From IMG/VR virus record IMGVR_UViG_3300045988_162015: a stretch of 19,956 bases of DNA; one strand, 5' to 3'. This stretch comes from a virus. A program made the position numbers and the translations under genes. This document shows positions 1 through 19,956 of the stretch, one piece after another. The notes under the pieces were generated by a model. It saw only the letters and a list, made by a program, of their open reading frames with translations, did no database searches and was not told where the DNA came from. How positions within the stretch are numbered: position 1 is the first letter of the stretch; every line of letters starts with the position of its first letter.

Positions 1-658
1 AATAAATTAAAGAAGCATTAGTATAATTAGTAGTAGTTGTACTTAATGCTTGAGCGGCCTTATTAGCTTTTTCAGCAAACTAAGCCATCTAATCATTACT
101 CTATCCAGTAACTATACGAATATCATTTAATGATCTATTTAAATCTTCTGCATAATAATAAGCTTTCTATAAAGAACCCTATACTCCATGCATTAAGTTA
201 GATGAAATTTGCCATTTGGCTGTATTAGCTAATGTCTTTTTAAAATTATCTAATATAGCATTAGTTCTTTTTAAAGGAACTTCAGCATTAATAACAGACT
301 ATGCTAATGCAACAAATGCTTTATCACCTGTTGGGCCTAGATTCTCTAAGTGTGTAGCAAAATCCTAAAGAGTATAACCACTCTAGCTTAAACTCTTTGA
401 AAATTTTGATAAATCTAAACGCCCAGTATTAACATTAGTCGCCTAATCTAAAGCAATTTTTAACTCCTAAACTGCTGCCGAGGCTTCATCTATTTCTTTT
501 TTAGTGGCATTAACATCAAAAAATTTAATATTTTTTGTTGCTATCTAATTCATTAAAGTATCTAATGAACTTTGTAAATCTCGTAATTGCTATTTAGCCT
601 GACCTGTATCAGCTGTAAATCGCATATTAACATTATAATTAGCACTGTTATTAGCCAT
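1..658 (-). CDS. Tail tape-measure-like protein, N-terminal part; the gene runs past the window start. It begins at ATG 656-658 and has 11 in-frame TAG codons in the 219 codons visible.
   Basis: Hand translation of the minus strand: MANNSANYNVNMRFTADTGQAK(Q)QLRDLQSS... stays open to position 1 if TAG is read through. SD AAAGGAGC lies 6-8 nt upstream. It is the last gene after the tail and chaperone genes, and a hairpin terminator sits upstream at 705-735. Confidence 0.5.
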
Positions 659-704
659 AAAATAGCTCCTTTCTCTCATTATAAATTTCTATATATATAA
701 AGAA

Positions 705-735
705 AAGGCGAGAGGAACAAAGCCTCTCGCCTTTT
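705..735 (-). terminator. Rho-independent-type hairpin usable on both strands (GGCGAGAGG-n7-CCTCTCGCC plus a T-run).
   Basis: aaggcgagaggaacaaagcctctcgccttttaat. Confidence 0.55.
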
Positions 736-772
736 AATATTCCTATTTAAATTAGAAATTAATTATAATATT

Positions 773-1300
773 TTAACCCATCTTGGTTAAAATATCTTTT
801 ACTAAAGATAGACTCTCAGGATTAGAAATCTTATCTTGCAGTTCATTAACATCTAAGTTCAAATTAGAATAATTCTGATTCATAGCATCCATAATTCCAT
901 AAACACTATTATGATATTTATAATATCCATTAAGCGTTTCATAAGTATAGACTTCTAAATCATCAGTTTGATTACAATCTACTTGCTTCTTCAATTCTTT
1001 TATAAACCCTGATCCAACAAGTAAATCATAAAGTTTATACAAATCTTCTTTTTGCTTATCAGTAAAAGATAAATTTGTATAATTAAATACTATTGCTAAA
1101 TCCATATACATATGGAAAGCAAATTCATTCAAAAATTCATTATTAAAATCAATGACTTGTTGAATGACCAACTAAGCAATATCCATTCTTTCCTTAATAG
1201 ACAAATACTGCTTTACTTCAATAGATTGCTCATTAAAACTCCATTCTTTTACCTAAGAGTTTTTTTGAAGTGTAAGCTTGGAAAATGCCAATTTTGCCAT
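773..1300 (-). CDS. Hypothetical protein of 175 aa; tail-assembly-chaperone candidate by position. Two in-frame TAGs, at 1253-1255 and 1172-1174.
   Basis: ATG at 1298-1300 with AGGAGG 7 nt upstream. Track ORF 773..1171 is only the C-terminal fragment after the second TAG. Stop is TAA at 773-775. Confidence 0.6.
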
Positions 1301-1378
1301 TACCTCGCCTCCTTCTTTATTATATTTTAAAAAAAATTACCTAGGTAAATTTTTTAATTTTCATTATCTTACAAATAT

Positions 1379-1407
1379 ATTATAACAAAAAAATTTTTTA
1401 AAGTCAA
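1379..1407 (-). promoter_or_regulatory. Consensus sigma70-type promoter on the minus strand (TTGACT-17-TATAAT) upstream of the chaperone-like gene.
   Basis: The reverse complement reads ttgactttaaaaaatttttttgttataat. Confidence 0.5.
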
Positions 1408-1414
1408 AAAAATT

Positions 1415-2734
1415 TTACTAATCCTCAAAAATTTTTTCAAAATTCATACTAATAGGACTATATAGAGCTTGTTCCATGGACATTCTTCTTTTATCATTTT
1501 CTAAAATACTCTTAGATCCCTATTTTTTATTAAAATATAAATTCATTTCTATATCTTTTGCCAATTTAGCTGTTGATAAAACTTTTAAGAATCCTTCTTT
1601 TTTAGGATTATTAATAACTAAAAATTTAGTACGACCAATATCATTAATAAAATTTGCCATTACATTCTAATAAGCATACTTAGTATCTCCAACTCTTTGT
1701 TTAGCCCCTGTTAATTCATAAATAGCTCTAATTCTAAAAAACATTTTAGGTACATCATTATGCTCGGCCATTTTAGAATGCCTTGCCATACAGTTTAACA
1801 TACGAGCATATCTATATAACTTATAACTTGTATCTCCATCAGCTACAGTTAAAAAAACACGATAAGGATTAGTATGACCTAAACCTATAAAACTATTTGA
1901 TAAATAGTTTTTATCACTAAAAGTAGCTAATGATAGAGCGTTAACTACTCGTTCTAACATTGTTGCAGTAGCTGTTATTGAAATATTATAATTTAATCCT
2001 GTATTATCAGCTTTTATCTATTTACTCTAAATAGCACCGACTTTACCATTTTCTTTAATTTGAGTATAAATAGTGACAGCTTTTAAATTATTTTTTTGAC
2101 GTTCTGTTGTAGTATTACCTGAATCTTTTTTTTCCTGCCCAATTTTATAAGCTAGCCTAGAGAAATAATTTATGGCAGTTTTTGTTGCACTATCTATGAC
2201 TCCATCACCAGCATTAATAATTAAATTTTTCATATTAATACTATCAACTAACTGACCAGAACGATGTGTTTGAGGTAAAGGACCATAGGGCATTTCCATA
2301 TTCTAAAAAGCATAGTCAATAGTAGTAATAAATTCATTCATAAAATTTTCTAATAAAGCACCACGTTCAGAACTATTAGCTCCTTTTTTCACCAATCCTC
2401 CATTAGTAAATAAATTAGGATTTACCATATATAACTAATTAAATAATTCGGCTAAAGCCTAATCCTAAACTATTTTTACTAAAGACTCGGTAGTGAAAGA
2501 CATTTTTTTACTATAATTATTTTGTATCTATTTAATTCCATTTAAAACTTCTTCTAATAATTTAGCGTCCTGAACTTCTTTATTAGTAATCATATCATTT
2601 GGTCGAGCTGCTGCTCTATATACTTCTAAAAGACTACTTAAATAAGTAGGAGTATTTACTTCATTTTTATAAGAAACTCCTTTTTGTTTATAATAAACTA
2701 ACTAATTTTTCTAGGCATTTGTTAATTTTGCCAT
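1415..2734 (-). CDS. Large tail structural protein, sheath or tube candidate, 439 aa. It carries 12 in-frame TAG codons.
   Basis: ATG at 2732-2734 with AAAGGAGAT SD. One frame joins track ORFs 2027..2299 and 1667..1960 through TAGs at 2711, 2702, 2510, 2465, 2459, 2435, 2303, 2027, 2018, 1667, 1520 and 1418. Stop is TAA at 1415-1417. Internal Mets have no SD. A hairpin terminator lies just upstream. Confidence 0.6.
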
Positions 2735-2766
2735 ATATTATATCTCCTTTTTCACATAATAAAAAA

Positions 2767-2798
2767 AAGGAGAGGGATTAACCCTCTCCTTTAATAAT
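2767..2798 (-). terminator. Hairpin terminator (GGAGAGGG-ATTAA-CCCTCTCC) followed on the minus strand by T8.
   Basis: Minus-strand reading: aaaggagagggttaatccctctccttttttttatt. Confidence 0.55.
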
Positions 2799-2942
2799 CT
2801 TATCAATAAGTTCATCCTCTGTAAGAGGAATTTTATTCTCTTTTTCTTGAGAATTTTTATTTTCTTTTTTTGATTTTTTAACTATAACTTTTTCTACTTC
2901 AGATGCTTTAACAGGTCGTGGAGCATTAGAGCTAATAATCAT
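2778..2942 (-). CDS. Small Lys/Glu-rich protein of 54 aa: MIISSNAPRPVKASEVEKVIVKKSKKENKNSQEKENKIPLTEDELIDKIIKGEG.
   Basis: Its ATG overlaps the upstream TAA (TAATTATGA). It has no SD of its own, so translational coupling is possible. Its TAA stop lies in the loop of the 2769-2790 hairpin. Confidence 0.35.
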   Translation of the reverse strand: MIISSNAPRPVKASEVEKVIVKKSKKENKNSQEKENKIPLTEDELIDKIIKGEG

Positions 2943-2944
2943 AA

Positions 2945-4036
2945 TTAAATATCAAAATAGCTGTCATGCATCGGATCATGGATAGTTTGAGTACGATAGA
3001 CACTATCATTATCAATATCTTCAATGACCTGAACAGCAGCCAATACTTTCTTAGTAGGATTGAAACGAGTAGTTCCTGGGAAAGCATCAAGTGTGAAAGT
3101 GAAAGTTGCAGGATCGCCAGTAGCAGCCATACTGAAAGTAAAGTTAGACTAAATCTTGCAGTTAGGAATTATAAATTCGGCAGGAAGATCAACACCATCC
3201 TGAGTACGGAATAAGGTAGAAGCTTCAAGATAGAAGTTGCCACCAAAAGATTCAGCGGTAATTTCAATTTGACGAGCATTGCTAGCCTTCTCAATATAAT
3301 AATCAAGAAGAACAACAGAATCTTTAAATGATTCTAATTTATGTACTGCATTAGCTTCAGCTTCATCAACAATCTTATAAGCAGAAGTAATTTCCTTAAT
3401 CTAAAGACCATAATAAATCTAAGTACCAGCTTTAGCCTTAGTATCAGCTTCTGCATCAGTACAAGTCTTATACTTCATTTCAGTTTCATCAAAATAGAAC
3501 TTTTGAGGTTTCGCAACTGCCCCCGCCTCAGTTTGACGAATAACTGTAGGAAGATAAGGCTCAGTTACTGGTTCATCATTGTCAACACGCATAGCATAAA
3601 TATAATATTCACCTTTATGAGCACCCGTGGTAGTATCAATTTGTTCATATGGTAAATTTTTAATAAAAATTTGTACACTATCCTTATCTTCAGAGAGAGC
3701 CACAGCAGTAGTCTTTTCAGTTACATGTTGCTTAATTGTATTCTGTTTAGAAGCATCAATAAGGCCAGCTCCAGCAAGAATCATGAAACCTTCTGCAGAA
3801 ATAAGAGCATCTTCCATAGTGAATGTTAAAGTACGGTCACCGTCCCAAGCTACTAAACGAGCATTGCCGCGTCCGCCTTGTGCATATACGGTCGTAGAAG
3901 CACCTTCAAGGCTAGAAGTCTTTAATGTATCGAAATAAAGAACTGGTTCGTTCGCATAGAAAACTTTATTACCAACCTTCATAGGAGCACGAGCTTTTAA
4001 TACGACATCGCATATCTCACGAACACCAAATTTCAT
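2945..4036 (-). CDS. Structural protein of 363 aa; tail sheath/tube or other major virion protein. Three in-frame TAGs.
   Basis: ATG at 4034-4036 follows AAGGAGG (ATTAAGGAGGAAATAACCTATG). The frame runs through TAG at 3419, 3401 and 3149 into track ORF 2945..3130. Stop is TAA at 2945. Confidence 0.65.
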
Positions 4037-4115
4037 AGGTTATTTCCTCCTTAATAAAATTTAAATTTTATTTATATAACTCGCTACAAAAATTAGTAAA
4101 GCGATTTATACAAAA

Positions 4116-4850
4116 TTAATGAATGTTTTTCATCCAATTGTCAGGTTTTTTATCTGACTTGGCTCCTGCTAATCTACTCTTTACATCAATATCCCAATTA
4201 GTATAAAGAGAAAATCTTTCTATTAAATCGTATAACTAATACAATGTTAAATTCATACAATCTTCTAATGACATTGAATCTAATCCAATAGTCAATGTAG
4301 AAACGTATTGGCTCAAAATGCTTGAATCGGTAACCCCTTTAAGTTCAGCGACCCTTTGACGCCCTTTCATTAATTTATTAGCTATTTCTTGAGCTTTTTT
4401 ATTAGCAGGATTATAATTATCTTGCCCATTTTTATTAGTATCAAAACAAAAAATTTGTCTTGCTACCTACTAAAATAATTCAAAGTTATCATTATCAATA
4501 TTAATCTAAATATCACTTTCATTATACTGAATAACAATAGACCTGGGAGTAAATGTAGACTTTGAATTTGGGAATAGTAATGATAGAACCTATTGCGCAG
4601 CTTTACGCCGTTCATTATTATCTTTCTATAGCATTACCATCATAAATATCTAAAAATTGGTAGTAGTATCCAAATCATTCTTGTCCTGATTTGTTATACT
4701 ATTTTTATTAATACAAAGACACTAAGCACCAGTAAAAAATTCTTTTTCGCCAATTAATGCTATTTCCTTTATCTTAGGCTAATGGAGAGTTAATGGAATT
4801 TCTGGAACAGGTAAATCTGTCCCGCACATTAAACTAAGTTTATAATCCAT
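4116..4850 (-). CDS. Hypothetical virion/neck protein of 244 aa with 9 in-frame TAGs.
   Basis: The frame was rebuilt from reverse-complement strings: MDYKLSLMCGTDLPVPEIPLTLH(Q)PKIKEIALIGEKEFF... ends at TAA 4116-4118. Its start overlaps the upstream stop (TAATG). Confidence 0.55.
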
Positions 4851-5440
4851 TAATTCATTTTAGGCATTTTAAAATAATCCTCGATAAACATTTGTTCATC
4901 AGCAGGATTTGGCATATATTTTTTATCTTCTCCTCCGTGTATTGTATCATATAATAAACAAAGTCCAGCAAATTCATCAGTTAATATAATTTGCTATGCT
5001 CCGACGAAATTAAGTTGCCCAATTCCAGTTAAATGTTTTTTATCTAACATACTATCAAGTTCGGCAGCGATTCTATAAGGTCTTAACTAAAATGAATCAG
5101 CTAATTGCCACTAATCATAATGACAAACAATATCAAATTCAATAGTATTATCCCTAAATTCAGGATTGTCTCCATTAGGAGCAAAGTTATCAAAACTAAT
5201 AACAATATAATTTAAAACATCTTTATCTATATATAATTTTGGTAAATTCCTTATATTTTTACCGAACATTTTTACGAAATTCTAATCACTTACTTCTGGC
5301 AGTCTTAATGCATCAGGAGTAGTATAATAAAGTAATTTACGTAAACGTTGATTCGCGGCCATACGATCAACTATAATTTTCATATCTTTTTCTTGGGCTA
5401 AAAATGCTGACTCTGGATTTTTTACATTATCAATTTTCAT
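4850..5440 (-). CDS. Hypothetical protein of 196 aa with 4 in-frame TAGs.
   Basis: ATG at 5438-5440 follows GAAGGAGAAAACGGAGA. Translation MKIDNVKNPESAFLAQEKDMKIIVDRMAANQRLRK... ends at TAA 4850-4852. Confidence 0.55.
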
Positions 5441-5461
5441 TCTCCGTTTTCTCCTTCATCT

Positions 5462-6457
5462 TTAAAATAAAGATTCAACTACAATGGTTTTACATTCTGG
5501 CCCATAGAATAAATCAAACTACCCACAGTAGGTAGTTTCCCATCGTAATTTTAAAGTATTTGTTTCTTCATTTACTTTAACTGTTAATGGTAATTTTTTA
5601 TCCCAAGTCCATTTACCAGAGTTAATTCCATCATATTTATATTCATATACTACTTTAGGTTTAATAAAAGTATCACCTATAATACCATTTTCTTTACCCT
5701 AATTAGGATCTTGAACCGGCTATATTAAACCGTTAACAATGCCATTATCAATATCATCAGCAGTTTCATTAGAATAATACTCGACAGCATTAATTTCAAT
5801 TATTCCAGGAGTAGAATACAAATCAGTAGCTTCAATACGCCAACATGTTTTATTAGGGTCATTCTATAAATAAAATTTATTATAACGCTAACATAATTTT
5901 ACATTATCATCATTATAAGGTAATAATATATTTAAAGAATGATTAGGTGTATCTATACTAATTTCATGCTTTTGGATGTAATTAATTTTAGTTTCAACAG
6001 GACCGCGCAAAGCTACATAAGTTTTATGATAATTTTTATTTTCATCTTCCCAAGCAATTTCATAAGAACAACGTCTTATATTGCCACGAAAATAAGCTAA
6101 TTCAGTTAAATCCTGTAAATAAATTAACCAATAAGTATTCGTACCTAACCACTAAAAAATATCCCCAGTTTTAAAATTACTTTCAAAACCAATTGAAATA
6201 ATTTTTTCATCATAATCCTATTTTGTTTTATCAGGGTTAATTAATGCACGACGTTCAATAGTATCTTTATCATCATATAATTTTTTTACCAAGGCAGCTT
6301 GATAAGAATAAAGTAAAGCTCTACTTAATGTTTTACGTTTATCTCTTATCATTCGTTCTTGCTGTCCTGTTACTCCATCACCATATAAATATCTTGTAAG
6401 CATATTGGCTTTTGGAATACGATTATACATTGCATCTAAATATTCATTTTTACTCAA
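5462..6457 (-). CDS. Hypothetical structural protein of 331 aa. TTG start and 7 in-frame TAGs.
   Basis: TTG at 6455-6457 follows AAGGGGG. The frame continues from track ORF 6218..6457 through TAG 6218, 6152, 5888, 5864, 5720, 5699 and 5519 to TAA 5462-5464, which sits directly before the next gene's SD. Confidence 0.5.
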
Positions 6458-6743
6458 TGTGAAGCCCCCTTAATAAAGTAATAGCTTCAAACACTGTTTT
6501 TCTATAAATAGGAAATTCAATTTCGATATTTTTTAATCCCTCTAATTTGCTTAAAAGAATTAAATACTAACTATCATTAAAAATTTCTCCAAGACCGGTT
6601 AATTCAATAATTACAGTATTTAACTAAGATATCCAATCTTCTTCATTTTCTCTCATAGGAATTAATTTCCATATCTAATTAGTGAGTCTATTAATATTAG
6701 TATTAATTAAATTATTGTCTATATCAAAATTATATTTAGTCAT
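6450..6743 (-). CDS. Hypothetical head-tail joining-type small protein of 97 aa with 3 in-frame TAGs.
   Basis: ATG at 6741-6743 overlaps the upstream stop (GATGACTAA). AGGGAGG lies 8 nt upstream. Stop TAA at 6450-6452 overlaps the TTG start of the next gene. Confidence 0.5.
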
Positions 6744-7347
6744 CAAGGGCGCTTACCTCCCTTAGAACAGACCAATTGGATTTAATATATCCATCATCAT
6801 CAGTTTTACGACGTTTATATAATCTCTACATATGAAATGCCTGACGTCTTACTTCTGTTCTCAATGATAACAATTTCTACATATGATTAGCCTATGAAGT
6901 AAATTTAAAATCTGTTCCAGAATATTTCATTCTTGTTACTTCGATAGATGCCAATTGACGTTCCACCCAAGCTTCAACCATGATTAAAGCTAAGATATTA
7001 ATTTCTTCATCATCTAAATCGGCATTAAAATAGGAGGTATTTTCCTCAGAAAATATCTCCTAAAAAGCATTATCTATATCAATATTACTACCAGCTACTT
7101 CTTCAGACAAATCTCCACCTAATGGTATATCAATATCTCCGCCATCAATCTCTCCTTTTATAAAATCAGGAGCATCTTCATCTATTAAAACGTAATCTAA
7201 TCGTTTACGCGGAAATTCAAATCCAGGAATACTATCAACAAGTAATTGGCGTAAATCTAAAAATGTATCACGAGGAGTAAGTTCTAAATACATATCATCT
7301 GTTACTTTGCCTAAAAAACGTTCATAAACTTTATAAAAATATGTCAT
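6736..7347 (-). CDS. Hypothetical protein of 203 aa, head-tail connector/adaptor candidate, with 4 in-frame TAGs.
   Basis: ATG at 7345-7347 follows AAGGAGGG. Track ORF 7060..7347 continues through TAG 7060, 6892, 6877 and 6826 to TAA 6736-6738. Confidence 0.55.
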
Positions 7348-7369
7348 ATAAAACCCTCCTTATTTATAA

Positions 7370-7936
7370 TTAACCTTCTTTTACAACATTATAACGAGGA
7401 GCAGTTCTACGACCAGGAGGCGTTGTGGGCTTAGTTTCAGTCTTCACTCTACGTTCAGGAGCTTTTGGAGTAATCTGTTCATCCTCCGCAGCTTCAGCTT
7501 CCTTATTAGCTAATGCTCTATCAAGGTCAAATCCAGTTTTATCTTTAAGAGCTTTACGCTTATTGTAATCACTCATAGGAAGAGATACAGCATAACTCTT
7601 AATCATATCAATAACTCCAATAGGAGCAAAATCAAGGCAGTCAAGGAATTCATCAAGAGTTCCTTCAGTAAGAAGCTTAATAACTCCAGCATCATCTAAA
7701 TAATATTCAGGTTCTGTATGAATACCTAATTCTTCTGTAGTTTCAGTATCCACAATCTTTAAGAAATTTTCCATTAAAGTGCGGCCTCCGCTAAGATAGG
7801 CAAGTTTCTCTAATTCCTCAAAAGGAATTTTCTTAGTTTCTCCAGGTGTAAATTCTCTGCGGATACCTTCTTCAGGAATAGTATAAACAACCATTCCAGC
7901 ACTTCTATTAGTAACTAATAAAATTTTTTTAACCAT
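7370..7936 (-). CDS. Hypothetical head-associated protein of 188 aa with no in-frame TAG.
   Basis: The likely true start is the ATG at 7934-7936 (MVKKILLVTNRSAG...), with AAAGGAGAAT upstream, rather than the track's 7993. Stop is TAA at 7370. A hairpin terminator lies upstream. Confidence 0.6.
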   Translation of the reverse strand: MVKKILLVTNRSAGMVVYTIPEEGIRREFTPGETKKIPFEELEKLAYLSGGRTLMENFLKIVDTETTEELGIHTEPEYYLDDAGVIKLLTEGTLDEFLDCLDFAPIGVIDMIKSYAVSLPMSDYNKRKALKDKTGFDLDRALANKEAEAAEDEQITPKAPERRVKTETKPTTPPGRRTAPRYNVVKEG

Positions 7937-7967
7937 TTTTTTTATTCTCCTTTTACTCATAAAACAA

Positions 7968-8003
7968 AATAGGGGAGAAGGGGATTTCCCCATTCTCCCC
8001 TAA
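7968..8003 (-). terminator. Hairpin terminator after the capsid gene (GGGGAGAA...TTCTCCCC with inner GGGGA/TCCCC) plus a U-rich tail.
   Basis: aggggagaaggggatttccccattctcccc. Confidence 0.55.
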
Positions 8004-8036
8004 AAATATTATATATTAATTTTTAGTTAATATCAA

Positions 8037-9173
8037 TTACGGCTTATCTTCATTACCGCCATCAATAGTATCATGAGAACCAGTAATCTGACCAGCATAG
8101 TCACGGACCTTACCAGTTACGCCATCAAGATGCCATGTCTTCATATCACCAAGAAGTTCAGTATCACAATAGCAGCAGATGTTATTAGCTAACATAGCAA
8201 TAACGCCAACTTTCTTATAAACCTGAATTTCACGACTACGATCATAATTGGTATATTCATCAACAATGGTATTGCCTTCCATAGCAACCTTTACAGGCTT
8301 ACTATCAGCACCAGTAGGAATAATCCAAGCATAACCTGGGTCAATGACTTTCTTTTCATTAGTAGCATCTTCAAAGCCCTGCTCAAGAATAACAACTTTA
8401 TAGCCCTTATAGGAAGCAAGACGGCCAGTATTCCAAAGCTCATTTTTCATAGCTTCAGTATAACGCCAAGCATCCTTCGGAATCATACGAACAGCAAATT
8501 CATAAGTGCAATAAATAGTAGGAGTACCATAAGCAGAAGCAATCATAAGTAACTTATCAAAACCGGGTTCATCAAAACCATTAGCAACTAAACGGTTAGC
8601 AGGAGGTAACTGGTTAACAGAAGCCTTTAAAGCACCGGCAATTTCTTTATAGATAAGTTCATCCATACCTTCCATGACGATCTGGGTAACAACACCAAAA
8701 TCGACACGGCCATCAAGGAATTCCTCAAAGCCAATTTGAGCAGCTCCGCCGATAGCGCTTGTGCGGACTTCAAAGCTTTCTTCAGTCTTACCAAGCTTGA
8801 ATACTTCATAGATACCAGCTAGGCCGACACGAGTGATGAATTGCTTTGCGCGAGTATTGTTGCTGAACTTTCTACGGAAAATAGGCTTGTCACCCTGTTT
8901 AAACGTCTTAACTTCAGCAAACTGATTATATTGCTCTTCAACTTTCTTAGGAAGAACTTCATCAATAGTTTCCTCAATCATCGAGAAAATAAGGTTCTTA
9001 TTATCACGATATAAAGAATAAGTTCCAGCAAGTTCATTTAATTCTCTGCGGAGAGTTTCATTAAGAGCATCATAAGAAAGGCTTTCGCCATTAAAGCTGT
9101 AAGCAGTAGGAGTAGAAGGATCAGCCTTAGCGACAGTCTTCATTAATTGAACAAGATTTTTTCTATCTAACAT
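8037..9173 (-). CDS. Major capsid protein candidate of 378 aa, free of TAG codons.
   Basis: An intact track ORF with an AAAGGAGAGAAG SD. It lies between the scaffold-like gene and a strong terminator. Size and sequence style resemble HK97/T7-fold coat proteins. Confidence 0.6.
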   Translation of the reverse strand: MLDRKNLVQLMKTVAKADPSTPTAYSFNGESLSYDALNETLRRELNELAGTYSLYRDNKNLIFSMIEETIDEVLPKKVEEQYNQFAEVKTFKQGDKPIFRRKFSNNTRAKQFITRVGLAGIYEVFKLGKTEESFEVRTSAIGGAAQIGFEEFLDGRVDFGVVTQIVMEGMDELIYKEIAGALKASVNQLPPANRLVANGFDEPGFDKLLMIASAYGTPTIYCTYEFAVRMIPKDAWRYTEAMKNELWNTGRLASYKGYKVVILEQGFEDATNEKKVIDPGYAWIIPTGADSKPVKVAMEGNTIVDEYTNYDRSREIQVYKKVGVIAMLANNICCYCDTELLGDMKTWHLDGVTGKVRDYAGQITGSHDTIDGGNEDKP

Positions 9174-9190
9174 TTTTCTTCTCTCCTTTC

Positions 9191-9967
9191 TTACGCGATT
9201 CGCATAATCTTAACGCCCTTCTGATGATCAGGCATTTCATAAACCTTGACAACCTACCATTGGATAGAGCCATCACCAGATTTAGAAAGCATACCATCAG
9301 CAGCACGAGGACTTAAAACATCGCCAACTACAAGAGTAGCTTCGGCAATAGTATTAGTCGTAAAAATATCACCAACGTTGGTCTTGAAAACACGAGGAAC
9401 CATATTAGTGCCAGCAGGCATTCTACGGGCCTCATAAGGACCATCAAAATGTAAAGGATCTTCTTCATAGAAGAGTTCACGAATATCAGGACCAGCAGTG
9501 ACATCATCATACTCATAAGTATGTTGTACACCCTGACTATCTGTAATAGTCATAGAAGTATTACCTTCGGCATCCTTGCCGTTTAAATAGCGAGCCTGAC
9601 GTGTACCAATTTCCTGCTTGCCATCATAGGGGCTGTAATAACGAGCCTGATAATCATCTTTGCGCATAGCAAATTCGCAATCAGCTTGTTCCTCACGATA
9701 AAGTTTAATTTCATTATAAACTAACATCCATTCGCCCTTGCCAGTGAAATCAACTTCACCAAGCTCACCAGCAGCATAGTCATACTTAACAAACTGGCCA
9801 TTTTCAAGAAGCTGGATATTTCTGTTAGCAGGTAATTGAGCATAAATCTGACCAGTGCGTTGAGCACTTAAATGATTAGGCTCAACCTGACCATAGCCAT
9901 ATTCAACGTAGCCGCCCTTAACAGCAGATACGCCGCTTAGGTCTTTAAGCATATCTTTTAAAAGCAT
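9191..9967 (-). CDS. Hypothetical head protein. Track ORF 9254..9967 (237 aa) would gain a 20-aa extension if TAG 9254-9256 is read through, ending at TAA 9191-9193.
   Basis: ATG at 9967 follows AAGGAGG. After TAG the same frame reads QVVKVYEMPDHQKGVKIMRIA, then TAA. Confidence 0.5.
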
Positions 9968-9991
9968 TAGGTTTTCCTCCTTAAAAATTTA

Positions 9992-11557
9992 TTATTCCAT
10001 AGTTTTCGCAACATCCTATACTGCCTTAATCCAAGCAGGAATGCTATCGTCATTTACATCATTATTAATATTATATGTAAGTGGGTCATTTTCTTTCTTT
10101 TCATTAGTATCGAAATTGACCTTATTGCGAACACAGATAATAGAAAGCTTTGCTTCAATATCATCTAATGAATAAGTATCAATATTAGCAACAACATCTT
10201 TCTTATCATCATCAGATAACATATAGAAACTATTAATCATTTCTTGTTTCTTTTCTCTTTCAGCCTCAGTCTTAAACTGAGTTAAAGAAGCAAGTTCTTG
10301 TTCGAGTTGTGTTTGCTTTTCAACTAATTCATTATATTTAGTTTCAAGCGCGGCGTACTCGTCTTTTAATAAACCATATTCAACTATATCTTCCAAAGAG
10401 TACTTAGCTTTCTTTTTCTTTTTTTTCTCTTCGTCATCCTCAGTTGGTTCTTCTTCTTCATCAGAAGTATCAGTTGGTTTATTTTCGGGAGTGTCCTTCT
10501 TTTCATCATCTTTTGGCTGATCTTTAGAAGGATCTTCCTTATTATTATCATTATTCTCTTTATTGTCTTTATCTTTTTCGTCCTTTTTTTTCTTCGCAAA
10601 TTCTGCGACTTTTTCAGGATCGAATTGAGGATTATCAGAAACAGAATAATCAGTTAATTCAGAAACTTCACCAGGAGTGAAAGTATCATTCTCCATAGAA
10701 AAATCTAAACGAACGAACTTATCATCTTCCTTGACAATAGCAAATAAATTACCATTGTCTTCGCAAACTTCTTCAATCATTGCATTACCTGCTCCGAAGC
10801 CCTTAATGTAAGAATAAAGAGAAGTCCAAATGGAATCACCAATCTCCACACTATATCTTGTGAACACTTTTGTTCCTCCTTTACCTTCTAATAATTCTTT
10901 TAAATCTTTCATCATAGAGAATAATTGCTCATTAAATTTATCACTAAATGAGAAATGCATCGTAGGAGCAGTAATATTAGCTCCTTCAAAACAAGGTTCA
11001 CAATCTTCTCCAAGAATACAAAGTTTCTTAATTATTGCTTCATTTATAATAAAAAATTCGGGCATTCCATTCTTATCTTTCGACCAATACGCATTAATTT
11101 TTTCATCATCTAATTCCATAGATTGATTATTACCTTTTTCAATAATACGTTTACTTTCTGGATAGATATCTGTCCAGATATAGCCTTCAGTCATTAAATA
11201 TTCATGCTCGTTTTTTCCATCATCTAAAAATTTCTAAAACCATACTTTGGCTCCCAAGTCTACAAAACCATAAGGAACAGTAGTATCTTTAATATCAAAT
11301 TTACCATTAGAAATATCAATAATACGATTATGTTCTTCATAATCCCCATTGACTTCATTAAAATAACCAACGATAGGACTACCTGGTAAACTTTGCGCTA
11401 AATCTTTAGCAACTTCTTTTGTTATAACACTTCTATTGCGATTTGGTTTATCACCAACATAACAAACTTTAATCTAACATTTAGAAATTAAAGGATTGAT
11501 TTTAGTGATATTAATAAACTCAACAGGAGTATCTAACTTAACACTTGTATGTCTCAC
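9992..11557 (-). CDS. Prohead protease/scaffolding-like protein of 521 aa. It has a GTG start, a long D/E/K low-complexity coiled-coil C-terminal half, and 3 in-frame TAGs.
   Basis: GTG at 11555-11557 sits 7 nt after AAGGAGG. The frame is continuous into track ORF 10016..11194 through TAG 11474 and 11234, then through TAG 10016 to a TAA TAA double stop at 9992. The N-terminal region is globular. The C-terminal part is KKKKDEKDKDNKENNDNNKEDPSKDQPKDDEKKDTPENKPTDTSDEEEEPTEDDEEKKKKKK plus coiled coil. Confidence 0.5.
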
Positions 11558-11569
11558 TATAAATCCTCC

Positions 11570-13258
11570 TTATTTACCAGCCGCTTGACGATTAGCGATT
11601 GTTTTTTCACTCTTTTCATCATTAGCTTTTTCTGGCCGACCGCTTTCTTTAGTTTCTGTTTTTACAGTAGTGGCATTTCCACTTGTTTTATTTTGAGAAG
11701 TGTTAGAACTATTCTAATCTTTTTTACCCAAAATATCTTCACCATTTAATGTAGAACTCATAAGAGGCGGTATCATAACTTCACTTAAATGTAGAACTTC
11801 ATTTTCAAAATGAGCTGTATTAAGAATAAAACTCTATGACTATCCAAGAGCAATCTAAGGTAACATTTTAGAGAAACCAATCTAAGTTTGCTCTTTATAC
11901 ATCTTAGATAAATCTTTATAATTATACTATGTAGTTTCTAACATATAGAATTTATAATTATATTTTTTCTAAACATTCAGGACTGATAATATTCTATCAA
12001 AAAATATGTTGAATTGCAAAATTAAATTACGCATGGTAGATTCATCATCTAAGATAGACTTTTCCAACGCAATATTGCCATCTGTATTAAATAAATTGCG
12101 CGAAACGCCAAATGCATTATATACGGTTCGTTCAACACGCTCTAATTCATCTGTGGTAGCAGAAGTATTTTTATCAGAAGTATCAATAGCATCTACATCT
12201 GCAAAAGTAGTTAATACATCAACACCTACAGCTCTACGCAACATTTCAACAGCATTATTATGAATATCACGAGCTTCATCAATATCAAAAATCAAATCAC
12301 CATTTTTATCAAGTGGTAATTTCTAAACTAAAATCTTTAATAATTTTTGCATCTACTTGCGGCGGTCTAAATCTTGTGCAGCATCTAAATCCAAAATTGC
12401 TGGAATAGCATTTACAAATAATGGAATATCATTAGTACCATTTAAAGCAAACTTAATAGTGCTTTGTGGATCTAATAAATACCAACTACCAGTATTATCA
12501 CCAGCTACATCAGGTAAAAGTTTACCAGCCTTATAGAGACGATAACCTATTGTAAATTCATCAGGAAATAATTTTAATACTCTATTACGGTAATTAGTAT
12601 CCACAAAAGTATCAAAGTATCTCATATCAAATTCAATAGCAGGTAAATTACCTACTGAATATCTTGAACGACAATACTCAATAGGAAGTTGCTATAAAAT
12701 TAAACCAGTACTTGAGGGAACAATATAGGCATAATAAGCTCCACATTTGATAACTTCAAGAGCCATATCGCCACAAATTTTCTTAATATAAGAATTATCT
12801 AAATAATTTAAAATTCGCCAGAAATCTTTTACTGCTTTTGTTTCATTAATATCTTTAACAGCAGAACCGTCAGTATTATTAGACTAAATAGCAATAGCCC
12901 AATCATAACGATACATATTCGCAAAATAATTACATACTCTTTGATAAATACCGCTTACTCTAAAAAAGAAACGTGATATTCTTCGCAATTCTTGAATATC
13001 ATTACGAATTAAAGCATCCATAACCATGGGCTTTGTATAAATACGTTCACGGCTATACTTTTCATTGCGGCGACCGTAAGTGTCCCATCTGAAAGATCCA
13101 AGATTTAAGACAGCATCGTCTAATGTCTTAACACCAACCTTAATCTTCTTATATTCATTTGGGCCAACTGCAGAATACTCACGTACTCCTCCAGTTATGT
13201 CAAAACCTTTTTTATGTATCTATTCATTTCTGGTTAATTCTTCCTTTTCTAATTCCAT
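11570..13258 (-). CDS. Portal protein candidate of 562 aa with about 11 in-frame TAGs.
   Basis: ATG at 13256-13258 follows AAGGTG. One frame joins track ORFs 12353..12625 and 11969..12295 through TAGs at 13220, 12692, 12353, 12323, 11969, 11927, 11882, 11855, 11840, 11834 and 11714. Stop TAA at 11570-11572 directly abuts the next gene's SD. Size and its position between terminase and scaffold fit a portal. Confidence 0.6.
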
Positions 13259-13275
13259 ACTTCACCTTCTTTCAA

Positions 13276-13632
13276 TTAATATCCAGCTTTTCGCATTATA
13301 TAATCATAAGAAATTAAATTTTCTTCTGTATAAGGAATTTCTATTAAATGTAAATCATGTAAAGCACAGAATCTACGTTTTTGATTATCATTATATTGCT
13401 ATTGATATAATCCACGTTTTCCACCAAATTTATTACTGGCTTCATAATGCTATTTCCCTTGATATTCAATTAAAAAATCAATATTATTATCATCATCAAA
13501 TATAACAAAATCAAAACGTAAAGGACGACCATTATGTGTTTTTAAATCTGGAAATATATATTCCATCTTAAAATTCAGGCCGGCTTCCTCTAAGATTTCT
13601 CTAATCTTAATTTCCGCACGACTGGCATCCAT
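13276..13632 (-). CDS. Small DUF559/Vsr-like (PD-(D/E)XK-type) endonuclease-fold protein of 118 aa with 2 in-frame TAGs.
   Basis: ATG at 13632 follows AAAGGAGA. Track ORF 13450..13632 continues through TAG 13450 and 13399 to TAA 13276. The motif ...FDFVIFDDDNNIDFLIEYQGKQHYE...QKRRFCALHDLHLIEIPY resembles the iEvDGxQH ... R...L...G..vlRf signature. Confidence 0.45.
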
Positions 13633-13720
13633 ATATTAAGTCTCCTTTCTTATCTACAAATAAATTCCTCTTATTATTCTTTTAAAAATTAATTTAAAAG
13701 AATAATAAGAGTTGCCCGGC

Positions 13721-15472
13721 TTAATTCATAAACATCCAATCAGCAGCCCGGAATTTTTTCTTCTTTTTATCTTCTTCTATTTTTTTTATATAATATAATC
13801 CATACTCTAATGCAGAGAATTTATCTTTTTTAATACTTTTATTAGCTTGTTTTAAAATTATATTTAAACCTTCATTTTCTTCACGTAGATTCATAATCTC
13901 TTCGCGTAATGAAGTAGTTAAACTGAATGGTCTTAAATAATCAGATCGCGCTTCTGTGGTCATATTCTAGCCCACTTTAGTAGTTAATAATTTCTATTTA
14001 GCAGTTCGTTCATCAATTAAAAATTTAATCTTACCAGAATTTAATACTGACTAAGTAATACTATGTGCTTCAGTATTAATTGGTGCATTAGCTTTCATTA
14101 AGTATAAAACATCTAATTCTGTACTATTGGTTTTATATTTTTTATATTCTTGAACTGCATCATCCTAAGTTCCACCATAAACACCAAAATCAGGAATTAC
14201 TTCAGAAGTTTCAGGATTAATCTGTGGTTTAACCATAAAATCAACTAAACCAACACCAAGTCCATTAGCATCTATTACAATTCTACGAGCTTTATATTTA
14301 TAATATAATTTTTTAAGTTTAATAGCCTAATCTTCAAAATGGGTATCATTCATAGTATAAATATTAACTAAACTTTTAATCGGTTCACCATGCGGTTGCG
14401 GCGTTACTTTAAATACACAAACAACAGTATCGCATCCTTTACGGCCTACGTCAACACTTAATATATAATAAGATAATTTACTTGAACGACCAGAAGCTTC
14501 ATACTCAGGCTAATTCAGTATTCTATTTCTATTAAATATTTCTGCATTAAAGAAAGCGTCTTCAACTGTACCAGACCAAATTGATTCATATTCACGTTCG
14601 AAAGAAGCTTCATTATAAGTTCCTTCATTTTTTTGGTCAGTAATAAATGTTTTCTGCTGTAATCCAACAGCAACAGGAGTTCGCCAAGTTCCGCCTAATA
14701 CCATACATCTATCAGGCTATGTAATCATACGAACTAATAAACCAATTAATCTATCATAAGGATAAGTATTTTTATAGCCAGCAGTAGTAATATAAATCTA
14801 TGATTTATTTACCGCTTCTTCTTCATGAGTTGTACCATCCTTAGCTCTACGAGGAATAGCCATAACTGGTATAATGACTTCGCGCAAAATCTAATCATCA
14901 ATACCTACACATTCTTCCATTAGACCGCCATGACGACGCTGACCACGAGTACTTTCTCTCGCAGCTAAATTATCAAGGACAGAGCCATTCTTAAATACAT
15001 AACGTACTTTATCTTTACTCTCTTGGCTCTTACCTCGACCCCAATCAATTTCACGTTTAAAGCTCGGTATTAAGTCACAAATTTCATTAACTTTGTCATG
15101 TAGAATACTTGCACCTTGTTCCTTACCTCCAGAAGTAACAAATAAATGAACACCAGGATAAAGAATACATCTAACCATTAATGCCATAACTGATAAAAAT
15201 GATTTAGAATAGGCACGAGGGAAAACTGCATAAACATATTGATAGCGCATTACACATCTTAAAAAAACACGCTAATAGAAGAAAAATTTAAATTCTCCTT
15301 CTTTCTATTCTGTACGTGTTCCTCGCACTAAAAAATCAACAAATAAATCTGGATATTCGCGCCAAAAGGCAGTATATTTACGAATGACTGGCATTACGGC
15401 ATTAATACGTTCTTCAGAAAGACCTATTTTTTTTCGGCTTGTAGATAGGTCAAGTAAATCTTGTAACGCCAT
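13721..15472 (-). CDS. terL: Terminase large subunit of 583 aa with 11 in-frame TAGs.
   Basis: ATG at 15470-15472 overlaps the upstream stop (TAATG). It joins track ORFs 14891..15250, 14510..14704 and 13721..13963. A Walker-A-like AVFPRAYSKS is present, plus an RNaseH-like nuclease region (VDVGRKGCDTVVCV...ARRIVIDANGLGVGLVDF) and FEREYESIW. Stop is TAA at 13721. Confidence 0.75.
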
Positions 15473-16686
15473 TAATCTTCTCTATCAGAGAAAGCATCTA
15501 TATCTAACTCTGTCTCATTATCTAAAAATTCACTAAAGTCTTCAATATCTTTATCTTCTAAAGTTTTTTCAATGTCTTCAATAGACATATCAACATCATC
15601 AACAATTGTGTCTTCGACGTTTTCTTTAGCCTATTCATCTTCTTTAGCGTTTTGTTTTAATGCCTAATCAATCATATTGCCAAGATTAGTTTCTCGTTCA
15701 ATTAAAGTACGAGTATATTTCTACATATCTTTAATTGTAAAATCTACTTTATCATTTGGAGTATCAATATAATATCTTTCGATATAGCCTTGTTTCTCAC
15801 ACATTTCTATTAATTCACCAACAGAATCAATGAAATCGCCAGATTCTTCTTTATTCTAGGCAGCAGTAAATTTGCCCGATTTCATTAAAGAATCATACAT
15901 TTTAATCATCTTTTGGGCGCCGTCTACATCACCTATATCTAATAACTAATTAGATTTTAATGATGTCTTACAGGCAAGTTTTAATGTGTCAATATGGCCT
16001 GCAGACTAAATATCGTAAGACTGCATCATTTCATTAAATAACTGCTCTAAGCGCACCCATTCATCAGGGCTATAGCCTTTTCCCCATTTTAAATAAAGAT
16101 ATCGTTTATCTTCGTCTGTCAGCTCTGCACCTAAGTCAGGAACATCAAAATCTAATTTATCTTTAAAATAATCTTCTGCAGAATTCCCAAAATCTAGGGG
16201 AGGAGGTGCAGGAGGAGGTGGCTCTTTTAATTCTTCTGATGGCAAAGCAAATGAAGCACGTTGAATGGCTGTAGTAATATCTTGAACATCATATCCCTAT
16301 TGCTTCATTGTTTCTTCTATTTTTTTATTTTGTAAGTCTTGCAAGAATTGACTATCTTTCCATCTATAATCTTTCCATTGATTTAATTTCATTGCAGAGA
16401 GATAGCGACCTAATATTGTCATTCCAGTGACTTTCGCTCTATCCTTCGCAAATTTACCCATTAACTAATTCCACTAATCAGGAATGTAAGGAACATCACA
16501 TTCTTGCAATATCCATAGATAAGTATCCGGATTCCAATTATCTACATGCATTGTTATACATTTTTTACATTTTGGTAATTTACCATCGTTAGGATATTTA
16601 TCTAAATTATTAGATGTATAAAACTAAGTTCCATCCATAGTTTTATTACATTTTTCACAGTAATATTGTTTACCTTCGCTGGACAA
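15472..16686 (-). CDS. Zinc-ribbon DNA-binding protein of 404 aa with an acidic C-terminus; terminase small subunit candidate by position. About 10 in-frame TAGs.
   Basis: TTG at 16684-16686 sits 8 nt after AAAGGAGA, just past an in-frame TGA. The protein contains CEKCNKT...DGKLPKCKKC and track ORF 16006..16245. It ends at TAA 15472-15474, overlapping the terL ATG. Confidence 0.45.
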
Positions 16687-16704
16687 TCAATATTTCTCCT
16701 TTCT

Positions 16705-17769
16705 TTAGGATTTCATTTTTTCTTTACGAGAACTATTTCGGCATTTTTTACATATACTATAAAATCCATCTTTACTTGTTTTGTTATAGGAAAAATATTT
16801 ATTGTGAGCTAATTTAATTTGCCCACATCGACTGCATTTTTTATATTTGCCTTTTTCTTGAGTTGTATAATACCACTCTAAATATTTATCAACAGCTTTA
16901 TCGGCAATAAGTTTTGGTATTTTATTGCGGAATAAACTTGATATATATTCTAAACTGTGGGTAATATTAAATTCTTCTTGTAAAATTTTTTGAATCTCTA
17001 TATTTTGTAATCCATCAATTTTACATTCTACAATACGCATTAACATAGGATAATCAGCCAAAGCTTCATCACAAATATTTTCAAAATCATAGATAAGATA
17101 CCAAGTATCATCTTCAAAACGGTCCCAACTATCTTCTTTTAACCGAGAATAATTGCATAAGATGCAAGAGCAAATTTCAGGGTTCATCAATGAGACGCCT
17201 TCTGGAATTGGATATCCATCATCATCAAATATTTTTACATCTTCATCTAATTTAATTTTATATTTGGACCGTGTAAGCTTTACTGGTACTATTGGCTTCC
17301 GATAAGCATTTTTAATAACATATTGGTCTTTACGCATTTCTATTAATGCTTTTTTTATAGTGAAAGCATCTTTACCACTCACTACTTTCATTTTTGCTTC
17401 CCAAGTTGTAATAGCGTCTTTTAATTGTTTTAAGCTCGGAATTTCTTCTAAATCTTTTTTTGTAATTGTAACTTTTGGCTAAAATATCATATTTTTATCA
17501 CTATTAATTAAATTATATATACCATCTTCACCATTCTCTAACTGGGAAACAAGTCCTTCGAAAGAAGTTTCACGTTTATTAACTGTCATTAATCTATTAT
17601 CAGTTAATATTTTCTTTTCTTTTTTTTCTTGTTTCTCCATACATAGAATTAGATAATCTGCAAGAATTTCTAAATACTTTTCATTAGGATTTGGATTTTC
17701 TTCTAAGATTTTTTTTACTAATTCATTTCTTTCTTCAGGAGTTTCAAGAGTATAATCTAATTTTATCAA
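16705..17769 (-). CDS. Zinc-ribbon protein. Track ORFs 17479..17826 and 16705..17391 are in the same frame and separated only by TAG 17479-17481, so they are probably one ~355-aa product; two separate genes remains possible.
   Basis: Likely TTG start at 17767-17769 with GGAGG 8 nt upstream. The C-terminal motif CSRCGQIK...DGFYSICKKC is paralogous to the motif in the downstream gene. Stop is TAA at 16705. Confidence 0.45.
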
Positions 17770-17797
17770 GATTAATACCTCCAATCCTTCTAAAAAA

Positions 17798-17826
17798 ATT
17801 ATAACACAAAAAATTTGTAAAGTCAA
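17798..17826 (-). promoter_or_regulatory. Consensus promoter on the minus strand (TTGACT-17-TGnTATAAT) heading the packaging/structural gene array.
   Basis: The reverse complement reads ttgactttacaaattttttgtgttataat. Confidence 0.55.
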
Positions 17827-17880
17827 CCATGGCCAAAAATTTTTATGACATTTGGTAAAAAAATTATATAAAATGTAAAA

Positions 17881-17909
17881 TTGACAATTATAGAAAATTT
17901 TTGTATAAT
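17881..17909 (+). promoter_or_regulatory. Consensus promoter on the plus strand (TTGACA-17-TATAAT) driving the 17939 gene.
   Basis: ttgacaattatagaaaatttttgtataat. Confidence 0.6.
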
Positions 17910-17938
17910 ATTTATATAAAATTAAAGGAGATAATTTT

Positions 17939-18094
17939 ATGAGAAAACCTCGTGGTATTTTAGGTAGTATGGCTTCTAAAGCTAAACGTAGAGCAACTAA
18001 TAGTGCAACTAGAGCTGTTTATCAGCTTATGTGGGGCGAAAACCCTAAACAGCAAGGAGCCTATAATCCTACCAAAGAGCGTAAGAAAAAGTAA
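17939..18094 (+). CDS. Small basic protein of 51 aa: MRKPRGILGSMASKAKRRATNSATRAVYQLMWGENPKQQGAYNPTKERKKK.
   Basis: ATG sits 9 nt after AAAGGAGAT and a consensus promoter lies upstream. It is below the track's 60-aa cutoff. Stop is TAA. Confidence 0.5.
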   Translation: MRKPRGILGSMASKAKRRATNSATRAVYQLMWGENPKQQGAYNPTKERKKK

Positions 18095-18129
18095 ATATAT
18101 TATATTTAAAAATTGAAGGAAGTGATTTA

Positions 18130-18567
18130 ATGAAGTTTGTCCATGGGCTTCTTTTAGGTAGTGGTGCGGTACTTGGATTAGGATGTGCGGCCAGATTTAT
18201 TTATGGTAAAATTATTGAAGCAAAAATCTATAAAGATTATACTGAAGCCCTTGAAGATTTTATGAATTTTAAAAGCGATAAAAAATATATTGAATATAAT
18301 AAAGGGCTAGAAGAAAAATATATTGGGCCTGGAATAGTTCATGTCATTAAAAATAAAAAAGATTTAATGTCTATTGATGTATCTAAATATGAAGGAGAGG
18401 GTGATCCAATTGGCATTACTCTTGGTTCTAAAATTGTAGATAAAGAAGACCAATATATTATACCTGAAGTAGAAGTTTATAAATTTAAAAATGGATATAC
18501 TAATTATCGATTCCATCAAGAACGAGGAGTAATTGACCCTGATGAAGGTATTATTCCTTTTGATTAA
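18130..18567 (+). CDS. Membrane-anchored or secreted protein of 145 aa with a hydrophobic N-terminus (GLLLGSGAVLGLGCAARFIYG).
   Basis: Track ORF with a GAAGGAAG SD. Stop is TAA. Confidence 0.55.
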   Translation: MKFVHGLLLGSGAVLGLGCAARFIYGKIIEAKIYKDYTEALEDFMNFKSDKKYIEYNKGLEEKYIGPGIVHVIKNKKDLMSIDVSKYEGEGDPIGITLGSKIVDKEDQYIIPEVEVYKFKNGYTNYRFHQERGVIDPDEGIIPFD

Positions 18568-18596
18568 TTGACAAAGCACAAAAAATTTTGTAAAAT
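18568..18596 (+). promoter_or_regulatory. Promoter on the plus strand (TTGACA-17-TAAAAT) for the AbrB-like gene.
   Basis: ttgacaaagcacaaaaaattttgtaaaat. The -35 hexamer abuts the TAA of the upstream gene. Confidence 0.5.
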
Positions 18597-18657
18597 AAGT
18601 TATGAAATCTGTGGGATGGCTCGCACTCTCCCAATTAAAAAGAAAGGAGTGAGTTGA

Positions 18658-18858
18658 ATGCTGAAAACAGCTTATACAAGAAAACTCGATACAGTTGGAC
18701 GTTTAATGATTCCTTCTAAACTTCGTGAAGAATTGCATATGGTAAATGGTCATAATTATGAATTTTATATTGACGAAGTAGATGGTAAGACTTTTTTATG
18801 TATTGAATGTCCTGAAGCTAGTGATGCCGTAGCTCTTGCGAAAGAAACATTGGAATAG
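18658..18858 (+). CDS. AbrB/MazE/SpoVT-fold (swapped-hairpin) DNA-binding protein of 66 aa. The stop is TAG; read-through would add QNGYRVIKE and end at TAA 18886-18888.
   Basis: RKLDTVGRLMIPSKLREEL matches the AbrB-N/MazE signature. An AAAGGAGTGAG SD, a promoter at 18568-18596 and a terminator just downstream are present. Confidence 0.6.
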   Translation: MLKTAYTRKLDTVGRLMIPSKLREELHMVNGHNYEFYIDEVDGKTFLCIECPEASDAVALAKETLE

Positions 18859-18889
18859 AATGGATATCGAGTAATTAAGGAATAAAATT

Positions 18890-18921
18890 AAAGCGGGAAA
18901 TTATTTTCCCGCTATTTTTTT
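18890..18921 (+). terminator. Rho-independent terminator (AGCGGGAAA-ttat-TTTCCCGCT plus T9).
   Basis: aaagcgggaaattattttcccgctattttttttt. Confidence 0.65.
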
Positions 18922-18942
18922 TTATAAATTTATTCCGTATTC

Positions 18943-19008
18943 TGAAATTAAAAATGAGTTTAGAAATTATGATCGTTATTTGAAATTAAAATTGAGTTTA
19001 GAAATTAT
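18943..19008. repeat. Two 28-nt near-identical direct repeats (one mismatch) spaced 38 nt apart.
   Basis: tgaaattaaaaatgagtttagaaattat and tgaaattaaaattgagtttagaaattat. Confidence 0.7.
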
Positions 19009-19072
19009 TTTGCCAGGTAGGAAGATTTATCCATTTTTTCCATTTTTTTTACACGAAACCCTGCCCCCCCCA

Positions 19073-19124
19073 CTTCATTTGACTAAAGTGTTAAAGTCTA
19101 TTGTCTTGCTTTATTCAAATGAAG
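19073..19124. repeat. Perfect 10-bp inverted repeat (cttcatttga / tcaaatgaag) with a 32-nt spacer, sitting just past a C8 homopolymer at 19053-19063.
   Basis: Read directly from the sequence. Confidence 0.6.
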
Positions 19125-19181
19125 CAAGTTAGATACGACTAACCCCCTAAAAAAATAATTCGATTTTTTCAAAATTAGTTC

Positions 19182-19209
19182 TTGACTTTTTAGAAATAGC
19201 CGCTATAAT
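19182..19209 (+). promoter_or_regulatory. Promoter on the plus strand (TTGACT-16-TATAAT) with an upstream A-tract.
   Basis: agttcttgactttttagaaatagccgctataat. Confidence 0.5.
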
Positions 19210-19293
19210 TAGAATCAGAAAGTGACCCACGGGACAACGCAAAGCAAGCCGCAAGGCAAGCGAAAAAAAGTCAAGAAAAAATGAAAAAAGTTC

Positions 19294-19322
19294 TTGACAA
19301 ACGAAATCGCGTGTGGTACAAT
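19294..19322 (+). promoter_or_regulatory. Promoter on the plus strand (TTGACA-17-TGgTACAAT, extended -10) with an A-rich UP-like element.
   Basis: aaaaaagtcaagaaaaaatgaaaaaagttcttgacaaacgaaatcgcgtgtggtacaat. Confidence 0.55.
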
Positions 19323-19403
19323 TCAAAATGTCAAGAGGACAACGACAAAACATAGCAAGTTCTCTTGTGTGACGTAAAATGACCGGCAAACGCGGATAGC
19401 ACC

Positions 19404-19494
19404 GAACCGCCTGCACCTTGACAAGTGAATCTAAGCCGAACGCCTGCACCGTACAGCGGACGCGATGGTAGAACATAGCAAGTGCGGTGCAGGC
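19404..19494. repeat. GC-rich repeat cluster in the leader. It has gcctgcacc twice as direct copies, a 10-bp inverted repeat (gcctgcaccg / cggtgcaggc), and acatagcaagt repeated at 19351 and 19473.
   Basis: Read directly from the sequence. Confidence 0.6.
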
Positions 19495-19581
19495 AGTAGG
19501 GCAGTCCAACGCCTACGGCAGACAGCAACACGGACAGCTGACAACTAACAGTCAAATAATATGTAAAGGATTGGTAAAATC

Positions 19582-19956
19582 ATGGTATATGCAATTAAAA
19601 CAAGCGAACAGGACAAACAGAAAGCTATCAAGGCAGAGTTAGCAGAACAGGCACAAGACTTGATAGCATATGTCAAGCAATACCATATTCTAGGCAATAG
19701 CTTCGACTATGATGGTATGCTGGACAAGTATCATGAATATGCGGCGAAGAATATTCAGCAATGGGACAACCTGACATGGGCTATTCATAGTGCTGAATAT
19801 GACTTGGAGCACACGGACTATAACATGGATATGGAAACCGGCAATCCATGTGTCGCATATGAGGCCGCCTACGAGAAGCTGACAGACTTACAGGACGAGG
19901 CCGAGGAATGGGCGGATATCTTTGAACATATGCTCGAAGACTTCTTCTACAAACTG
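19582..19956 (+). CDS. Very acidic hypothetical protein, partial (125 codons, open to the window end). It has GC-richer codon usage and is an anti-restriction or DNA-mimic candidate.
   Basis: ATG at 19582 sits 11 nt after AAAGGA. There is no stop before the window end, so the track omits it. Codons such as GAC, CAG and AAG are favoured, unlike the AT-rich region. It lies downstream of tandem consensus promoters. Confidence 0.5.
   Translation, partial: MVYAIKTSEQDKQKAIKAELAEQAQDLIAYVKQYHILGNSFDYDGMLDKYHEYAAKNIQQWDNLTWAIHSAEYDLEHTDYNMDMETGNPCVAYEAAYEKLTDLQDEAEEWADIFEHMLEDFFYKL

What the first reader, a model, noticed from the sequence alone, without database searches (positions are those of the whole stretch)
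1..17830. TAG is a sense codon across the whole packaging, head and tail module
Every minus-strand fragment in the ORF track that ends in TAG continues in the same frame, often for hundreds of codons, until a TAA. Fragments in one frame merge into proteins of normal size and gene order: terL 583 aa, portal 562 aa, a 439-aa tail protein. Real starts have AAGGAGG-type SDs, whereas Mets just after a TAG have none. Every real stop I could verify is TAA. TGA turned up only once in frame, between genes, and looks like an ordinary stop. This fits a code-15-like reassignment, presumably TAG=Gln, as in some gut phages. A standard-code gene caller would shatter this region into about 45 small ORFs.
Basis: partly seen in the sequence, partly recalled or inferred. 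Interest (0 to 1): 0.85.

Follow-up and report, generated by a model that had tools for sequence, protein, structure and literature searches.

The report
Phage late genes read TAG as glutamine
The head, packaging and tail genes of this gut phage, a relative of Bacillus phage SPbeta, use the stop codon TAG as a glutamine codon; this trick is already known in gut phages, so the finding is correct but not new, although I could not find the tRNA that reads TAG in this lineage.

Summary
The observation and its interpretation both hold. On the minus strand of 1-17826 lie 19 co-oriented late genes with 96 in-frame TAG, no in-frame TAA or TGA, and TAA at all 18 complete gene ends. Reading TAG as sense raises coverage by ORFs of at least 100 aa from 36% to 90%. 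It restores a 583-aa terminase, a 562-aa portal, a tail tube protein and other SPbeta-type structural proteins, and homology runs across the TAGs. In six cultured standard-code relatives, Gln is by far the best fit at TAG positions. Among strains 95-97% identical to the window, TAG swaps mainly with CAG and CAA and never with TAA or TGA. The neighbouring divergent module has one TAG in about 2,020 sense codons and uses TGA as a stop. This matches the published picture of late-gene TAG-to-Gln recoding (Borges 2021; phAss-1, Babkin 2023), and most public gene calls for this phage already read through TAG. It is a new member of a known kind. One point is open: in about 110 kb of this roughly 188-kb genome, including its 14-gene tRNA array, I found no canonical CUA tRNA, although a sister lineage has one. 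Two odd lineage-specific RNAs are leads only.

The parts
1..679 (-). 5' part of the tape measure gene (226 codons here; about 3,040-3,150 aa in public contigs); 12 in-frame TAG
   Evidence: Matches phrog_34405, tail length tape measure. Carries PF10145 PhageMin_Tail in the public calls. TAG count. My first-ATG start at 679 has no Shine-Dalgarno sequence, and the public calls appear to start about 16 nt downstream, so the start is uncertain.
773..1300 (-). 175-aa gene upstream of the tape measure gene; function unknown; 2 TAG
   Evidence: Starts with AAGGAGG plus ATG and ends in TAA. 28% identical to the Enterococcus phage H1 gene at the same position.
1415..2734 (-). 439-aa ORF; function unknown ('tail protein' by position only); 12 TAG
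   Evidence: No PHROG or Pfam match. Called as 439 aa in public contigs.
2778..2942 (-). 54-aa small gene; no TAG; TAA stop
   Evidence: Called in most of the public contigs shown.
2945..4036 (-). Tail tube protein (YomU type), 363 aa; 3 TAG
   Evidence: Carries PF27173 YomU_Tube in the public calls. Matches phrog_2729 over residues 1-325. 39% identical to Enterococcus phage H1.
4116..4850 (-). YomV-like tail protein, 244 aa; 9 TAG
   Evidence: Carries PF27211 YomV_2nd. Column 205 is Gln in 4 of 4 standard-code relatives.
4850..5440 (-). YomW-like protein, 196 aa; 4 TAG
   Evidence: Carries PF27256 YomW. TAG count.
5462..6457 (-). 331-aa structural-module protein; 7 TAG
   Evidence: Matches phrog_31155. 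27% identical to Enterococcus phage H1.
6450..6746 (-). 98-aa protein; all 3 of its Gln codons are TAG
   Evidence: Homologues in Enterococcus phage H1 and Alicyclobacillus phage KKP_3916.
6736..7347 (-). 203-aa head/tail-module protein; 4 TAG
7370..7993 (-). 207-aa protein next to the capsid gene; no TAG
   Evidence: 30% identical to Enterococcus phage H1.
8037..9173 (-). Major capsid protein (YonB type), 378 aa; none of its 11 Gln codons is TAG
   Evidence: Carries PF27364 YonB. Matches phrog_4088. Codon counts. The identical protein is listed in 627 blocks of the public collection.
9191..9967 (-). 258-aa head-module protein; 1 TAG among 15 Gln codons
9992..11557 (-). YonD-like protein, 521 aa; 3 TAG. 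Public calls start it at about 11194 (400 aa) and miss 121 N-terminal residues that hold 2 TAG.
   Evidence: AAGGAGG lies before the GTG at 11557. The PHROG match starts at residue 8 and tblastn matches start at residues 1-17. Carries PF27290 YonD_N.
11570..13258 (-). Portal protein, 562 aa; 12 TAG
   Evidence: Matches phrog_2739 over residues 83-559, E 5e-76. Columns 189 and 312 are mostly Gln in relatives. Six of its TAG sites vary to CAG or CAA among strains.
13276..13632 (-). 118-aa protein between terL and portal; 2 TAG, both aligned to Gln in Enterococcus phage H1
   Evidence: 51% identical to the Enterococcus phage H1 homologue. Weak DUF2726 match.
13721..15472 (-). Terminase large subunit (YonF type), 583 aa; 11 TAG
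   Evidence: tblastn gives 44-47% identity over 93-95% of its length to Geobacillus virus E3 and Enterococcus phages H1 and VRE9_4. Matches phrog_2. Columns 67 and 382 are Gln in 6 of 6 relatives.
15472..16686 (-). YonG-like protein, 404 aa; 10 TAG; its stop overlaps the terL start
   Evidence: Carries PF27269 YonG_N. Matches phrog_3314..
16705..17826 (-). First gene of the module; matches a PHROG annotated as sigma factor and has a C-terminal zinc-ribbon/HNH-like tail; 1 TAG. The start is uncertain: public calls give 311 aa, starting near 17637.
   Evidence: Matches phrog_5767 over residues 50-365, E 2.5e-52. 41% identical to Enterococcus phage H1..
17939..19956 (+). Start of the divergent module, which is compatible with the standard code. 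Genes: 17939-18094, 18130-18567, 18658-18885 and 19582 onward, running off the window. It contrasts with the recoded module and is not part of it.
   Evidence: With its continuation in L018, which is identical to the window over 11,827 bases, it has 21 genes with 1 in-frame TAG among about 2,020 sense codons, and stops of 14 TAA and 7 TGA. Late versus early TAG density: Fisher p = 7e-12.

Best explanation
Window 1-17826 (minus strand) is the late operon of a large phage of the human gut, about 188 kb, with a very long tape measure gene. Its head and tail proteins belong to the Bacillus phage SPbeta type. The operon runs from a sigma-like gene through YonG-like, terminase, portal, YonD-like, capsid, head-tail connector and tail tube genes to the tape measure gene.

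In this operon TAG is a sense codon for glutamine. It supplies 40% of all Gln codons. TAA is the only stop used here, and TGA remains a stop in the neighbouring module. These points are shown.

The following are inferred. The divergently transcribed neighbouring genes avoid TAG. They can therefore be translated by an unmodified host ribosome early in infection. The late genes yield full-length protein only once TAG decoding is switched on, which ties virion production to that switch. This is the model of Borges et al. for recoded phages. The decoder is expected to be a phage-supplied amber suppressor charged with Gln, possibly helped by weakened release factor 1 (RF1) activity. I did not find it in this lineage, so that step is not shown.

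TAG is avoided in the most highly expressed gene: none of the capsid gene's 11 Gln codons is TAG. That would fit suppression being less efficient than ordinary decoding.
For: - ORF structure and stop-codon asymmetry.
- Homology running across the TAGs.
- Gln is the best fit at TAG columns in six cultured standard-code relatives. TAG columns are Gln in 22% of aligned residues, similar to the 18% seen at ordinary CAA/CAG columns of the same alignments.
- TAG is exchanged with CAG or CAA in 182 of 254 variant cells among strains 95-97% identical, and never with TAA or TGA.
- With TAG counted, Gln content is 4.2% of codons; without it, 2.5%.
- Ribosome-binding sites sit at true starts and not after TAGs.
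- Late versus early contrast: 96 TAG in 5,696 codons against 1 in about 2,020, p = 7e-12.
- SPbeta-type Pfam families (YonB, YonD, YonG, YomU, YomV, YomW) and read-through gene sizes in the public calls for contigs carrying the identical capsid protein.
- A sister lineage, 73-75% identical in a neighbouring protein, and phAss-1 both carry CUA tRNAs.
- Published precedent: Borges et al. 2021 (10.1101/2021.08.26.457843), Babkin et al. 2023 (PMC10607447) and Peters et al. 2022 (PMC9523058, abstract seen).
Against: - There is no protein-level evidence.
- There is no tRNA in the window.
- I found no canonical CUA tRNA in about 110 kb of this lineage's genome, including its complete tRNA array.
- The full 188,474-bp IMG/VR contig of the lineage has no match to the motif shared by the known CUA tRNAs of relatives.
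- About 93 kb of the genome was never examined.
- The host and its genetic code are unknown.
- Twelve of the 32 variable TAG sites change to non-Gln codons (TCG, GAA, GAT and others), mostly in the variable N-terminal part of the tape measure gene.
Confidence: 0.92

Rival explanations
1. TAG is decoded without a canonical CUA suppressor tRNA. The decoder would be one of the lineage-specific odd RNAs of the phage's tRNA array. One candidate is a 71-nt tRNA with a shortened anticodon arm whose loop can present UUA. The other is a 72-nt RNA, flanked directly by tRNAs, with a UUCUAGA loop. A third possibility is near-cognate host tRNA-Gln reading TAG once RF1 is disabled. This rival concerns the mechanism only, not the coding claim.
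For: - No canonical CUA tRNA in 110 kb, including the 14-gene array.
- The sister lineage, which has a canonical 90-nt CUA tRNA at the same place in its array, lacks both odd RNAs.
- The 71-nt tRNA is in every complete array seen. Its stems change by A:U to G.U to G:C and by G:C to G.U to A:U, so it is under structural constraint.
- The 72-nt RNA shows one compensatory U:A to G:C change at the loop-closing pair, and 98% of cells are paired.
- The literature notes that many recoded phages have no detectable suppressor tRNA.
Against: - About 93 kb of the genome is unseen and may hold an ordinary CUA tRNA.
- A UUA anticodon would also read TAA, which is the only stop codon of these genes.
- The anticodon arm of the 71-nt tRNA is 2 nt short, giving either a 5-nt loop or a 4-bp stem.
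- The 72-nt RNA folds no better than shuffled sequence, z about 0. It is absent from the array of IMG/VR contig 3300045988_152007, whose genes also carry in-frame TAG. It encodes no CCA end.
- Covariation rests on very few events.
Confidence: 0.2
2. TAG encodes an amino acid other than Gln: pyrrolysine or Lys, Ser, Tyr, Trp, Leu or Glu.
For: - ARAGORN labels every CUA tRNA of the relatives 'tRNA-Pyl' by default.
- The sister-lineage CUA tRNA is 90 nt long with a long variable arm and, by my reading of its sequence, a G at the discriminator position 73. This shape is typical of Ser, Leu and Tyr tRNAs rather than Gln tRNAs.
- Lys and Glu are the next most frequent residues at TAG columns.
- Two sites exchange TAG with TCG.
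Against: - Log-likelihood at 250 aligned residues: Gln -683, Lys -755, Glu -756, Ser -769, Leu -905, Tyr -938, Trp -976.
- Invariant Gln columns in terL, portal and the YomV-like protein.
- 72% of within-population changes at TAG go to CAG or CAA. TAG to CAA needs two base changes.
- No TAG exchange with AAG was seen.
Confidence: 0.05
3. The region is a decaying prophage or an assembly artefact, the TAGs are disabling nonsense mutations, and the fragments are what is really there.
For: In the standard code the genes are broken into 53 pieces of at least 30 aa. Many public protein records are such fragments.
Against: - All 96 in-frame stops are TAG, with no TAA, TGA or frameshift. The probability is about 1e-73 under the off-frame stop mix.
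- TAGs are kept at the same sites in ten independent assemblies from different samples: 760 TAG-TAG cells.
- The identical capsid protein is listed in 627 blocks of public assemblies, on contigs of 185-188 kb.
- Coverage of up to 1,270x is written in contig names.
Confidence: 0.01
4. The host itself reads TAG as sense, and the phage simply matches its host, so no code switch takes place during infection.
For: The host is unknown. Phage contigs are binned with 'Mollicutes' and 'Clostridium sp.' MAGs. No phage suppressor was found.
Against: - The adjacent module has one TAG in about 2,020 sense codons against 1.7% of codons in the late module. A phage fully adapted to a TAG-sense host should use TAG throughout. 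Borges et al. report about 90% of genes recoded in phages that match the code of their host.
- I know of no bacterial lineage with TAG = Gln (my own knowledge).
- MAG binning of a phage-sized contig is not evidence of a host.
Confidence: 0.03

Closest known systems
phAss-1 and the proposed genus Phassvirus (Babkin et al. 2023, PMC10607447; filed by NCBI under 'Caudoviricetes code 15 clade')
   Same: Human-gut phage with TAG = Gln in terminase, portal, tape measure and other late genes. It has a tape measure protein of about 3,100 aa and a terL of the same family (42% identity over 91% of the query). The paper places it in the wider group that includes Enterococcus phage EF1.
   Different: - Only 42% terL identity, and no nucleotide match.
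- Genome about 188 kb against 136 kb.
- phAss-1 has CUA tRNAs, three according to the paper. The two I saw lie next to the nrdD gene (anaerobic ribonucleotide reductase). Neither type is found in this lineage.
- TAG positions in terL never coincide between the two phages.
Stop-codon-recoded gut phage clades of Borges et al. [quoted passage not shown]
   Same: TAG to Gln (code 15), concentrated in structural and lysis genes. The genome is low in GC, and TAG is rare or absent as a stop. Early genes are compatible with the standard code. Suppressor tRNAs were detected in only about 40% of TAG-recoded genomes.
   Different: I could not assign this phage to one of the named clades. Their terminase tree and genomes are not in the tools.
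crAss-like phages using code 15 (metaproteomic proof in Peters et al. 2022, PMC9523058)
   Same: The same reassignment and the same bias towards late genes.
   Different: Unrelated virion module. crAss-like phages are podovirus-like and infect Bacteroidota (both from my own knowledge). Here the module is SPbeta-type with a very long tape measure gene. There is no protein-level evidence for this phage.
Standard-code SPbeta-like phages of Bacillota (Enterococcus phages H1, VRE9_4 and EF1, Geobacillus virus E3, Brevibacillus phage Sundance, Bacillus phages PBC2 and Skywalker)
   Same: The same gene order from the YonG-like gene to the tape measure gene. Identity to the nearest of them is 44-47% in terL, 40% in the capsid protein and 39% in the tail tube protein.
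   Different: They use the standard code. Their genes are annotated as continuous ORFs, and the codons facing the window's TAGs are ordinary sense codons, most often Gln.

Membership tests
Phage with genetic code 15 (TAG = Gln) in late genes | Many in-frame TAG codons in conserved, otherwise intact genes; no other in-frame stops | tested here: met
   96 TAG, 0 TAA and 0 TGA in 5,696 codons of 18 genes.
Phage with genetic code 15 (TAG = Gln) in late genes | TAG positions align with Gln in standard-code homologues | tested here: met
   Gln at 56 of 250 aligned residues against a 3.5% background. It is the best amino acid by 72 log-likelihood units.
Phage with genetic code 15 (TAG = Gln) in late genes | TAA and TGA still act as stops | tested here: met
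   18 of 18 late genes end in TAA. TGA ends 7 of 21 genes in the adjacent module.
Phage with genetic code 15 (TAG = Gln) in late genes | Recoding concentrated in structural or late genes; early genes compatible with the standard code | tested here: met
   1.7% of codons against 0.05%, Fisher p = 7e-12.
Phage with genetic code 15 (TAG = Gln) in late genes | Phage-encoded suppressor tRNA with a CUA anticodon (frequent but not universal: about 40% of such genomes in Borges et al.) | tested here: inconclusive
   None found in the window or in about 110 kb of the lineage's genome, including the tRNA array. About 93 kb was not examined. The sister lineage and phAss-1 have one.
Phage with genetic code 15 (TAG = Gln) in late genes | Gln found at TAG positions in the proteins themselves | not testable with these tools
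   Needs metaproteomics or expression experiments.
SPbeta-type virion module (YonB capsid and associated proteins) | Pfam families YonG_N, YonD_N, YonB, YomW, YomV_2nd and YomU_Tube, in that order, followed by a very long tape measure gene | tested here: met
   Precomputed Pfam hits on the public gene calls of ten contigs carrying the identical capsid protein. The gene order matches cultured relatives. The local Pfam copy returned none of these newer families for the five proteins concerned that I scanned; the capsid, YomU-, YomV- and YomW-type proteins were not scanned.
Proposed genus Phassvirus (phAss-1) | High nucleotide identity (80-86% among members) and shared gene order, including CUA tRNAs | tested here: not met
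   No megablast match to any phage record. terL is only 42% identical. The phAss-1-type CUA tRNA motif is absent from the lineage's 188-kb contig. This phage is a distant relative, not a member.
Pyrrolysine decoding of TAG | A pylT tRNA with pylS and pylBCD genes; TAG at a few specific sites | tested here: not met
   96 TAGs are spread evenly along the genes. They behave as Gln. No CUA tRNA lies nearby. The pyl genes themselves were not searched for.

The most novel reading that the evidence does not exclude
This lineage of TAG-recoded phages has replaced the ordinary CUA suppressor tRNA, still present in its sister lineage at the same spot in the tRNA array, with a non-canonical decoder. The decoder would be either a tRNA with a 15-nt anticodon arm presenting UUA, or a 72-nt RNA with no T-arm, released by the processing of the tRNAs on either side, that carries CUA in an anticodon-like loop. 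If so, the 'missing suppressor' problem of the majority of recoded phages lacking a detectable suppressor tRNA would have a concrete, testable answer.
Probability: 0.15. Interest if true: 0.75.

Novelty: new member of a known kind. Interest (0 to 1): 0.3.

Why it matters
For annotation, reading these genes with the standard code gives 53 meaningless fragments in place of 19 genes. Such fragments are already in public resources. Two PHROG families of 'unknown function' match only the N-terminal or only the C-terminal part of this terminase. A search with the tape measure N-terminus returned only records of about 125-385 aa, far shorter than the protein of over 3,000 aa.

For biology, this window adds a very widespread human-gut lineage to the set of late-gene TAG-to-Gln recoders. 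Its exact capsid protein is listed in 627 blocks of the public assemblies, on contigs from Peruvian, Hadza and other gut-metagenome samples. Its virion module is of the SPbeta type.

The within-population data show TAG and CAG/CAA exchanging freely at the same sites, so the recoded state is dynamic rather than frozen. The only part that could become important is the unidentified decoder.

Tried and rejected
1. TGA as a sense codon (code 4): no gain in ORF coverage. Rejected.
2. A nucleotide search of the window against 50,697 phage records found nothing.
3. The hunt for a CUA tRNA started with ARAGORN on the window. I then walked about 50 kb rightwards using all eight IMG/VR scans, and then used ENA contigs. 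This reached the tRNA array but found no canonical CUA tRNA.
4. Jumps using sister-lineage proteins next to their CUA tRNA (a 120-aa ORF and an AAA ATPase) did not retrieve this lineage.
5. Using phAss-1 NrdD to find an nrdD-linked suppressor: none of the 120 listed hits lay on a contig of the size of this lineage's genomes.
6. Using the tape measure N-terminus to jump past that gene returned only short records.
8. A 145-nt tRNA in the array, interrupted by an insert, looked like a possible hidden suppressor. An uninterrupted copy in another contig shows it is tRNA-Ile(UAU). Rejected.
9. A class-II-shaped tRNA(CCA) sits where the sister lineage has its CUA tRNA. Its anticodon reads UGG, so it was rejected as the TAG decoder.
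10. Host identification through GTDB genomes gave only phage-sized contigs binned into MAGs.
11. The local Pfam scan of ten window proteins gave nothing above threshold.

Full report
**1. What is in the window**

The window is 31.7% G+C. In the standard code it looks almost non-coding. ORFs of at least 100 aa cover 40% of it, and 36% of 1-17830 on the minus strand. With TAG read as sense, coverage rises to 91% (90% for the minus strand of 1-17830). With TGA read as sense, nothing changes.

The TAG-sense ORFs form one tight, co-oriented operon of 19 genes on the minus strand from 17826 down to 1. Most starts are preceded by AAGGAGG-type sites or overlap the preceding stop.

The 18 long genes contain 96 in-frame TAG in 5,696 codons and no in-frame TAA or TGA. 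The other two frames of the same genes hold 612 TAA, 509 TGA and 235 TAG. Every complete gene ends in TAA. If the in-frame stops were random damage with the off-frame mix, all 96 being TAG would have a probability of about 1e-73.

Ribosome-binding sites sit at 11 of 18 true starts but at only 1 of 89 first start codons after a TAG. Calling the 439-aa ORF a tail protein rests on its position only.

**2. What the genes are**

- PHROG profiles identify the terminase large subunit (13721-15472), the portal (11570-13258, aligned over residues 83-559, so across most of its 12 TAGs), a virion structural protein (2945-4036) and the tape measure protein (1-679). The other genes match families of unknown function along their full merged length.
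- The capsid protein (8037-9173) contains no TAG and could be looked up exactly. It is listed in 627 blocks of the public assemblies. Many contigs are 185-188 kb long, and some reach 214 and 251 kb.
- The public gene calls on those contigs carry Pfam families named after the virion proteins of Bacillus phage SPbeta. In order they are YonG_N, YonD_N, YonB (capsid), YomW, YomV_2nd and YomU_Tube, followed by a PhageMin_Tail tape measure protein of 3,039-3,146 aa.
- tblastn of the merged terminase finds cultured phages of Bacillota: Geobacillus virus E3 at 47%, Enterococcus phages H1, VRE9_4 and EF1 at about 45%, Alicyclobacillus phage KKP_3916 at 44%, Brevibacillus phage Sundance at 36% and Bacillus phages at about 32%. 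It also finds the metagenomic phage phAss-1 at 42%. The gene order is the same in all of them.

**3. Which amino acid TAG encodes**

I put X at the TAG positions and aligned all the window's proteins by tblastn to the structural regions of six cultured standard-code relatives.

- Of 250 residues facing a TAG, 56 are Gln (22%), against 3.5% Gln in the rest of the aligned residues. Lys (28) and Glu (26), the usual substitutes for Gln, come next.
- Terminase columns 67 and 382 are Gln in 6 of 6 relatives, and column 225 in 5 of 6. Portal column 189 is Gln in 4 of 5. YomV-like column 205 is Gln in 4 of 4.
- With substitution frequencies taken from the same alignments, Gln has log-likelihood -683. 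Lys has -755, Glu -756, Ser -769, Leu -905, Tyr -938 and Trp -976.
- The 22% conservation matches the 18% seen at the window's ordinary CAA and CAG codons.

A second, independent test used ten other assemblies of the same phage, 94.7-97% identical to the window. TAG is conserved in 760 cells. It is exchanged with CAG in 124 cells, with CAA in 58 and with all other codons together in 72. It is never exchanged with TAA or TGA. By site, 20 of the 32 variable sites involve Gln codons. The rest lie mostly in the variable start of the tape measure gene.

With TAG counted, Gln makes up 4.2% of codons; without it, 2.5%. TAG is 40% of all Gln codons in the operon. TAG positions in the phAss-1 terminase never coincide with those here. 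TAG and CAG therefore turn over continually.

**4. Where the recoding stops**

Beyond 17826 the genes switch to the + strand. The contig ERZ5839929 Peru_scaffold_1 is identical to the window over the 11,827 bases they share, and it extends this module by about 8.6 kb. Its 21 called genes have one in-frame TAG among about 2,020 sense codons. Their stops are 14 TAA and 7 TGA, with no TAG stop. The contrast with the late operon is significant (Fisher p = 7e-12).

Inside the operon, use of TAG is uneven. The capsid gene has 0 of 11 Gln codons as TAG, its two neighbours 0 of 1 and 1 of 15, and the first, sigma-like gene 1 of 11. Tail, portal and terminase genes have 40-100%.

**5. How it most likely works**

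What is shown is the code itself: TAG is Gln, TAA is the stop in the late operon, and the neighbouring module can be read in the standard code. The rest is inference from published work.

Borges et al. describe just this layout in many gut phage clades. They propose that early genes are read with the host's code and that late genes become translatable only after the phage installs TAG decoding, so recoding times the making of virion and lysis proteins. phAss-1, the nearest described recoded relative, has the same recoded genes and carries CUA tRNAs. I adopt that model with the decoder unidentified.

**6. The search for the decoder**

The window has no tRNA. Using all eight IMG/VR scans (six of them walking steps) and five of twelve contig look-ups, I followed the genome for about 50 kb to the right of the window. 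The route passes small early genes, an RNA ligase-like gene, a SAM synthetase-like gene (both named from my reading of the translations, not from a family search) and a radical-SAM gene cluster. It ends at a tRNA array followed by tail-fibre genes carrying the Mtd_N domain.

On ENA contig MUNK22-1 scaffold_7, which also carries the window's exact capsid protein, ARAGORN and Rfam together find 14 tRNA genes and none with a CUA anticodon. My own scan for hairpins presenting CUA, UUA or UCA found no canonical suppressor tRNA; its only CUA hits were the 72-nt element below and one isolated hairpin in L192.

A pattern made from the anticodon arm and T arm shared by the CUA tRNAs of phAss-1 matched 41 IMG/VR stretches, several of them on contigs of the sister lineage. 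It matched none of the contigs of this lineage, including the 188,474-bp contig 3300045988_152007.

The sister lineage is 73-75% identical in a neighbouring protein. It has a 90-nt CUA tRNA with a long variable arm as the second-to-last tRNA before the tail-fibre genes.

The negative result is therefore incomplete.

**7. Two lineage-specific RNAs in the array (leads only)**

The first is a 71-nt tRNA (L203 7258-7328) that Rfam scores at 48-52 bits and ARAGORN misses.

- Its anticodon arm is two bases short. It forms either a 5-bp stem with the loop UUUAA or a 4-bp stem with the loop AUUUAAU, which would present UUA.
- Its stems change among strains by A:U to G.U to G:C and by G:C to G.U to A:U, so the RNA is under structural constraint.
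- It is present in every complete array of this lineage and has no homologue in the sister lineage.
- A UUA anticodon would read UAG by wobble, but it would also read UAA, the stop codon of every late gene. That counts against it unless RF2 wins at UAA.

The second is a 72-nt element that begins right after one tRNA and ends right before the next, in varying tRNA contexts.

- It has a 5-bp hairpin with the loop UUCUAGA, which puts CUA where an anticodon would sit.
- Variants from a metagenome scan show one compensatory change (U:A to G:C) at the loop-closing pair and wobble-compatible changes elsewhere. 98% of cells are paired, and 4 of 500 shuffles reach the observed covariation score.
- Against it, the fold is no more stable than shuffled sequence. 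It has no T arm and encodes no CCA end. It is missing from the array of contig 3300045988_152007, whose genes also carry in-frame TAG.

I give about 15% to either RNA being the decoder.

**8. Rival explanations**

- Gene decay is excluded by the exclusive use of TAG, by conservation of the same TAG sites in ten assemblies and by the abundance of the phage.
- Another amino acid is excluded by the likelihoods and by the exchanges of TAG with CAG and CAA. The long-arm shape of the sister lineage's CUA tRNA would suit Ser, Leu or Tyr better than Gln. That is worth noting, but the alignments do not support those residues.
- A host that itself reads TAG as sense is unlikely, because the neighbouring module avoids TAG.
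- The host remains unknown. The only GTDB hits are phage-sized contigs binned into 'Mollicutes', 'Clostridium sp.' and 'Muribaculaceae' MAGs.

**9. Novelty and verdict**

The phenomenon, its late-gene bias and its occurrence in this broad group of phages are all published. Most public gene calls for this phage already read through TAG (583-aa terminase, 561-564-aa portal).

I found no paper describing this particular lineage of about 188 kb, and no similar record among 50,697 deposited phage genomes. It is a new member of a known kind. The unidentified decoder is the only route to something new.

Noticed in passing
window 13721-15472: Besides the terminase family phrog_2, the merged terminase matches two PHROG families of 'unknown function'. 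phrog_15503 (profile length 245) covers only residues 11-228, and phrog_24618 (profile length 230) covers only residues 354-573. These look like families built from terminase fragments of recoded phages called in the standard code.
   Followed up: no
window 9992-11557: Public gene calls, although most read through TAG, start the YonD-like gene at about 11194 (400 aa). An AAGGAGG site before the GTG at 11557, and homology starting at residues 1-17, support a 521-aa protein. The missed N-terminus holds two TAGs.
   Followed up: partly
window 18658-18885 (+): This is the only TAG in the standard-code-compatible module. A small gene whose public product carries a faint MraZ Pfam hit has TAG at codon 67 of 75. 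The TAG is conserved in the window and 13 other strains. The eight codons after it vary mostly synonymously (GGA/GGG, TAT/TAC, AAG/AAA). The tail therefore seems to be translated, possibly giving a short early form and a longer late form.
   Followed up: partly
window 8037-9173 and 7370-7993: The capsid gene and its downstream neighbour contain no TAG at all (0 of 11 and 0 of 1 Gln codons), whereas portal, terminase and tail genes use TAG for 40-100% of their Gln codons. TAG seems to be avoided in the most highly expressed gene.
   Followed up: partly
L203 4419-4563; also L187 15198-15342 and L188 15191-15336; uninterrupted copy at L192 3663-3737: A tRNA-Ile(UAU) gene carries an insert of about 73 nt in its anticodon loop. 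The insert is itself shaped like a tRNA, with a 7-bp terminal stem and D-like and T-like arms. The same insert sits in two different tRNA bodies and is also present in the sister lineage. It is far too short for a group I intron.
   Followed up: partly
L203 7258-7328 (also in L187-L189, L192-L196, L198, L201 and L204-L212): A 71-nt tRNA that ARAGORN misses. Its anticodon arm is 2 nt short, with the loop UUUAA or AUUUAAU (possibly a UUA anticodon), and its T loop is unusual (UGCRAUU). Compensatory changes occur in two stems. It is specific to the lineage that lacks a canonical CUA tRNA.
   Followed up: partly
L203 about 7005-7077; also L188 17755-17826 and L218-L232: A 72-nt conserved element lies directly between two tRNA genes, in varying tRNA contexts. 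It has a hairpin with the loop UUCUAGA. One compensatory pair was seen, and the fold is not significantly stable. It is absent from IMG/VR contig 3300045988_152007.
   Followed up: partly
L203 8110-8197 (last tRNA before the tail-fibre genes): An 86-88-nt tRNA with a long variable arm and anticodon CCA (Trp). By my reading of the sequence it has a G1.U72 pair and a G at position 73. It scores 38.8 bits on the Rfam tRNA-Sec model, below that model's threshold. One sister-lineage contig (L109 7726-7805) has a tRNA with a UCA anticodon near the same place. I did not compare the two sequences.
   Followed up: no
L115 3369-3458, L132 1688-1777 (sister lineage); L099 25598-25688 (phAss-1): The CUA tRNA of the sister lineage and one of those in phAss-1 are about 90 nt long, with a long variable arm. 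For the sister-lineage copy I read a U1.U72 mismatch and a G at position 73. This is not the shape of a normal tRNA-Gln, yet TAG behaves as Gln. How such a tRNA would be charged with Gln is unclear.
   Followed up: no
(protein database): A search with the tape measure N-terminus returned 87 records of about 125-385 aa and none of the proteins of over 3,000 aa. Many public records of this gene may therefore be fragments cut at TAG.
   Followed up: no
L020 18668-19318 and 19617-20138; L189 12872-13795 and 15105-15719: Genes that look like homing endonucleases, judged by their sequence motifs, lie at the end of the early region and inside the tRNA array. They are among the most TAG-rich genes seen, with 9-10 TAG in 173-307 codons. 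GIY-YIG Pfam hits were recorded on other array genes.
   Followed up: no
L188 12109-14074; L203 1334-3296: A radical-SAM enzyme gene is followed by a gene for a Cys-rich repeat peptide (Pfam tSAM_targ_Cxxx_rpt). The pair lies just upstream of the tRNA array, and both genes contain TAG. It may be a phage-borne pair for a ribosomally made, post-translationally modified peptide.
   Followed up: no
L213-L217 (GTDB genomes): Contigs of this phage and its relatives, up to 175 kb long, are binned into MAGs labelled 'uncultured Mollicutes', 'Clostridium sp.' and 'Muribaculaceae'. The binning probably reflects composition or coverage, so these MAGs are contaminated with phage genomes. It is not evidence of a host.
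   Followed up: no

What the first reader, a model, noticed from the sequence alone, without database searches (positions are those of the whole stretch)
7370..9173. TAG density is very uneven: capsid-region genes avoid it while tail, portal and terminase genes are loaded
My counts of in-frame TAGs per gene: 0 in the capsid gene (8037-9173), 0 in 7370-7936, 0 in the small 2778-2942 gene, 12 in the 1415-2734 tail protein, 11 each in terL, the portal and the 219 visible tape-measure codons, and 9 in 4116-4850. The plus-strand early-type genes (17939-18567) have none. This pattern is what incomplete or timed suppression would produce, with the most abundantly made protein kept TAG-free, and it may mark an early/late expression switch.
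Basis: seen in the sequence. Interest (0 to 1): 0.6.

Follow-up and report, generated by a model that had tools for sequence, protein, structure and literature searches.

The report
Abundant virion genes avoid recoded TAG
In this gut phage that reads the stop codon TAG as glutamine, the genes for the most abundantly made virion proteins (capsid, tail tube and two capsid neighbours) almost never use TAG while low-copy genes use it for about half their glutamines, which indicates that TAG behaves as a poorly translated codon that selection removes from highly expressed genes.

Summary
The window is the late (virion) module of a TAG-to-Gln (code 15) phage related to phAss-1. TAG counts per gene are strongly non-uniform (G=61.9, df 18, p~1e-6). 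The capsid gene and g10 have none, g12 has 1 and the major tail gene g04 has 3, against 9-12 in TMP, g03, g05, g17, portal and TerL.

The pattern recurs in 58 recoded relatives and in phAss-1. In 22 standard-code relatives, which have no in-frame TAGs, the same four genes already form a separate codon-usage class. They have higher GC, prefer CAG, avoid ATA/CGA/AGG/GGG, and prefer CGT/GGT/GCT/CTT/TTC/AAC.

TAG use is graded. Across about a dozen recoded lineages, the TAG share of Gln codons falls with codon adaptation (rho=-0.91, and -0.84 without the four genes). TAG sites turn over fast, so the absence is actively maintained.

Best explanation: TAG is a non-optimal synonymous Gln codon under mutation-selection balance. 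CAG-to-TAG drift is tolerated in low-copy genes and purged from high-expression genes. The "early/late switch" idea is not supported for this pattern.

The recoding is already known. The graded, expression-linked avoidance appears under-described in phages, and its closest analogue is in ciliates.

The parts
2..658 (-). g01, tape-measure protein (N-terminal 219 codons; runs off the window): 12 TAG, 5.5 per 100 codons, TAG = 71% of Gln-type codons
   Evidence: phrog_34405 tail length tape measure; counts
703..735 (-). terminator-like hairpin (13-bp stem) between g02 and the TMP gene
   Evidence: consensus scan only
773..1300 (-). g02, unknown function (position of a tail assembly chaperone): 2 TAG, intermediate codon adaptation and intermediate TAG share (17%)
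1415..2734 (-). g03, unknown late protein: 12 TAG in 439 codons
2766..2792 (-). strong terminator-like hairpin (11-bp stem, 6 GC pairs, T-run) straddling the stop codon of g03b (2778-2780), at the 3' end of the g04-g03b pair
2778..2942 (-). g03b, small ORF (54 codons): 0 TAG, only 1 Gln codon, so uninformative
2945..4036 (-). g04, major tail (tube) protein: 3 TAG in 363 codons in the window, essentially 0 in 56 recoded relatives; GC 0.375; strong SD (AGGAGG)
   Evidence: phrog_2729 virion structural protein; homologues annotated major tail protein / tail tube protein
4116..4850 (-). g05, unknown late protein: 9 TAG in 244 codons; includes a near-universal TAG at codon 66 (4650-4652)
4850..5440 (-). 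g06, virion structural protein: 4 TAG
   Evidence: phrog_6123
5462..6430 (-). g07, unknown late protein: 7 TAG
6450..6743 (-). g08, unknown: 3 TAG (all 3 of its Gln-type codons)
6736..7347 (-). g09, unknown: 4 TAG
7370..7936 (-). g10, unknown protein just downstream of the capsid gene: 0 TAG (but only 1 Gln codon); 0.06 TAG per 100 codons across 58 recoded relatives; GC 0.36; SD AGGAG upstream of the ATG at 7936
8037..9173 (-). g11, major capsid protein: 0 TAG in 378 codons, 11 Gln codons (7 CAG, 4 CAA), GC 0.39, highest codon adaptation
   Evidence: phrog_4088; 24-28% identity to annotated major capsid proteins of Bacillus phages Thrax1/3 and Kirov, 49% to the phAss-1 MCP
9191..9967 (-). g12, unknown protein just upstream of the capsid gene: 1 TAG (9254-9256, a sense codon at an invariant Gln), 9 CAG + 5 CAA, GC 0.416, SD AGGAGG
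   Evidence: AF2 model unusable
9992..11557 (-). g13, phrog_3313 (globular N-terminal half, acidic/Lys-rich linker, coiled coil; probably a head maturation/scaffold-type protein): 3 TAG. Intragenic split across relatives, with the N-half TAG- and ATA-rich and the C-half nearly TAG-free
11234..11236 (-). TAG at g13 codon 107 (VWFqK): present in 53 of 58 recoded loci, with the other 5 carrying a TAG at the adjacent codon; CAA/CAG in all standard-code loci
11570..13258 (-). g14, portal protein: 12 TAG in 562 codons, 0 CAG
   Evidence: phrog_2739
13276..13632 (-). g15, HNH/homing endonuclease between portal and TerL: 2 TAG
   Evidence: phrog_9084/559
13721..15472 (-). g16, terminase large subunit: 11 TAG in 583 codons
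   Evidence: phrog_2 and others
15472..16638 (-). g17, phrog_3314, unknown (position of a small terminase or packaging protein): 10 TAG
16705..17769 (-). sigma-factor gene, first gene of the minus-strand array: one ORF joined through a single TAG at 17479-17481; sigma-70-like promoter at 17826-17798 just upstream
   Evidence: both halves hit phrog_5767 at consecutive profile positions; one continuous alignment in 71 loci
18130..18567 (+). g20, divergently transcribed small gene: 0 TAG, 2 Gln codons; consensus sigma-70 promoter at 17881-17909
19582..19956 (+). g21, partial plus-strand gene: 0 TAG, 8 Gln codons, GC 0.44

Best explanation
The window is the late/virion module of a phage that decodes TAG as glutamine (genetic code 15). 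In this phage TAG is a synonymous but poorly translated Gln codon. AT-biased mutation keeps converting CAG to TAG, a single C-to-T transition. Once a suppressor tRNA(CUA) is present, the change is nearly neutral in genes made in small amounts (portal, terminase, tape measure, baseplate-type proteins), so TAG drifts up to about half of their Gln codons. In genes translated at very high levels (major capsid protein, major tail protein, the two capsid-flanking genes, and to a lesser degree g13 and g02), translational selection purges TAG, along with ATA, CGA, AGG and GGG, and keeps CAG. The cost of TAG is either premature termination through competition with release factor 1 or slow decoding by a scarce suppressor tRNA. 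Shown here: the uneven counts, TAG = Gln, the conserved gene-class pattern, the pre-existing codon-bias class in standard-code relatives, the graded correlation, and the fast turnover of TAG sites. Inferred: that codon adaptation reflects expression level, that g10 and g12 are high-copy proteins, and the physical cause of the cost of TAG.
For: TAG = Gln: standard-code relatives have Q at 52% of residues aligned to the window's TAGs (background 4.2%), and Q is the majority at 42/84 sites. Non-uniformity: G=61.9, p=1e-6. Recurrence: in 58 TAG-recoded relatives, TAG per 100 codons is 0.03-0.13 for g04, g10, MCP and g12, against 1.3-3.6 for TMP, g03, g05-g09, portal, HNH, TerL and g17. The same holds in phAss-1, at 49% MCP identity and a different genomic GC. 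Pre-existing class: in 22 standard-code relatives the same four genes have GC 0.365-0.389 and CAG/(CAA+CAG) of 0.50-0.72, against 0.18-0.34 elsewhere. General codon bias is typical of translational selection and is not a plain GC shift: ATA 1-4% vs 21-25%; CGT, GGT, GCT, CTT, TTC, AAC and ATC preferred; GCG, CCG, TCG and GGG avoided. This holds in both code types. Graded relation: using codon weights learned only from standard-code relatives and excluding Gln, Spearman rho between codon adaptation and TAG share is -0.91 (p=1e-7) over 18 genes pooled across 13 lineages, and -0.84 (p=2e-4) without the four genes; in the window alone rho=-0.62, p=0.006. TAG:CAG odds are 0.028 vs 4.3 (OR 156). Turnover: lineages at about 60% protein identity share only 1-4 of about 10 TAG sites, and 219 of 376 TAG columns are lineage-specific, so the absence of TAG must be maintained. 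CAG is the commonest partner at discordant TAG sites among the closest relatives (31%) although it is rare in those genes. Abundance proxies: capsid and major-tail identities, strong SD sites on all four genes, and a terminator-like hairpin right after the g04-g03b pair. The +4 base after TAG is depleted in T and enriched in C relative to CAA, the direction expected for weak termination contexts. Analogue: ciliates use reassigned stop codons less in highly expressed genes (PMC10553269).
Against: No expression, proteomic or read-through data exist for this uncultured phage, so 'highly expressed' rests on codon adaptation and on the identities of two of the four genes. g10 and g12 have no assigned function (Pfam, PDB profile search and AF2 all failed), and the g04 model was too weak for a fold match. 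g10 has only one Gln codon in the window, so its zero is uninformative on its own. Within the window, the correlation disappears once the four genes are removed (rho -0.33 and -0.10, n.s.); the graded signal needs the family data, whose lineages are not phylogenetically independent. The sigma-factor gene is TAG-poor (1 of 10 Gln-type codons) despite low codon adaptation, so expression level cannot be the only factor. g09 and g13 also have strong SD sites. No suppressor tRNA lies in the window or in any of the 80 late-module loci. In crAss-like phages a 'tail tube' family prefers TAG, although that is a low-copy podovirus tubular protein.
Confidence: 0.7

Rival explanations
1. Timed suppression: the TAG-free genes must be translatable before the suppressor tRNA accumulates, so the pattern marks a temporal (early versus late) expression class rather than an expression level.
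For: Published models hold that recoded stops delay late-gene translation (Borges preprint). The capsid gene and g10 are readable in both codes. A sigma-70-like promoter match lies between the capsid gene and g10 at 8036-8008. The sigma-factor gene is TAG-poor although poorly codon-adapted, which fits a timing constraint on that gene.
Against: The TAG-free genes are embedded in, and co-oriented with, the late operon, and are flanked on both sides by TAG-rich genes with 17-80 nt gaps. Promoter-like matches are no more frequent than in shuffled sequence (104 vs 101.8). The same genes carry a general high-expression codon bias in standard-code relatives, where no timing-by-TAG can operate. TAG share is graded, not binary. 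There is no biological reason for capsid and tail tube to be made before portal and scaffold.
Confidence: 0.12
2. Regional composition or mutation bias: the capsid block and g04 are simply GC-richer stretches (for example from different replication- or transcription-associated mutation), and a lower T-for-C substitution rate, not selection on translation, keeps CAG from becoming TAG.
For: The TAG-poor genes have GC 0.36-0.42 against 0.24-0.32 elsewhere. In phAss-1, TAG-rich genes are the AT-richest (GC 0.33-0.36 against 0.48-0.51).
Against: The codon shift is not a GC3 shift. GC-ending GCG, CCG, TCG, ACG, GTG and GGG are avoided, and T-ending CGT, GGT, GCT and CTT are preferred. g04 is separated from the capsid block by 3.3 kb of TAG-rich, AT-rich genes. 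g13 changes style in the middle of the gene. The class is stable across lineages with genomic GC from 0.31 to 0.445.
Confidence: 0.08
3. Mosaic origin: the capsid block (and g04) was recently acquired by recombination from a standard-code, GC-richer relative and has not yet had time to accumulate TAGs.
For: Standard-code and recoded lineages are interleaved in the family tree. The capsid protein is more similar between lineages (median 78%) than its neighbours (52-67%). Close relatives show mosaic divergence.
Against: All 58 recoded loci and phAss-1 show the same four genes TAG-free, which would require the same transfer again and again. TAG sites turn over quickly elsewhere. g10, g12 and g04 are no better conserved (52-53%) than TAG-rich portal or TerL. 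The window's g12 and g04 have begun to acquire TAGs at invariant Gln sites.
Confidence: 0.03
4. Protein-level constraint or chance: the TAG-free genes have few or immutable Gln positions, or the zeros are sampling noise.
For: g10 and g03b have only one Gln codon each in the window, and Gln content varies 0.5-7.8% between genes.
Against: The capsid gene, g12 and g04 hold 11, 15 and 14 Gln-type codons, of which 0, 1 and 3 are TAG, against about 50% elsewhere (Fisher p=6.5e-6). Heterogeneity survives normalisation to Gln-type codons (p=0.01). CAA/CAG/TAG interchange is synonymous, so protein constraint does not bear on it.
Confidence: 0.02

Closest known systems
Stop-codon-recoded (code 15, TAG to Gln) gut phages with standard-code early genes and recoded late genes (Ivanova 2014, from my own knowledge; Borges et al. 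preprint 10.1101/2021.08.26.457843; Peters et al. PMC9523058; Yutin et al. PMC7886860)
   Same: In-frame TAG read as Gln. Recoded codons concentrated in structural genes. Low GC. Close standard-code relatives exist. Borges et al. already propose that selection enriches or depletes recoded stops in particular gene families, and that stop codons are the least efficiently translated codons.
   Different: Those studies contrast early with late blocks, report families that prefer TAG (lysis genes, the crAss tail-tubular protein) and one that avoids it (integrases). They do not describe avoidance by the capsid and major-tail genes inside the late block, nor a graded link to codon adaptation.
phAss-1 and the proposed Phassvirus group (Babkin et al. 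2023, PMC10607447; GenBank OQ749652)
   Same: Same broad phage group: MCP 49%, TerL 42% and portal 38% identity, with shared gene order around the capsid. TAG to Gln with three tRNA(CUA) genes. The paper notes TAG in TerL and TMP. In my analysis its MCP, g13-like and g04-like genes are TAG-free and CAG-rich.
   Different: A different genus-level lineage (GC 0.445 against about 0.31; larger TMP; extra genes). The paper does not comment on the TAG-free high-copy genes or on codon adaptation.
Amber-reassigned crAss-like phage of Segatella copri (bioRxiv 10.64898/2026.08.21.746148)
   Same: The authors note, as a surprise, that the major capsid protein gene shows no alternative codon usage although the other late genes do.
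   Different: An unrelated phage order. It is a single-genome remark without a test, and the explanation offered there is not translational selection.
Reduced use of reassigned stop codons in highly expressed genes of ciliates (McGowan et al. 2023, PMC10553269)
   Same: Reassigned UAA/UAG codons are used less in the top-expressed genes, which also have higher GC. The authors suggest translational inefficiency. This is the same logic as proposed here.
   Different: It concerns a cellular eukaryote with a fixed code and mutated eRF1. Here a virus imposes the code transiently on a standard-code host whose RF1 is presumably still active.
Classical translational-selection codon bias in highly expressed phage structural genes
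   Same: A discrete set of high-copy structural genes with optimal codons, strong SD sites and avoidance of rare codons such as ATA, AGG and CGA.
   Different: Here the set of avoided 'rare codons' includes a reassigned stop codon.

Membership tests
Genetic code 15 (TAG to Gln) phage | Conserved phage genes are interrupted by in-frame TAG and become full-length when TAG is read through; other stops do not behave this way | tested here: met
   ORF total 7944 aa against 3720 aa with TAG read-through, and no gain with TGA. Full-length portal, TerL, TMP and sigma-factor matches.
Genetic code 15 (TAG to Gln) phage | In-frame TAGs align with glutamine in homologues that use the standard code | tested here: met
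   52% Q at aligned positions against a 4.2% background. Q is the majority at 42/84 sites, and the rest are E, K and similar.
Genetic code 15 (TAG to Gln) phage | TAG is not used as a terminator; genes end in TAA or TGA | tested here: met
   TAGs near the ends of g12 and g13 are followed by sequence conserved in relatives, and all checked orthologues end in TAA (rarely TGA).
Genetic code 15 (TAG to Gln) phage | Genome encodes a suppressor tRNA with anticodon CUA (or another suppression mechanism) | not testable with these tools
   No tRNA in the window or in the 80 related late-module loci. An attempt to reach the tRNA region of the parent contig found only phAss-1 relatives. phAss-1 has three tRNA(CUA) genes.
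Early standard-code / late recoded block architecture (temporal code switch) | Early (replication or regulatory) genes lack in-frame TAG while late genes carry them | tested here: inconclusive
   The only candidate early genes in the window are two plus-strand ORFs with 270 codons and 10 Gln codons, 0 TAG (P=0.085 and 0.12). In phAss-1 the late plus-strand block is TAG-rich and the replication block TAG-poor (crude ORF calls).
Early standard-code / late recoded block architecture (temporal code switch) | TAG-free genes form a separate transcription unit or temporal class | tested here: not met
   The TAG-free genes are interleaved with TAG-rich genes on the same strand with short gaps. Promoter-like matches are not above the shuffled expectation.
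Translational-selection codon-usage class (highly expressed genes) | A subset of genes shares a distinct synonymous-codon preference across many amino acids that is not a simple GC shift | tested here: met
   15 of 18 amino acids differ at p<0.01 in both the standard-code and the recoded sets (D and C do not differ in the standard-code set; H is marginal there at p=0.03 and does not differ in the recoded set). ATA, CGA, AGG, GGG, GCG and CCG are avoided; CGT, GGT, GCT, CTT, TTC and AAC are preferred.
Translational-selection codon-usage class (highly expressed genes) | The class is conserved in relatives and independent of the recoding | tested here: met
   The same four genes stand out in 22 standard-code loci and in phAss-1.
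Translational-selection codon-usage class (highly expressed genes) | Members are the genes with the highest measured expression or copy number | not testable with these tools
   Only inferred. MCP and major tail protein identities come from annotated homologues. g10 and g12 are of unknown function.
phAss-1-like phage group (proposed Phassvirus and relatives) | Shared signature proteins and gene order with phAss-1 | tested here: met
   MCP 49%, TerL 42%, portal 38%, plus g04, g05, g06, g07, g13 and g17 orthologues in the same neighbourhood. The divergence is too great for the same genus.

The most novel reading that the evidence does not exclude
TAG density is not just relaxed drift. It could be a tuned translational attenuator that sets virion-protein stoichiometry from a polycistronic late transcript, with each TAG costing a fixed fraction of full-length product. 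In addition, a few TAGs may be held in place as gates. The TAG at g13 codon 107 is present in all 58 recoded relatives (shifted by one codon in 5 of them), the TAG at g05 codon 66 is present in 12 of 13 lineages, and every recoded relative has at least one TAG in the sigma-factor gene that heads the late operon. Together these would couple late transcription and head maturation to the arrival of the suppressor tRNA.
Probability: 0.15. Interest if true: 0.75.

Novelty: new member of a known kind. Interest (0 to 1): 0.45.

Why it matters
Why phages reassign stop codons is an open question, and the leading idea is a timer for lysis and late genes. This family contains recoded and standard-code sister lineages with the same gene order, which acts as a natural control. 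That control shows that much of the gene-to-gene variation in TAG use follows ordinary codon-selection rules. TAG behaves as the worst Gln codon: tolerated where little protein is needed and purged where a lot is needed. This implies that suppression is costly or incomplete during infection, a testable prediction. It cautions against reading every TAG-free gene as 'early'. It also offers a practical cue for annotation: inside a recoded late module, the TAG-free, CAG-rich genes are likely to be the major capsid and tail proteins. Code-prediction tools that segment genomes into code blocks could misread such genes as standard-code islands.

Tried and rejected
1. TGA or TAA recoding: no tidy gene array.
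2. TAG as a genuine terminator for g12 (9254-9256) and g13 (10016-10018): rejected, because relatives have Q there and a conserved tail follows.
3. An apparently conserved in-frame TAG in the sigma-factor gene of standard-code relatives: an artefact of my over-long start call. It maps to window codon 12, upstream of where alignments begin and inside the promoter region.
4. A nested internal start for a scaffold product in g13 at the conserved Met-Met near codon 214: no Shine-Dalgarno motif in 12 of the 13 lineages where the motif was found. The intragenic split remains unexplained.
5. Function of g04, g10, g12 and g13 by Pfam and PDB sequence-profile search: nothing.
6. The MCP against PDB sequences: nothing.
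7. The AF2 model of g04 (pLDDT 63) with Foldseek against PDB: no credible match. The AF2 model of g12 (pLDDT 45): unusable.
8. GenBank annotation of phAss-1 for functional names: the record is annotated under the standard code as hypothetical proteins.
9. Suppressor tRNA: none in the window or in the 80 loci. The NrdD handle found only phAss-1 relatives.
Full report
**What the window is.** Under the standard code the minus strand is shredded into short ORFs. Reading TAG through restores a contiguous, co-oriented gene array (ORFs of at least 100 aa total 7944 aa, against 3720 aa; TGA read-through gives no gain). PHROG matches identify a tape-measure protein (partial), virion structural proteins, a portal, a homing endonuclease, the large terminase and a sigma factor. 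The sigma-factor gene's two standard-code fragments hit consecutive parts of one profile and align as one gene in 71 related loci. The capsid protein (8037-9173) is 49% identical to the MCP of phage phAss-1 and 24-28% identical to annotated major capsid proteins of Bacillus phages. There is no tRNA in the window. GC is about 0.31, with local rises at 3-4 kb and 8-10 kb.

**Checking the observation.**
- The capsid gene, g10 (7370-7936) and the small ORF 2778-2942 have no TAG.
- g12 has 1 TAG, g13 has 3 in 521 codons, and g04 has 3 in 363.
- TMP, g03, g05, portal, TerL and g17 carry 9-12 each.

Heterogeneity is highly significant by length (G=61.9, df 18, p=1e-6). It remains significant when normalised to the number of Gln-type codons (p=0.01). 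For the four TAG-poor genes against the rest, TAG vs CAA+CAG is 4/37 against 92/107 (p=6.5e-6).

**What TAG means.** The search for related loci returned 80 loci from 100-200 kb gut phage contigs (MCP identity 72-100%). Of these, 58 are TAG-recoded and 22 use the standard code. In the standard-code relatives, 52% of residues aligned to the window's TAGs are Gln (background 4.2%), and Q is the majority residue at 42 of 84 sites. TAGs close to the 3' ends of g12 and g13 are sense codons: relatives have Q there and the downstream tail is conserved. Real stops are TAA or, rarely, TGA. This is genetic code 15, as already published for phAss-1, which carries three tRNA(CUA) genes (PMC10607447).

**The pattern is a property of the genes, not of this genome.** In all 58 recoded loci, g04, g10, the capsid gene and g12 have 0.03-0.13 TAG per 100 codons. 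TMP, g03, g05-g09, portal, HNH, TerL and g17 have 1.3-3.6. g02, g13 and the sigma gene are intermediate. phAss-1 has a different genomic GC (0.445) but shows the same pattern. Its MCP, g13-like and g04-like genes and the gene after g04 have no TAG, GC of 0.48-0.51 and a CAG share of 0.8-1.0 (0.5 for the g13-like gene). Its TMP has 110 TAGs in 3150 codons, GC 0.36 and a CAG share of 0.10.

TAG sites turn over quickly:
- Lineages at about 60% protein identity share only 1-4 of about 10 sites in portal, TerL or g05.
- 219 of 376 TAG-bearing alignment columns are lineage-specific.

There has therefore been ample opportunity for TAG to enter the four genes. They offer many one-step targets (327 CAG codons over 13 lineages) and hold only 9 TAGs. 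The TAG:CAG odds are 0.028, against 4.3 in the other genes (OR 156).

**The key control.** The 22 standard-code relatives have no in-frame TAGs at all, yet the same four genes already stand apart. Their GC is 0.365-0.389 and they use CAG for 50-72% of Gln codons, against 18-34% in the other late genes. The difference extends to most amino acids and is not a simple GC3 shift:
- ATA is 1-4% of Ile codons, against 21-25%.
- CGA, AGG, GGG, GCG, CCG and TCG are avoided.
- CGT, GGT, GCT, CTT, TTC, AAC and ATC are preferred.
- This holds in both standard-code and recoded sets.

This is the usual signature of translational selection on highly expressed genes. It rules out recent import from a standard-code phage. 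It also makes a purely temporal explanation unnecessary.

**A graded relation.** I scored each gene with codon weights learned only from the capsid gene against the non-special genes of standard-code relatives, leaving out Gln codons. Pooled over 13 recoded lineages, the score correlates with TAG per 100 codons (rho=-0.87) and with the TAG share of Gln-type codons (rho=-0.91, p=1e-7). Without the four genes, the values are still -0.75 and -0.84 (p=0.002 and 2e-4). In the window alone rho=-0.62 (p=0.006), but this loses significance once the four genes are removed. g13 and g02 are intermediate on both axes.

**Identity of the TAG-free genes.**
- g11 is the major capsid protein.
- g04 has homologues annotated as major tail protein (Bacillus phages Thrax1/4/5, KoopaTroopa), tail tube protein (Kirov) and structural protein (Lactococcus 949 group). 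It lies upstream of g03, g02 and the tape-measure gene.
- g10 and g12 flank the capsid gene and have no recognisable family. Pfam, PDB profile search, tblastn against annotated phages and AF2 were all uninformative. That they are high-copy head proteins is an inference from position and codon usage.
- All four genes have strong Shine-Dalgarno sites, whereas TerL and g05 have none and the portal's is weak. g09 and g13 also have strong ones.
- A strong terminator-like hairpin follows the g04-g03b pair, and another precedes the TMP gene.

**Mechanism.** The most economical reading is mutation-selection balance on a synonymous codon. Among the closest relatives, CAG is the commonest partner at sites where only one genome has TAG (31%), although CAG is rare in those genes. 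That fits single C-to-T steps. In low-copy genes, TAG reaches about 40-60% of Gln-type codons and CAG collapses from about 25% to about 7%. In high-expression genes, selection keeps CAG. The base after in-frame TAG is depleted in T and enriched in C relative to CAA. That is the direction expected if weak termination contexts are favoured, but the effect is small and the sample is not phylogenetically independent. Whether the cost of TAG is premature termination by RF1 or slow decoding was not testable here.

'The most abundantly made protein kept TAG-free' is supported. 'An early/late expression switch' is not supported for this pattern. The TAG-free genes are interleaved with TAG-rich ones in one late operon, and promoter-like matches are at the shuffled expectation. 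The class exists without recoding. The two plus-strand genes are too small to test an early/late contrast. Timing may matter elsewhere. The sigma-factor gene that heads the array behind a sigma-70-like promoter is TAG-poor despite poor codon adaptation, yet it carries 1-7 TAGs in the recoded relatives where its full length could be aligned.

**Comparison with the literature.**
- Recoding, its enrichment in structural and lysis genes, and the idea that selection enriches or depletes recoded stops in gene families are all published (Borges preprint; Yutin; Peters).
- The phage group itself is published (Babkin 2023).
- A 2026 preprint remarks, as a surprise, that the MCP of an amber-reassigned crAss-like phage has no alternative codons.
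- In the papers I could search, I found no statement that capsid and major-tail genes systematically avoid the recoded codon, or that TAG share tracks codon adaptation.
- The closest analogue is the reduced use of reassigned stop codons in highly expressed ciliate genes (PMC10553269).

I therefore file the window as a new member of a known kind, with an under-described but unsurprising quantitative property.

**Loose ends.**
1. g13 changes codon style in mid-gene across 16 lineages. There are 46 TAGs and 78 ATAs in codons 0-260, against 4 TAGs and 19 ATAs in codons 260-530. The boundary lies near a conserved Met-Met, but there is no Shine-Dalgarno motif there.
2. Two TAG columns are near-universal, g13 codon 107 and g05 codon 66, each in 12 of 13 lineages. 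No other column exceeds 8 of 13.
3. All 58 recoded loci have TAG at g13 column 107, or at the adjacent codon in 5 of them, while the standard-code loci have CAA or CAG.
4. A simple NJ tree places two standard-code clades among deep recoded lineages. So either the code changed more than once, or this TAG has been retained from a common recoded ancestor while other TAG sites turned over.

Noticed in passing
window 11234-11236 (g13 codon 107) and 4650-4652 (g05 codon 66): Two near-universal TAG sites. Each is TAG in 12 of 13 recoded lineages, while no other of the 376 TAG-bearing columns exceeds 8 of 13. All 58 recoded loci have TAG at g13 column 107 (53 loci) or at the adjacent codon, replacing Lys (5 loci). 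The standard-code relatives have CAA or CAG. This may be a retained ancestral TAG or a selected translational gate.
   Followed up: partly
window 9992-11557 (g13): Intragenic change of codon style that is conserved across 16 lineages. The N-terminal half is TAG- and ATA-rich (46 TAG, 78 ATA). The C-terminal half (acidic linker plus coiled coil) is nearly TAG-free and CAG-rich (4 TAG, 19 ATA). This suggested a nested, highly translated scaffold product as in lambda C/Nu3, but there is no SD motif upstream of the conserved internal Met-Met near codon 214.
   Followed up: partly
window 16705-17769, TAG at 17479-17481; promoters at 17826-17798 (-) and 17881-17909 (+): A phage sigma-factor gene (phrog_5767) heads the minus-strand late array, directly behind a sigma-70-like promoter and back to back with a perfect-consensus promoter for the plus-strand gene. 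It is one ORF joined through a single TAG, and the recoded relatives where its full length aligns carry 1-7 TAGs at varying sites. It is TAG-poor for its low codon adaptation. Full-length sigma would need the suppressor, which is a possible coupling of late transcription to the code switch.
   Followed up: partly
loci L008-L024, L070-L073, L076 against the other loci: Standard-code and TAG-recoded phages with the same gene order and 72-82% identical capsid proteins coexist in this family. In a simple NJ tree of MCP+portal+TerL, two standard-code clades are nested among deep recoded lineages, implying more than one change of code state.
   Followed up: partly
window 13276-13632 (g15): An HNH/homing endonuclease gene sits between portal and TerL and is the best-conserved gene after the capsid (median 82% identity over 80 loci). 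It carries in-frame TAGs (2 here), so this mobile-element-type gene is adapted to the phage's code.
   Followed up: no
window 2766-2792 and 703-735 (minus strand): Two strong terminator-like hairpins inside the late array. One straddles the stop codon of g03b, at the 3' end of the major tail gene pair g04-g03b. The other lies between g02 and the tape-measure gene. Both are consistent with transcriptional attenuation ahead of low-copy genes.
   Followed up: no
recoded loci, non-HI late genes: The base before in-frame TAG is strongly biased: C 0.04 and G 0.11, against 0.10 and 0.23 before CAA, and T 0.48 against 0.35. This may reflect CTAG avoidance or a mutational context for CAG-to-TAG changes.
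   Followed up: no
homologues of g04 (P0001-P0120): All database homologues of the major tail protein carry a precomputed Pfam family, PF27173, that is absent from the local Pfam copy. Its description could not be read here.
   Followed up: no

What the first reader, a model, noticed from the sequence alone, without database searches (positions are those of the whole stretch)
18658..18888. AbrB/MazE-fold regulator is the only gene that stops at TAG; read-through adds 9 residues before a TAA
Outside the recoded module, this gene ends ...AKETLE-TAG, then QNGYRVIKE-TAA, and a terminator follows immediately. If the suppressor activity is temporal, the regulator would be made in two lengths across the infection. 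That would be a simple timing device for a transcription factor.
Basis: inference. Interest (0 to 1): 0.55.

Follow-up and report, generated by a model that had tools for sequence, protein, structure and literature searches.

The report
Sense TAG inside phage AbrB-like regulator
The TAG near the end of this small phage DNA-binding regulator is most likely an ordinary glutamine codon of a stop-codon-recoded gut phage, and the nine residues after it are the protein's conserved native C-terminus, not a read-through add-on.

Summary
The sequence is as described. An AbrB-type gene (18658-18885) has TAG at codon 67, then NGYRVIKE, TAA and an intrinsic terminator.

The claim that it stops at TAG fails:
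- A sister clade of the same recoded phage group has CAG (Gln) at that codon. Two other clades keep TAG.
- Variation in the eight tail codons is almost all synonymous.
- About 40 of the 50 closest cluster representatives carry the same C-terminal G-[YFM]-x-[VI] element. G69 is at least 90% conserved in 47 selected homologues.
- The terminator follows the TAA in every clade.
- TAG is 37% of Gln codons in the window's late genes.
- Three other window genes also have a TAG within 0-21 codons of their TAA.

So the 75-aa protein is the real product and TAG is a synonymous Gln codon.

The two-lengths timing idea is neither refuted nor supported. The gene has a conserved host-type promoter and borders a TAG-poor block, so a 66-aa form could appear before suppression starts. 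But the CAG clade does without the TAG, and TAG retention matches ordinary late-gene turnover. No suppressor tRNA was found in about 85 kb of a relative. The finding is ordinary, of low interest.

The parts
18568..18596 (+). Sigma-70/sigma-A type promoter of the AbrB-like gene (TTGACA, 17 nt spacer, TAAAAT)
   Evidence: The scan scores it 11 of 12. Both hexamers are conserved or near-invariant in all three clades aligned (TTGACA; TAAAAT or TATAAT).
18613..18632 (+). Conserved 5'-UTR element GGGA-TGGCTCGCACTC-TCCC. It can form a hairpin. It also contains an ATG at 18616 that opens a mini-ORF (MARTLP...) ending at TGA 18655-18657, directly abutting the AbrB ATG.
   Evidence: It is more conserved than the flanking UTR across clades. 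GGGA/TCCC becomes GGGAA/TTCCC in the other clades. Its function is unknown and was not tested.
18643..18649 (+). Shine-Dalgarno sequence AAAGGAG, 8 nt upstream of the ATG
   Evidence: Read directly from the sequence. Invariant in the alignment.
18658..18885 (+). Full coding sequence of the 75-aa AbrB-type protein: 66 codons, a sense TAG read as Gln, 8 codons, then TAA
   Evidence: Orthologues of 75-77 aa carry ..LEQNGY[KRS]VIKE. The AbrB N-domain homology has E 1.6e-10. R8, R15 and R23 are invariant in the family alignment.
18856..18858 (+). In-frame TAG at codon 67, read as glutamine
   Evidence: L001-L006 and L019 have CAG at the aligned codon. L007-L018, L020 and L021 have TAG. Several remote homologues have Q at this position.
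18859..18882 (+). Conserved C-terminal tail NGYRVIKE, the family-wide G-[YFM]-x-[VI] element
   Evidence: Codon variants are synonymous at N68, G69, Y70, V72, K74 and E75. The only non-synonymous changes are R71 to K or S and E75 to D. G69 is at least 90% conserved in 47 selected homologues.
18892..18923 (+). Intrinsic terminator: a 9-bp stem AGCGGGAAA/TTTCCCGCT followed by nine T
   Evidence: Found by the scan. L018 keeps the pairing through compensatory changes (GGCGAGAAT/ATTCTCGCC). In the 77-aa clades the stem GGAGCAAGA/TCTTGCTCC overlaps the last codons, so the unit ends at the long-form stop in every clade.

Best explanation
The gene is a self-contained unit (promoter, leader, coding sequence, terminator) for a 75-residue AbrB-type DNA-binding protein of an uncultured, low-GC gut phage of roughly 105-190 kb that reads TAG as glutamine. 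Codon 67 is one of the phage's ordinary TAG Gln codons. It probably arose from, or interconverts with, CAG by a single transition.

The functional product is the full-length protein. It has an N-terminal swapped-hairpin DNA-binding domain at about residues 1-50, a helix at 56-67, and a conserved C-terminal G-Y-x-V element. By analogy with the AbrB C-terminal domain, that last element is inferred to help oligomerisation.

Shown: the gene anatomy, the AbrB homology, the TAG/CAG equivalence, purifying selection on the tail, and the family-wide motif. Inferred: DNA binding, the role of the tail, and that any 66-residue product made before suppression is established is a by-product and not a designed isoform.
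For: 1. Window-wide recoding. The minus-strand genes across the window up to about 17.6-18.0 kb read open only if TAG is sense, and all of them end in TAA. In those late genes 82 of 219 Gln codons are TAG.
2. TAG aligns with Gln codons in orthologues. Between the window and L007 late genes there are 20 TAG/TAG pairs, 20 TAG/CAA pairs and 1 TAG/CAG pair.
3. At the AbrB codon itself, one clade has CAG. Seven loci from that clade were read (L001-L006, L019), and its late genes are also full of TAG. The two other clades have TAG.
4. Tail codons vary almost only at synonymous third positions.
5. A HMMER search of 1.8 billion representatives found 221 relatives. About 40 of the 50 closest carry the ...LLExxG[YFM]x[VI] C-terminus. 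G69 is at least 90% conserved in alignment A2.
6. The terminator sits immediately after the long-form TAA in every clade, with compensatory stem changes.
7. Two other window genes have a TAG near the 3' end followed by a conserved tail.
Against: - The gene borders a + strand block that is strongly TAG-depleted in relatives. TAG makes up 4 of 85, 0 of 39 and 0 of 63 Gln codons there, against 37% in late genes.
- At least one gene in that block uses TAG at a position where its orthologues have TAA or TGA. That looks like a true stop (L011 12542-12931).
- The AbrB promoter is a conserved host-type consensus promoter. The mRNA may therefore be present before any suppressor, and a truncated protein would then be made.
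- No suppressor tRNA was found in the window or in about 85 kb of a relative's genome. The decoding agent and its timing remain unknown.
- The AF2 monomer model gives the tail only low confidence, pLDDT about 61.
Confidence: 0.75

Rival explanations
1. The mRNA is made from infection onset by host RNA polymerase. Before the suppressor is active, ribosomes stop at UAG and make a 66-residue protein that keeps the DNA-binding barrel but lacks the conserved G-Y-x-V element. Later the 75-residue form is made. The change in form, for example in oligomeric state or affinity, would couple transcription control to the code switch.
For: - The host-type consensus promoter is conserved in all clades.
- The neighbouring + block avoids TAG and contains a likely genuine TAG stop. 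This fits the published but untested early-standard, late-recoded model (bioRxiv 10.1101/2021.08.26.457843; PMC10879173).
- The TAG sits just after the DNA-binding domain and before a conserved element. A truncated product could therefore plausibly fold and differ in function.
- TAG is present in two diverged clades.
Against: - The closely related CAG clade has the same gene neighbourhood without the TAG.
- TAG retention between clades equals the neutral late-gene rate of 20 in 31.
- Capsid-region genes show the same TAG-near-the-end pattern.
- There is no direct evidence on suppressor timing, and no suppressor was located.
- Most relatives keep the tail, which points to the long form as the selected product.
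Confidence: 0.12
2. The gene truly ends at TAG as a standard-code early gene. The 24 nt after it are untranslated and conserved only as part of the 3' UTR and terminator.
For: The + block in relatives can use TAG as a stop. Borges et al. interpreted C-terminal in-frame stops in integrases as legitimate terminators.
Against: - Differences in the 24 nt are third-position synonymous changes, not random ones.
- The sister clade has CAG there.
- The encoded motif G-Y-x-V is shared with relatives that are only 32-55% identical.
- The terminator stem starts after the TAA, not after the TAG.
Confidence: 0.03
3. The protein is not a transcription regulator of the phage programme. It is the AbrB/MazE-type antitoxin of a toxin-antitoxin pair.
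For: The best PHROG hit is phrog_4681, 'antitoxin from a toxin-antitoxin system', at E 1e-7. Foldseek lists MazE among its non-significant top hits.
Against: - The gene is monocistronic, with its own promoter and terminator.
- No toxin-like partner is adjacent. The upstream 145-aa gene has no family hit and the next gene lies 700 nt away.
- The closest solved relatives by sequence are AbrB, SpoVT and Abh.
Confidence: 0.05

Closest known systems
Genetic code 15 (TAG read as Gln) in gut phages infecting standard-code hosts: Lak, crAss-like and the 'gemstone' clades of Borges et al., with proteomic validation by Peters et al. (PMC9523058)
   Same: In-frame TAGs are dense in structural genes and scarce in other blocks. 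TAG is interchangeable with CAA and CAG in orthologues. The genome is low in GC and late genes prefer TAA stops. The relatives' contig sizes of about 105-190 kb, and one locus from the same SRR17470xx run series as the Sapphire representative, make membership of a large Firmicutes-type clade a lead only.
   Different: No suppressor tRNA, release factor or theta ribozyme was found in the 85 kb examined. This lineage has no match in INPHARED phage records. Its structural genes carry SPbeta-type Yon domains.
AbrB / Abh / SpoVT transition-state regulators of Bacillus (N-terminal swapped-hairpin domain)
   Same: The profile match to the N-domain has E 1.6e-10. The motif RK(L/V)D..GR..IP..(L)R is shared, with R8, R15 and R23 at the same numbering as AbrB.
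   Different: The protein is only 75 residues long. The C-terminal part is a short helix plus a G-[YFM]-x-[VI] element, not the roughly 40-residue AbrB C-domain or the SpoVT GAF domain. AbrB's R24 is Glu here. The context is a phage.
Programmed stop-codon read-through that yields an extended isoform (Q-beta A1 protein, MLV Gag-Pol, MDH1x; PMC5133446)
   Different: In those systems the stop codon is conserved and the extension is an add-on. Here the codon is replaced by CAG in a sister clade and the 'extension' is the ancestral end of the domain family.

Membership tests
AbrB/SpoVT-type swapped-hairpin DNA-binding domain | Significant sequence-profile match to the N-terminal domain | tested here: met
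   The A2 profile hits PDB entries 1yfb at E 1.6e-10, 1z0r at 1e-9, SpoVT 2ro5 at 1e-8 and Abh 2fy9 at 4e-8. The single sequence passes only the related Pfam MraZ model, 24.6 bits against a cut-off of 23.
AbrB/SpoVT-type swapped-hairpin DNA-binding domain | Conserved arginines of the DNA-binding face (AbrB R8, R15, R23, R24; recalled from the AbrB literature) | tested here: met
   R15 and R23 are invariant and R8 is at least 90% conserved in 47 homologues. Position 24 is Glu in the window protein, so three of the four are met.
AbrB/SpoVT-type swapped-hairpin DNA-binding domain | Homodimeric interleaved beta-barrel fold | tested here: inconclusive
   The AF2 monomer model has mean pLDDT 81.7 and the expected strands. 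Foldseek against PDB found nothing at E below 0.1, although AbrB-type proteins top the list. A dimer could not be modelled with the tools.
AbrB/SpoVT-type swapped-hairpin DNA-binding domain | Sequence-tolerant DNA binding and promoter regulation | not testable with these tools
   Needs EMSA or ChIP.
Code-15 (TAG=Gln) recoded phage gene | In-frame TAG inside an ORF that is otherwise conserved on both sides | tested here: met
Code-15 (TAG=Gln) recoded phage gene | TAG aligned with Gln codons in orthologues | tested here: met
   The sister clade has CAG at the same codon. In late genes there are 21 TAG/CAR pairs against 13 TAG/other pairs.
Code-15 (TAG=Gln) recoded phage gene | Phage-encoded suppressor tRNA with anticodon CUA | tested here: inconclusive
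   None was found in the window, or in positions 48,030-132,859 of the 144,642-bp contig IMGVR_UViG_3300045988_164317, or in the other loci. Rfam also found none. About 60 kb of that genome was not examined.
Programmed read-through / dual-isoform gene | Stop codon conserved at the read-through site | tested here: not met
   TAG is replaced by CAG in L001-L006 and L019.
Programmed read-through / dual-isoform gene | Extension under purifying selection | tested here: met
   This is equally expected for a plain sense codon.
Programmed read-through / dual-isoform gene | Both isoforms detected, each with its own function | not testable with these tools
   Needs proteomics and genetics.
Type II toxin-antitoxin antitoxin (MazE/AbrB-fold) | Adjacent co-transcribed toxin gene | tested here: not met
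   The gene has its own promoter and terminator. The neighbours have no toxin family hit.

The most novel reading that the evidence does not exclude
The TAG at codon 67 acts as a built-in sensor of suppressor activity. Early in infection a 66-residue AbrB-like protein lacking the conserved G-Y-x-V element is made. Once the code switch occurs the full-length form replaces it. The neighbouring sigma-like factor gene (16705-17640, also TAG-containing and driven by a host-type promoter) becomes translatable at the same moment. The phage's transcription programme would then be gated by translation of its own regulators.
Probability: 0.1. Interest if true: 0.6.

Novelty: new member of a known kind. 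Interest (0 to 1): 0.2.

Why it matters
Taken at face value, it mainly matters for annotation. In code-15 phages a TAG close to a gene's end should not be read as a stop without checking orthologues. This family of about 75-residue AbrB-like phage proteins would otherwise be truncated by standard-code gene callers.

The wider locus offers a clean test bed for the still untested temporal code-switch model. Host-type promoters drive two regulators, an AbrB-like protein and a sigma-like factor, and both need TAG decoding to be made full-length.

Tried and rejected
- INPHARED phage records gave no match, either by blastn of 17800-19956 or by tblastn of the protein.
- Rfam gave nothing significant on the window, and nothing at gathering threshold on 129 kb of relatives.
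- The suppressor tRNA hunt used six further IMG/VR scans, walking from about -37 kb to +47 kb around the gene. It found no tRNAs except three non-suppressor ones in a distant 44-kb contig, L124.
- The GTDB genome scan with the wide alignments failed for lack of a conserved stretch. With the narrow alignment it found only a phage contig binned into a 'Mollicutes' MAG.
- Foldseek of the monomer model was not significant.
- I tested whether CTA in the GC-rich region 19427-19437 could be an anticodon. It cannot, because CTA is not conserved there (TTA or GTA in relatives).
- I looked for a +4 nucleotide bias after sense TAGs and found none.
- I tried to decide whether two + block genes in relatives (TAG at codon 206 of 214 and at 555 of 572) stop at TAG. 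Only near-identical copies were available, so this is undecided.

Full report
**What is in the sequence**

The window has 31.7% GC. Its minus strand, across the window up to about 17.6-18.0 kb, reads as long genes only if TAG is a sense codon. These include a terminase-like gene, a portal-like gene, SPbeta-type YonB/YonD/YonG homologues and a sigma-like factor. Every one of them ends in TAA.

The + strand carries four genes at the right end:
- a 51-aa gene at 17939-18094;
- a 145-aa gene at 18130-18567;
- the gene in question;
- a partial gene starting at 19582.

The gene in question starts at ATG 18658, behind AAAGGAG. It has TAG at 18856-18858, then eight codons (NGYRVIKE) and TAA at 18883-18885. 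A strong intrinsic terminator follows at 18892-18923. An 11-of-12 sigma-70-type promoter sits directly upstream at 18568-18596. The literal observation is therefore correct. The stated end, 18888, is three bases past the stop.

An eight-codon run to the next TAA or TGA is not unusual in this composition. The probability of a stop within nine codons is about 0.42.

**Is it the only gene that stops at TAG?**

No. With TAG read as sense, three other genes have a TAG close to their TAA:
- 1415-2734 has TAG as its very last codon before TAA.
- 9191-9967 has TAG at codon 238 of 258.
- 9992-11194 has TAG at codon 393 of 400.

For the last two genes the residues after the TAG are conserved in relatives 74-91% identical overall (VVKVYEMPDHQKGVK[IV]MRIA and DVAK[TS]M[EN]). 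In one of them the TAG aligns with an Arg codon.

**Does the AbrB-like gene stop at TAG?**

- A word-index search found 75-77-aa orthologues that all carry ...LEQNGY[KRS]VIKE.
- Their DNA, from 22 loci in many samples, falls into three clades.
  - The window clade, including the more divergent L018, has TAG.
  - A 77-aa clade (P0005; L007-L012, L020) has TAG.
  - Its close sister clade (P0004; L001-L006, L019) has CAG at exactly that codon.
- The CAG clade is itself TAG-recoded in its late genes. The difference is therefore a synonymous Gln codon choice within one coding system.
- Across all loci the eight tail codons vary at synonymous third positions: AAT/AAC, GGA/GGG/GGT, TAT/TAC, TCT/TCC, GTA/GTG, AAG/AAA and GAA/GAG. 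The only amino-acid changes are R71 to K or S and E75 to D.
- The terminator follows the long-form TAA in every clade. L018 keeps the stem through compensatory changes. In the 77-aa clades the stem overlaps the last codons.

**Family-wide evidence**

An exhaustive profile search of 1.8 billion cluster representatives found 221 relatives, 50 of them at E of 1e-10 or better. About 40 of those 50 share the architecture of an AbrB-like barrel, a helix, and ...LLExxG-[YFM]-x-[VI]. About ten end after the barrel or have a different tail.

I aligned 47 members chosen because their match reaches the C-terminus. In that set G69, two residues after the TAG, is among the most conserved positions of the whole protein at 90% or more. 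Several remote members have Gln at position 67.

The family profile matches the N-terminal domains of AbrB (E 1.6e-10), SpoVT and Abh. R8, R15 and R23 are conserved at AbrB's numbering.

The AF2 model (mean pLDDT 81.7) shows strands 2-10, 33-41 and 44-49 and a helix at 56-67. The tail is predicted only at low confidence. Foldseek gave no significant hit for this monomer of an obligate dimer fold.

**Is the TAG special?**

- In the window's late genes TAG supplies 82 of 219 Gln codons, or 37%. It shows no +4 context bias.
- Between window and L007 orthologues, 20 of the 31 window TAGs at conserved Gln positions are still TAG and 11 are CAA. This matches the overall 67% codon identity at conserved residues.
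- Finding TAG-67 in two clades and CAG in a third is just what neutral synonymous turnover predicts.

**What keeps the timing idea alive**

- The + strand block to the right of the gene is strongly TAG-poor in relatives. TAG is 4 of 85, 0 of 39 and 0 of 63 Gln codons in three loci, and about 5% further along. That block uses both TAA and TGA stops.
- In one relative a gene of that block has TAG exactly where all its orthologues have TAA or TGA. That is an apparently genuine TAG stop (L011 12542-12931).
- This pattern matches the published hypothesis that such phages translate early genes in the host's code and switch later (bioRxiv 10.1101/2021.08.26.457843; PMC10879173). TAG to Gln decoding itself has been shown by proteomics in crAss-like phages (PMC9523058).
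- The AbrB gene's promoter is a host-type consensus promoter conserved in all clades.

If the mRNA is made before the suppressor accumulates, a 66-residue product would be produced for a while. It would have the barrel and helix but lack the conserved G-Y-x-V element.

I could not determine the timing. No tRNA of any kind was found in the window or in about 85 kb (from -37 to +47 kb) of a 144.6-kb relative.

**Weighing**

The best-supported reading is that the 75-residue protein is the selected product and TAG-67 is an ordinary Gln codon of a code-15 phage (confidence about 0.75).

A designed two-length switch is possible but unsupported (about 0.12). The CAG sister clade does without it, retention is neutral-like, and capsid-region genes show the same TAG-near-the-end pattern. 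That pattern is more simply explained if a TAG costs least near the 3' end of genes that otherwise avoid it.

A true stop at TAG is effectively excluded (about 0.03). A toxin-antitoxin role is unlikely because the gene is monocistronic and has no partner.

**Comparison with what is known**

This is a new, unannotated member of two known kinds:
- AbrB-type phage regulators;
- genes with sense TAG codons in stop-codon-recoded gut phages.

The lineage has no counterpart in INPHARED. One near-identical contig is binned into an 'uncultured Mollicutes' MAG, which is a weak clue to the host.

Nothing here requires a new mechanism, so interest is low. The main practical lesson is that standard-code gene callers will truncate this family.

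Noticed in passing
window 16705-17640 (-), probably extending to a TTG near 17768 behind GGAGGT: The first gene of the minus-strand operon matches PHROG 5767 'sigma factor' (E 1e-46, not confirmed by Pfam) and has a C-terminal CxxC...CxxC zinc finger. It has a host-type consensus promoter (17826..17798) but carries an in-frame TAG at codon 54, with 3-4 TAGs in relatives. A late transcription factor that cannot be translated full-length without TAG decoding is a stronger candidate timing gate than the AbrB tail.
   Followed up: partly
window 19180-19580: A GC-rich (45%), A-rich and T-poor noncoding island lies in a 30% GC genome. It holds two tandem consensus promoters (19182-19209 and 19294-19322). 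A roughly 160-nt block is conserved at 78-90% across clades and contains a long hairpin (CTGCACCG...CGGTGCAG). RNAalifold predicts 34 pairs, one of them compensatory. Rfam gives no hit and it is not a tRNA. The P0005 clade has a different GC-rich sequence in its place. It is probably a structured leader or small RNA ahead of the first + block gene.
   Followed up: partly
window 7370-11194 (-): Four consecutive capsid-region genes include the YonB-like 378-aa and YonD-like 400-aa proteins. They have higher GC (0.32-0.42, three of them 0.36 or more) and no TAG, except single TAGs in the last 8-21 codons of two of them. Their neighbours have 4-12 TAGs each. This fits TAG avoidance in highly expressed genes, or a recently acquired unrecoded segment.
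   Followed up: partly
window late genes versus + block of L001, L003, L007: All 17 late genes stop at TAA. The + block genes in relatives use TAA and TGA at roughly 60:40. CAG makes up about half of CAA+CAG in the + block but only about 28% in late genes. This fits late-gene TAGs having arisen from CAG.
   Followed up: no
L011 12542-12931; L007 12577-12984 and 19068-19244: In the TAG-poor block of relatives, one gene has TAG where all its orthologues have TAA or TGA, which looks like a genuine TAG stop. Another has an internal TAG joining a 50-aa signal-peptide-like ORF to a downstream domain that other clades encode separately. The same codon seems to have two meanings within one genome.
   Followed up: partly
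window 18613-18657: A conserved 5'-UTR element GGGA-UGGCUCGCACUC-UCCC could form a hairpin. It also contains an ATG opening a mini-ORF (MARTLP...) that ends at a TGA directly abutting the AbrB ATG. The first six codons are conserved across clades, with synonymous changes. It could be an operator, an mRNA stabiliser or a leader peptide.
   Followed up: no
window 18921-19010: There are two 38-nt direct repeats (TTTAKAAATT...GAAATTAAAAWTGAG) just after the AbrB terminator. The GAAATTAAAAT core recurs downstream of the gene in the other clades. They may be regulator binding sites.
   Followed up: no
L037 10620-20072 (relative, about 10-20 kb left of the window): A single 3150-codon ORF contains 110 in-frame TAGs. 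It is a giant tail or tape-measure-like gene and would be shredded by standard-code annotation.
   Followed up: no
L021 (CAMELE010000019.1, 37.8 kb): A contig about 95% identical to the window is binned in an 'uncultured Mollicutes' MAG in GTDB. It is either a mis-binned phage or a hint at the host lineage.
   Followed up: no

What the first reader, a model, noticed from the sequence alone, without database searches (positions are those of the whole stretch)
19160..19330. Two tandem near-consensus sigma70 promoters with A-tract UP elements
The first is TTGACT-16-TATAAT. The second is TTGACA-17-TGgTACAAT. Each is preceded by aaaaaagttcttgac-type A-tracts. Both fire toward the acidic ORF, about 110 nt apart. 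The layout resembles the strong early promoter arrays at phage genome ends, for example T7 A1-A3 upstream of an anti-restriction gene, rather than a typical intergenic region.
Basis: partly seen in the sequence, partly recalled or inferred. Interest (0 to 1): 0.6.

Follow-up and report, generated by a model that had tools for sequence, protein, structure and literature searches.

The report
Tandem phage early promoters, structured leader
Two strong, conserved host-type promoters open the early-gene region of an uncultured gut phage that reads the TAG stop codon as an amino acid; the promoters are ordinary, but the 250-base folded RNA leader they transcribe belongs to no described RNA family.

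Summary
TTGACT-16-TATAAT (19182-19209) and TTGACA-17-TGgTACAAT (19294-19322) lie 112 nt apart on the + strand, each behind an A/T tract. Matches of 11/12 or better are about 5 times more frequent in the window than in shuffles. Four cluster on the + strand within 1.6 kb (0.06 expected). In 22 distinct related metagenomic loci, P2 is present in all 22 and P1 in 20 of the 21 that reach that far upstream.

This is a host-RNA-polymerase early promoter array of a roughly 190-kb phage whose late genes use TAG as a sense codon. I found no evidence for a genome end. The acidic 134-aa protein (pI 4.2) has no sequence or fold match to Ocr, ArdA or anything else.

It is T-poor and almost constant in length. 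Several helices are supported by compensatory base changes. A conserved loop is complementary to the ribosome-binding site. The leader is more conserved than the gene it precedes and has no Rfam match. I read it as a new cis-regulatory leader RNA, most likely controlling translation or stability of the first early operon. The mechanism is inferred, not shown.

The parts
19150..19181 (+). A/T-tract (UP-like) region upstream of P1
   Evidence: Sequence. The motif ATTTTT(C/G)AAAAAAAGT..TTGAC is conserved across related loci. A function as an UP element is inferred, not tested.
19182..19209 (+). Promoter P1: TTGACT (19182-19187), 16-nt spacer, TATAAT (19204-19209). Predicted start near 19216.
   Evidence: Scores 11/12. 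The -35 TTGAC is kept in 20 of 21 loci. The -10 varies between gcTATAAT (spacer 16) and TGcTATTgT, TGgTAGAAT or TGcTACAAT (spacer 17).
19216..19293 (+). Segment present only in P1 transcripts. It holds a small GNRA-type hairpin GCC-GCAA-GGC (19248-19257) and the phased A-tracts that also form the UP-like region of P2 (19262-19293).
   Evidence: The hairpin arms flip in relatives (GGC-GAAA-GCC in L001, GGCC-GAA-GGCC in L019) but are absent in L002. No terminator lies between P1 and P2.
19294..19322 (+). Promoter P2: TTGACA (19294-19299), 17-nt spacer, extended -10 TGgTACAAT (19314-19322). Predicted start near 19329.
   Evidence: Scores 11/12 with TG. Present in 22 of 22 distinct loci, all with TTGACA. 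The -10 is TGGTACAAT in 17 of the 22. The other five read TGATACAAT, TGCTACAAT, TGCTATAAT (two loci) or, in L025, TATAAT with no TG.
19332..19367 (+). Leader hairpin H1: 9-bp stem (19332-19340 with 19359-19367) and an 18-nt A-rich loop carrying GCAAG. It begins about 3 nt after the predicted P2 start.
   Evidence: 8 of 9 pairs change on both sides. 90.8% of cells are paired, against 29-51% when the partners are slid. At least 6 different stem sequences occur.
19369..19430 (+). Rest of the leader 5' domain: conserved GUGACGUAAAAUGACCGG; hairpin H2b (19392-19395 with 19407-19410); a possible pseudoknot of CCGG (19383-19386) with the H2b loop (19402-19405); and the near-invariant CACCUUGACAAGUGAAU (19414-19430).
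   Evidence: H2b pair 76-91 reads CG:11, GC:6, UA:4. The pseudoknot is backed by one compensatory type only (CCAG/CUGG in L023 and L063). The covariance model R1 finds exactly one copy per locus.
19441..19491 (+). Leader 3' domain, type A. Helix X-Z (19441-19447 with 19456-19462) and helix Y-W (19448-19454 with 19482-19488, extendable to 19445-19491). They are either pseudoknotted or mutually exclusive. Invariant GAUGGUAGAACAU lies between them.
   Evidence: On the MAFFT alignment A3, which was not fitted to any structure: X-Z is 99.2% paired (pair 120-137 UA:10, CG:6). Y-W is 98.3% paired (131-159 CG:8, UG:6, UA:3; 128-162 GC:14, AU:2). Slid controls give 23-37%.
19493..19519 (+). Hairpin P4 (19493-19500 with 19512-19519) with loop CAGUCC (19502-19507)
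   Evidence: 93.4% paired, with 3 compensatory pairs that all come from L026. The loop is complementary both to GGAC 19532-19535 (100% paired, 2 compensatory) and to the ribosome-binding site GGAUUG 19568-19573 (100% paired in A3, 1 compensatory; one mismatch in L099).
19566..19584 (+). Ribosome-binding site AAGGAUUG and the ATG (19582-19584) of the acidic gene
   Evidence: AAAGGAUUG is conserved beyond what a ribosome-binding site needs. In type-B leaders a conserved UAAUCC pairs with it.
19582..19956 (+). Acidic orphan protein, first gene of the early operon. It is cut by the window end; homologues are 134 aa.
   Evidence: 171 metagenomic homologues, none with a Pfam domain, plus distant clusters. 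The model has four helices. No fold or sequence match was found.
18892..18913 (+). Bidirectional intrinsic terminator that closes the preceding + strand unit, making P1/P2 a separate unit
   Evidence: conserved in relatives.
17881..17909 (+). Further array member: TTGACA-17-TATAAT (12/12), in front of the 51-aa ORF
   Evidence: conserved in L001, L002 and L004.
18568..18596 (+). Further array member: TTGACA-17-TAAAAT, in front of the AbrB/MraZ-like gene

Best explanation
P1 and P2 are tandem promoters for the host's primary-sigma RNA polymerase (sigma-70/sigma-A type). Each has an UP-like A/T tract, and P2 has an extended -10. Together they start the first long operon of the early, host-takeover-like region of an uncultured phage of about 190 kb. 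This phage is related to the phAss-1/SPbeta-like group, and its late genes are TAG-recoded. No terminator separates the two promoters, so both give transcripts that run through one conserved leader of about 250 nt into four small orphan genes, the acidic 134-aa protein first.

The leader is a functional structured RNA. It has a hairpin at the 5' end (H1), a small and possibly pseudoknotted domain (H2), and a 3' domain that exists in two interchangeable versions. In both versions a conserved RUCC(G)AAC element can pair with the ribosome-binding site GGAUUG.

My reading is that H1 protects the 5' end of the mRNA and that the 3' domain gates translation initiation of the first gene. The signal that opens or closes it is unknown.

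Shown: the motifs, their excess over chance, their conservation, and the covariation. Inferred: promoter activity, early timing, mRNA stabilisation, and masking of the ribosome-binding site.
For: Promoters:
- Both score 11/12.
- Near-consensus sites are in excess: 8 against 1.5 expected in the window, and 4 against 0.06 in the local 1.6 kb.
- They are conserved in 22/22 (P2) and 20/21 (P1) loci, including phages whose acidic protein is only 30-42% identical.

Early array:
- The + strand promoters and terminators continue downstream in L001. The operon runs 6001-7956 and ends at a terminator at 7963.
- The downstream genes are small orphans.
- The late module on the opposite strand needs TAG read-through; the first + strand ORFs do not.

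Leader:
- Its length is almost constant at 238-254 nt.
- It holds no conserved ORF, and its indels are of 1-2 nt.
- H1 has 8 of 9 compensatory pairs.
- X-Z, Y-W and P4 are 93-99% paired on a sequence-only alignment, against 23-37% in slid controls.
- The type-B P3B helix has 7 of 9 compensatory pairs among 6 sequences.
- Pairing to the ribosome-binding site is predicted in both types.
- The 3' domain is 87-93% identical at the nucleotide level where the ORF is only 61-65% identical.
- Other promoters of the array sit only 58-92 nt from their start codons, so the long leader is special to this unit.

No Rfam family matches at any threshold tried.
Against: - There are no transcription data. Start sites, promoter strength and timing are all inferred.
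- The single-sequence folding energy is not exceptional (z = -0.8 for the P2 leader, -1.9 from P1).
- Much of the type-A covariation rests on one divergent sequence, L026.
- The H1/H2b counts come from a model-fitted alignment, which leans towards the model's structure.
- The P4 loop can pair equally well with an internal GGAC. In L099 its pairing with the ribosome-binding site carries a mismatch, so masking of that site is only one of two readings.
- Leader modules are exchanged by recombination. This inflates apparent conservation and makes sequences non-independent.
- The P1 -10 is variable, and L014 lacks P1.
Confidence: 0.65

Rival explanations
1. The leader is a processing and stabilising element, not a translational switch. 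As with T7, where transcripts from A1-A3 are cut by RNase III at R0.3 ahead of gene 0.3, the long helices would be cut by a double-strand-specific RNase. That would give P1 and P2 transcripts one common, hairpin-protected 5' end.
For: Two tandem promoters feed a single leader with no terminator between them. Conserved helices of 10-13 bp exist in both leader types: Y-W extended and P4B. H1 sits at the very 5' end. The T7 parallel is from my own knowledge.
Against: The helices are shorter than the roughly two helical turns typical of RNase III substrates. The conserved single-stranded motifs, the pseudoknot-like arrangement and the complementarity to the ribosome-binding site are not needed for simple processing. 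No cleavage data exist.
Confidence: 0.15
2. The leader is a riboswitch, or a binding site for a protein. The shared 5' domain (H1, H2 pseudoknot, invariant joining strands) would be the sensor. The two interchangeable 3' domains would be alternative expression platforms that expose or mask the ribosome-binding site in response to a host metabolite, a nucleotide signal or a phage/host protein.
For: The architecture is modular: one 5' domain is combined with two unrelated 3' domains. Invariant nucleotides concentrate in loops and junctions (GCAAG, GACGUAaAAUGACCGG, CACCGA, CCUUGAMAAGUGAAU). Two helices, X-Z and Y-W, overlap and are both supported by covariation. Both types carry an element complementary to the ribosome-binding site.
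Against: It resembles no known riboswitch class. The 5'-domain pattern occurs in no bacterial genome apart from one phage-like contig binned into a MAG, whereas real riboswitches are usually widespread in hosts. The 3' domains are more elaborate and more conserved than typical expression platforms. No ligand can be proposed from the orphan genes downstream.
Confidence: 0.15
3. The region is mainly a DNA element, either a replication origin or a packaging site. In this view the promoters serve transcriptional activation, and the repeats and hairpins act at the DNA level.
For: Iteron-like direct repeats of about 38 bp occur in 2-4 copies at 18921-18996. Conserved inverted repeats lie at 19073-19124. 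A/T tracts are present. Transcription direction and GC skew switch nearby.
Against: Those repeats lie upstream of P1, outside the finding. Downstream of P2 the variation is compensatory in the RNA sense, including G-U pairs that would be mismatches on the opposite strand. No initiator or terminase-recognition evidence was found. The locus is internal in long contigs.
Confidence: 0.05

Closest known systems
T7 early promoters A1, A2, A3 with the R0.3 RNase III site upstream of gene 0.3 (ocr)
   Same: Several strong host-polymerase promoters stand in tandem, with no terminator between them. They feed one structured leader and then a small, very acidic first early protein.
   Different: There are two promoters, not three. 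A position at the genome end is not shown. The protein has no fold or sequence similarity to Ocr. The leader is about 250 nt with several helices and pseudoknot-like features, not a single RNase III hairpin. The promoters have Gram-positive-style TGn extended -10 elements.
SPO1 host-takeover module (Bacillus phage SPO1 genes 37-60)
   Same: A cluster of small early genes in several short operons, with promoters and ribosome-binding sites typical of highly expressed genes and read by host sigma-A polymerase (PMC6873191). It includes acidic DNA-mimic-type products such as Gp44 (PMC8208478, from the abstract listed).
   Different: No protein homology was detected. The SPO1 module lies in the 12.4-kb terminal region, whereas no terminal position is shown here. 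To my knowledge no long conserved structured leader has been described for SPO1.
phAss-1 / proposed Phassvirus group of TAG-recoded gut siphoviruses (PMC10607447)
   Same: These are the nearest described phages (major capsid protein 49% identical). They also have TAG-recoded late genes, come from the human gut and are assigned a likely Bacillota host.
   Different: Their genomes are about 136 kb with 44% GC, against about 190-kb contigs and about 30% GC in the late region here. The acidic protein and the leader are absent from all 50,697 deposited phage records. That paper does not mention promoters.
5' leaders that mask the ribosome-binding site (translational riboswitches, RNA thermometers, ribosomal-protein leaders) and 5'-terminal stabiliser hairpins (ompA, aprE, SP82 early mRNA)
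   Same: A conserved structured 5' UTR, a hairpin at the 5' end, and an element complementary to the ribosome-binding site.
   Different: No sequence or structure match to any of the 4227 Rfam families. No effector is known. The 3' domain comes in two non-homologous versions.

Membership tests
Sigma-70/sigma-A-type promoter | -35 hexamer close to TTGACA | tested here: met
   P1 is TTGACT (5/6) and P2 is TTGACA (6/6). TTGAC is invariant in relatives.
Sigma-70/sigma-A-type promoter | -10 hexamer close to TATAAT at 16-18 nt spacing | tested here: met
   P1 is TATAAT at 16 nt and P2 is TACAAT at 17 nt. In relatives the spacing is 16-17 nt throughout.
Sigma-70/sigma-A-type promoter | Extended -10 (TGn), common in Bacillota | tested here: met
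   P2 is TGgTACAAT. TG is kept in 21 of 22 loci; L025 has GAG. P1 has TGc/TGg in 11 of the 20 loci that keep it, but not in the window, which has CGC.
Sigma-70/sigma-A-type promoter | UP element (A/T-rich, about -60 to -38) contacted by the alpha C-terminal domain | tested here: inconclusive
   Conserved A/T tracts are at the right place and resemble the consensus as I recall it. I ran no position-weight scoring of the UP element, and binding cannot be tested here.
Sigma-70/sigma-A-type promoter | A mapped transcription start about 7 nt after the -10 | not testable with these tools
   This needs 5' RACE or dRNA-seq of infected cells.
T7-type A1-A3 array before an anti-restriction gene at the genome end | Two or more tandem host promoters without an intervening terminator | tested here: met
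   P1 and P2 are 112 nt apart, and no terminator lies between 19200 and 19600.
T7-type A1-A3 array before an anti-restriction gene at the genome end | Location at the end of the genome that enters the cell first | not testable with these tools
   The locus is internal and variably placed in long contigs. Assemblies do not reveal physical ends.
T7-type A1-A3 array before an anti-restriction gene at the genome end | The first gene encodes an Ocr/ArdA-type DNA mimic | tested here: not met
   The protein is acidic (pI 4.2). It has no Pfam, PHROGs or PDB match and no Foldseek match with E below 0.001. A novel mimic is not excluded.
SPO1-type host-takeover module | A cluster of small early genes in short operons with strong promoters | tested here: met
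   promoters and terminators in L001; gene sizes of 46-185 aa.
SPO1-type host-takeover module | Homology to SPO1 gp37-gp60, or shown host shut-off | tested here: not met
   No family hits. Function is untested.
Cis-regulatory structured 5' leader | Conserved secondary structure supported by covariation | tested here: met
Cis-regulatory structured 5' leader | Lies between promoter and start codon on the sense strand, with no ORF of its own | tested here: met
   The ATG at 19379 is not conserved.
Cis-regulatory structured 5' leader | The structure overlaps or pairs with the ribosome-binding site, or forms a terminator | tested here: inconclusive
   Complementarity to the ribosome-binding site is present in both leader types. 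It competes with an internal GGAC partner and is imperfect in L099, L025 and L063. There is no terminator.
Any Rfam family | Score at or above the family's gathering threshold | tested here: not met
   No hits at gathering thresholds. Only chance-level hits elsewhere at E up to 10.

The most novel reading that the evidence does not exclude
The 250-nt leader is a new class of regulatory RNA, either a riboswitch or a protein- or ribosome-sensing switch with pseudoknotted domains. It would decide whether the very first phage operon is translated, and would let this TAG-recoded gut phage lineage sense the state of the host cell at the moment of infection. The AbrB/MraZ-like regulator encoded just upstream can be made full-length only once TAG is being read as a sense codon. 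It might then shut off P1/P2, coupling the change of genetic code to the switch from early to late expression.
Probability: 0.2. Interest if true: 0.7.

Novelty: new variant of a known kind. Interest (0 to 1): 0.4.

Why it matters
The promoters are textbook biology. Their value is practical. They mark the start of the early programme in an uncultured, TAG-recoded gut phage lineage for which no regulatory sites have been described. They also show that this phage begins infection with host RNA polymerase of the Gram-positive type, which narrows the host.

The leader is the part worth following. It is a long RNA element supported by covariation, more conserved than the protein it precedes, and absent from Rfam, from deposited phage genomes and from bacterial genomes. 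If it gates translation of the first early operon, it would be a new example of RNA-based control of phage host takeover. It is small enough (about 250 nt) to test directly with reporters and structure probing, even without the natural host.

Tried and rejected
- Conjugative leading-region single-strand promoter (Frpo-like). I considered this because of the inverted repeat 19174-19191 / 19265-19282. I rejected it because the window is a phage with structural genes, the repeat is not kept with compensation in relatives, and there are no plasmid matches.\n- A coding leader. No conserved ORF exists on either strand, with or without TAG read-through, and the indels are of 1-2 nt. The short ORF starting at ATG 19379 is lost in L015, L016 and L023.\n- A tRNA, tmRNA or known RNA family: none found.\n- A prophage/host junction or chimeric assembly as the cause of the GC jump at about 19210. 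Rejected because the same island and synteny recur in more than 20 independent assemblies.\n- Extra copies of the leader in the large downstream intergenic gaps. The covariance model finds exactly one copy per locus.\n- Pairing of the H1 loop GCAAG with the invariant CCUUG. Not supported, because L023 and L063 break it.\n- A decoy copy of CACGGGACA in the P1-specific segment. It is not conserved.\n- Covariation in the hairpins upstream of P1 (19073-19128). The result is mixed: some compensatory changes, several breaks.\n- Single-sequence thermodynamic stability as evidence for structure. It is not significant.\n- Function of the acidic protein. HMM searches, AlphaFold2 plus Foldseek (PDB, BFVD) and a PDB profile search were all negative.

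Full report
**Observation.**
- P1 is TTGACT (19182-19187), a 16-nt spacer and TATAAT (19204-19209).
- P2 is TTGACA (19294-19299), a 17-nt spacer and TACAAT (19317-19322), with TG at 19314-19315. That makes an extended -10, TGgTACAAT.
- They are 112 nt apart on the + strand, and each follows an A/T tract.
- Both score 11/12 in the consensus scan.

The loose scan (9/12 or better) is no richer than shuffled sequence (104 against 101.8), so I tested only near-consensus sites.
- The window has 8 sites of 11/12 or better, against 1.53 +/- 1.23 in 300 dinucleotide shuffles. None of the shuffles reaches 8.
- Four of the eight lie on the + strand within 17800-19400, where 0.058 are expected. None of 2000 shuffles reaches 4.

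**Context.**
- The minus strand of 1-18018 carries phage structural genes. They are fragmented under the standard code and become 16 long, near-contiguous ORFs if TAG is read through.
- There are 81 in-frame TAG codons in 5379 codons, and every one of these ORFs ends in TAA.
- The major capsid protein is 49% identical to that of phAss-1 and about 41% identical to SPbeta-like Enterococcus phages. phAss-1 is a TAG-recoded gut phage with a suspected Clostridia host (PMC10607447).
- The + strand starts at about 17881 with a 12/12 promoter. It carries a 51-aa ORF, a 145-aa ORF and an AbrB/MraZ-like gene, then a bidirectional terminator at 18892-18913.
- P1 and P2 therefore open a separate unit.
- GC content jumps from about 0.27 to 0.42-0.57 exactly at P1, and T falls to 15%.

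**Relatives.**
- The acidic ORF (ATG 19582, cut by the window end) has 171 homologues. All are metagenomic, 134 aa long and without a Pfam domain, on contigs of up to about 190 kb.
- A profile search of 1.84 billion cluster representatives adds only nine more distant clusters.
- I collected 22 distinct upstream regions. Synteny is constant: late genes, then the three + strand genes, then an intergenic region of about 720 nt, then the acidic gene, then more small genes.
- P2 is present in all 22, always with TTGACA. The -10 is TGGTACAAT in 17 of them.
- P1 is present in 20 of the 21 that reach far enough.
- All score 10-12 of 12 and are 92-113 nt apart, and the A/T tracts are kept.
- This holds in phages whose acidic protein is only 30-42% identical to the window's. 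It is a clear phylogenetic footprint.
- In L001 the + strand continues as a series of units with near-consensus promoters (8286, 9750, 10035, 10489, 10983) and terminators (7963, 9715). Promoter-like sites number 50 there against 27.4 +/- 5.3 in shuffles.
- The P1/P2 operon holds four small orphan genes.

This is the layout of a host-polymerase early array, comparable to the SPO1 host-takeover module (PMC6873191).

- P2 lies 288 nt from the ATG, leaving a leader of about 253 nt. The other promoters of the array sit 58-92 nt from their start codons.
- Leader length is nearly constant at 238-254 nt.
- The leader has no conserved ORF.
- Its 3' half is 87-93% identical to the window even where the ORF is only 61-65% identical at the nucleotide level.

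**Leader structure, 5' domain.**
- Hairpin H1 starts about 3 nt after the predicted P2 start. It occurs with at least six different stem sequences around an 18-nt loop carrying GCAAG.
- On a covariance-model alignment of 23 sequences, 8 of its 9 pairs change on both sides. 90.8% of cells pair, against 29-51% in slid controls. The covariation score is 0.445 against 0.184 in shuffles, and 0 of 500 shuffles reach it. This alignment was fitted to the model, so these counts lean towards the structure.
- H2b covaries: one pair reads CG:11, GC:6, UA:4.
- The H2b loop can pair with the upstream CCGG. Only one compensatory type supports that pseudoknot.

**Leader structure, 3' domain.**
- It comes in two unrelated versions, type A (the window) and type B, which recombine freely with the H1 variants.
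- The type-A counts below come from a plain MAFFT alignment, not fitted to any structure.
- Helices X-Z, Y-W and P4 are 99.2%, 98.3% and 93.4% paired, against 23-37% in slid controls. Ten pairs change on both sides.
- X-Z and the extended Y-W share bases, so they form either a pseudoknot or a switch.
- The P4 loop CAGUCC is complementary to an internal GGAC and to the ribosome-binding site GGAUUG. Both pairings are kept by compensatory change in L026. In L099 the pairing with the ribosome-binding site has one mismatch.
- In type B, P3B has 7 of 9 compensatory pairs among six sequences, and a conserved UAAUCC pairs with the ribosome-binding site.
- The shared motif RUCC(G)AAC suggests one common element that masks the ribosome-binding site.

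**Limits of the structural evidence.**
- Single-sequence folding energy is unremarkable (z = -0.8 and -1.9).
- Much of the type-A covariation rests on L026.

**Distribution of the leader.**
- No Rfam family matches it.
- Motif scans followed by the covariance model find it only in this phage group: seven IMG/VR contigs.
- One further hit is a 37.8-kb contig binned into an "uncultured Mollicutes" MAG. It has the same phage architecture.

**The acidic protein.**
- pI is 4.18, with 33 acidic and 11 basic residues.
- The AlphaFold2 model is confident (pLDDT 81, four helices).
- Foldseek finds nothing with E below 0.001 in the PDB or BFVD.
- Pfam, PHROGs, a PDB profile search and tblastn against 50,697 phage records are all negative.
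- The Ocr analogy therefore has no support beyond the protein's charge and its position as first gene.

**Genome end.** In long contigs the locus is internal and its position varies. Assemblies cannot show physical termini, so this part of the interpretation stays open.

**Verdict.** The promoters are an ordinary feature, here in a new phage lineage. The leader they transcribe is a candidate new cis-regulatory RNA. I commit to stabilisation by the 5' hairpin plus gating of the ribosome-binding site as the most likely mechanism. RNase processing and ligand or protein sensing are the main rivals.

Noticed in passing
window 1-18018, minus strand: The late and structural genes are readable only if TAG is a sense codon. 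That gives 16 long, near-contiguous minus-strand ORFs with 81 in-frame TAG in 5379 codons, all ending in TAA. The window contains no suppressor tRNA gene.
   Followed up: partly
window 18658-18885 (+): The AbrB/MraZ-like gene just upstream of the promoters carries a conserved in-frame TAG at 18856-18858. It would give 66 aa if TAG stops and 75 aa if TAG is read through. In the distant relative L019 the TAG lies inside the DNA-binding domain. The full-length regulator therefore depends on TAG suppression, and it could link the change of code to shut-off of P1/P2.
   Followed up: partly
window 18921-18996 (and L010, L016 with more copies): Iteron-like direct repeats of about 38 bp (…GAAATTRAAAWTGAGTTTAGAAATTAT…) occur in 2-4 copies, followed by an invariant TTTTGCCAGG. 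They could be an operator array or an origin-type element.
   Followed up: partly
window 19060-19150: A conserved block lies upstream of P1: a C-run, then ACTTCAYTTGACTAAAGTGTTAAAGTCTATTGTC, overlapping inverted repeats (19073-19088 / 19109-19124 and 19105-19115 / 19118-19128), and GTTAGATACGACTAAC. Covariation is mixed, and its role is unknown.
   Followed up: partly
window 19210-19956; L001 5600-8100: A compositional island starts exactly at P1 and covers the whole first early operon of about 2.5 kb. GC is 0.40-0.55 and T is 15-25% on the sense strand, against GC of about 0.27 in the late region. It recurs in all relatives and is unexplained.
   Followed up: partly
L001-L026, L063 (leaders): The leader is mosaic. 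At least six H1 stem variants and two unrelated 3' domains (types A and B) occur in different combinations, and independently of how similar the downstream protein is. This implies frequent recombination within the leader.
   Followed up: partly
L014 1-110: In one relative, unrelated sequence replaces P1 and everything upstream. The junction falls at the A/T tract of P2, and P2 and the leader are intact.
   Followed up: no
window 17798-17909: Back-to-back near-consensus promoters lie at the boundary between the late and early modules: minus-strand TTGACT-17-TGnTATAAT (17826-17798) and plus-strand TTGACA-17-TATAAT (17881-17909).
   Followed up: no
L099 (CAMELE010000019.1, 37.8 kb): The only match in 185,579 reference genomes is a contig binned into an uncultured Mollicutes MAG. 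It carries the same phage locus. It is probably a binned phage contig, which makes it a weak hint about the host.
   Followed up: partly
L001 8903-9460 (+): A 185-aa gene in the early region contains one in-frame stop codon under the standard code. I did not identify the codon. Recoding may therefore not be strictly limited to the minus-strand late module.
   Followed up: no

What the first reader, a model, noticed from the sequence alone, without database searches (positions are those of the whole stretch)
19330..19581. Roughly 250-nt GC-rich, repeat-laden leader between the promoters and the acidic ORF; candidate structured RNA
The leader contains gcctgcacc as two direct copies 34 nt apart. 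One copy forms a perfect 10-bp stem with cggtgcaggc around a 33-nt loop. An 11-nt repeat, acatagcaagt, occurs twice. The stretch is GC-rich in an otherwise AT-rich context. The minus-strand ORFs the track calls here look like by-products of GC richness. This could be a cis-regulatory leader, a small RNA, or a protein-binding array. I cannot match it to a known riboswitch or T-box family.
Basis: seen in the sequence. Interest (0 to 1): 0.55.

Follow-up and report, generated by a model that had tools for sequence, protein, structure and literature searches.

The report
Phage leader carrying host rRNA boxA
The 250-base untranslated leader in front of this gut phage's first early gene contains a near-exact copy of the "boxA" signal that its Clostridia hosts use to keep RNA polymerase from stopping inside ribosomal RNA operons, so the phage most likely borrows the host's rRNA anti-termination machinery for its early genes.

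Summary
The two direct repeats are not conserved in relatives and are probably incidental.

The region is the 5' leader of the first early operon of a large gut phage (113-190 kb). The phage is TAG-recoded and related to SPbeta-like phages. Twenty-three distinct versions of the leader share one layout:
- two tandem sigma-70-type promoters;
- a 5' hairpin (H1), kept with five different stem sequences;
- a short hairpin (H2) with compensatory changes;
- a conserved 19-nt block, always 87-90 nt after the -10 box;
- an exchangeable hairpin module, then the ribosome-binding site.

The conserved block (window 19412-19430) matches GAACCTTGAAAAGTGAAT at 16 of 18 positions, and some relatives match at 18 of 18. 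In Clostridia genomes that 18-mer lies between rRNA promoters and 16S or 23S rRNA. It is therefore the host rrn boxA, and it keeps the NusB/NusE contact bases G2, C5, C6, U7 and U8.

Best reading: a cis-acting, rrn-type, Nus-factor anti-termination leader. Rfam gives no match, and the minus-strand ORFs are composition artefacts. I rate it a new variant of a known kind. The same boxA also occurs in unrelated phages and in ICE-like elements.

The parts
18892..18913 (+). Intrinsic terminator-like hairpin followed by a T run, closing the upstream small-gene cluster. It marks the left border of the 720-bp intergenic region.
   Evidence: 9-bp stem, 5 GC pairs, T run. The weak Rfam matches are to terminator parts of unrelated families only.
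19182..19209 (+). Promoter P1 (TTGACT - 16 nt - TATAAT) with an A/T-rich region upstream.
   Evidence: 11 of 12 matches. Present in all relatives, although its sequence is partly replaced.
19294..19322 (+). Promoter P2 (TTGACA - 17 nt - TGgTACAAT, an extended -10) preceded by an A-tract (AAAAAATGAAAAAAGT). The -35 and -10 boxes are nearly invariant in the 23 variants. It resembles Clostridial rRNA promoters.
   Evidence: Similarity to rrn promoters of L195, L208 and L151: by eye; nhmmer E about 0.006-0.01 against the fetched loci.
19332..19367 (+). H1, the 5'-proximal hairpin of the P2 transcript. Arms are CAAGAGGAC (19332-19340) and GUUCUCUUG (19359-19367), with an 18-nt A-rich loop.
   Evidence: Predicted in all 23 variants at the same place, with five different stem sequences: CAAGAGGAC/GUYCUCUUG, GCAAGGG/CCCUUGC, CAAGGGAAC/GUUCCCUUG, GUCAAG.GGAC/GUCCUUGAC and CGAAACACG/CGUGUUUCG.
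19392..19410 (+). H2, a short hairpin ending 1 nt before boxA (GCGG 19392-19395 / CCGC 19407-19410, 11-nt loop). It sits where boxB sits in rRNA leaders. An alternative, mutually exclusive pairing is CCGG 19383-19386 with CCG 19402-19404.
   Evidence: Stem variants GCGG/CCGC, GCCG/CGGC, GCUGU/ACAGC, GCUGU/ACGGC, GUCGU/ACGGC and CGGCGU/ACGCCG give C-G to G-C and C-G to U-A double changes. The alternative pairing has one compensatory case, CCAG/CUGG in L055.
19412..19430 (+). boxA-like block TGCACCTTGACAAGTGAAT. The 12-nt core is 19412-19423 (UGCACCUUGACA). It is predicted to be single-stranded.
   Evidence: Two mismatches to GAACCTTGAAAAGTGAAT and the only match in the window. Kept in all 23 variants at 87-90 nt from the -10 box. 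The 18-mer lies in Clostridial 16S and 23S leaders. Core bases G2, C5, C6, U7 and U8 agree with the E. coli and Aquifex boxA (PMC3177189).
19435..19502 (+). It is the 'type A' 3' module of the leader.
   Evidence: z = -5.6. Pairs 19451/19485 (G-C to A-U) and 19454/19482 (C-G, U-G, U-A) change on both sides. The module is replaced by unrelated hairpin-forming modules (types B and C) in L005, L219, L055 and L220-222.
19504..19554 (+). Three small predicted helices: 19504-07/19532-35, 19511-13/19517-19 and 19539-42/19551-54.
   Evidence: One compensatory pair (19504/19535, G-C to A-U in two sequences); otherwise little variation, so support is weak.
19565..19584 (+). Shine-Dalgarno sequence AAAGGA (19565-19570) and the ATG (19582-19584) of the acidic ORF.
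   Evidence: Sequence read. Invariant GTAAAGGA in the alignment.
19582..19956 (+). First gene of the early operon. It is an acidic protein, 134 aa in relatives, and runs off the window end.
   Evidence: 171 homologues, no Pfam domain. Model with four helices (H9-37, H43-57, H59-76, H91-130), pLDDT 86.5, with no significant fold match.

Best explanation
Window 19329-19581 is the untranslated 5' leader of the first early operon of a TAG-recoded, SPbeta-related gut phage. The leader is built like a host ribosomal-RNA operon leader.

Proposed mechanism, in order:
1. Two tandem strong sigma-70-type promoters (P1, P2) start transcription.
2. The P2 transcript begins with a stable hairpin (H1). I infer that this protects the 5' end.
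3. Next come a small hairpin (H2) and, immediately after it, a single-stranded copy of the host's rrn boxA.
4. By analogy with rRNA operons and lambda nut sites, nascent boxA is bound by host NusB-NusE(S10). With NusA and NusG this converts the elongating RNA polymerase into a termination-resistant, Rho-resistant form.
5. That polymerase then transcribes the 150 nt of remaining untranslated leader and the multi-gene early operon.
6. I infer that it is an RNA-level element, such as an RNase III processing or stabilising site or a docking site for a phage factor. It is not the core of the signal.

What is shown: the anatomy, its conservation and covariation, and the identity of the block with the boxA of Clostridial rRNA leaders.
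What is inferred: Nus-factor binding, anti-termination, and the roles of H1 and H3.
For: 1. Anatomy. P1 and P2 each match the consensus at 11 of 12 positions, and P2 has an extended -10. No terminator lies between them and the ORF.

2. Conservation. Across 23 distinct leader variants from viral and metagenome contigs, the order P2 - H1 - H2 - block is invariant, and the block always starts 87-90 nt after the -10 box. This holds in L055, whose first protein is only 30 % identical, and in variants whose 3' half is a different sequence.

3. Identity of the block.
- GAACCTTGAAAAGTGAAT gave 79 loci in the species-representative genome collection, where I estimate about 17 by chance. Almost all are Clostridia.
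- Rfam places the 16S rRNA start 109-122 nt downstream of it in L154, L165 and L199, and the 23S start 53 nt downstream in L159.
- In those loci it follows tandem promoters and a hairpin.
- About 20 further hits point into a contig end less than 200 nt away, as expected for MAG contigs that break at rRNA operons.
- It is 14 of 18 identical to the Mollicutes 16S-23S spacer primer GTTCTTTGAAAACTGAAT.
- Its core UGCACCUU compares with Aquifex GGCUCCUU and, from my own knowledge, E. coli UGCUCUUU. The bases that PMC3177189 singles out (G2, C5, C6/U6, U8) are kept.

4. In the window it is the only match within 3 mismatches (0.04 expected).

5. Variation inside the block in relatives (AAAAGUGAAU, AAAACUGAAU, GACAAGU) mirrors natural boxA variation.

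6. Hairpins H1 and H2 are kept through compensatory changes. H3 keeps 99 % pairing, and its one-sided changes are G.U-compatible only on the plus strand. This indicates RNA-level selection on the sense transcript.

7. The same 18-mer lies downstream of promoters, or just after a hairpin, in unrelated phage contigs and in integrase/excisionase-bearing elements of Clostridia. That is the expected pattern if mobile elements exploit the host boxA.
Against: - No experiment shows that boxA works in Clostridia or on this leader. The function is by analogy.
- Position 4 of the core is A rather than the U of E. coli and Aquifex, although the host rrn copies share this.
- Three variants (L001/L002, L217 and L224) have A at core position 6. 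For lambda boxA, transversions at positions 2, 5 and 6 are reported as not tolerated.
- Only one boxA occurs in 20 kb of early region, although several other strong promoters are present. In L001 the first intrinsic-terminator-like site of the operon is about 2.4 kb downstream. The need for anti-termination is therefore not demonstrated.
- boxA sits about 60 nt further from the promoter than in most of the host rrn leaders seen.
- The related deposited phage Phass-1 has no match to this boxA.
- The whole leader is not thermodynamically unusual (z = -0.9).
Confidence: 0.6

Rival explanations
1. An ordinary structured 5' UTR. The hairpins only stabilise the mRNA or tune translation of the acidic gene. 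The boxA-like block is a passenger, for example left over from capture of a host rRNA promoter fragment, with no Nus-factor function.
For: P2 and its A-tract resemble host rRNA promoters, so a captured fragment is conceivable. H1 at the very 5' end is typical of stabilising hairpins (my own knowledge). The whole-leader fold is not unusual.
Against: The block is the best-conserved unpaired part of the leader. It is kept at a fixed distance in 23 variants while the flanking stems and the whole 3' half were replaced. It recurs in unrelated phages and ICE-like elements that share no other sequence. There is no extended homology to host rrn leaders beyond the promoter and boxA. All this argues for selection on the block itself.
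Confidence: 0.15
2. boxA is functional but not as an anti-terminator. Either it recruits Nus factors to repress the first gene, as at E. coli suhB, or the abundant leader RNA acts as a decoy that titrates NusB/NusE away from host rRNA operons as part of host take-over.
For: BoxA-dependent repression is documented (PMC5725501). The leader is driven by two strong promoters, so it would be abundant. Only this one operon carries boxA.
Against: At suhB the boxA lies close to the start codon, whereas here it is 150 nt upstream with stable hairpins in between. The promoter - hairpin - boxA layout copies the rRNA leader, where the outcome is read-through. There is no evidence for titration.
Confidence: 0.12
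3. A lambda-nut-like site. boxA plus the downstream hairpin H3 bind a phage-encoded N-like protein, which together with Nus factors gives anti-termination.
For: The order boxA - 11 nt - hairpin resembles nut. In relatives the second gene of the operon encodes a 111-aa protein with an N-terminal arginine-rich stretch, MNRINRRTARKEAMM.
Against: H3 has a 27-33-nt loop, not a small pentaloop hairpin. H3 is swapped for unrelated modules (types B and C) while the Arg-rich N-terminus stays the same. Two type-A leaders (L218 and L223) have a different second gene. No homology to any known protein was found.
Confidence: 0.08
4. An independent small RNA, a riboswitch, or a DNA-level protein-binding repeat array.
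For: Stable local structure. Repeats are present in the window. Type B and C modules carry two copies of the palindrome-containing CGCTTGCAAGG.
Against: There are no Rfam matches. No terminator lies before the ORF. The window's direct repeats are not conserved. The 3' module is interchangeable, which a ligand-binding aptamer would not tolerate.
Confidence: 0.04
5. A real minus-strand protein gene (ORFs 19147-19509 or 19331-19555).
For: ORFs of 120 and 74 codons exist on the minus strand.
Against: All three minus frames are stop-poor in every relative because the plus strand is T-poor. ORF lengths and frames differ between relatives. Indels of 1-2 nt occur. Variable columns show no 3-nt periodicity (p = 0.24). 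The ORFs would overlap both promoters.
Confidence: 0.01

Closest known systems
rRNA operon leader anti-termination region (boxB-boxA-boxC; rrn anti-termination complex with NusB, NusE/S10, NusA and NusG)
   Same: Tandem strong promoters, then a hairpin, then a single-stranded boxA on the sense transcript. The boxA is identical or nearly identical to the one in the 16S and 23S leaders of Clostridia, and the core contact bases are kept.
   Different: It precedes protein-coding phage genes, not rRNA. boxA is 87-90 nt from the -10 box, against about 17-35 nt in most host leaders seen (71-78 nt in L195 and L208). An extra 5' hairpin H1 is present and no boxC equivalent was recognised. A long exchangeable hairpin module follows. 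There is no leader-trailer pairing partner.
Lambdoid phage nut sites (boxA + boxB, N protein)
   Same: A phage early leader just downstream of early promoters that carries a host-type boxA, with a hairpin close by. It is presumably used to carry RNA polymerase through a long early operon.
   Different: The hairpin precedes boxA, as in rrn. The downstream hairpin is large and exchangeable. No N homologue was identified. The host is a Firmicute, not an enterobacterium. The boxA is a full match to the host rrn boxA rather than the weakened lambda version (the latter from my own knowledge).
BoxA elements outside rRNA: suhB 5' UTR and CRISPR-array leaders (PMC5725501, PMC7665894)
   Same: A short boxA placed in the leader of a non-rRNA transcription unit, recognised here as in those studies by its match to the species' own rRNA boxA.
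   Different: Those are chromosomal genes or arrays, mostly in Proteobacteria, Bacteroidetes and Cyanobacteria. Here the element is on a phage, and in ICE-like elements, of Clostridia.
T7 early region (A1-A3 promoters, long leader, RNase III site R0.3, acidic Ocr as first gene)
   Same: Several tandem strong host-type promoters, a leader of a few hundred nucleotides with a long irregular hairpin, and a small acidic protein as the first early product. This comparison rests on my own knowledge of T7; it is a resemblance only.
   Different: T7 has no boxA. RNase III cleavage at H3 is untested. The acidic protein shows no fold similarity to any solved or predicted structure searched, including Ocr if it is represented.

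Membership tests
BoxA (NusB-NusE) anti-termination site, rrn type | The sequence agrees with the boxA of the host's own rRNA operon leaders and spacers. | tested here: met
   The window block matches at 16 of 18 positions, and L003, L055 and others at 18 of 18, to the 18-mer found 109-122 nt upstream of 16S and 53 nt upstream of 23S in Clostridia genomes.
BoxA (NusB-NusE) anti-termination site, rrn type | The core bases contacted by NusB-NusE are present (G2, C5, C/U6, U7, U8 of the 8-nt core). | tested here: met
   The window core is UGCACCUU, compared with Aquifex GGCUCCUU and E. coli UGCUCUUU (my own knowledge). Only position 4 differs. Caveat: 3 of 23 variants have A at position 6.
BoxA (NusB-NusE) anti-termination site, rrn type | It lies on the sense strand of a transcript, downstream of the promoter and upstream of the unit to be read through. 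| tested here: met
   It is 89 nt downstream of the P2 -10 box and 152 nt upstream of the ATG, on the same strand, with no terminator between them. The promoters are predictions, not mapped starts.
BoxA (NusB-NusE) anti-termination site, rrn type | An adjacent boxB-type hairpin lies 5' of boxA, as in rRNA leaders. | tested here: met
   H2 (19392-19410) ends 1 nt before boxA and has compensatory changes across variants. The host leaders show a hairpin at the same position.
BoxA (NusB-NusE) anti-termination site, rrn type | It binds NusB-NusE and makes RNA polymerase resistant to Rho-dependent or intrinsic termination. | not testable with these tools
   This needs binding assays and reporter or read-through assays.
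Lambda-type nut site | A boxB hairpin (short stem, GNRA-like pentaloop) lies a few nt 3' of boxA. | tested here: not met
   The hairpin 3' of boxA (H3) has 17 pairs and a 27-33-nt loop. It is replaced by unrelated modules in types B and C.
Lambda-type nut site | A phage N-family protein with an arginine-rich motif is encoded downstream. | tested here: inconclusive
   In relatives the second gene has an N-terminal Arg-rich stretch. It has no detectable homology to anything, and it does not covary with the hairpin module.
Any curated RNA family (riboswitch, T-box, leader, sRNA) in Rfam 15 | A covariance-model match at or near the gathering score. | tested here: not met
   There are no matches at gathering thresholds in the whole window. 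In 18850-19956, 16 weak chance-level matches (E from 0.056 to 8.9) were listed. None lies within 19330-19581, and the strongest are to the terminator at 18892.
RNase III processing site of phage early mRNA (T7 R0.3 / SP82 type) | An irregular double-stranded helix of about 20 bp in an early transcript, cleaved by host RNase III. | tested here: inconclusive
   H3 is a 17-pair helix with small internal loops, conserved as RNA. Cleavage cannot be tested here.

The most novel reading that the evidence does not exclude
Phages and integrative or conjugative elements of gut Clostridia routinely carry an exact copy of their host's rRNA boxA, usually just after a hairpin and a strong promoter. They would thereby load the host rRNA anti-termination complex onto their own early or transfer operons without any N-type protein. 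This would be an rrn-mimicking, N-independent anti-termination strategy not described for Firmicute mobile elements. As a by-product, the boxA sequence of a metagenomic phage would report its host clade.
Probability: 0.35. Interest if true: 0.6.

Novelty: new variant of a known kind. Interest (0 to 1): 0.5.

Why it matters
BoxA/Nus-factor anti-termination is textbook for E. coli rRNA operons and lambdoid phages. It was recently extended to suhB and to CRISPR arrays. For phages and conjugative elements of Gram-positive anaerobes, nothing comparable turned up in the literature I could search.

If the leader works as proposed, three things follow:
- It shows how an uncultured, TAG-recoded gut phage secures transcription of its first early operon with host factors alone.
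- It gives a simple, testable cis-element for reporter, NusB-NusE binding and mutational work.
- It offers a sequence tag, the host-specific boxA, that could help assign metagenomic phages and ICEs to host clades.

If it does not work that way, the finding is still a well-defined conserved leader architecture with an unexplained copy of a host rRNA signal.

Tried and rejected
- Rfam: the whole window at gathering scores and the region at E <= 10 gave nothing relevant.
- tRNA and tmRNA scan: none found.
- BLAST of 19000-19956 against the plasmid and phage collections: no match.
- Exact 23-mer of the hairpin in viral contigs: no match.
- Whole-leader folding on either strand: not better than shuffles.
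- RNAalifold on a plain MAFFT alignment of the 5' part found almost nothing, because the H1 and H2 stems are shifted between groups. I therefore folded each sequence separately.
- H-type pseudoknot from the two competing pairings around H2: rejected, because the third loop would be 0 nt long (my reasoning).
- Third promoter using the TTGACA inside boxA: no -10 box follows it, either in the phage or in the host leaders.
- Conserved leader peptide: the window has an ATG at 19328-19330 (a 14-codon ORF), but it is not conserved in the other groups.
- Frpo-like single-strand promoter hairpin from inverted repeat I1 (19174-19191 / 19265-19282): not conserved in relatives. P1 and P2 are instead direct duplicates of one promoter module.
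- Function of the acidic ORF: no Pfam, PHROG or significant NCBIfam family and no fold match.
- The second gene as a lambda-N-like protein: no homology, and no co-variation with the leader module.
- boxA in the deposited relative Phass-1: absent at 3 or fewer mismatches.
- ORF-cover test for intergenic location of the viral hits: uninformative, because T-poor leaders create spurious antisense ORFs.
- Arnvig et al. 2008 (boxA consensus across phyla) could not be read. The statement that Firmicute boxA is TGTTCTTTGAAAACT-like rests on my own knowledge plus the primer sequence in PMC3019172.

Full report
**1. The observation**

The sequence features are real.
- CGCCTGCACC occurs at 19408-19417 and 19441-19450 (D12).
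- The second copy pairs with 19485-19494 as a perfect 10-bp stem around a 33-nt loop. With one G.U pair it extends to 13 bp (I14).
- AACATAGCAAGT occurs at 19349-19360 and 19472-19483 (D9).
- GC is 0.47 in 19201-19500, against roughly 0.23-0.36 over most of the window. The leader is markedly T-poor (15.5 % T).
- The 75-nt segment around the stem folds at -35.6 kcal/mol against -21.4 +/- 2.5 for shuffles (z = -5.6).
- The 252-nt leader as a whole is not unusual (z = -0.9).

**2. Context**

- The minus strand from 1 to about 18018 carries structural genes (capsid-, portal- and terminase-like). They form contiguous ORFs only if TAG is read as sense.
- The major capsid protein is 49 % identical to that of phage Phass-1, which is filed under the 'Caudoviricetes code 15 clade'. 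It is about 41 % identical to capsid proteins of SPbeta-like Enterococcus phages.
- From 18085 rightwards, small plus-strand genes in the standard code begin.
- The 720-bp intergenic region 18860-19581 holds three elements: a terminator-like hairpin (18892-18913), promoter P1 (19182-19209, TTGACT-16-TATAAT) and promoter P2 (19294-19322, TTGACA-17-TGgTACAAT).
- The ORF at 19582 is the first of a run of small early-type genes. In relatives it encodes a 134-aa acidic protein. This protein has no Pfam, PHROG or significant NCBIfam family. Its confident model has four helices (pLDDT 86.5) and matches nothing.

**3. Relatives**

- The acidic protein has 171 homologues in metagenomes, many on contigs of 113-190 kb.
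- From viral contigs, ENA assemblies and metagenome contigs I collected 28 loci, which give 23 distinct leader sequences. They include a distant one, L055, whose first protein is 30 % identical.
- All share the order P2, hairpin H1, hairpin H2, then a conserved block that starts 87-90 nt after the -10 box.
- Downstream of the block the leaders fall into three unrelated modules:
  - type A, as in the window;
  - type B, in L005, L219 and L055;
  - type C, in L220-222.
- Each module forms a stable hairpin before a conserved SD.

**4. Structure**

- **H1** (window 19332-19340 / 19359-19367) is predicted in every variant, but with five different stem sequences. The hairpin, not its sequence, is what is conserved.
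- **H2** (19392-19395 / 19407-19410) ends 1 nt before the block. Its stem variants include GCGG/CCGC, GCCG/CGGC, GCUGU/ACAGC, GCUGU/ACGGC and CGGCGU/ACGCCG, which are compensatory changes. A competing pairing (CCGG with CCG(G)) has one compensatory case. The two cannot coexist as a pseudoknot, because one loop would have zero length.
In 15 type-A sequences:
  - 99.2 % of cells are paired, against 20-39 % when the partner is slid;
  - three pairs change on both sides;
  - the frequent one-sided changes (A-U/G-U, U-G/C-G, C-G/U-G) are tolerated only in the plus-strand RNA.
- The structures are therefore real at the RNA level on the sense strand. Divergence is modest, so the support for the small 3' helices is weak.

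**5. The key element**

- The best-conserved unpaired stretch is TG[A/C]AC[C/A]TTGA[A/C]AAGTGAAT (window 19412-19430).
- The 18-mer GAACCTTGAMAAGTGAAT also occurs in unrelated phage contigs. There it is typically 21-91 nt downstream of a consensus promoter or just after a hairpin.
- It is 14 of 18 identical to GTTCTTTGAAAACTGAAT, a primer from the conserved part of the Mollicutes 16S-23S spacer. From my own knowledge, this is the Firmicute/Mollicute rRNA boxA.
- A scan of one genome per species with GAACCTTGAAAAGTGAAT returned 79 loci, where I estimate about 17 by chance. They are overwhelmingly Clostridia.
- In L154, L165 and L199, Rfam places the 16S start 109-122 nt downstream of the motif. 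In L159 the 23S start is 53 nt downstream. L195, L151, L208 and L147 show the same leader.
- In these loci the order is tandem promoters, hairpin, motif.
- About twenty further hits point into a contig end less than 200 nt away, the usual signature of MAG contigs that break at rRNA operons.
- Only six hits lie in long ORFs, all of them in non-Clostridial phyla, as expected for chance matches.
- The motif is therefore the rrn boxA of (some) Clostridia.
- Its 8-nt core in the window, UGCACCUU, differs from Aquifex GGCUCCUU and E. coli UGCUCUUU essentially at position 4. It keeps G2, C5, C6, U7 and U8, the bases emphasised in the NusB-NusE-BoxA crystal structure paper (PMC3177189).
- In the window the block is unique (0.04 matches expected at 3 or fewer mismatches).

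**6. Mechanism**

The simplest reading is that this is an rrn-type anti-termination leader.
- P1 and P2 resemble rRNA promoters, including the A-tract and the extended -10.
- They drive a transcript whose nascent boxA recruits host NusB-NusE and the other Nus factors.
- This renders RNA polymerase resistant to Rho and to terminators, across the long untranslated leader and the operon.
- In L001 the operon runs about 2.4 kb to the first terminator-like site.
- H1 is well placed to protect the 5' end.
- H3 and its type B and C counterparts may be RNase III or other processing or stabilising elements.
- These functional steps are inferences from the established rRNA and lambda systems. Only the anatomy, the conservation and the sequence identity with host rrn boxA are shown.

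**7. Caveats and rivals**

Caveats:
- Three variants carry A at core position 6.
- Only one boxA was found per 20 kb of early region.
- Phass-1 lacks it.
- boxA function has not, to my knowledge, been demonstrated in Clostridia.

Rivals:
- a passive structured UTR with a hitch-hiking boxA;
- a repressive or decoy role for boxA, as at suhB (PMC5725501);
- a lambda-like nut site with a phage N-type protein;
- a small RNA, a riboswitch or a DNA repeat array;
- a minus-strand gene.

On the nut rival: in relatives the second gene has an Arg-rich N-terminus. It has no homology to anything, and it does not covary with the exchangeable hairpin. The minus-strand gene is rejected, for these reasons:
- all minus-strand frames are stop-poor for compositional reasons;
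- ORF frames and lengths differ between relatives;
- there is no codon periodicity.

**8. Comparison and novelty**

- Functionally and architecturally the closest known system is the rRNA operon leader. The closest phage precedent is the lambdoid nut site.
- Non-rRNA boxA elements are known at suhB and at CRISPR leaders (PMC5725501 and PMC7665894). There they were recognised by the same logic used here, a match to the organism's own rRNA boxA.
- I found no report of boxA in phages or ICEs of Firmicutes in the searchable literature. Absence from that library is not proof of absence.
- The same boxA, usually just after a hairpin, also occurs next to sigma-like, excisionase and integrase genes in Clostridial genomes (L172 and L152). 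The phenomenon may therefore be general.
- I rate the finding a new variant of a known kind, with moderate interest.

Noticed in passing
window 1-18018, minus strand: The late/structural genes are TAG-recoded. With TAG as sense, the minus strand becomes 16 contiguous ORFs of at least 150 aa, and all 17 such ORFs in the window total 5768 codons. Under code 11 there are 8 ORFs totalling 2050 codons. TGA as sense changes nothing. The early plus-strand genes read normally in the standard code.
   Followed up: partly
window 8037-9173 (-): The major capsid-like protein is 49 % identical to phage Phass-1 (OQ749652, 'Caudoviricetes code 15 clade', human gut). It is about 41 % identical to 134-142-kb Enterococcus phages and 26 % identical to SPbeta-like Staphylococcus phages. 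This points to a Firmicute host.
   Followed up: partly
window 18001-19956 versus 1-17700: There is a sharp compositional switch. GC is 0.23-0.42 with negative GC skew over the late region. GC is 0.41-0.47 with a strong excess of A over T on the early plus-strand side.
   Followed up: no
window 19060-19128: A C-run (ccctgcccccccc) is followed by a conserved hairpin (19073-19088 / 19109-19124, plus an inner 19105-19115 / 19118-19128) upstream of P1. Relative L003 shows a compensatory G-C to A-T change in the inner stem. Its function is unknown; it could be an operator, a terminator for leftward transcription, or a genome-end feature.
   Followed up: partly
window 18921-18996: Two tandem 38-nt AT-rich direct repeats (74 % identical) lie just after the terminator (D1).
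   Followed up: no
window 18658-18858 (+): A 66-aa protein with an MraZ/AbrB-type (SpoVT-AbrB-like) N-terminal DNA-binding domain, PHROG 'antitoxin'. It is the last gene before the promoter region and is conserved at this position in all relatives. It is a candidate regulator of P1/P2.
   Followed up: partly
L001 10459-10794 and the equivalent gene in 20 other loci: The second gene of the operon encodes a 111-aa protein with a conserved N-terminal arginine-rich stretch (MNRINRRTARKEAMM) and the C-terminal motif AASRRRWSIATSKQIWL. It has no homologue in Pfam, PHROGs, NCBIfam or the PDB. The resemblance to lambda N's arginine-rich motif is only a lead.
   Followed up: partly
L005, L219, L055 (type B) and L220-L222 (type C), 3' half of the leader: The leader part between boxA and the SD is modular. 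Two other, unrelated modules replace the window's H3 region. Both contain two copies of CGCTTGCAAGG (with the palindrome CTTGCAAG), which pair with each other.
   Followed up: partly
L172 about 1680-5600; L152 about 380-4530 (-): In Clostridial genomes the same boxA 18-mer, directly preceded by a hairpin, lies in mobile-element contexts. In L172 it sits between a small sigma-70-region-4-like gene and a toxin-like gene, an excisionase-like gene and an integrase gene. In L152 it lies upstream of HTH/excisionase-like genes and two integrases. I infer that these are ICE- or prophage-like elements using the host boxA.
   Followed up: partly
L065 7240-7500; L082/L123/L133/L137; L135: Unrelated phage contigs, one of them at 52 % GC, show the same style. 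They have arrays of consensus promoters followed by T-poor leaders that contain the identical boxA and repeated GCAAG(CC) motifs. GCAAG also occurs five times in window 19245-19480.
   Followed up: no
window 19174-19191 / 19265-19282: An 18-nt inverted repeat (89 % complementary) pairs the -35 region of P1 with the sequence just upstream of P2. It is not conserved in relatives, where P1 and P2 look like direct duplicates of one promoter module.
   Followed up: yes
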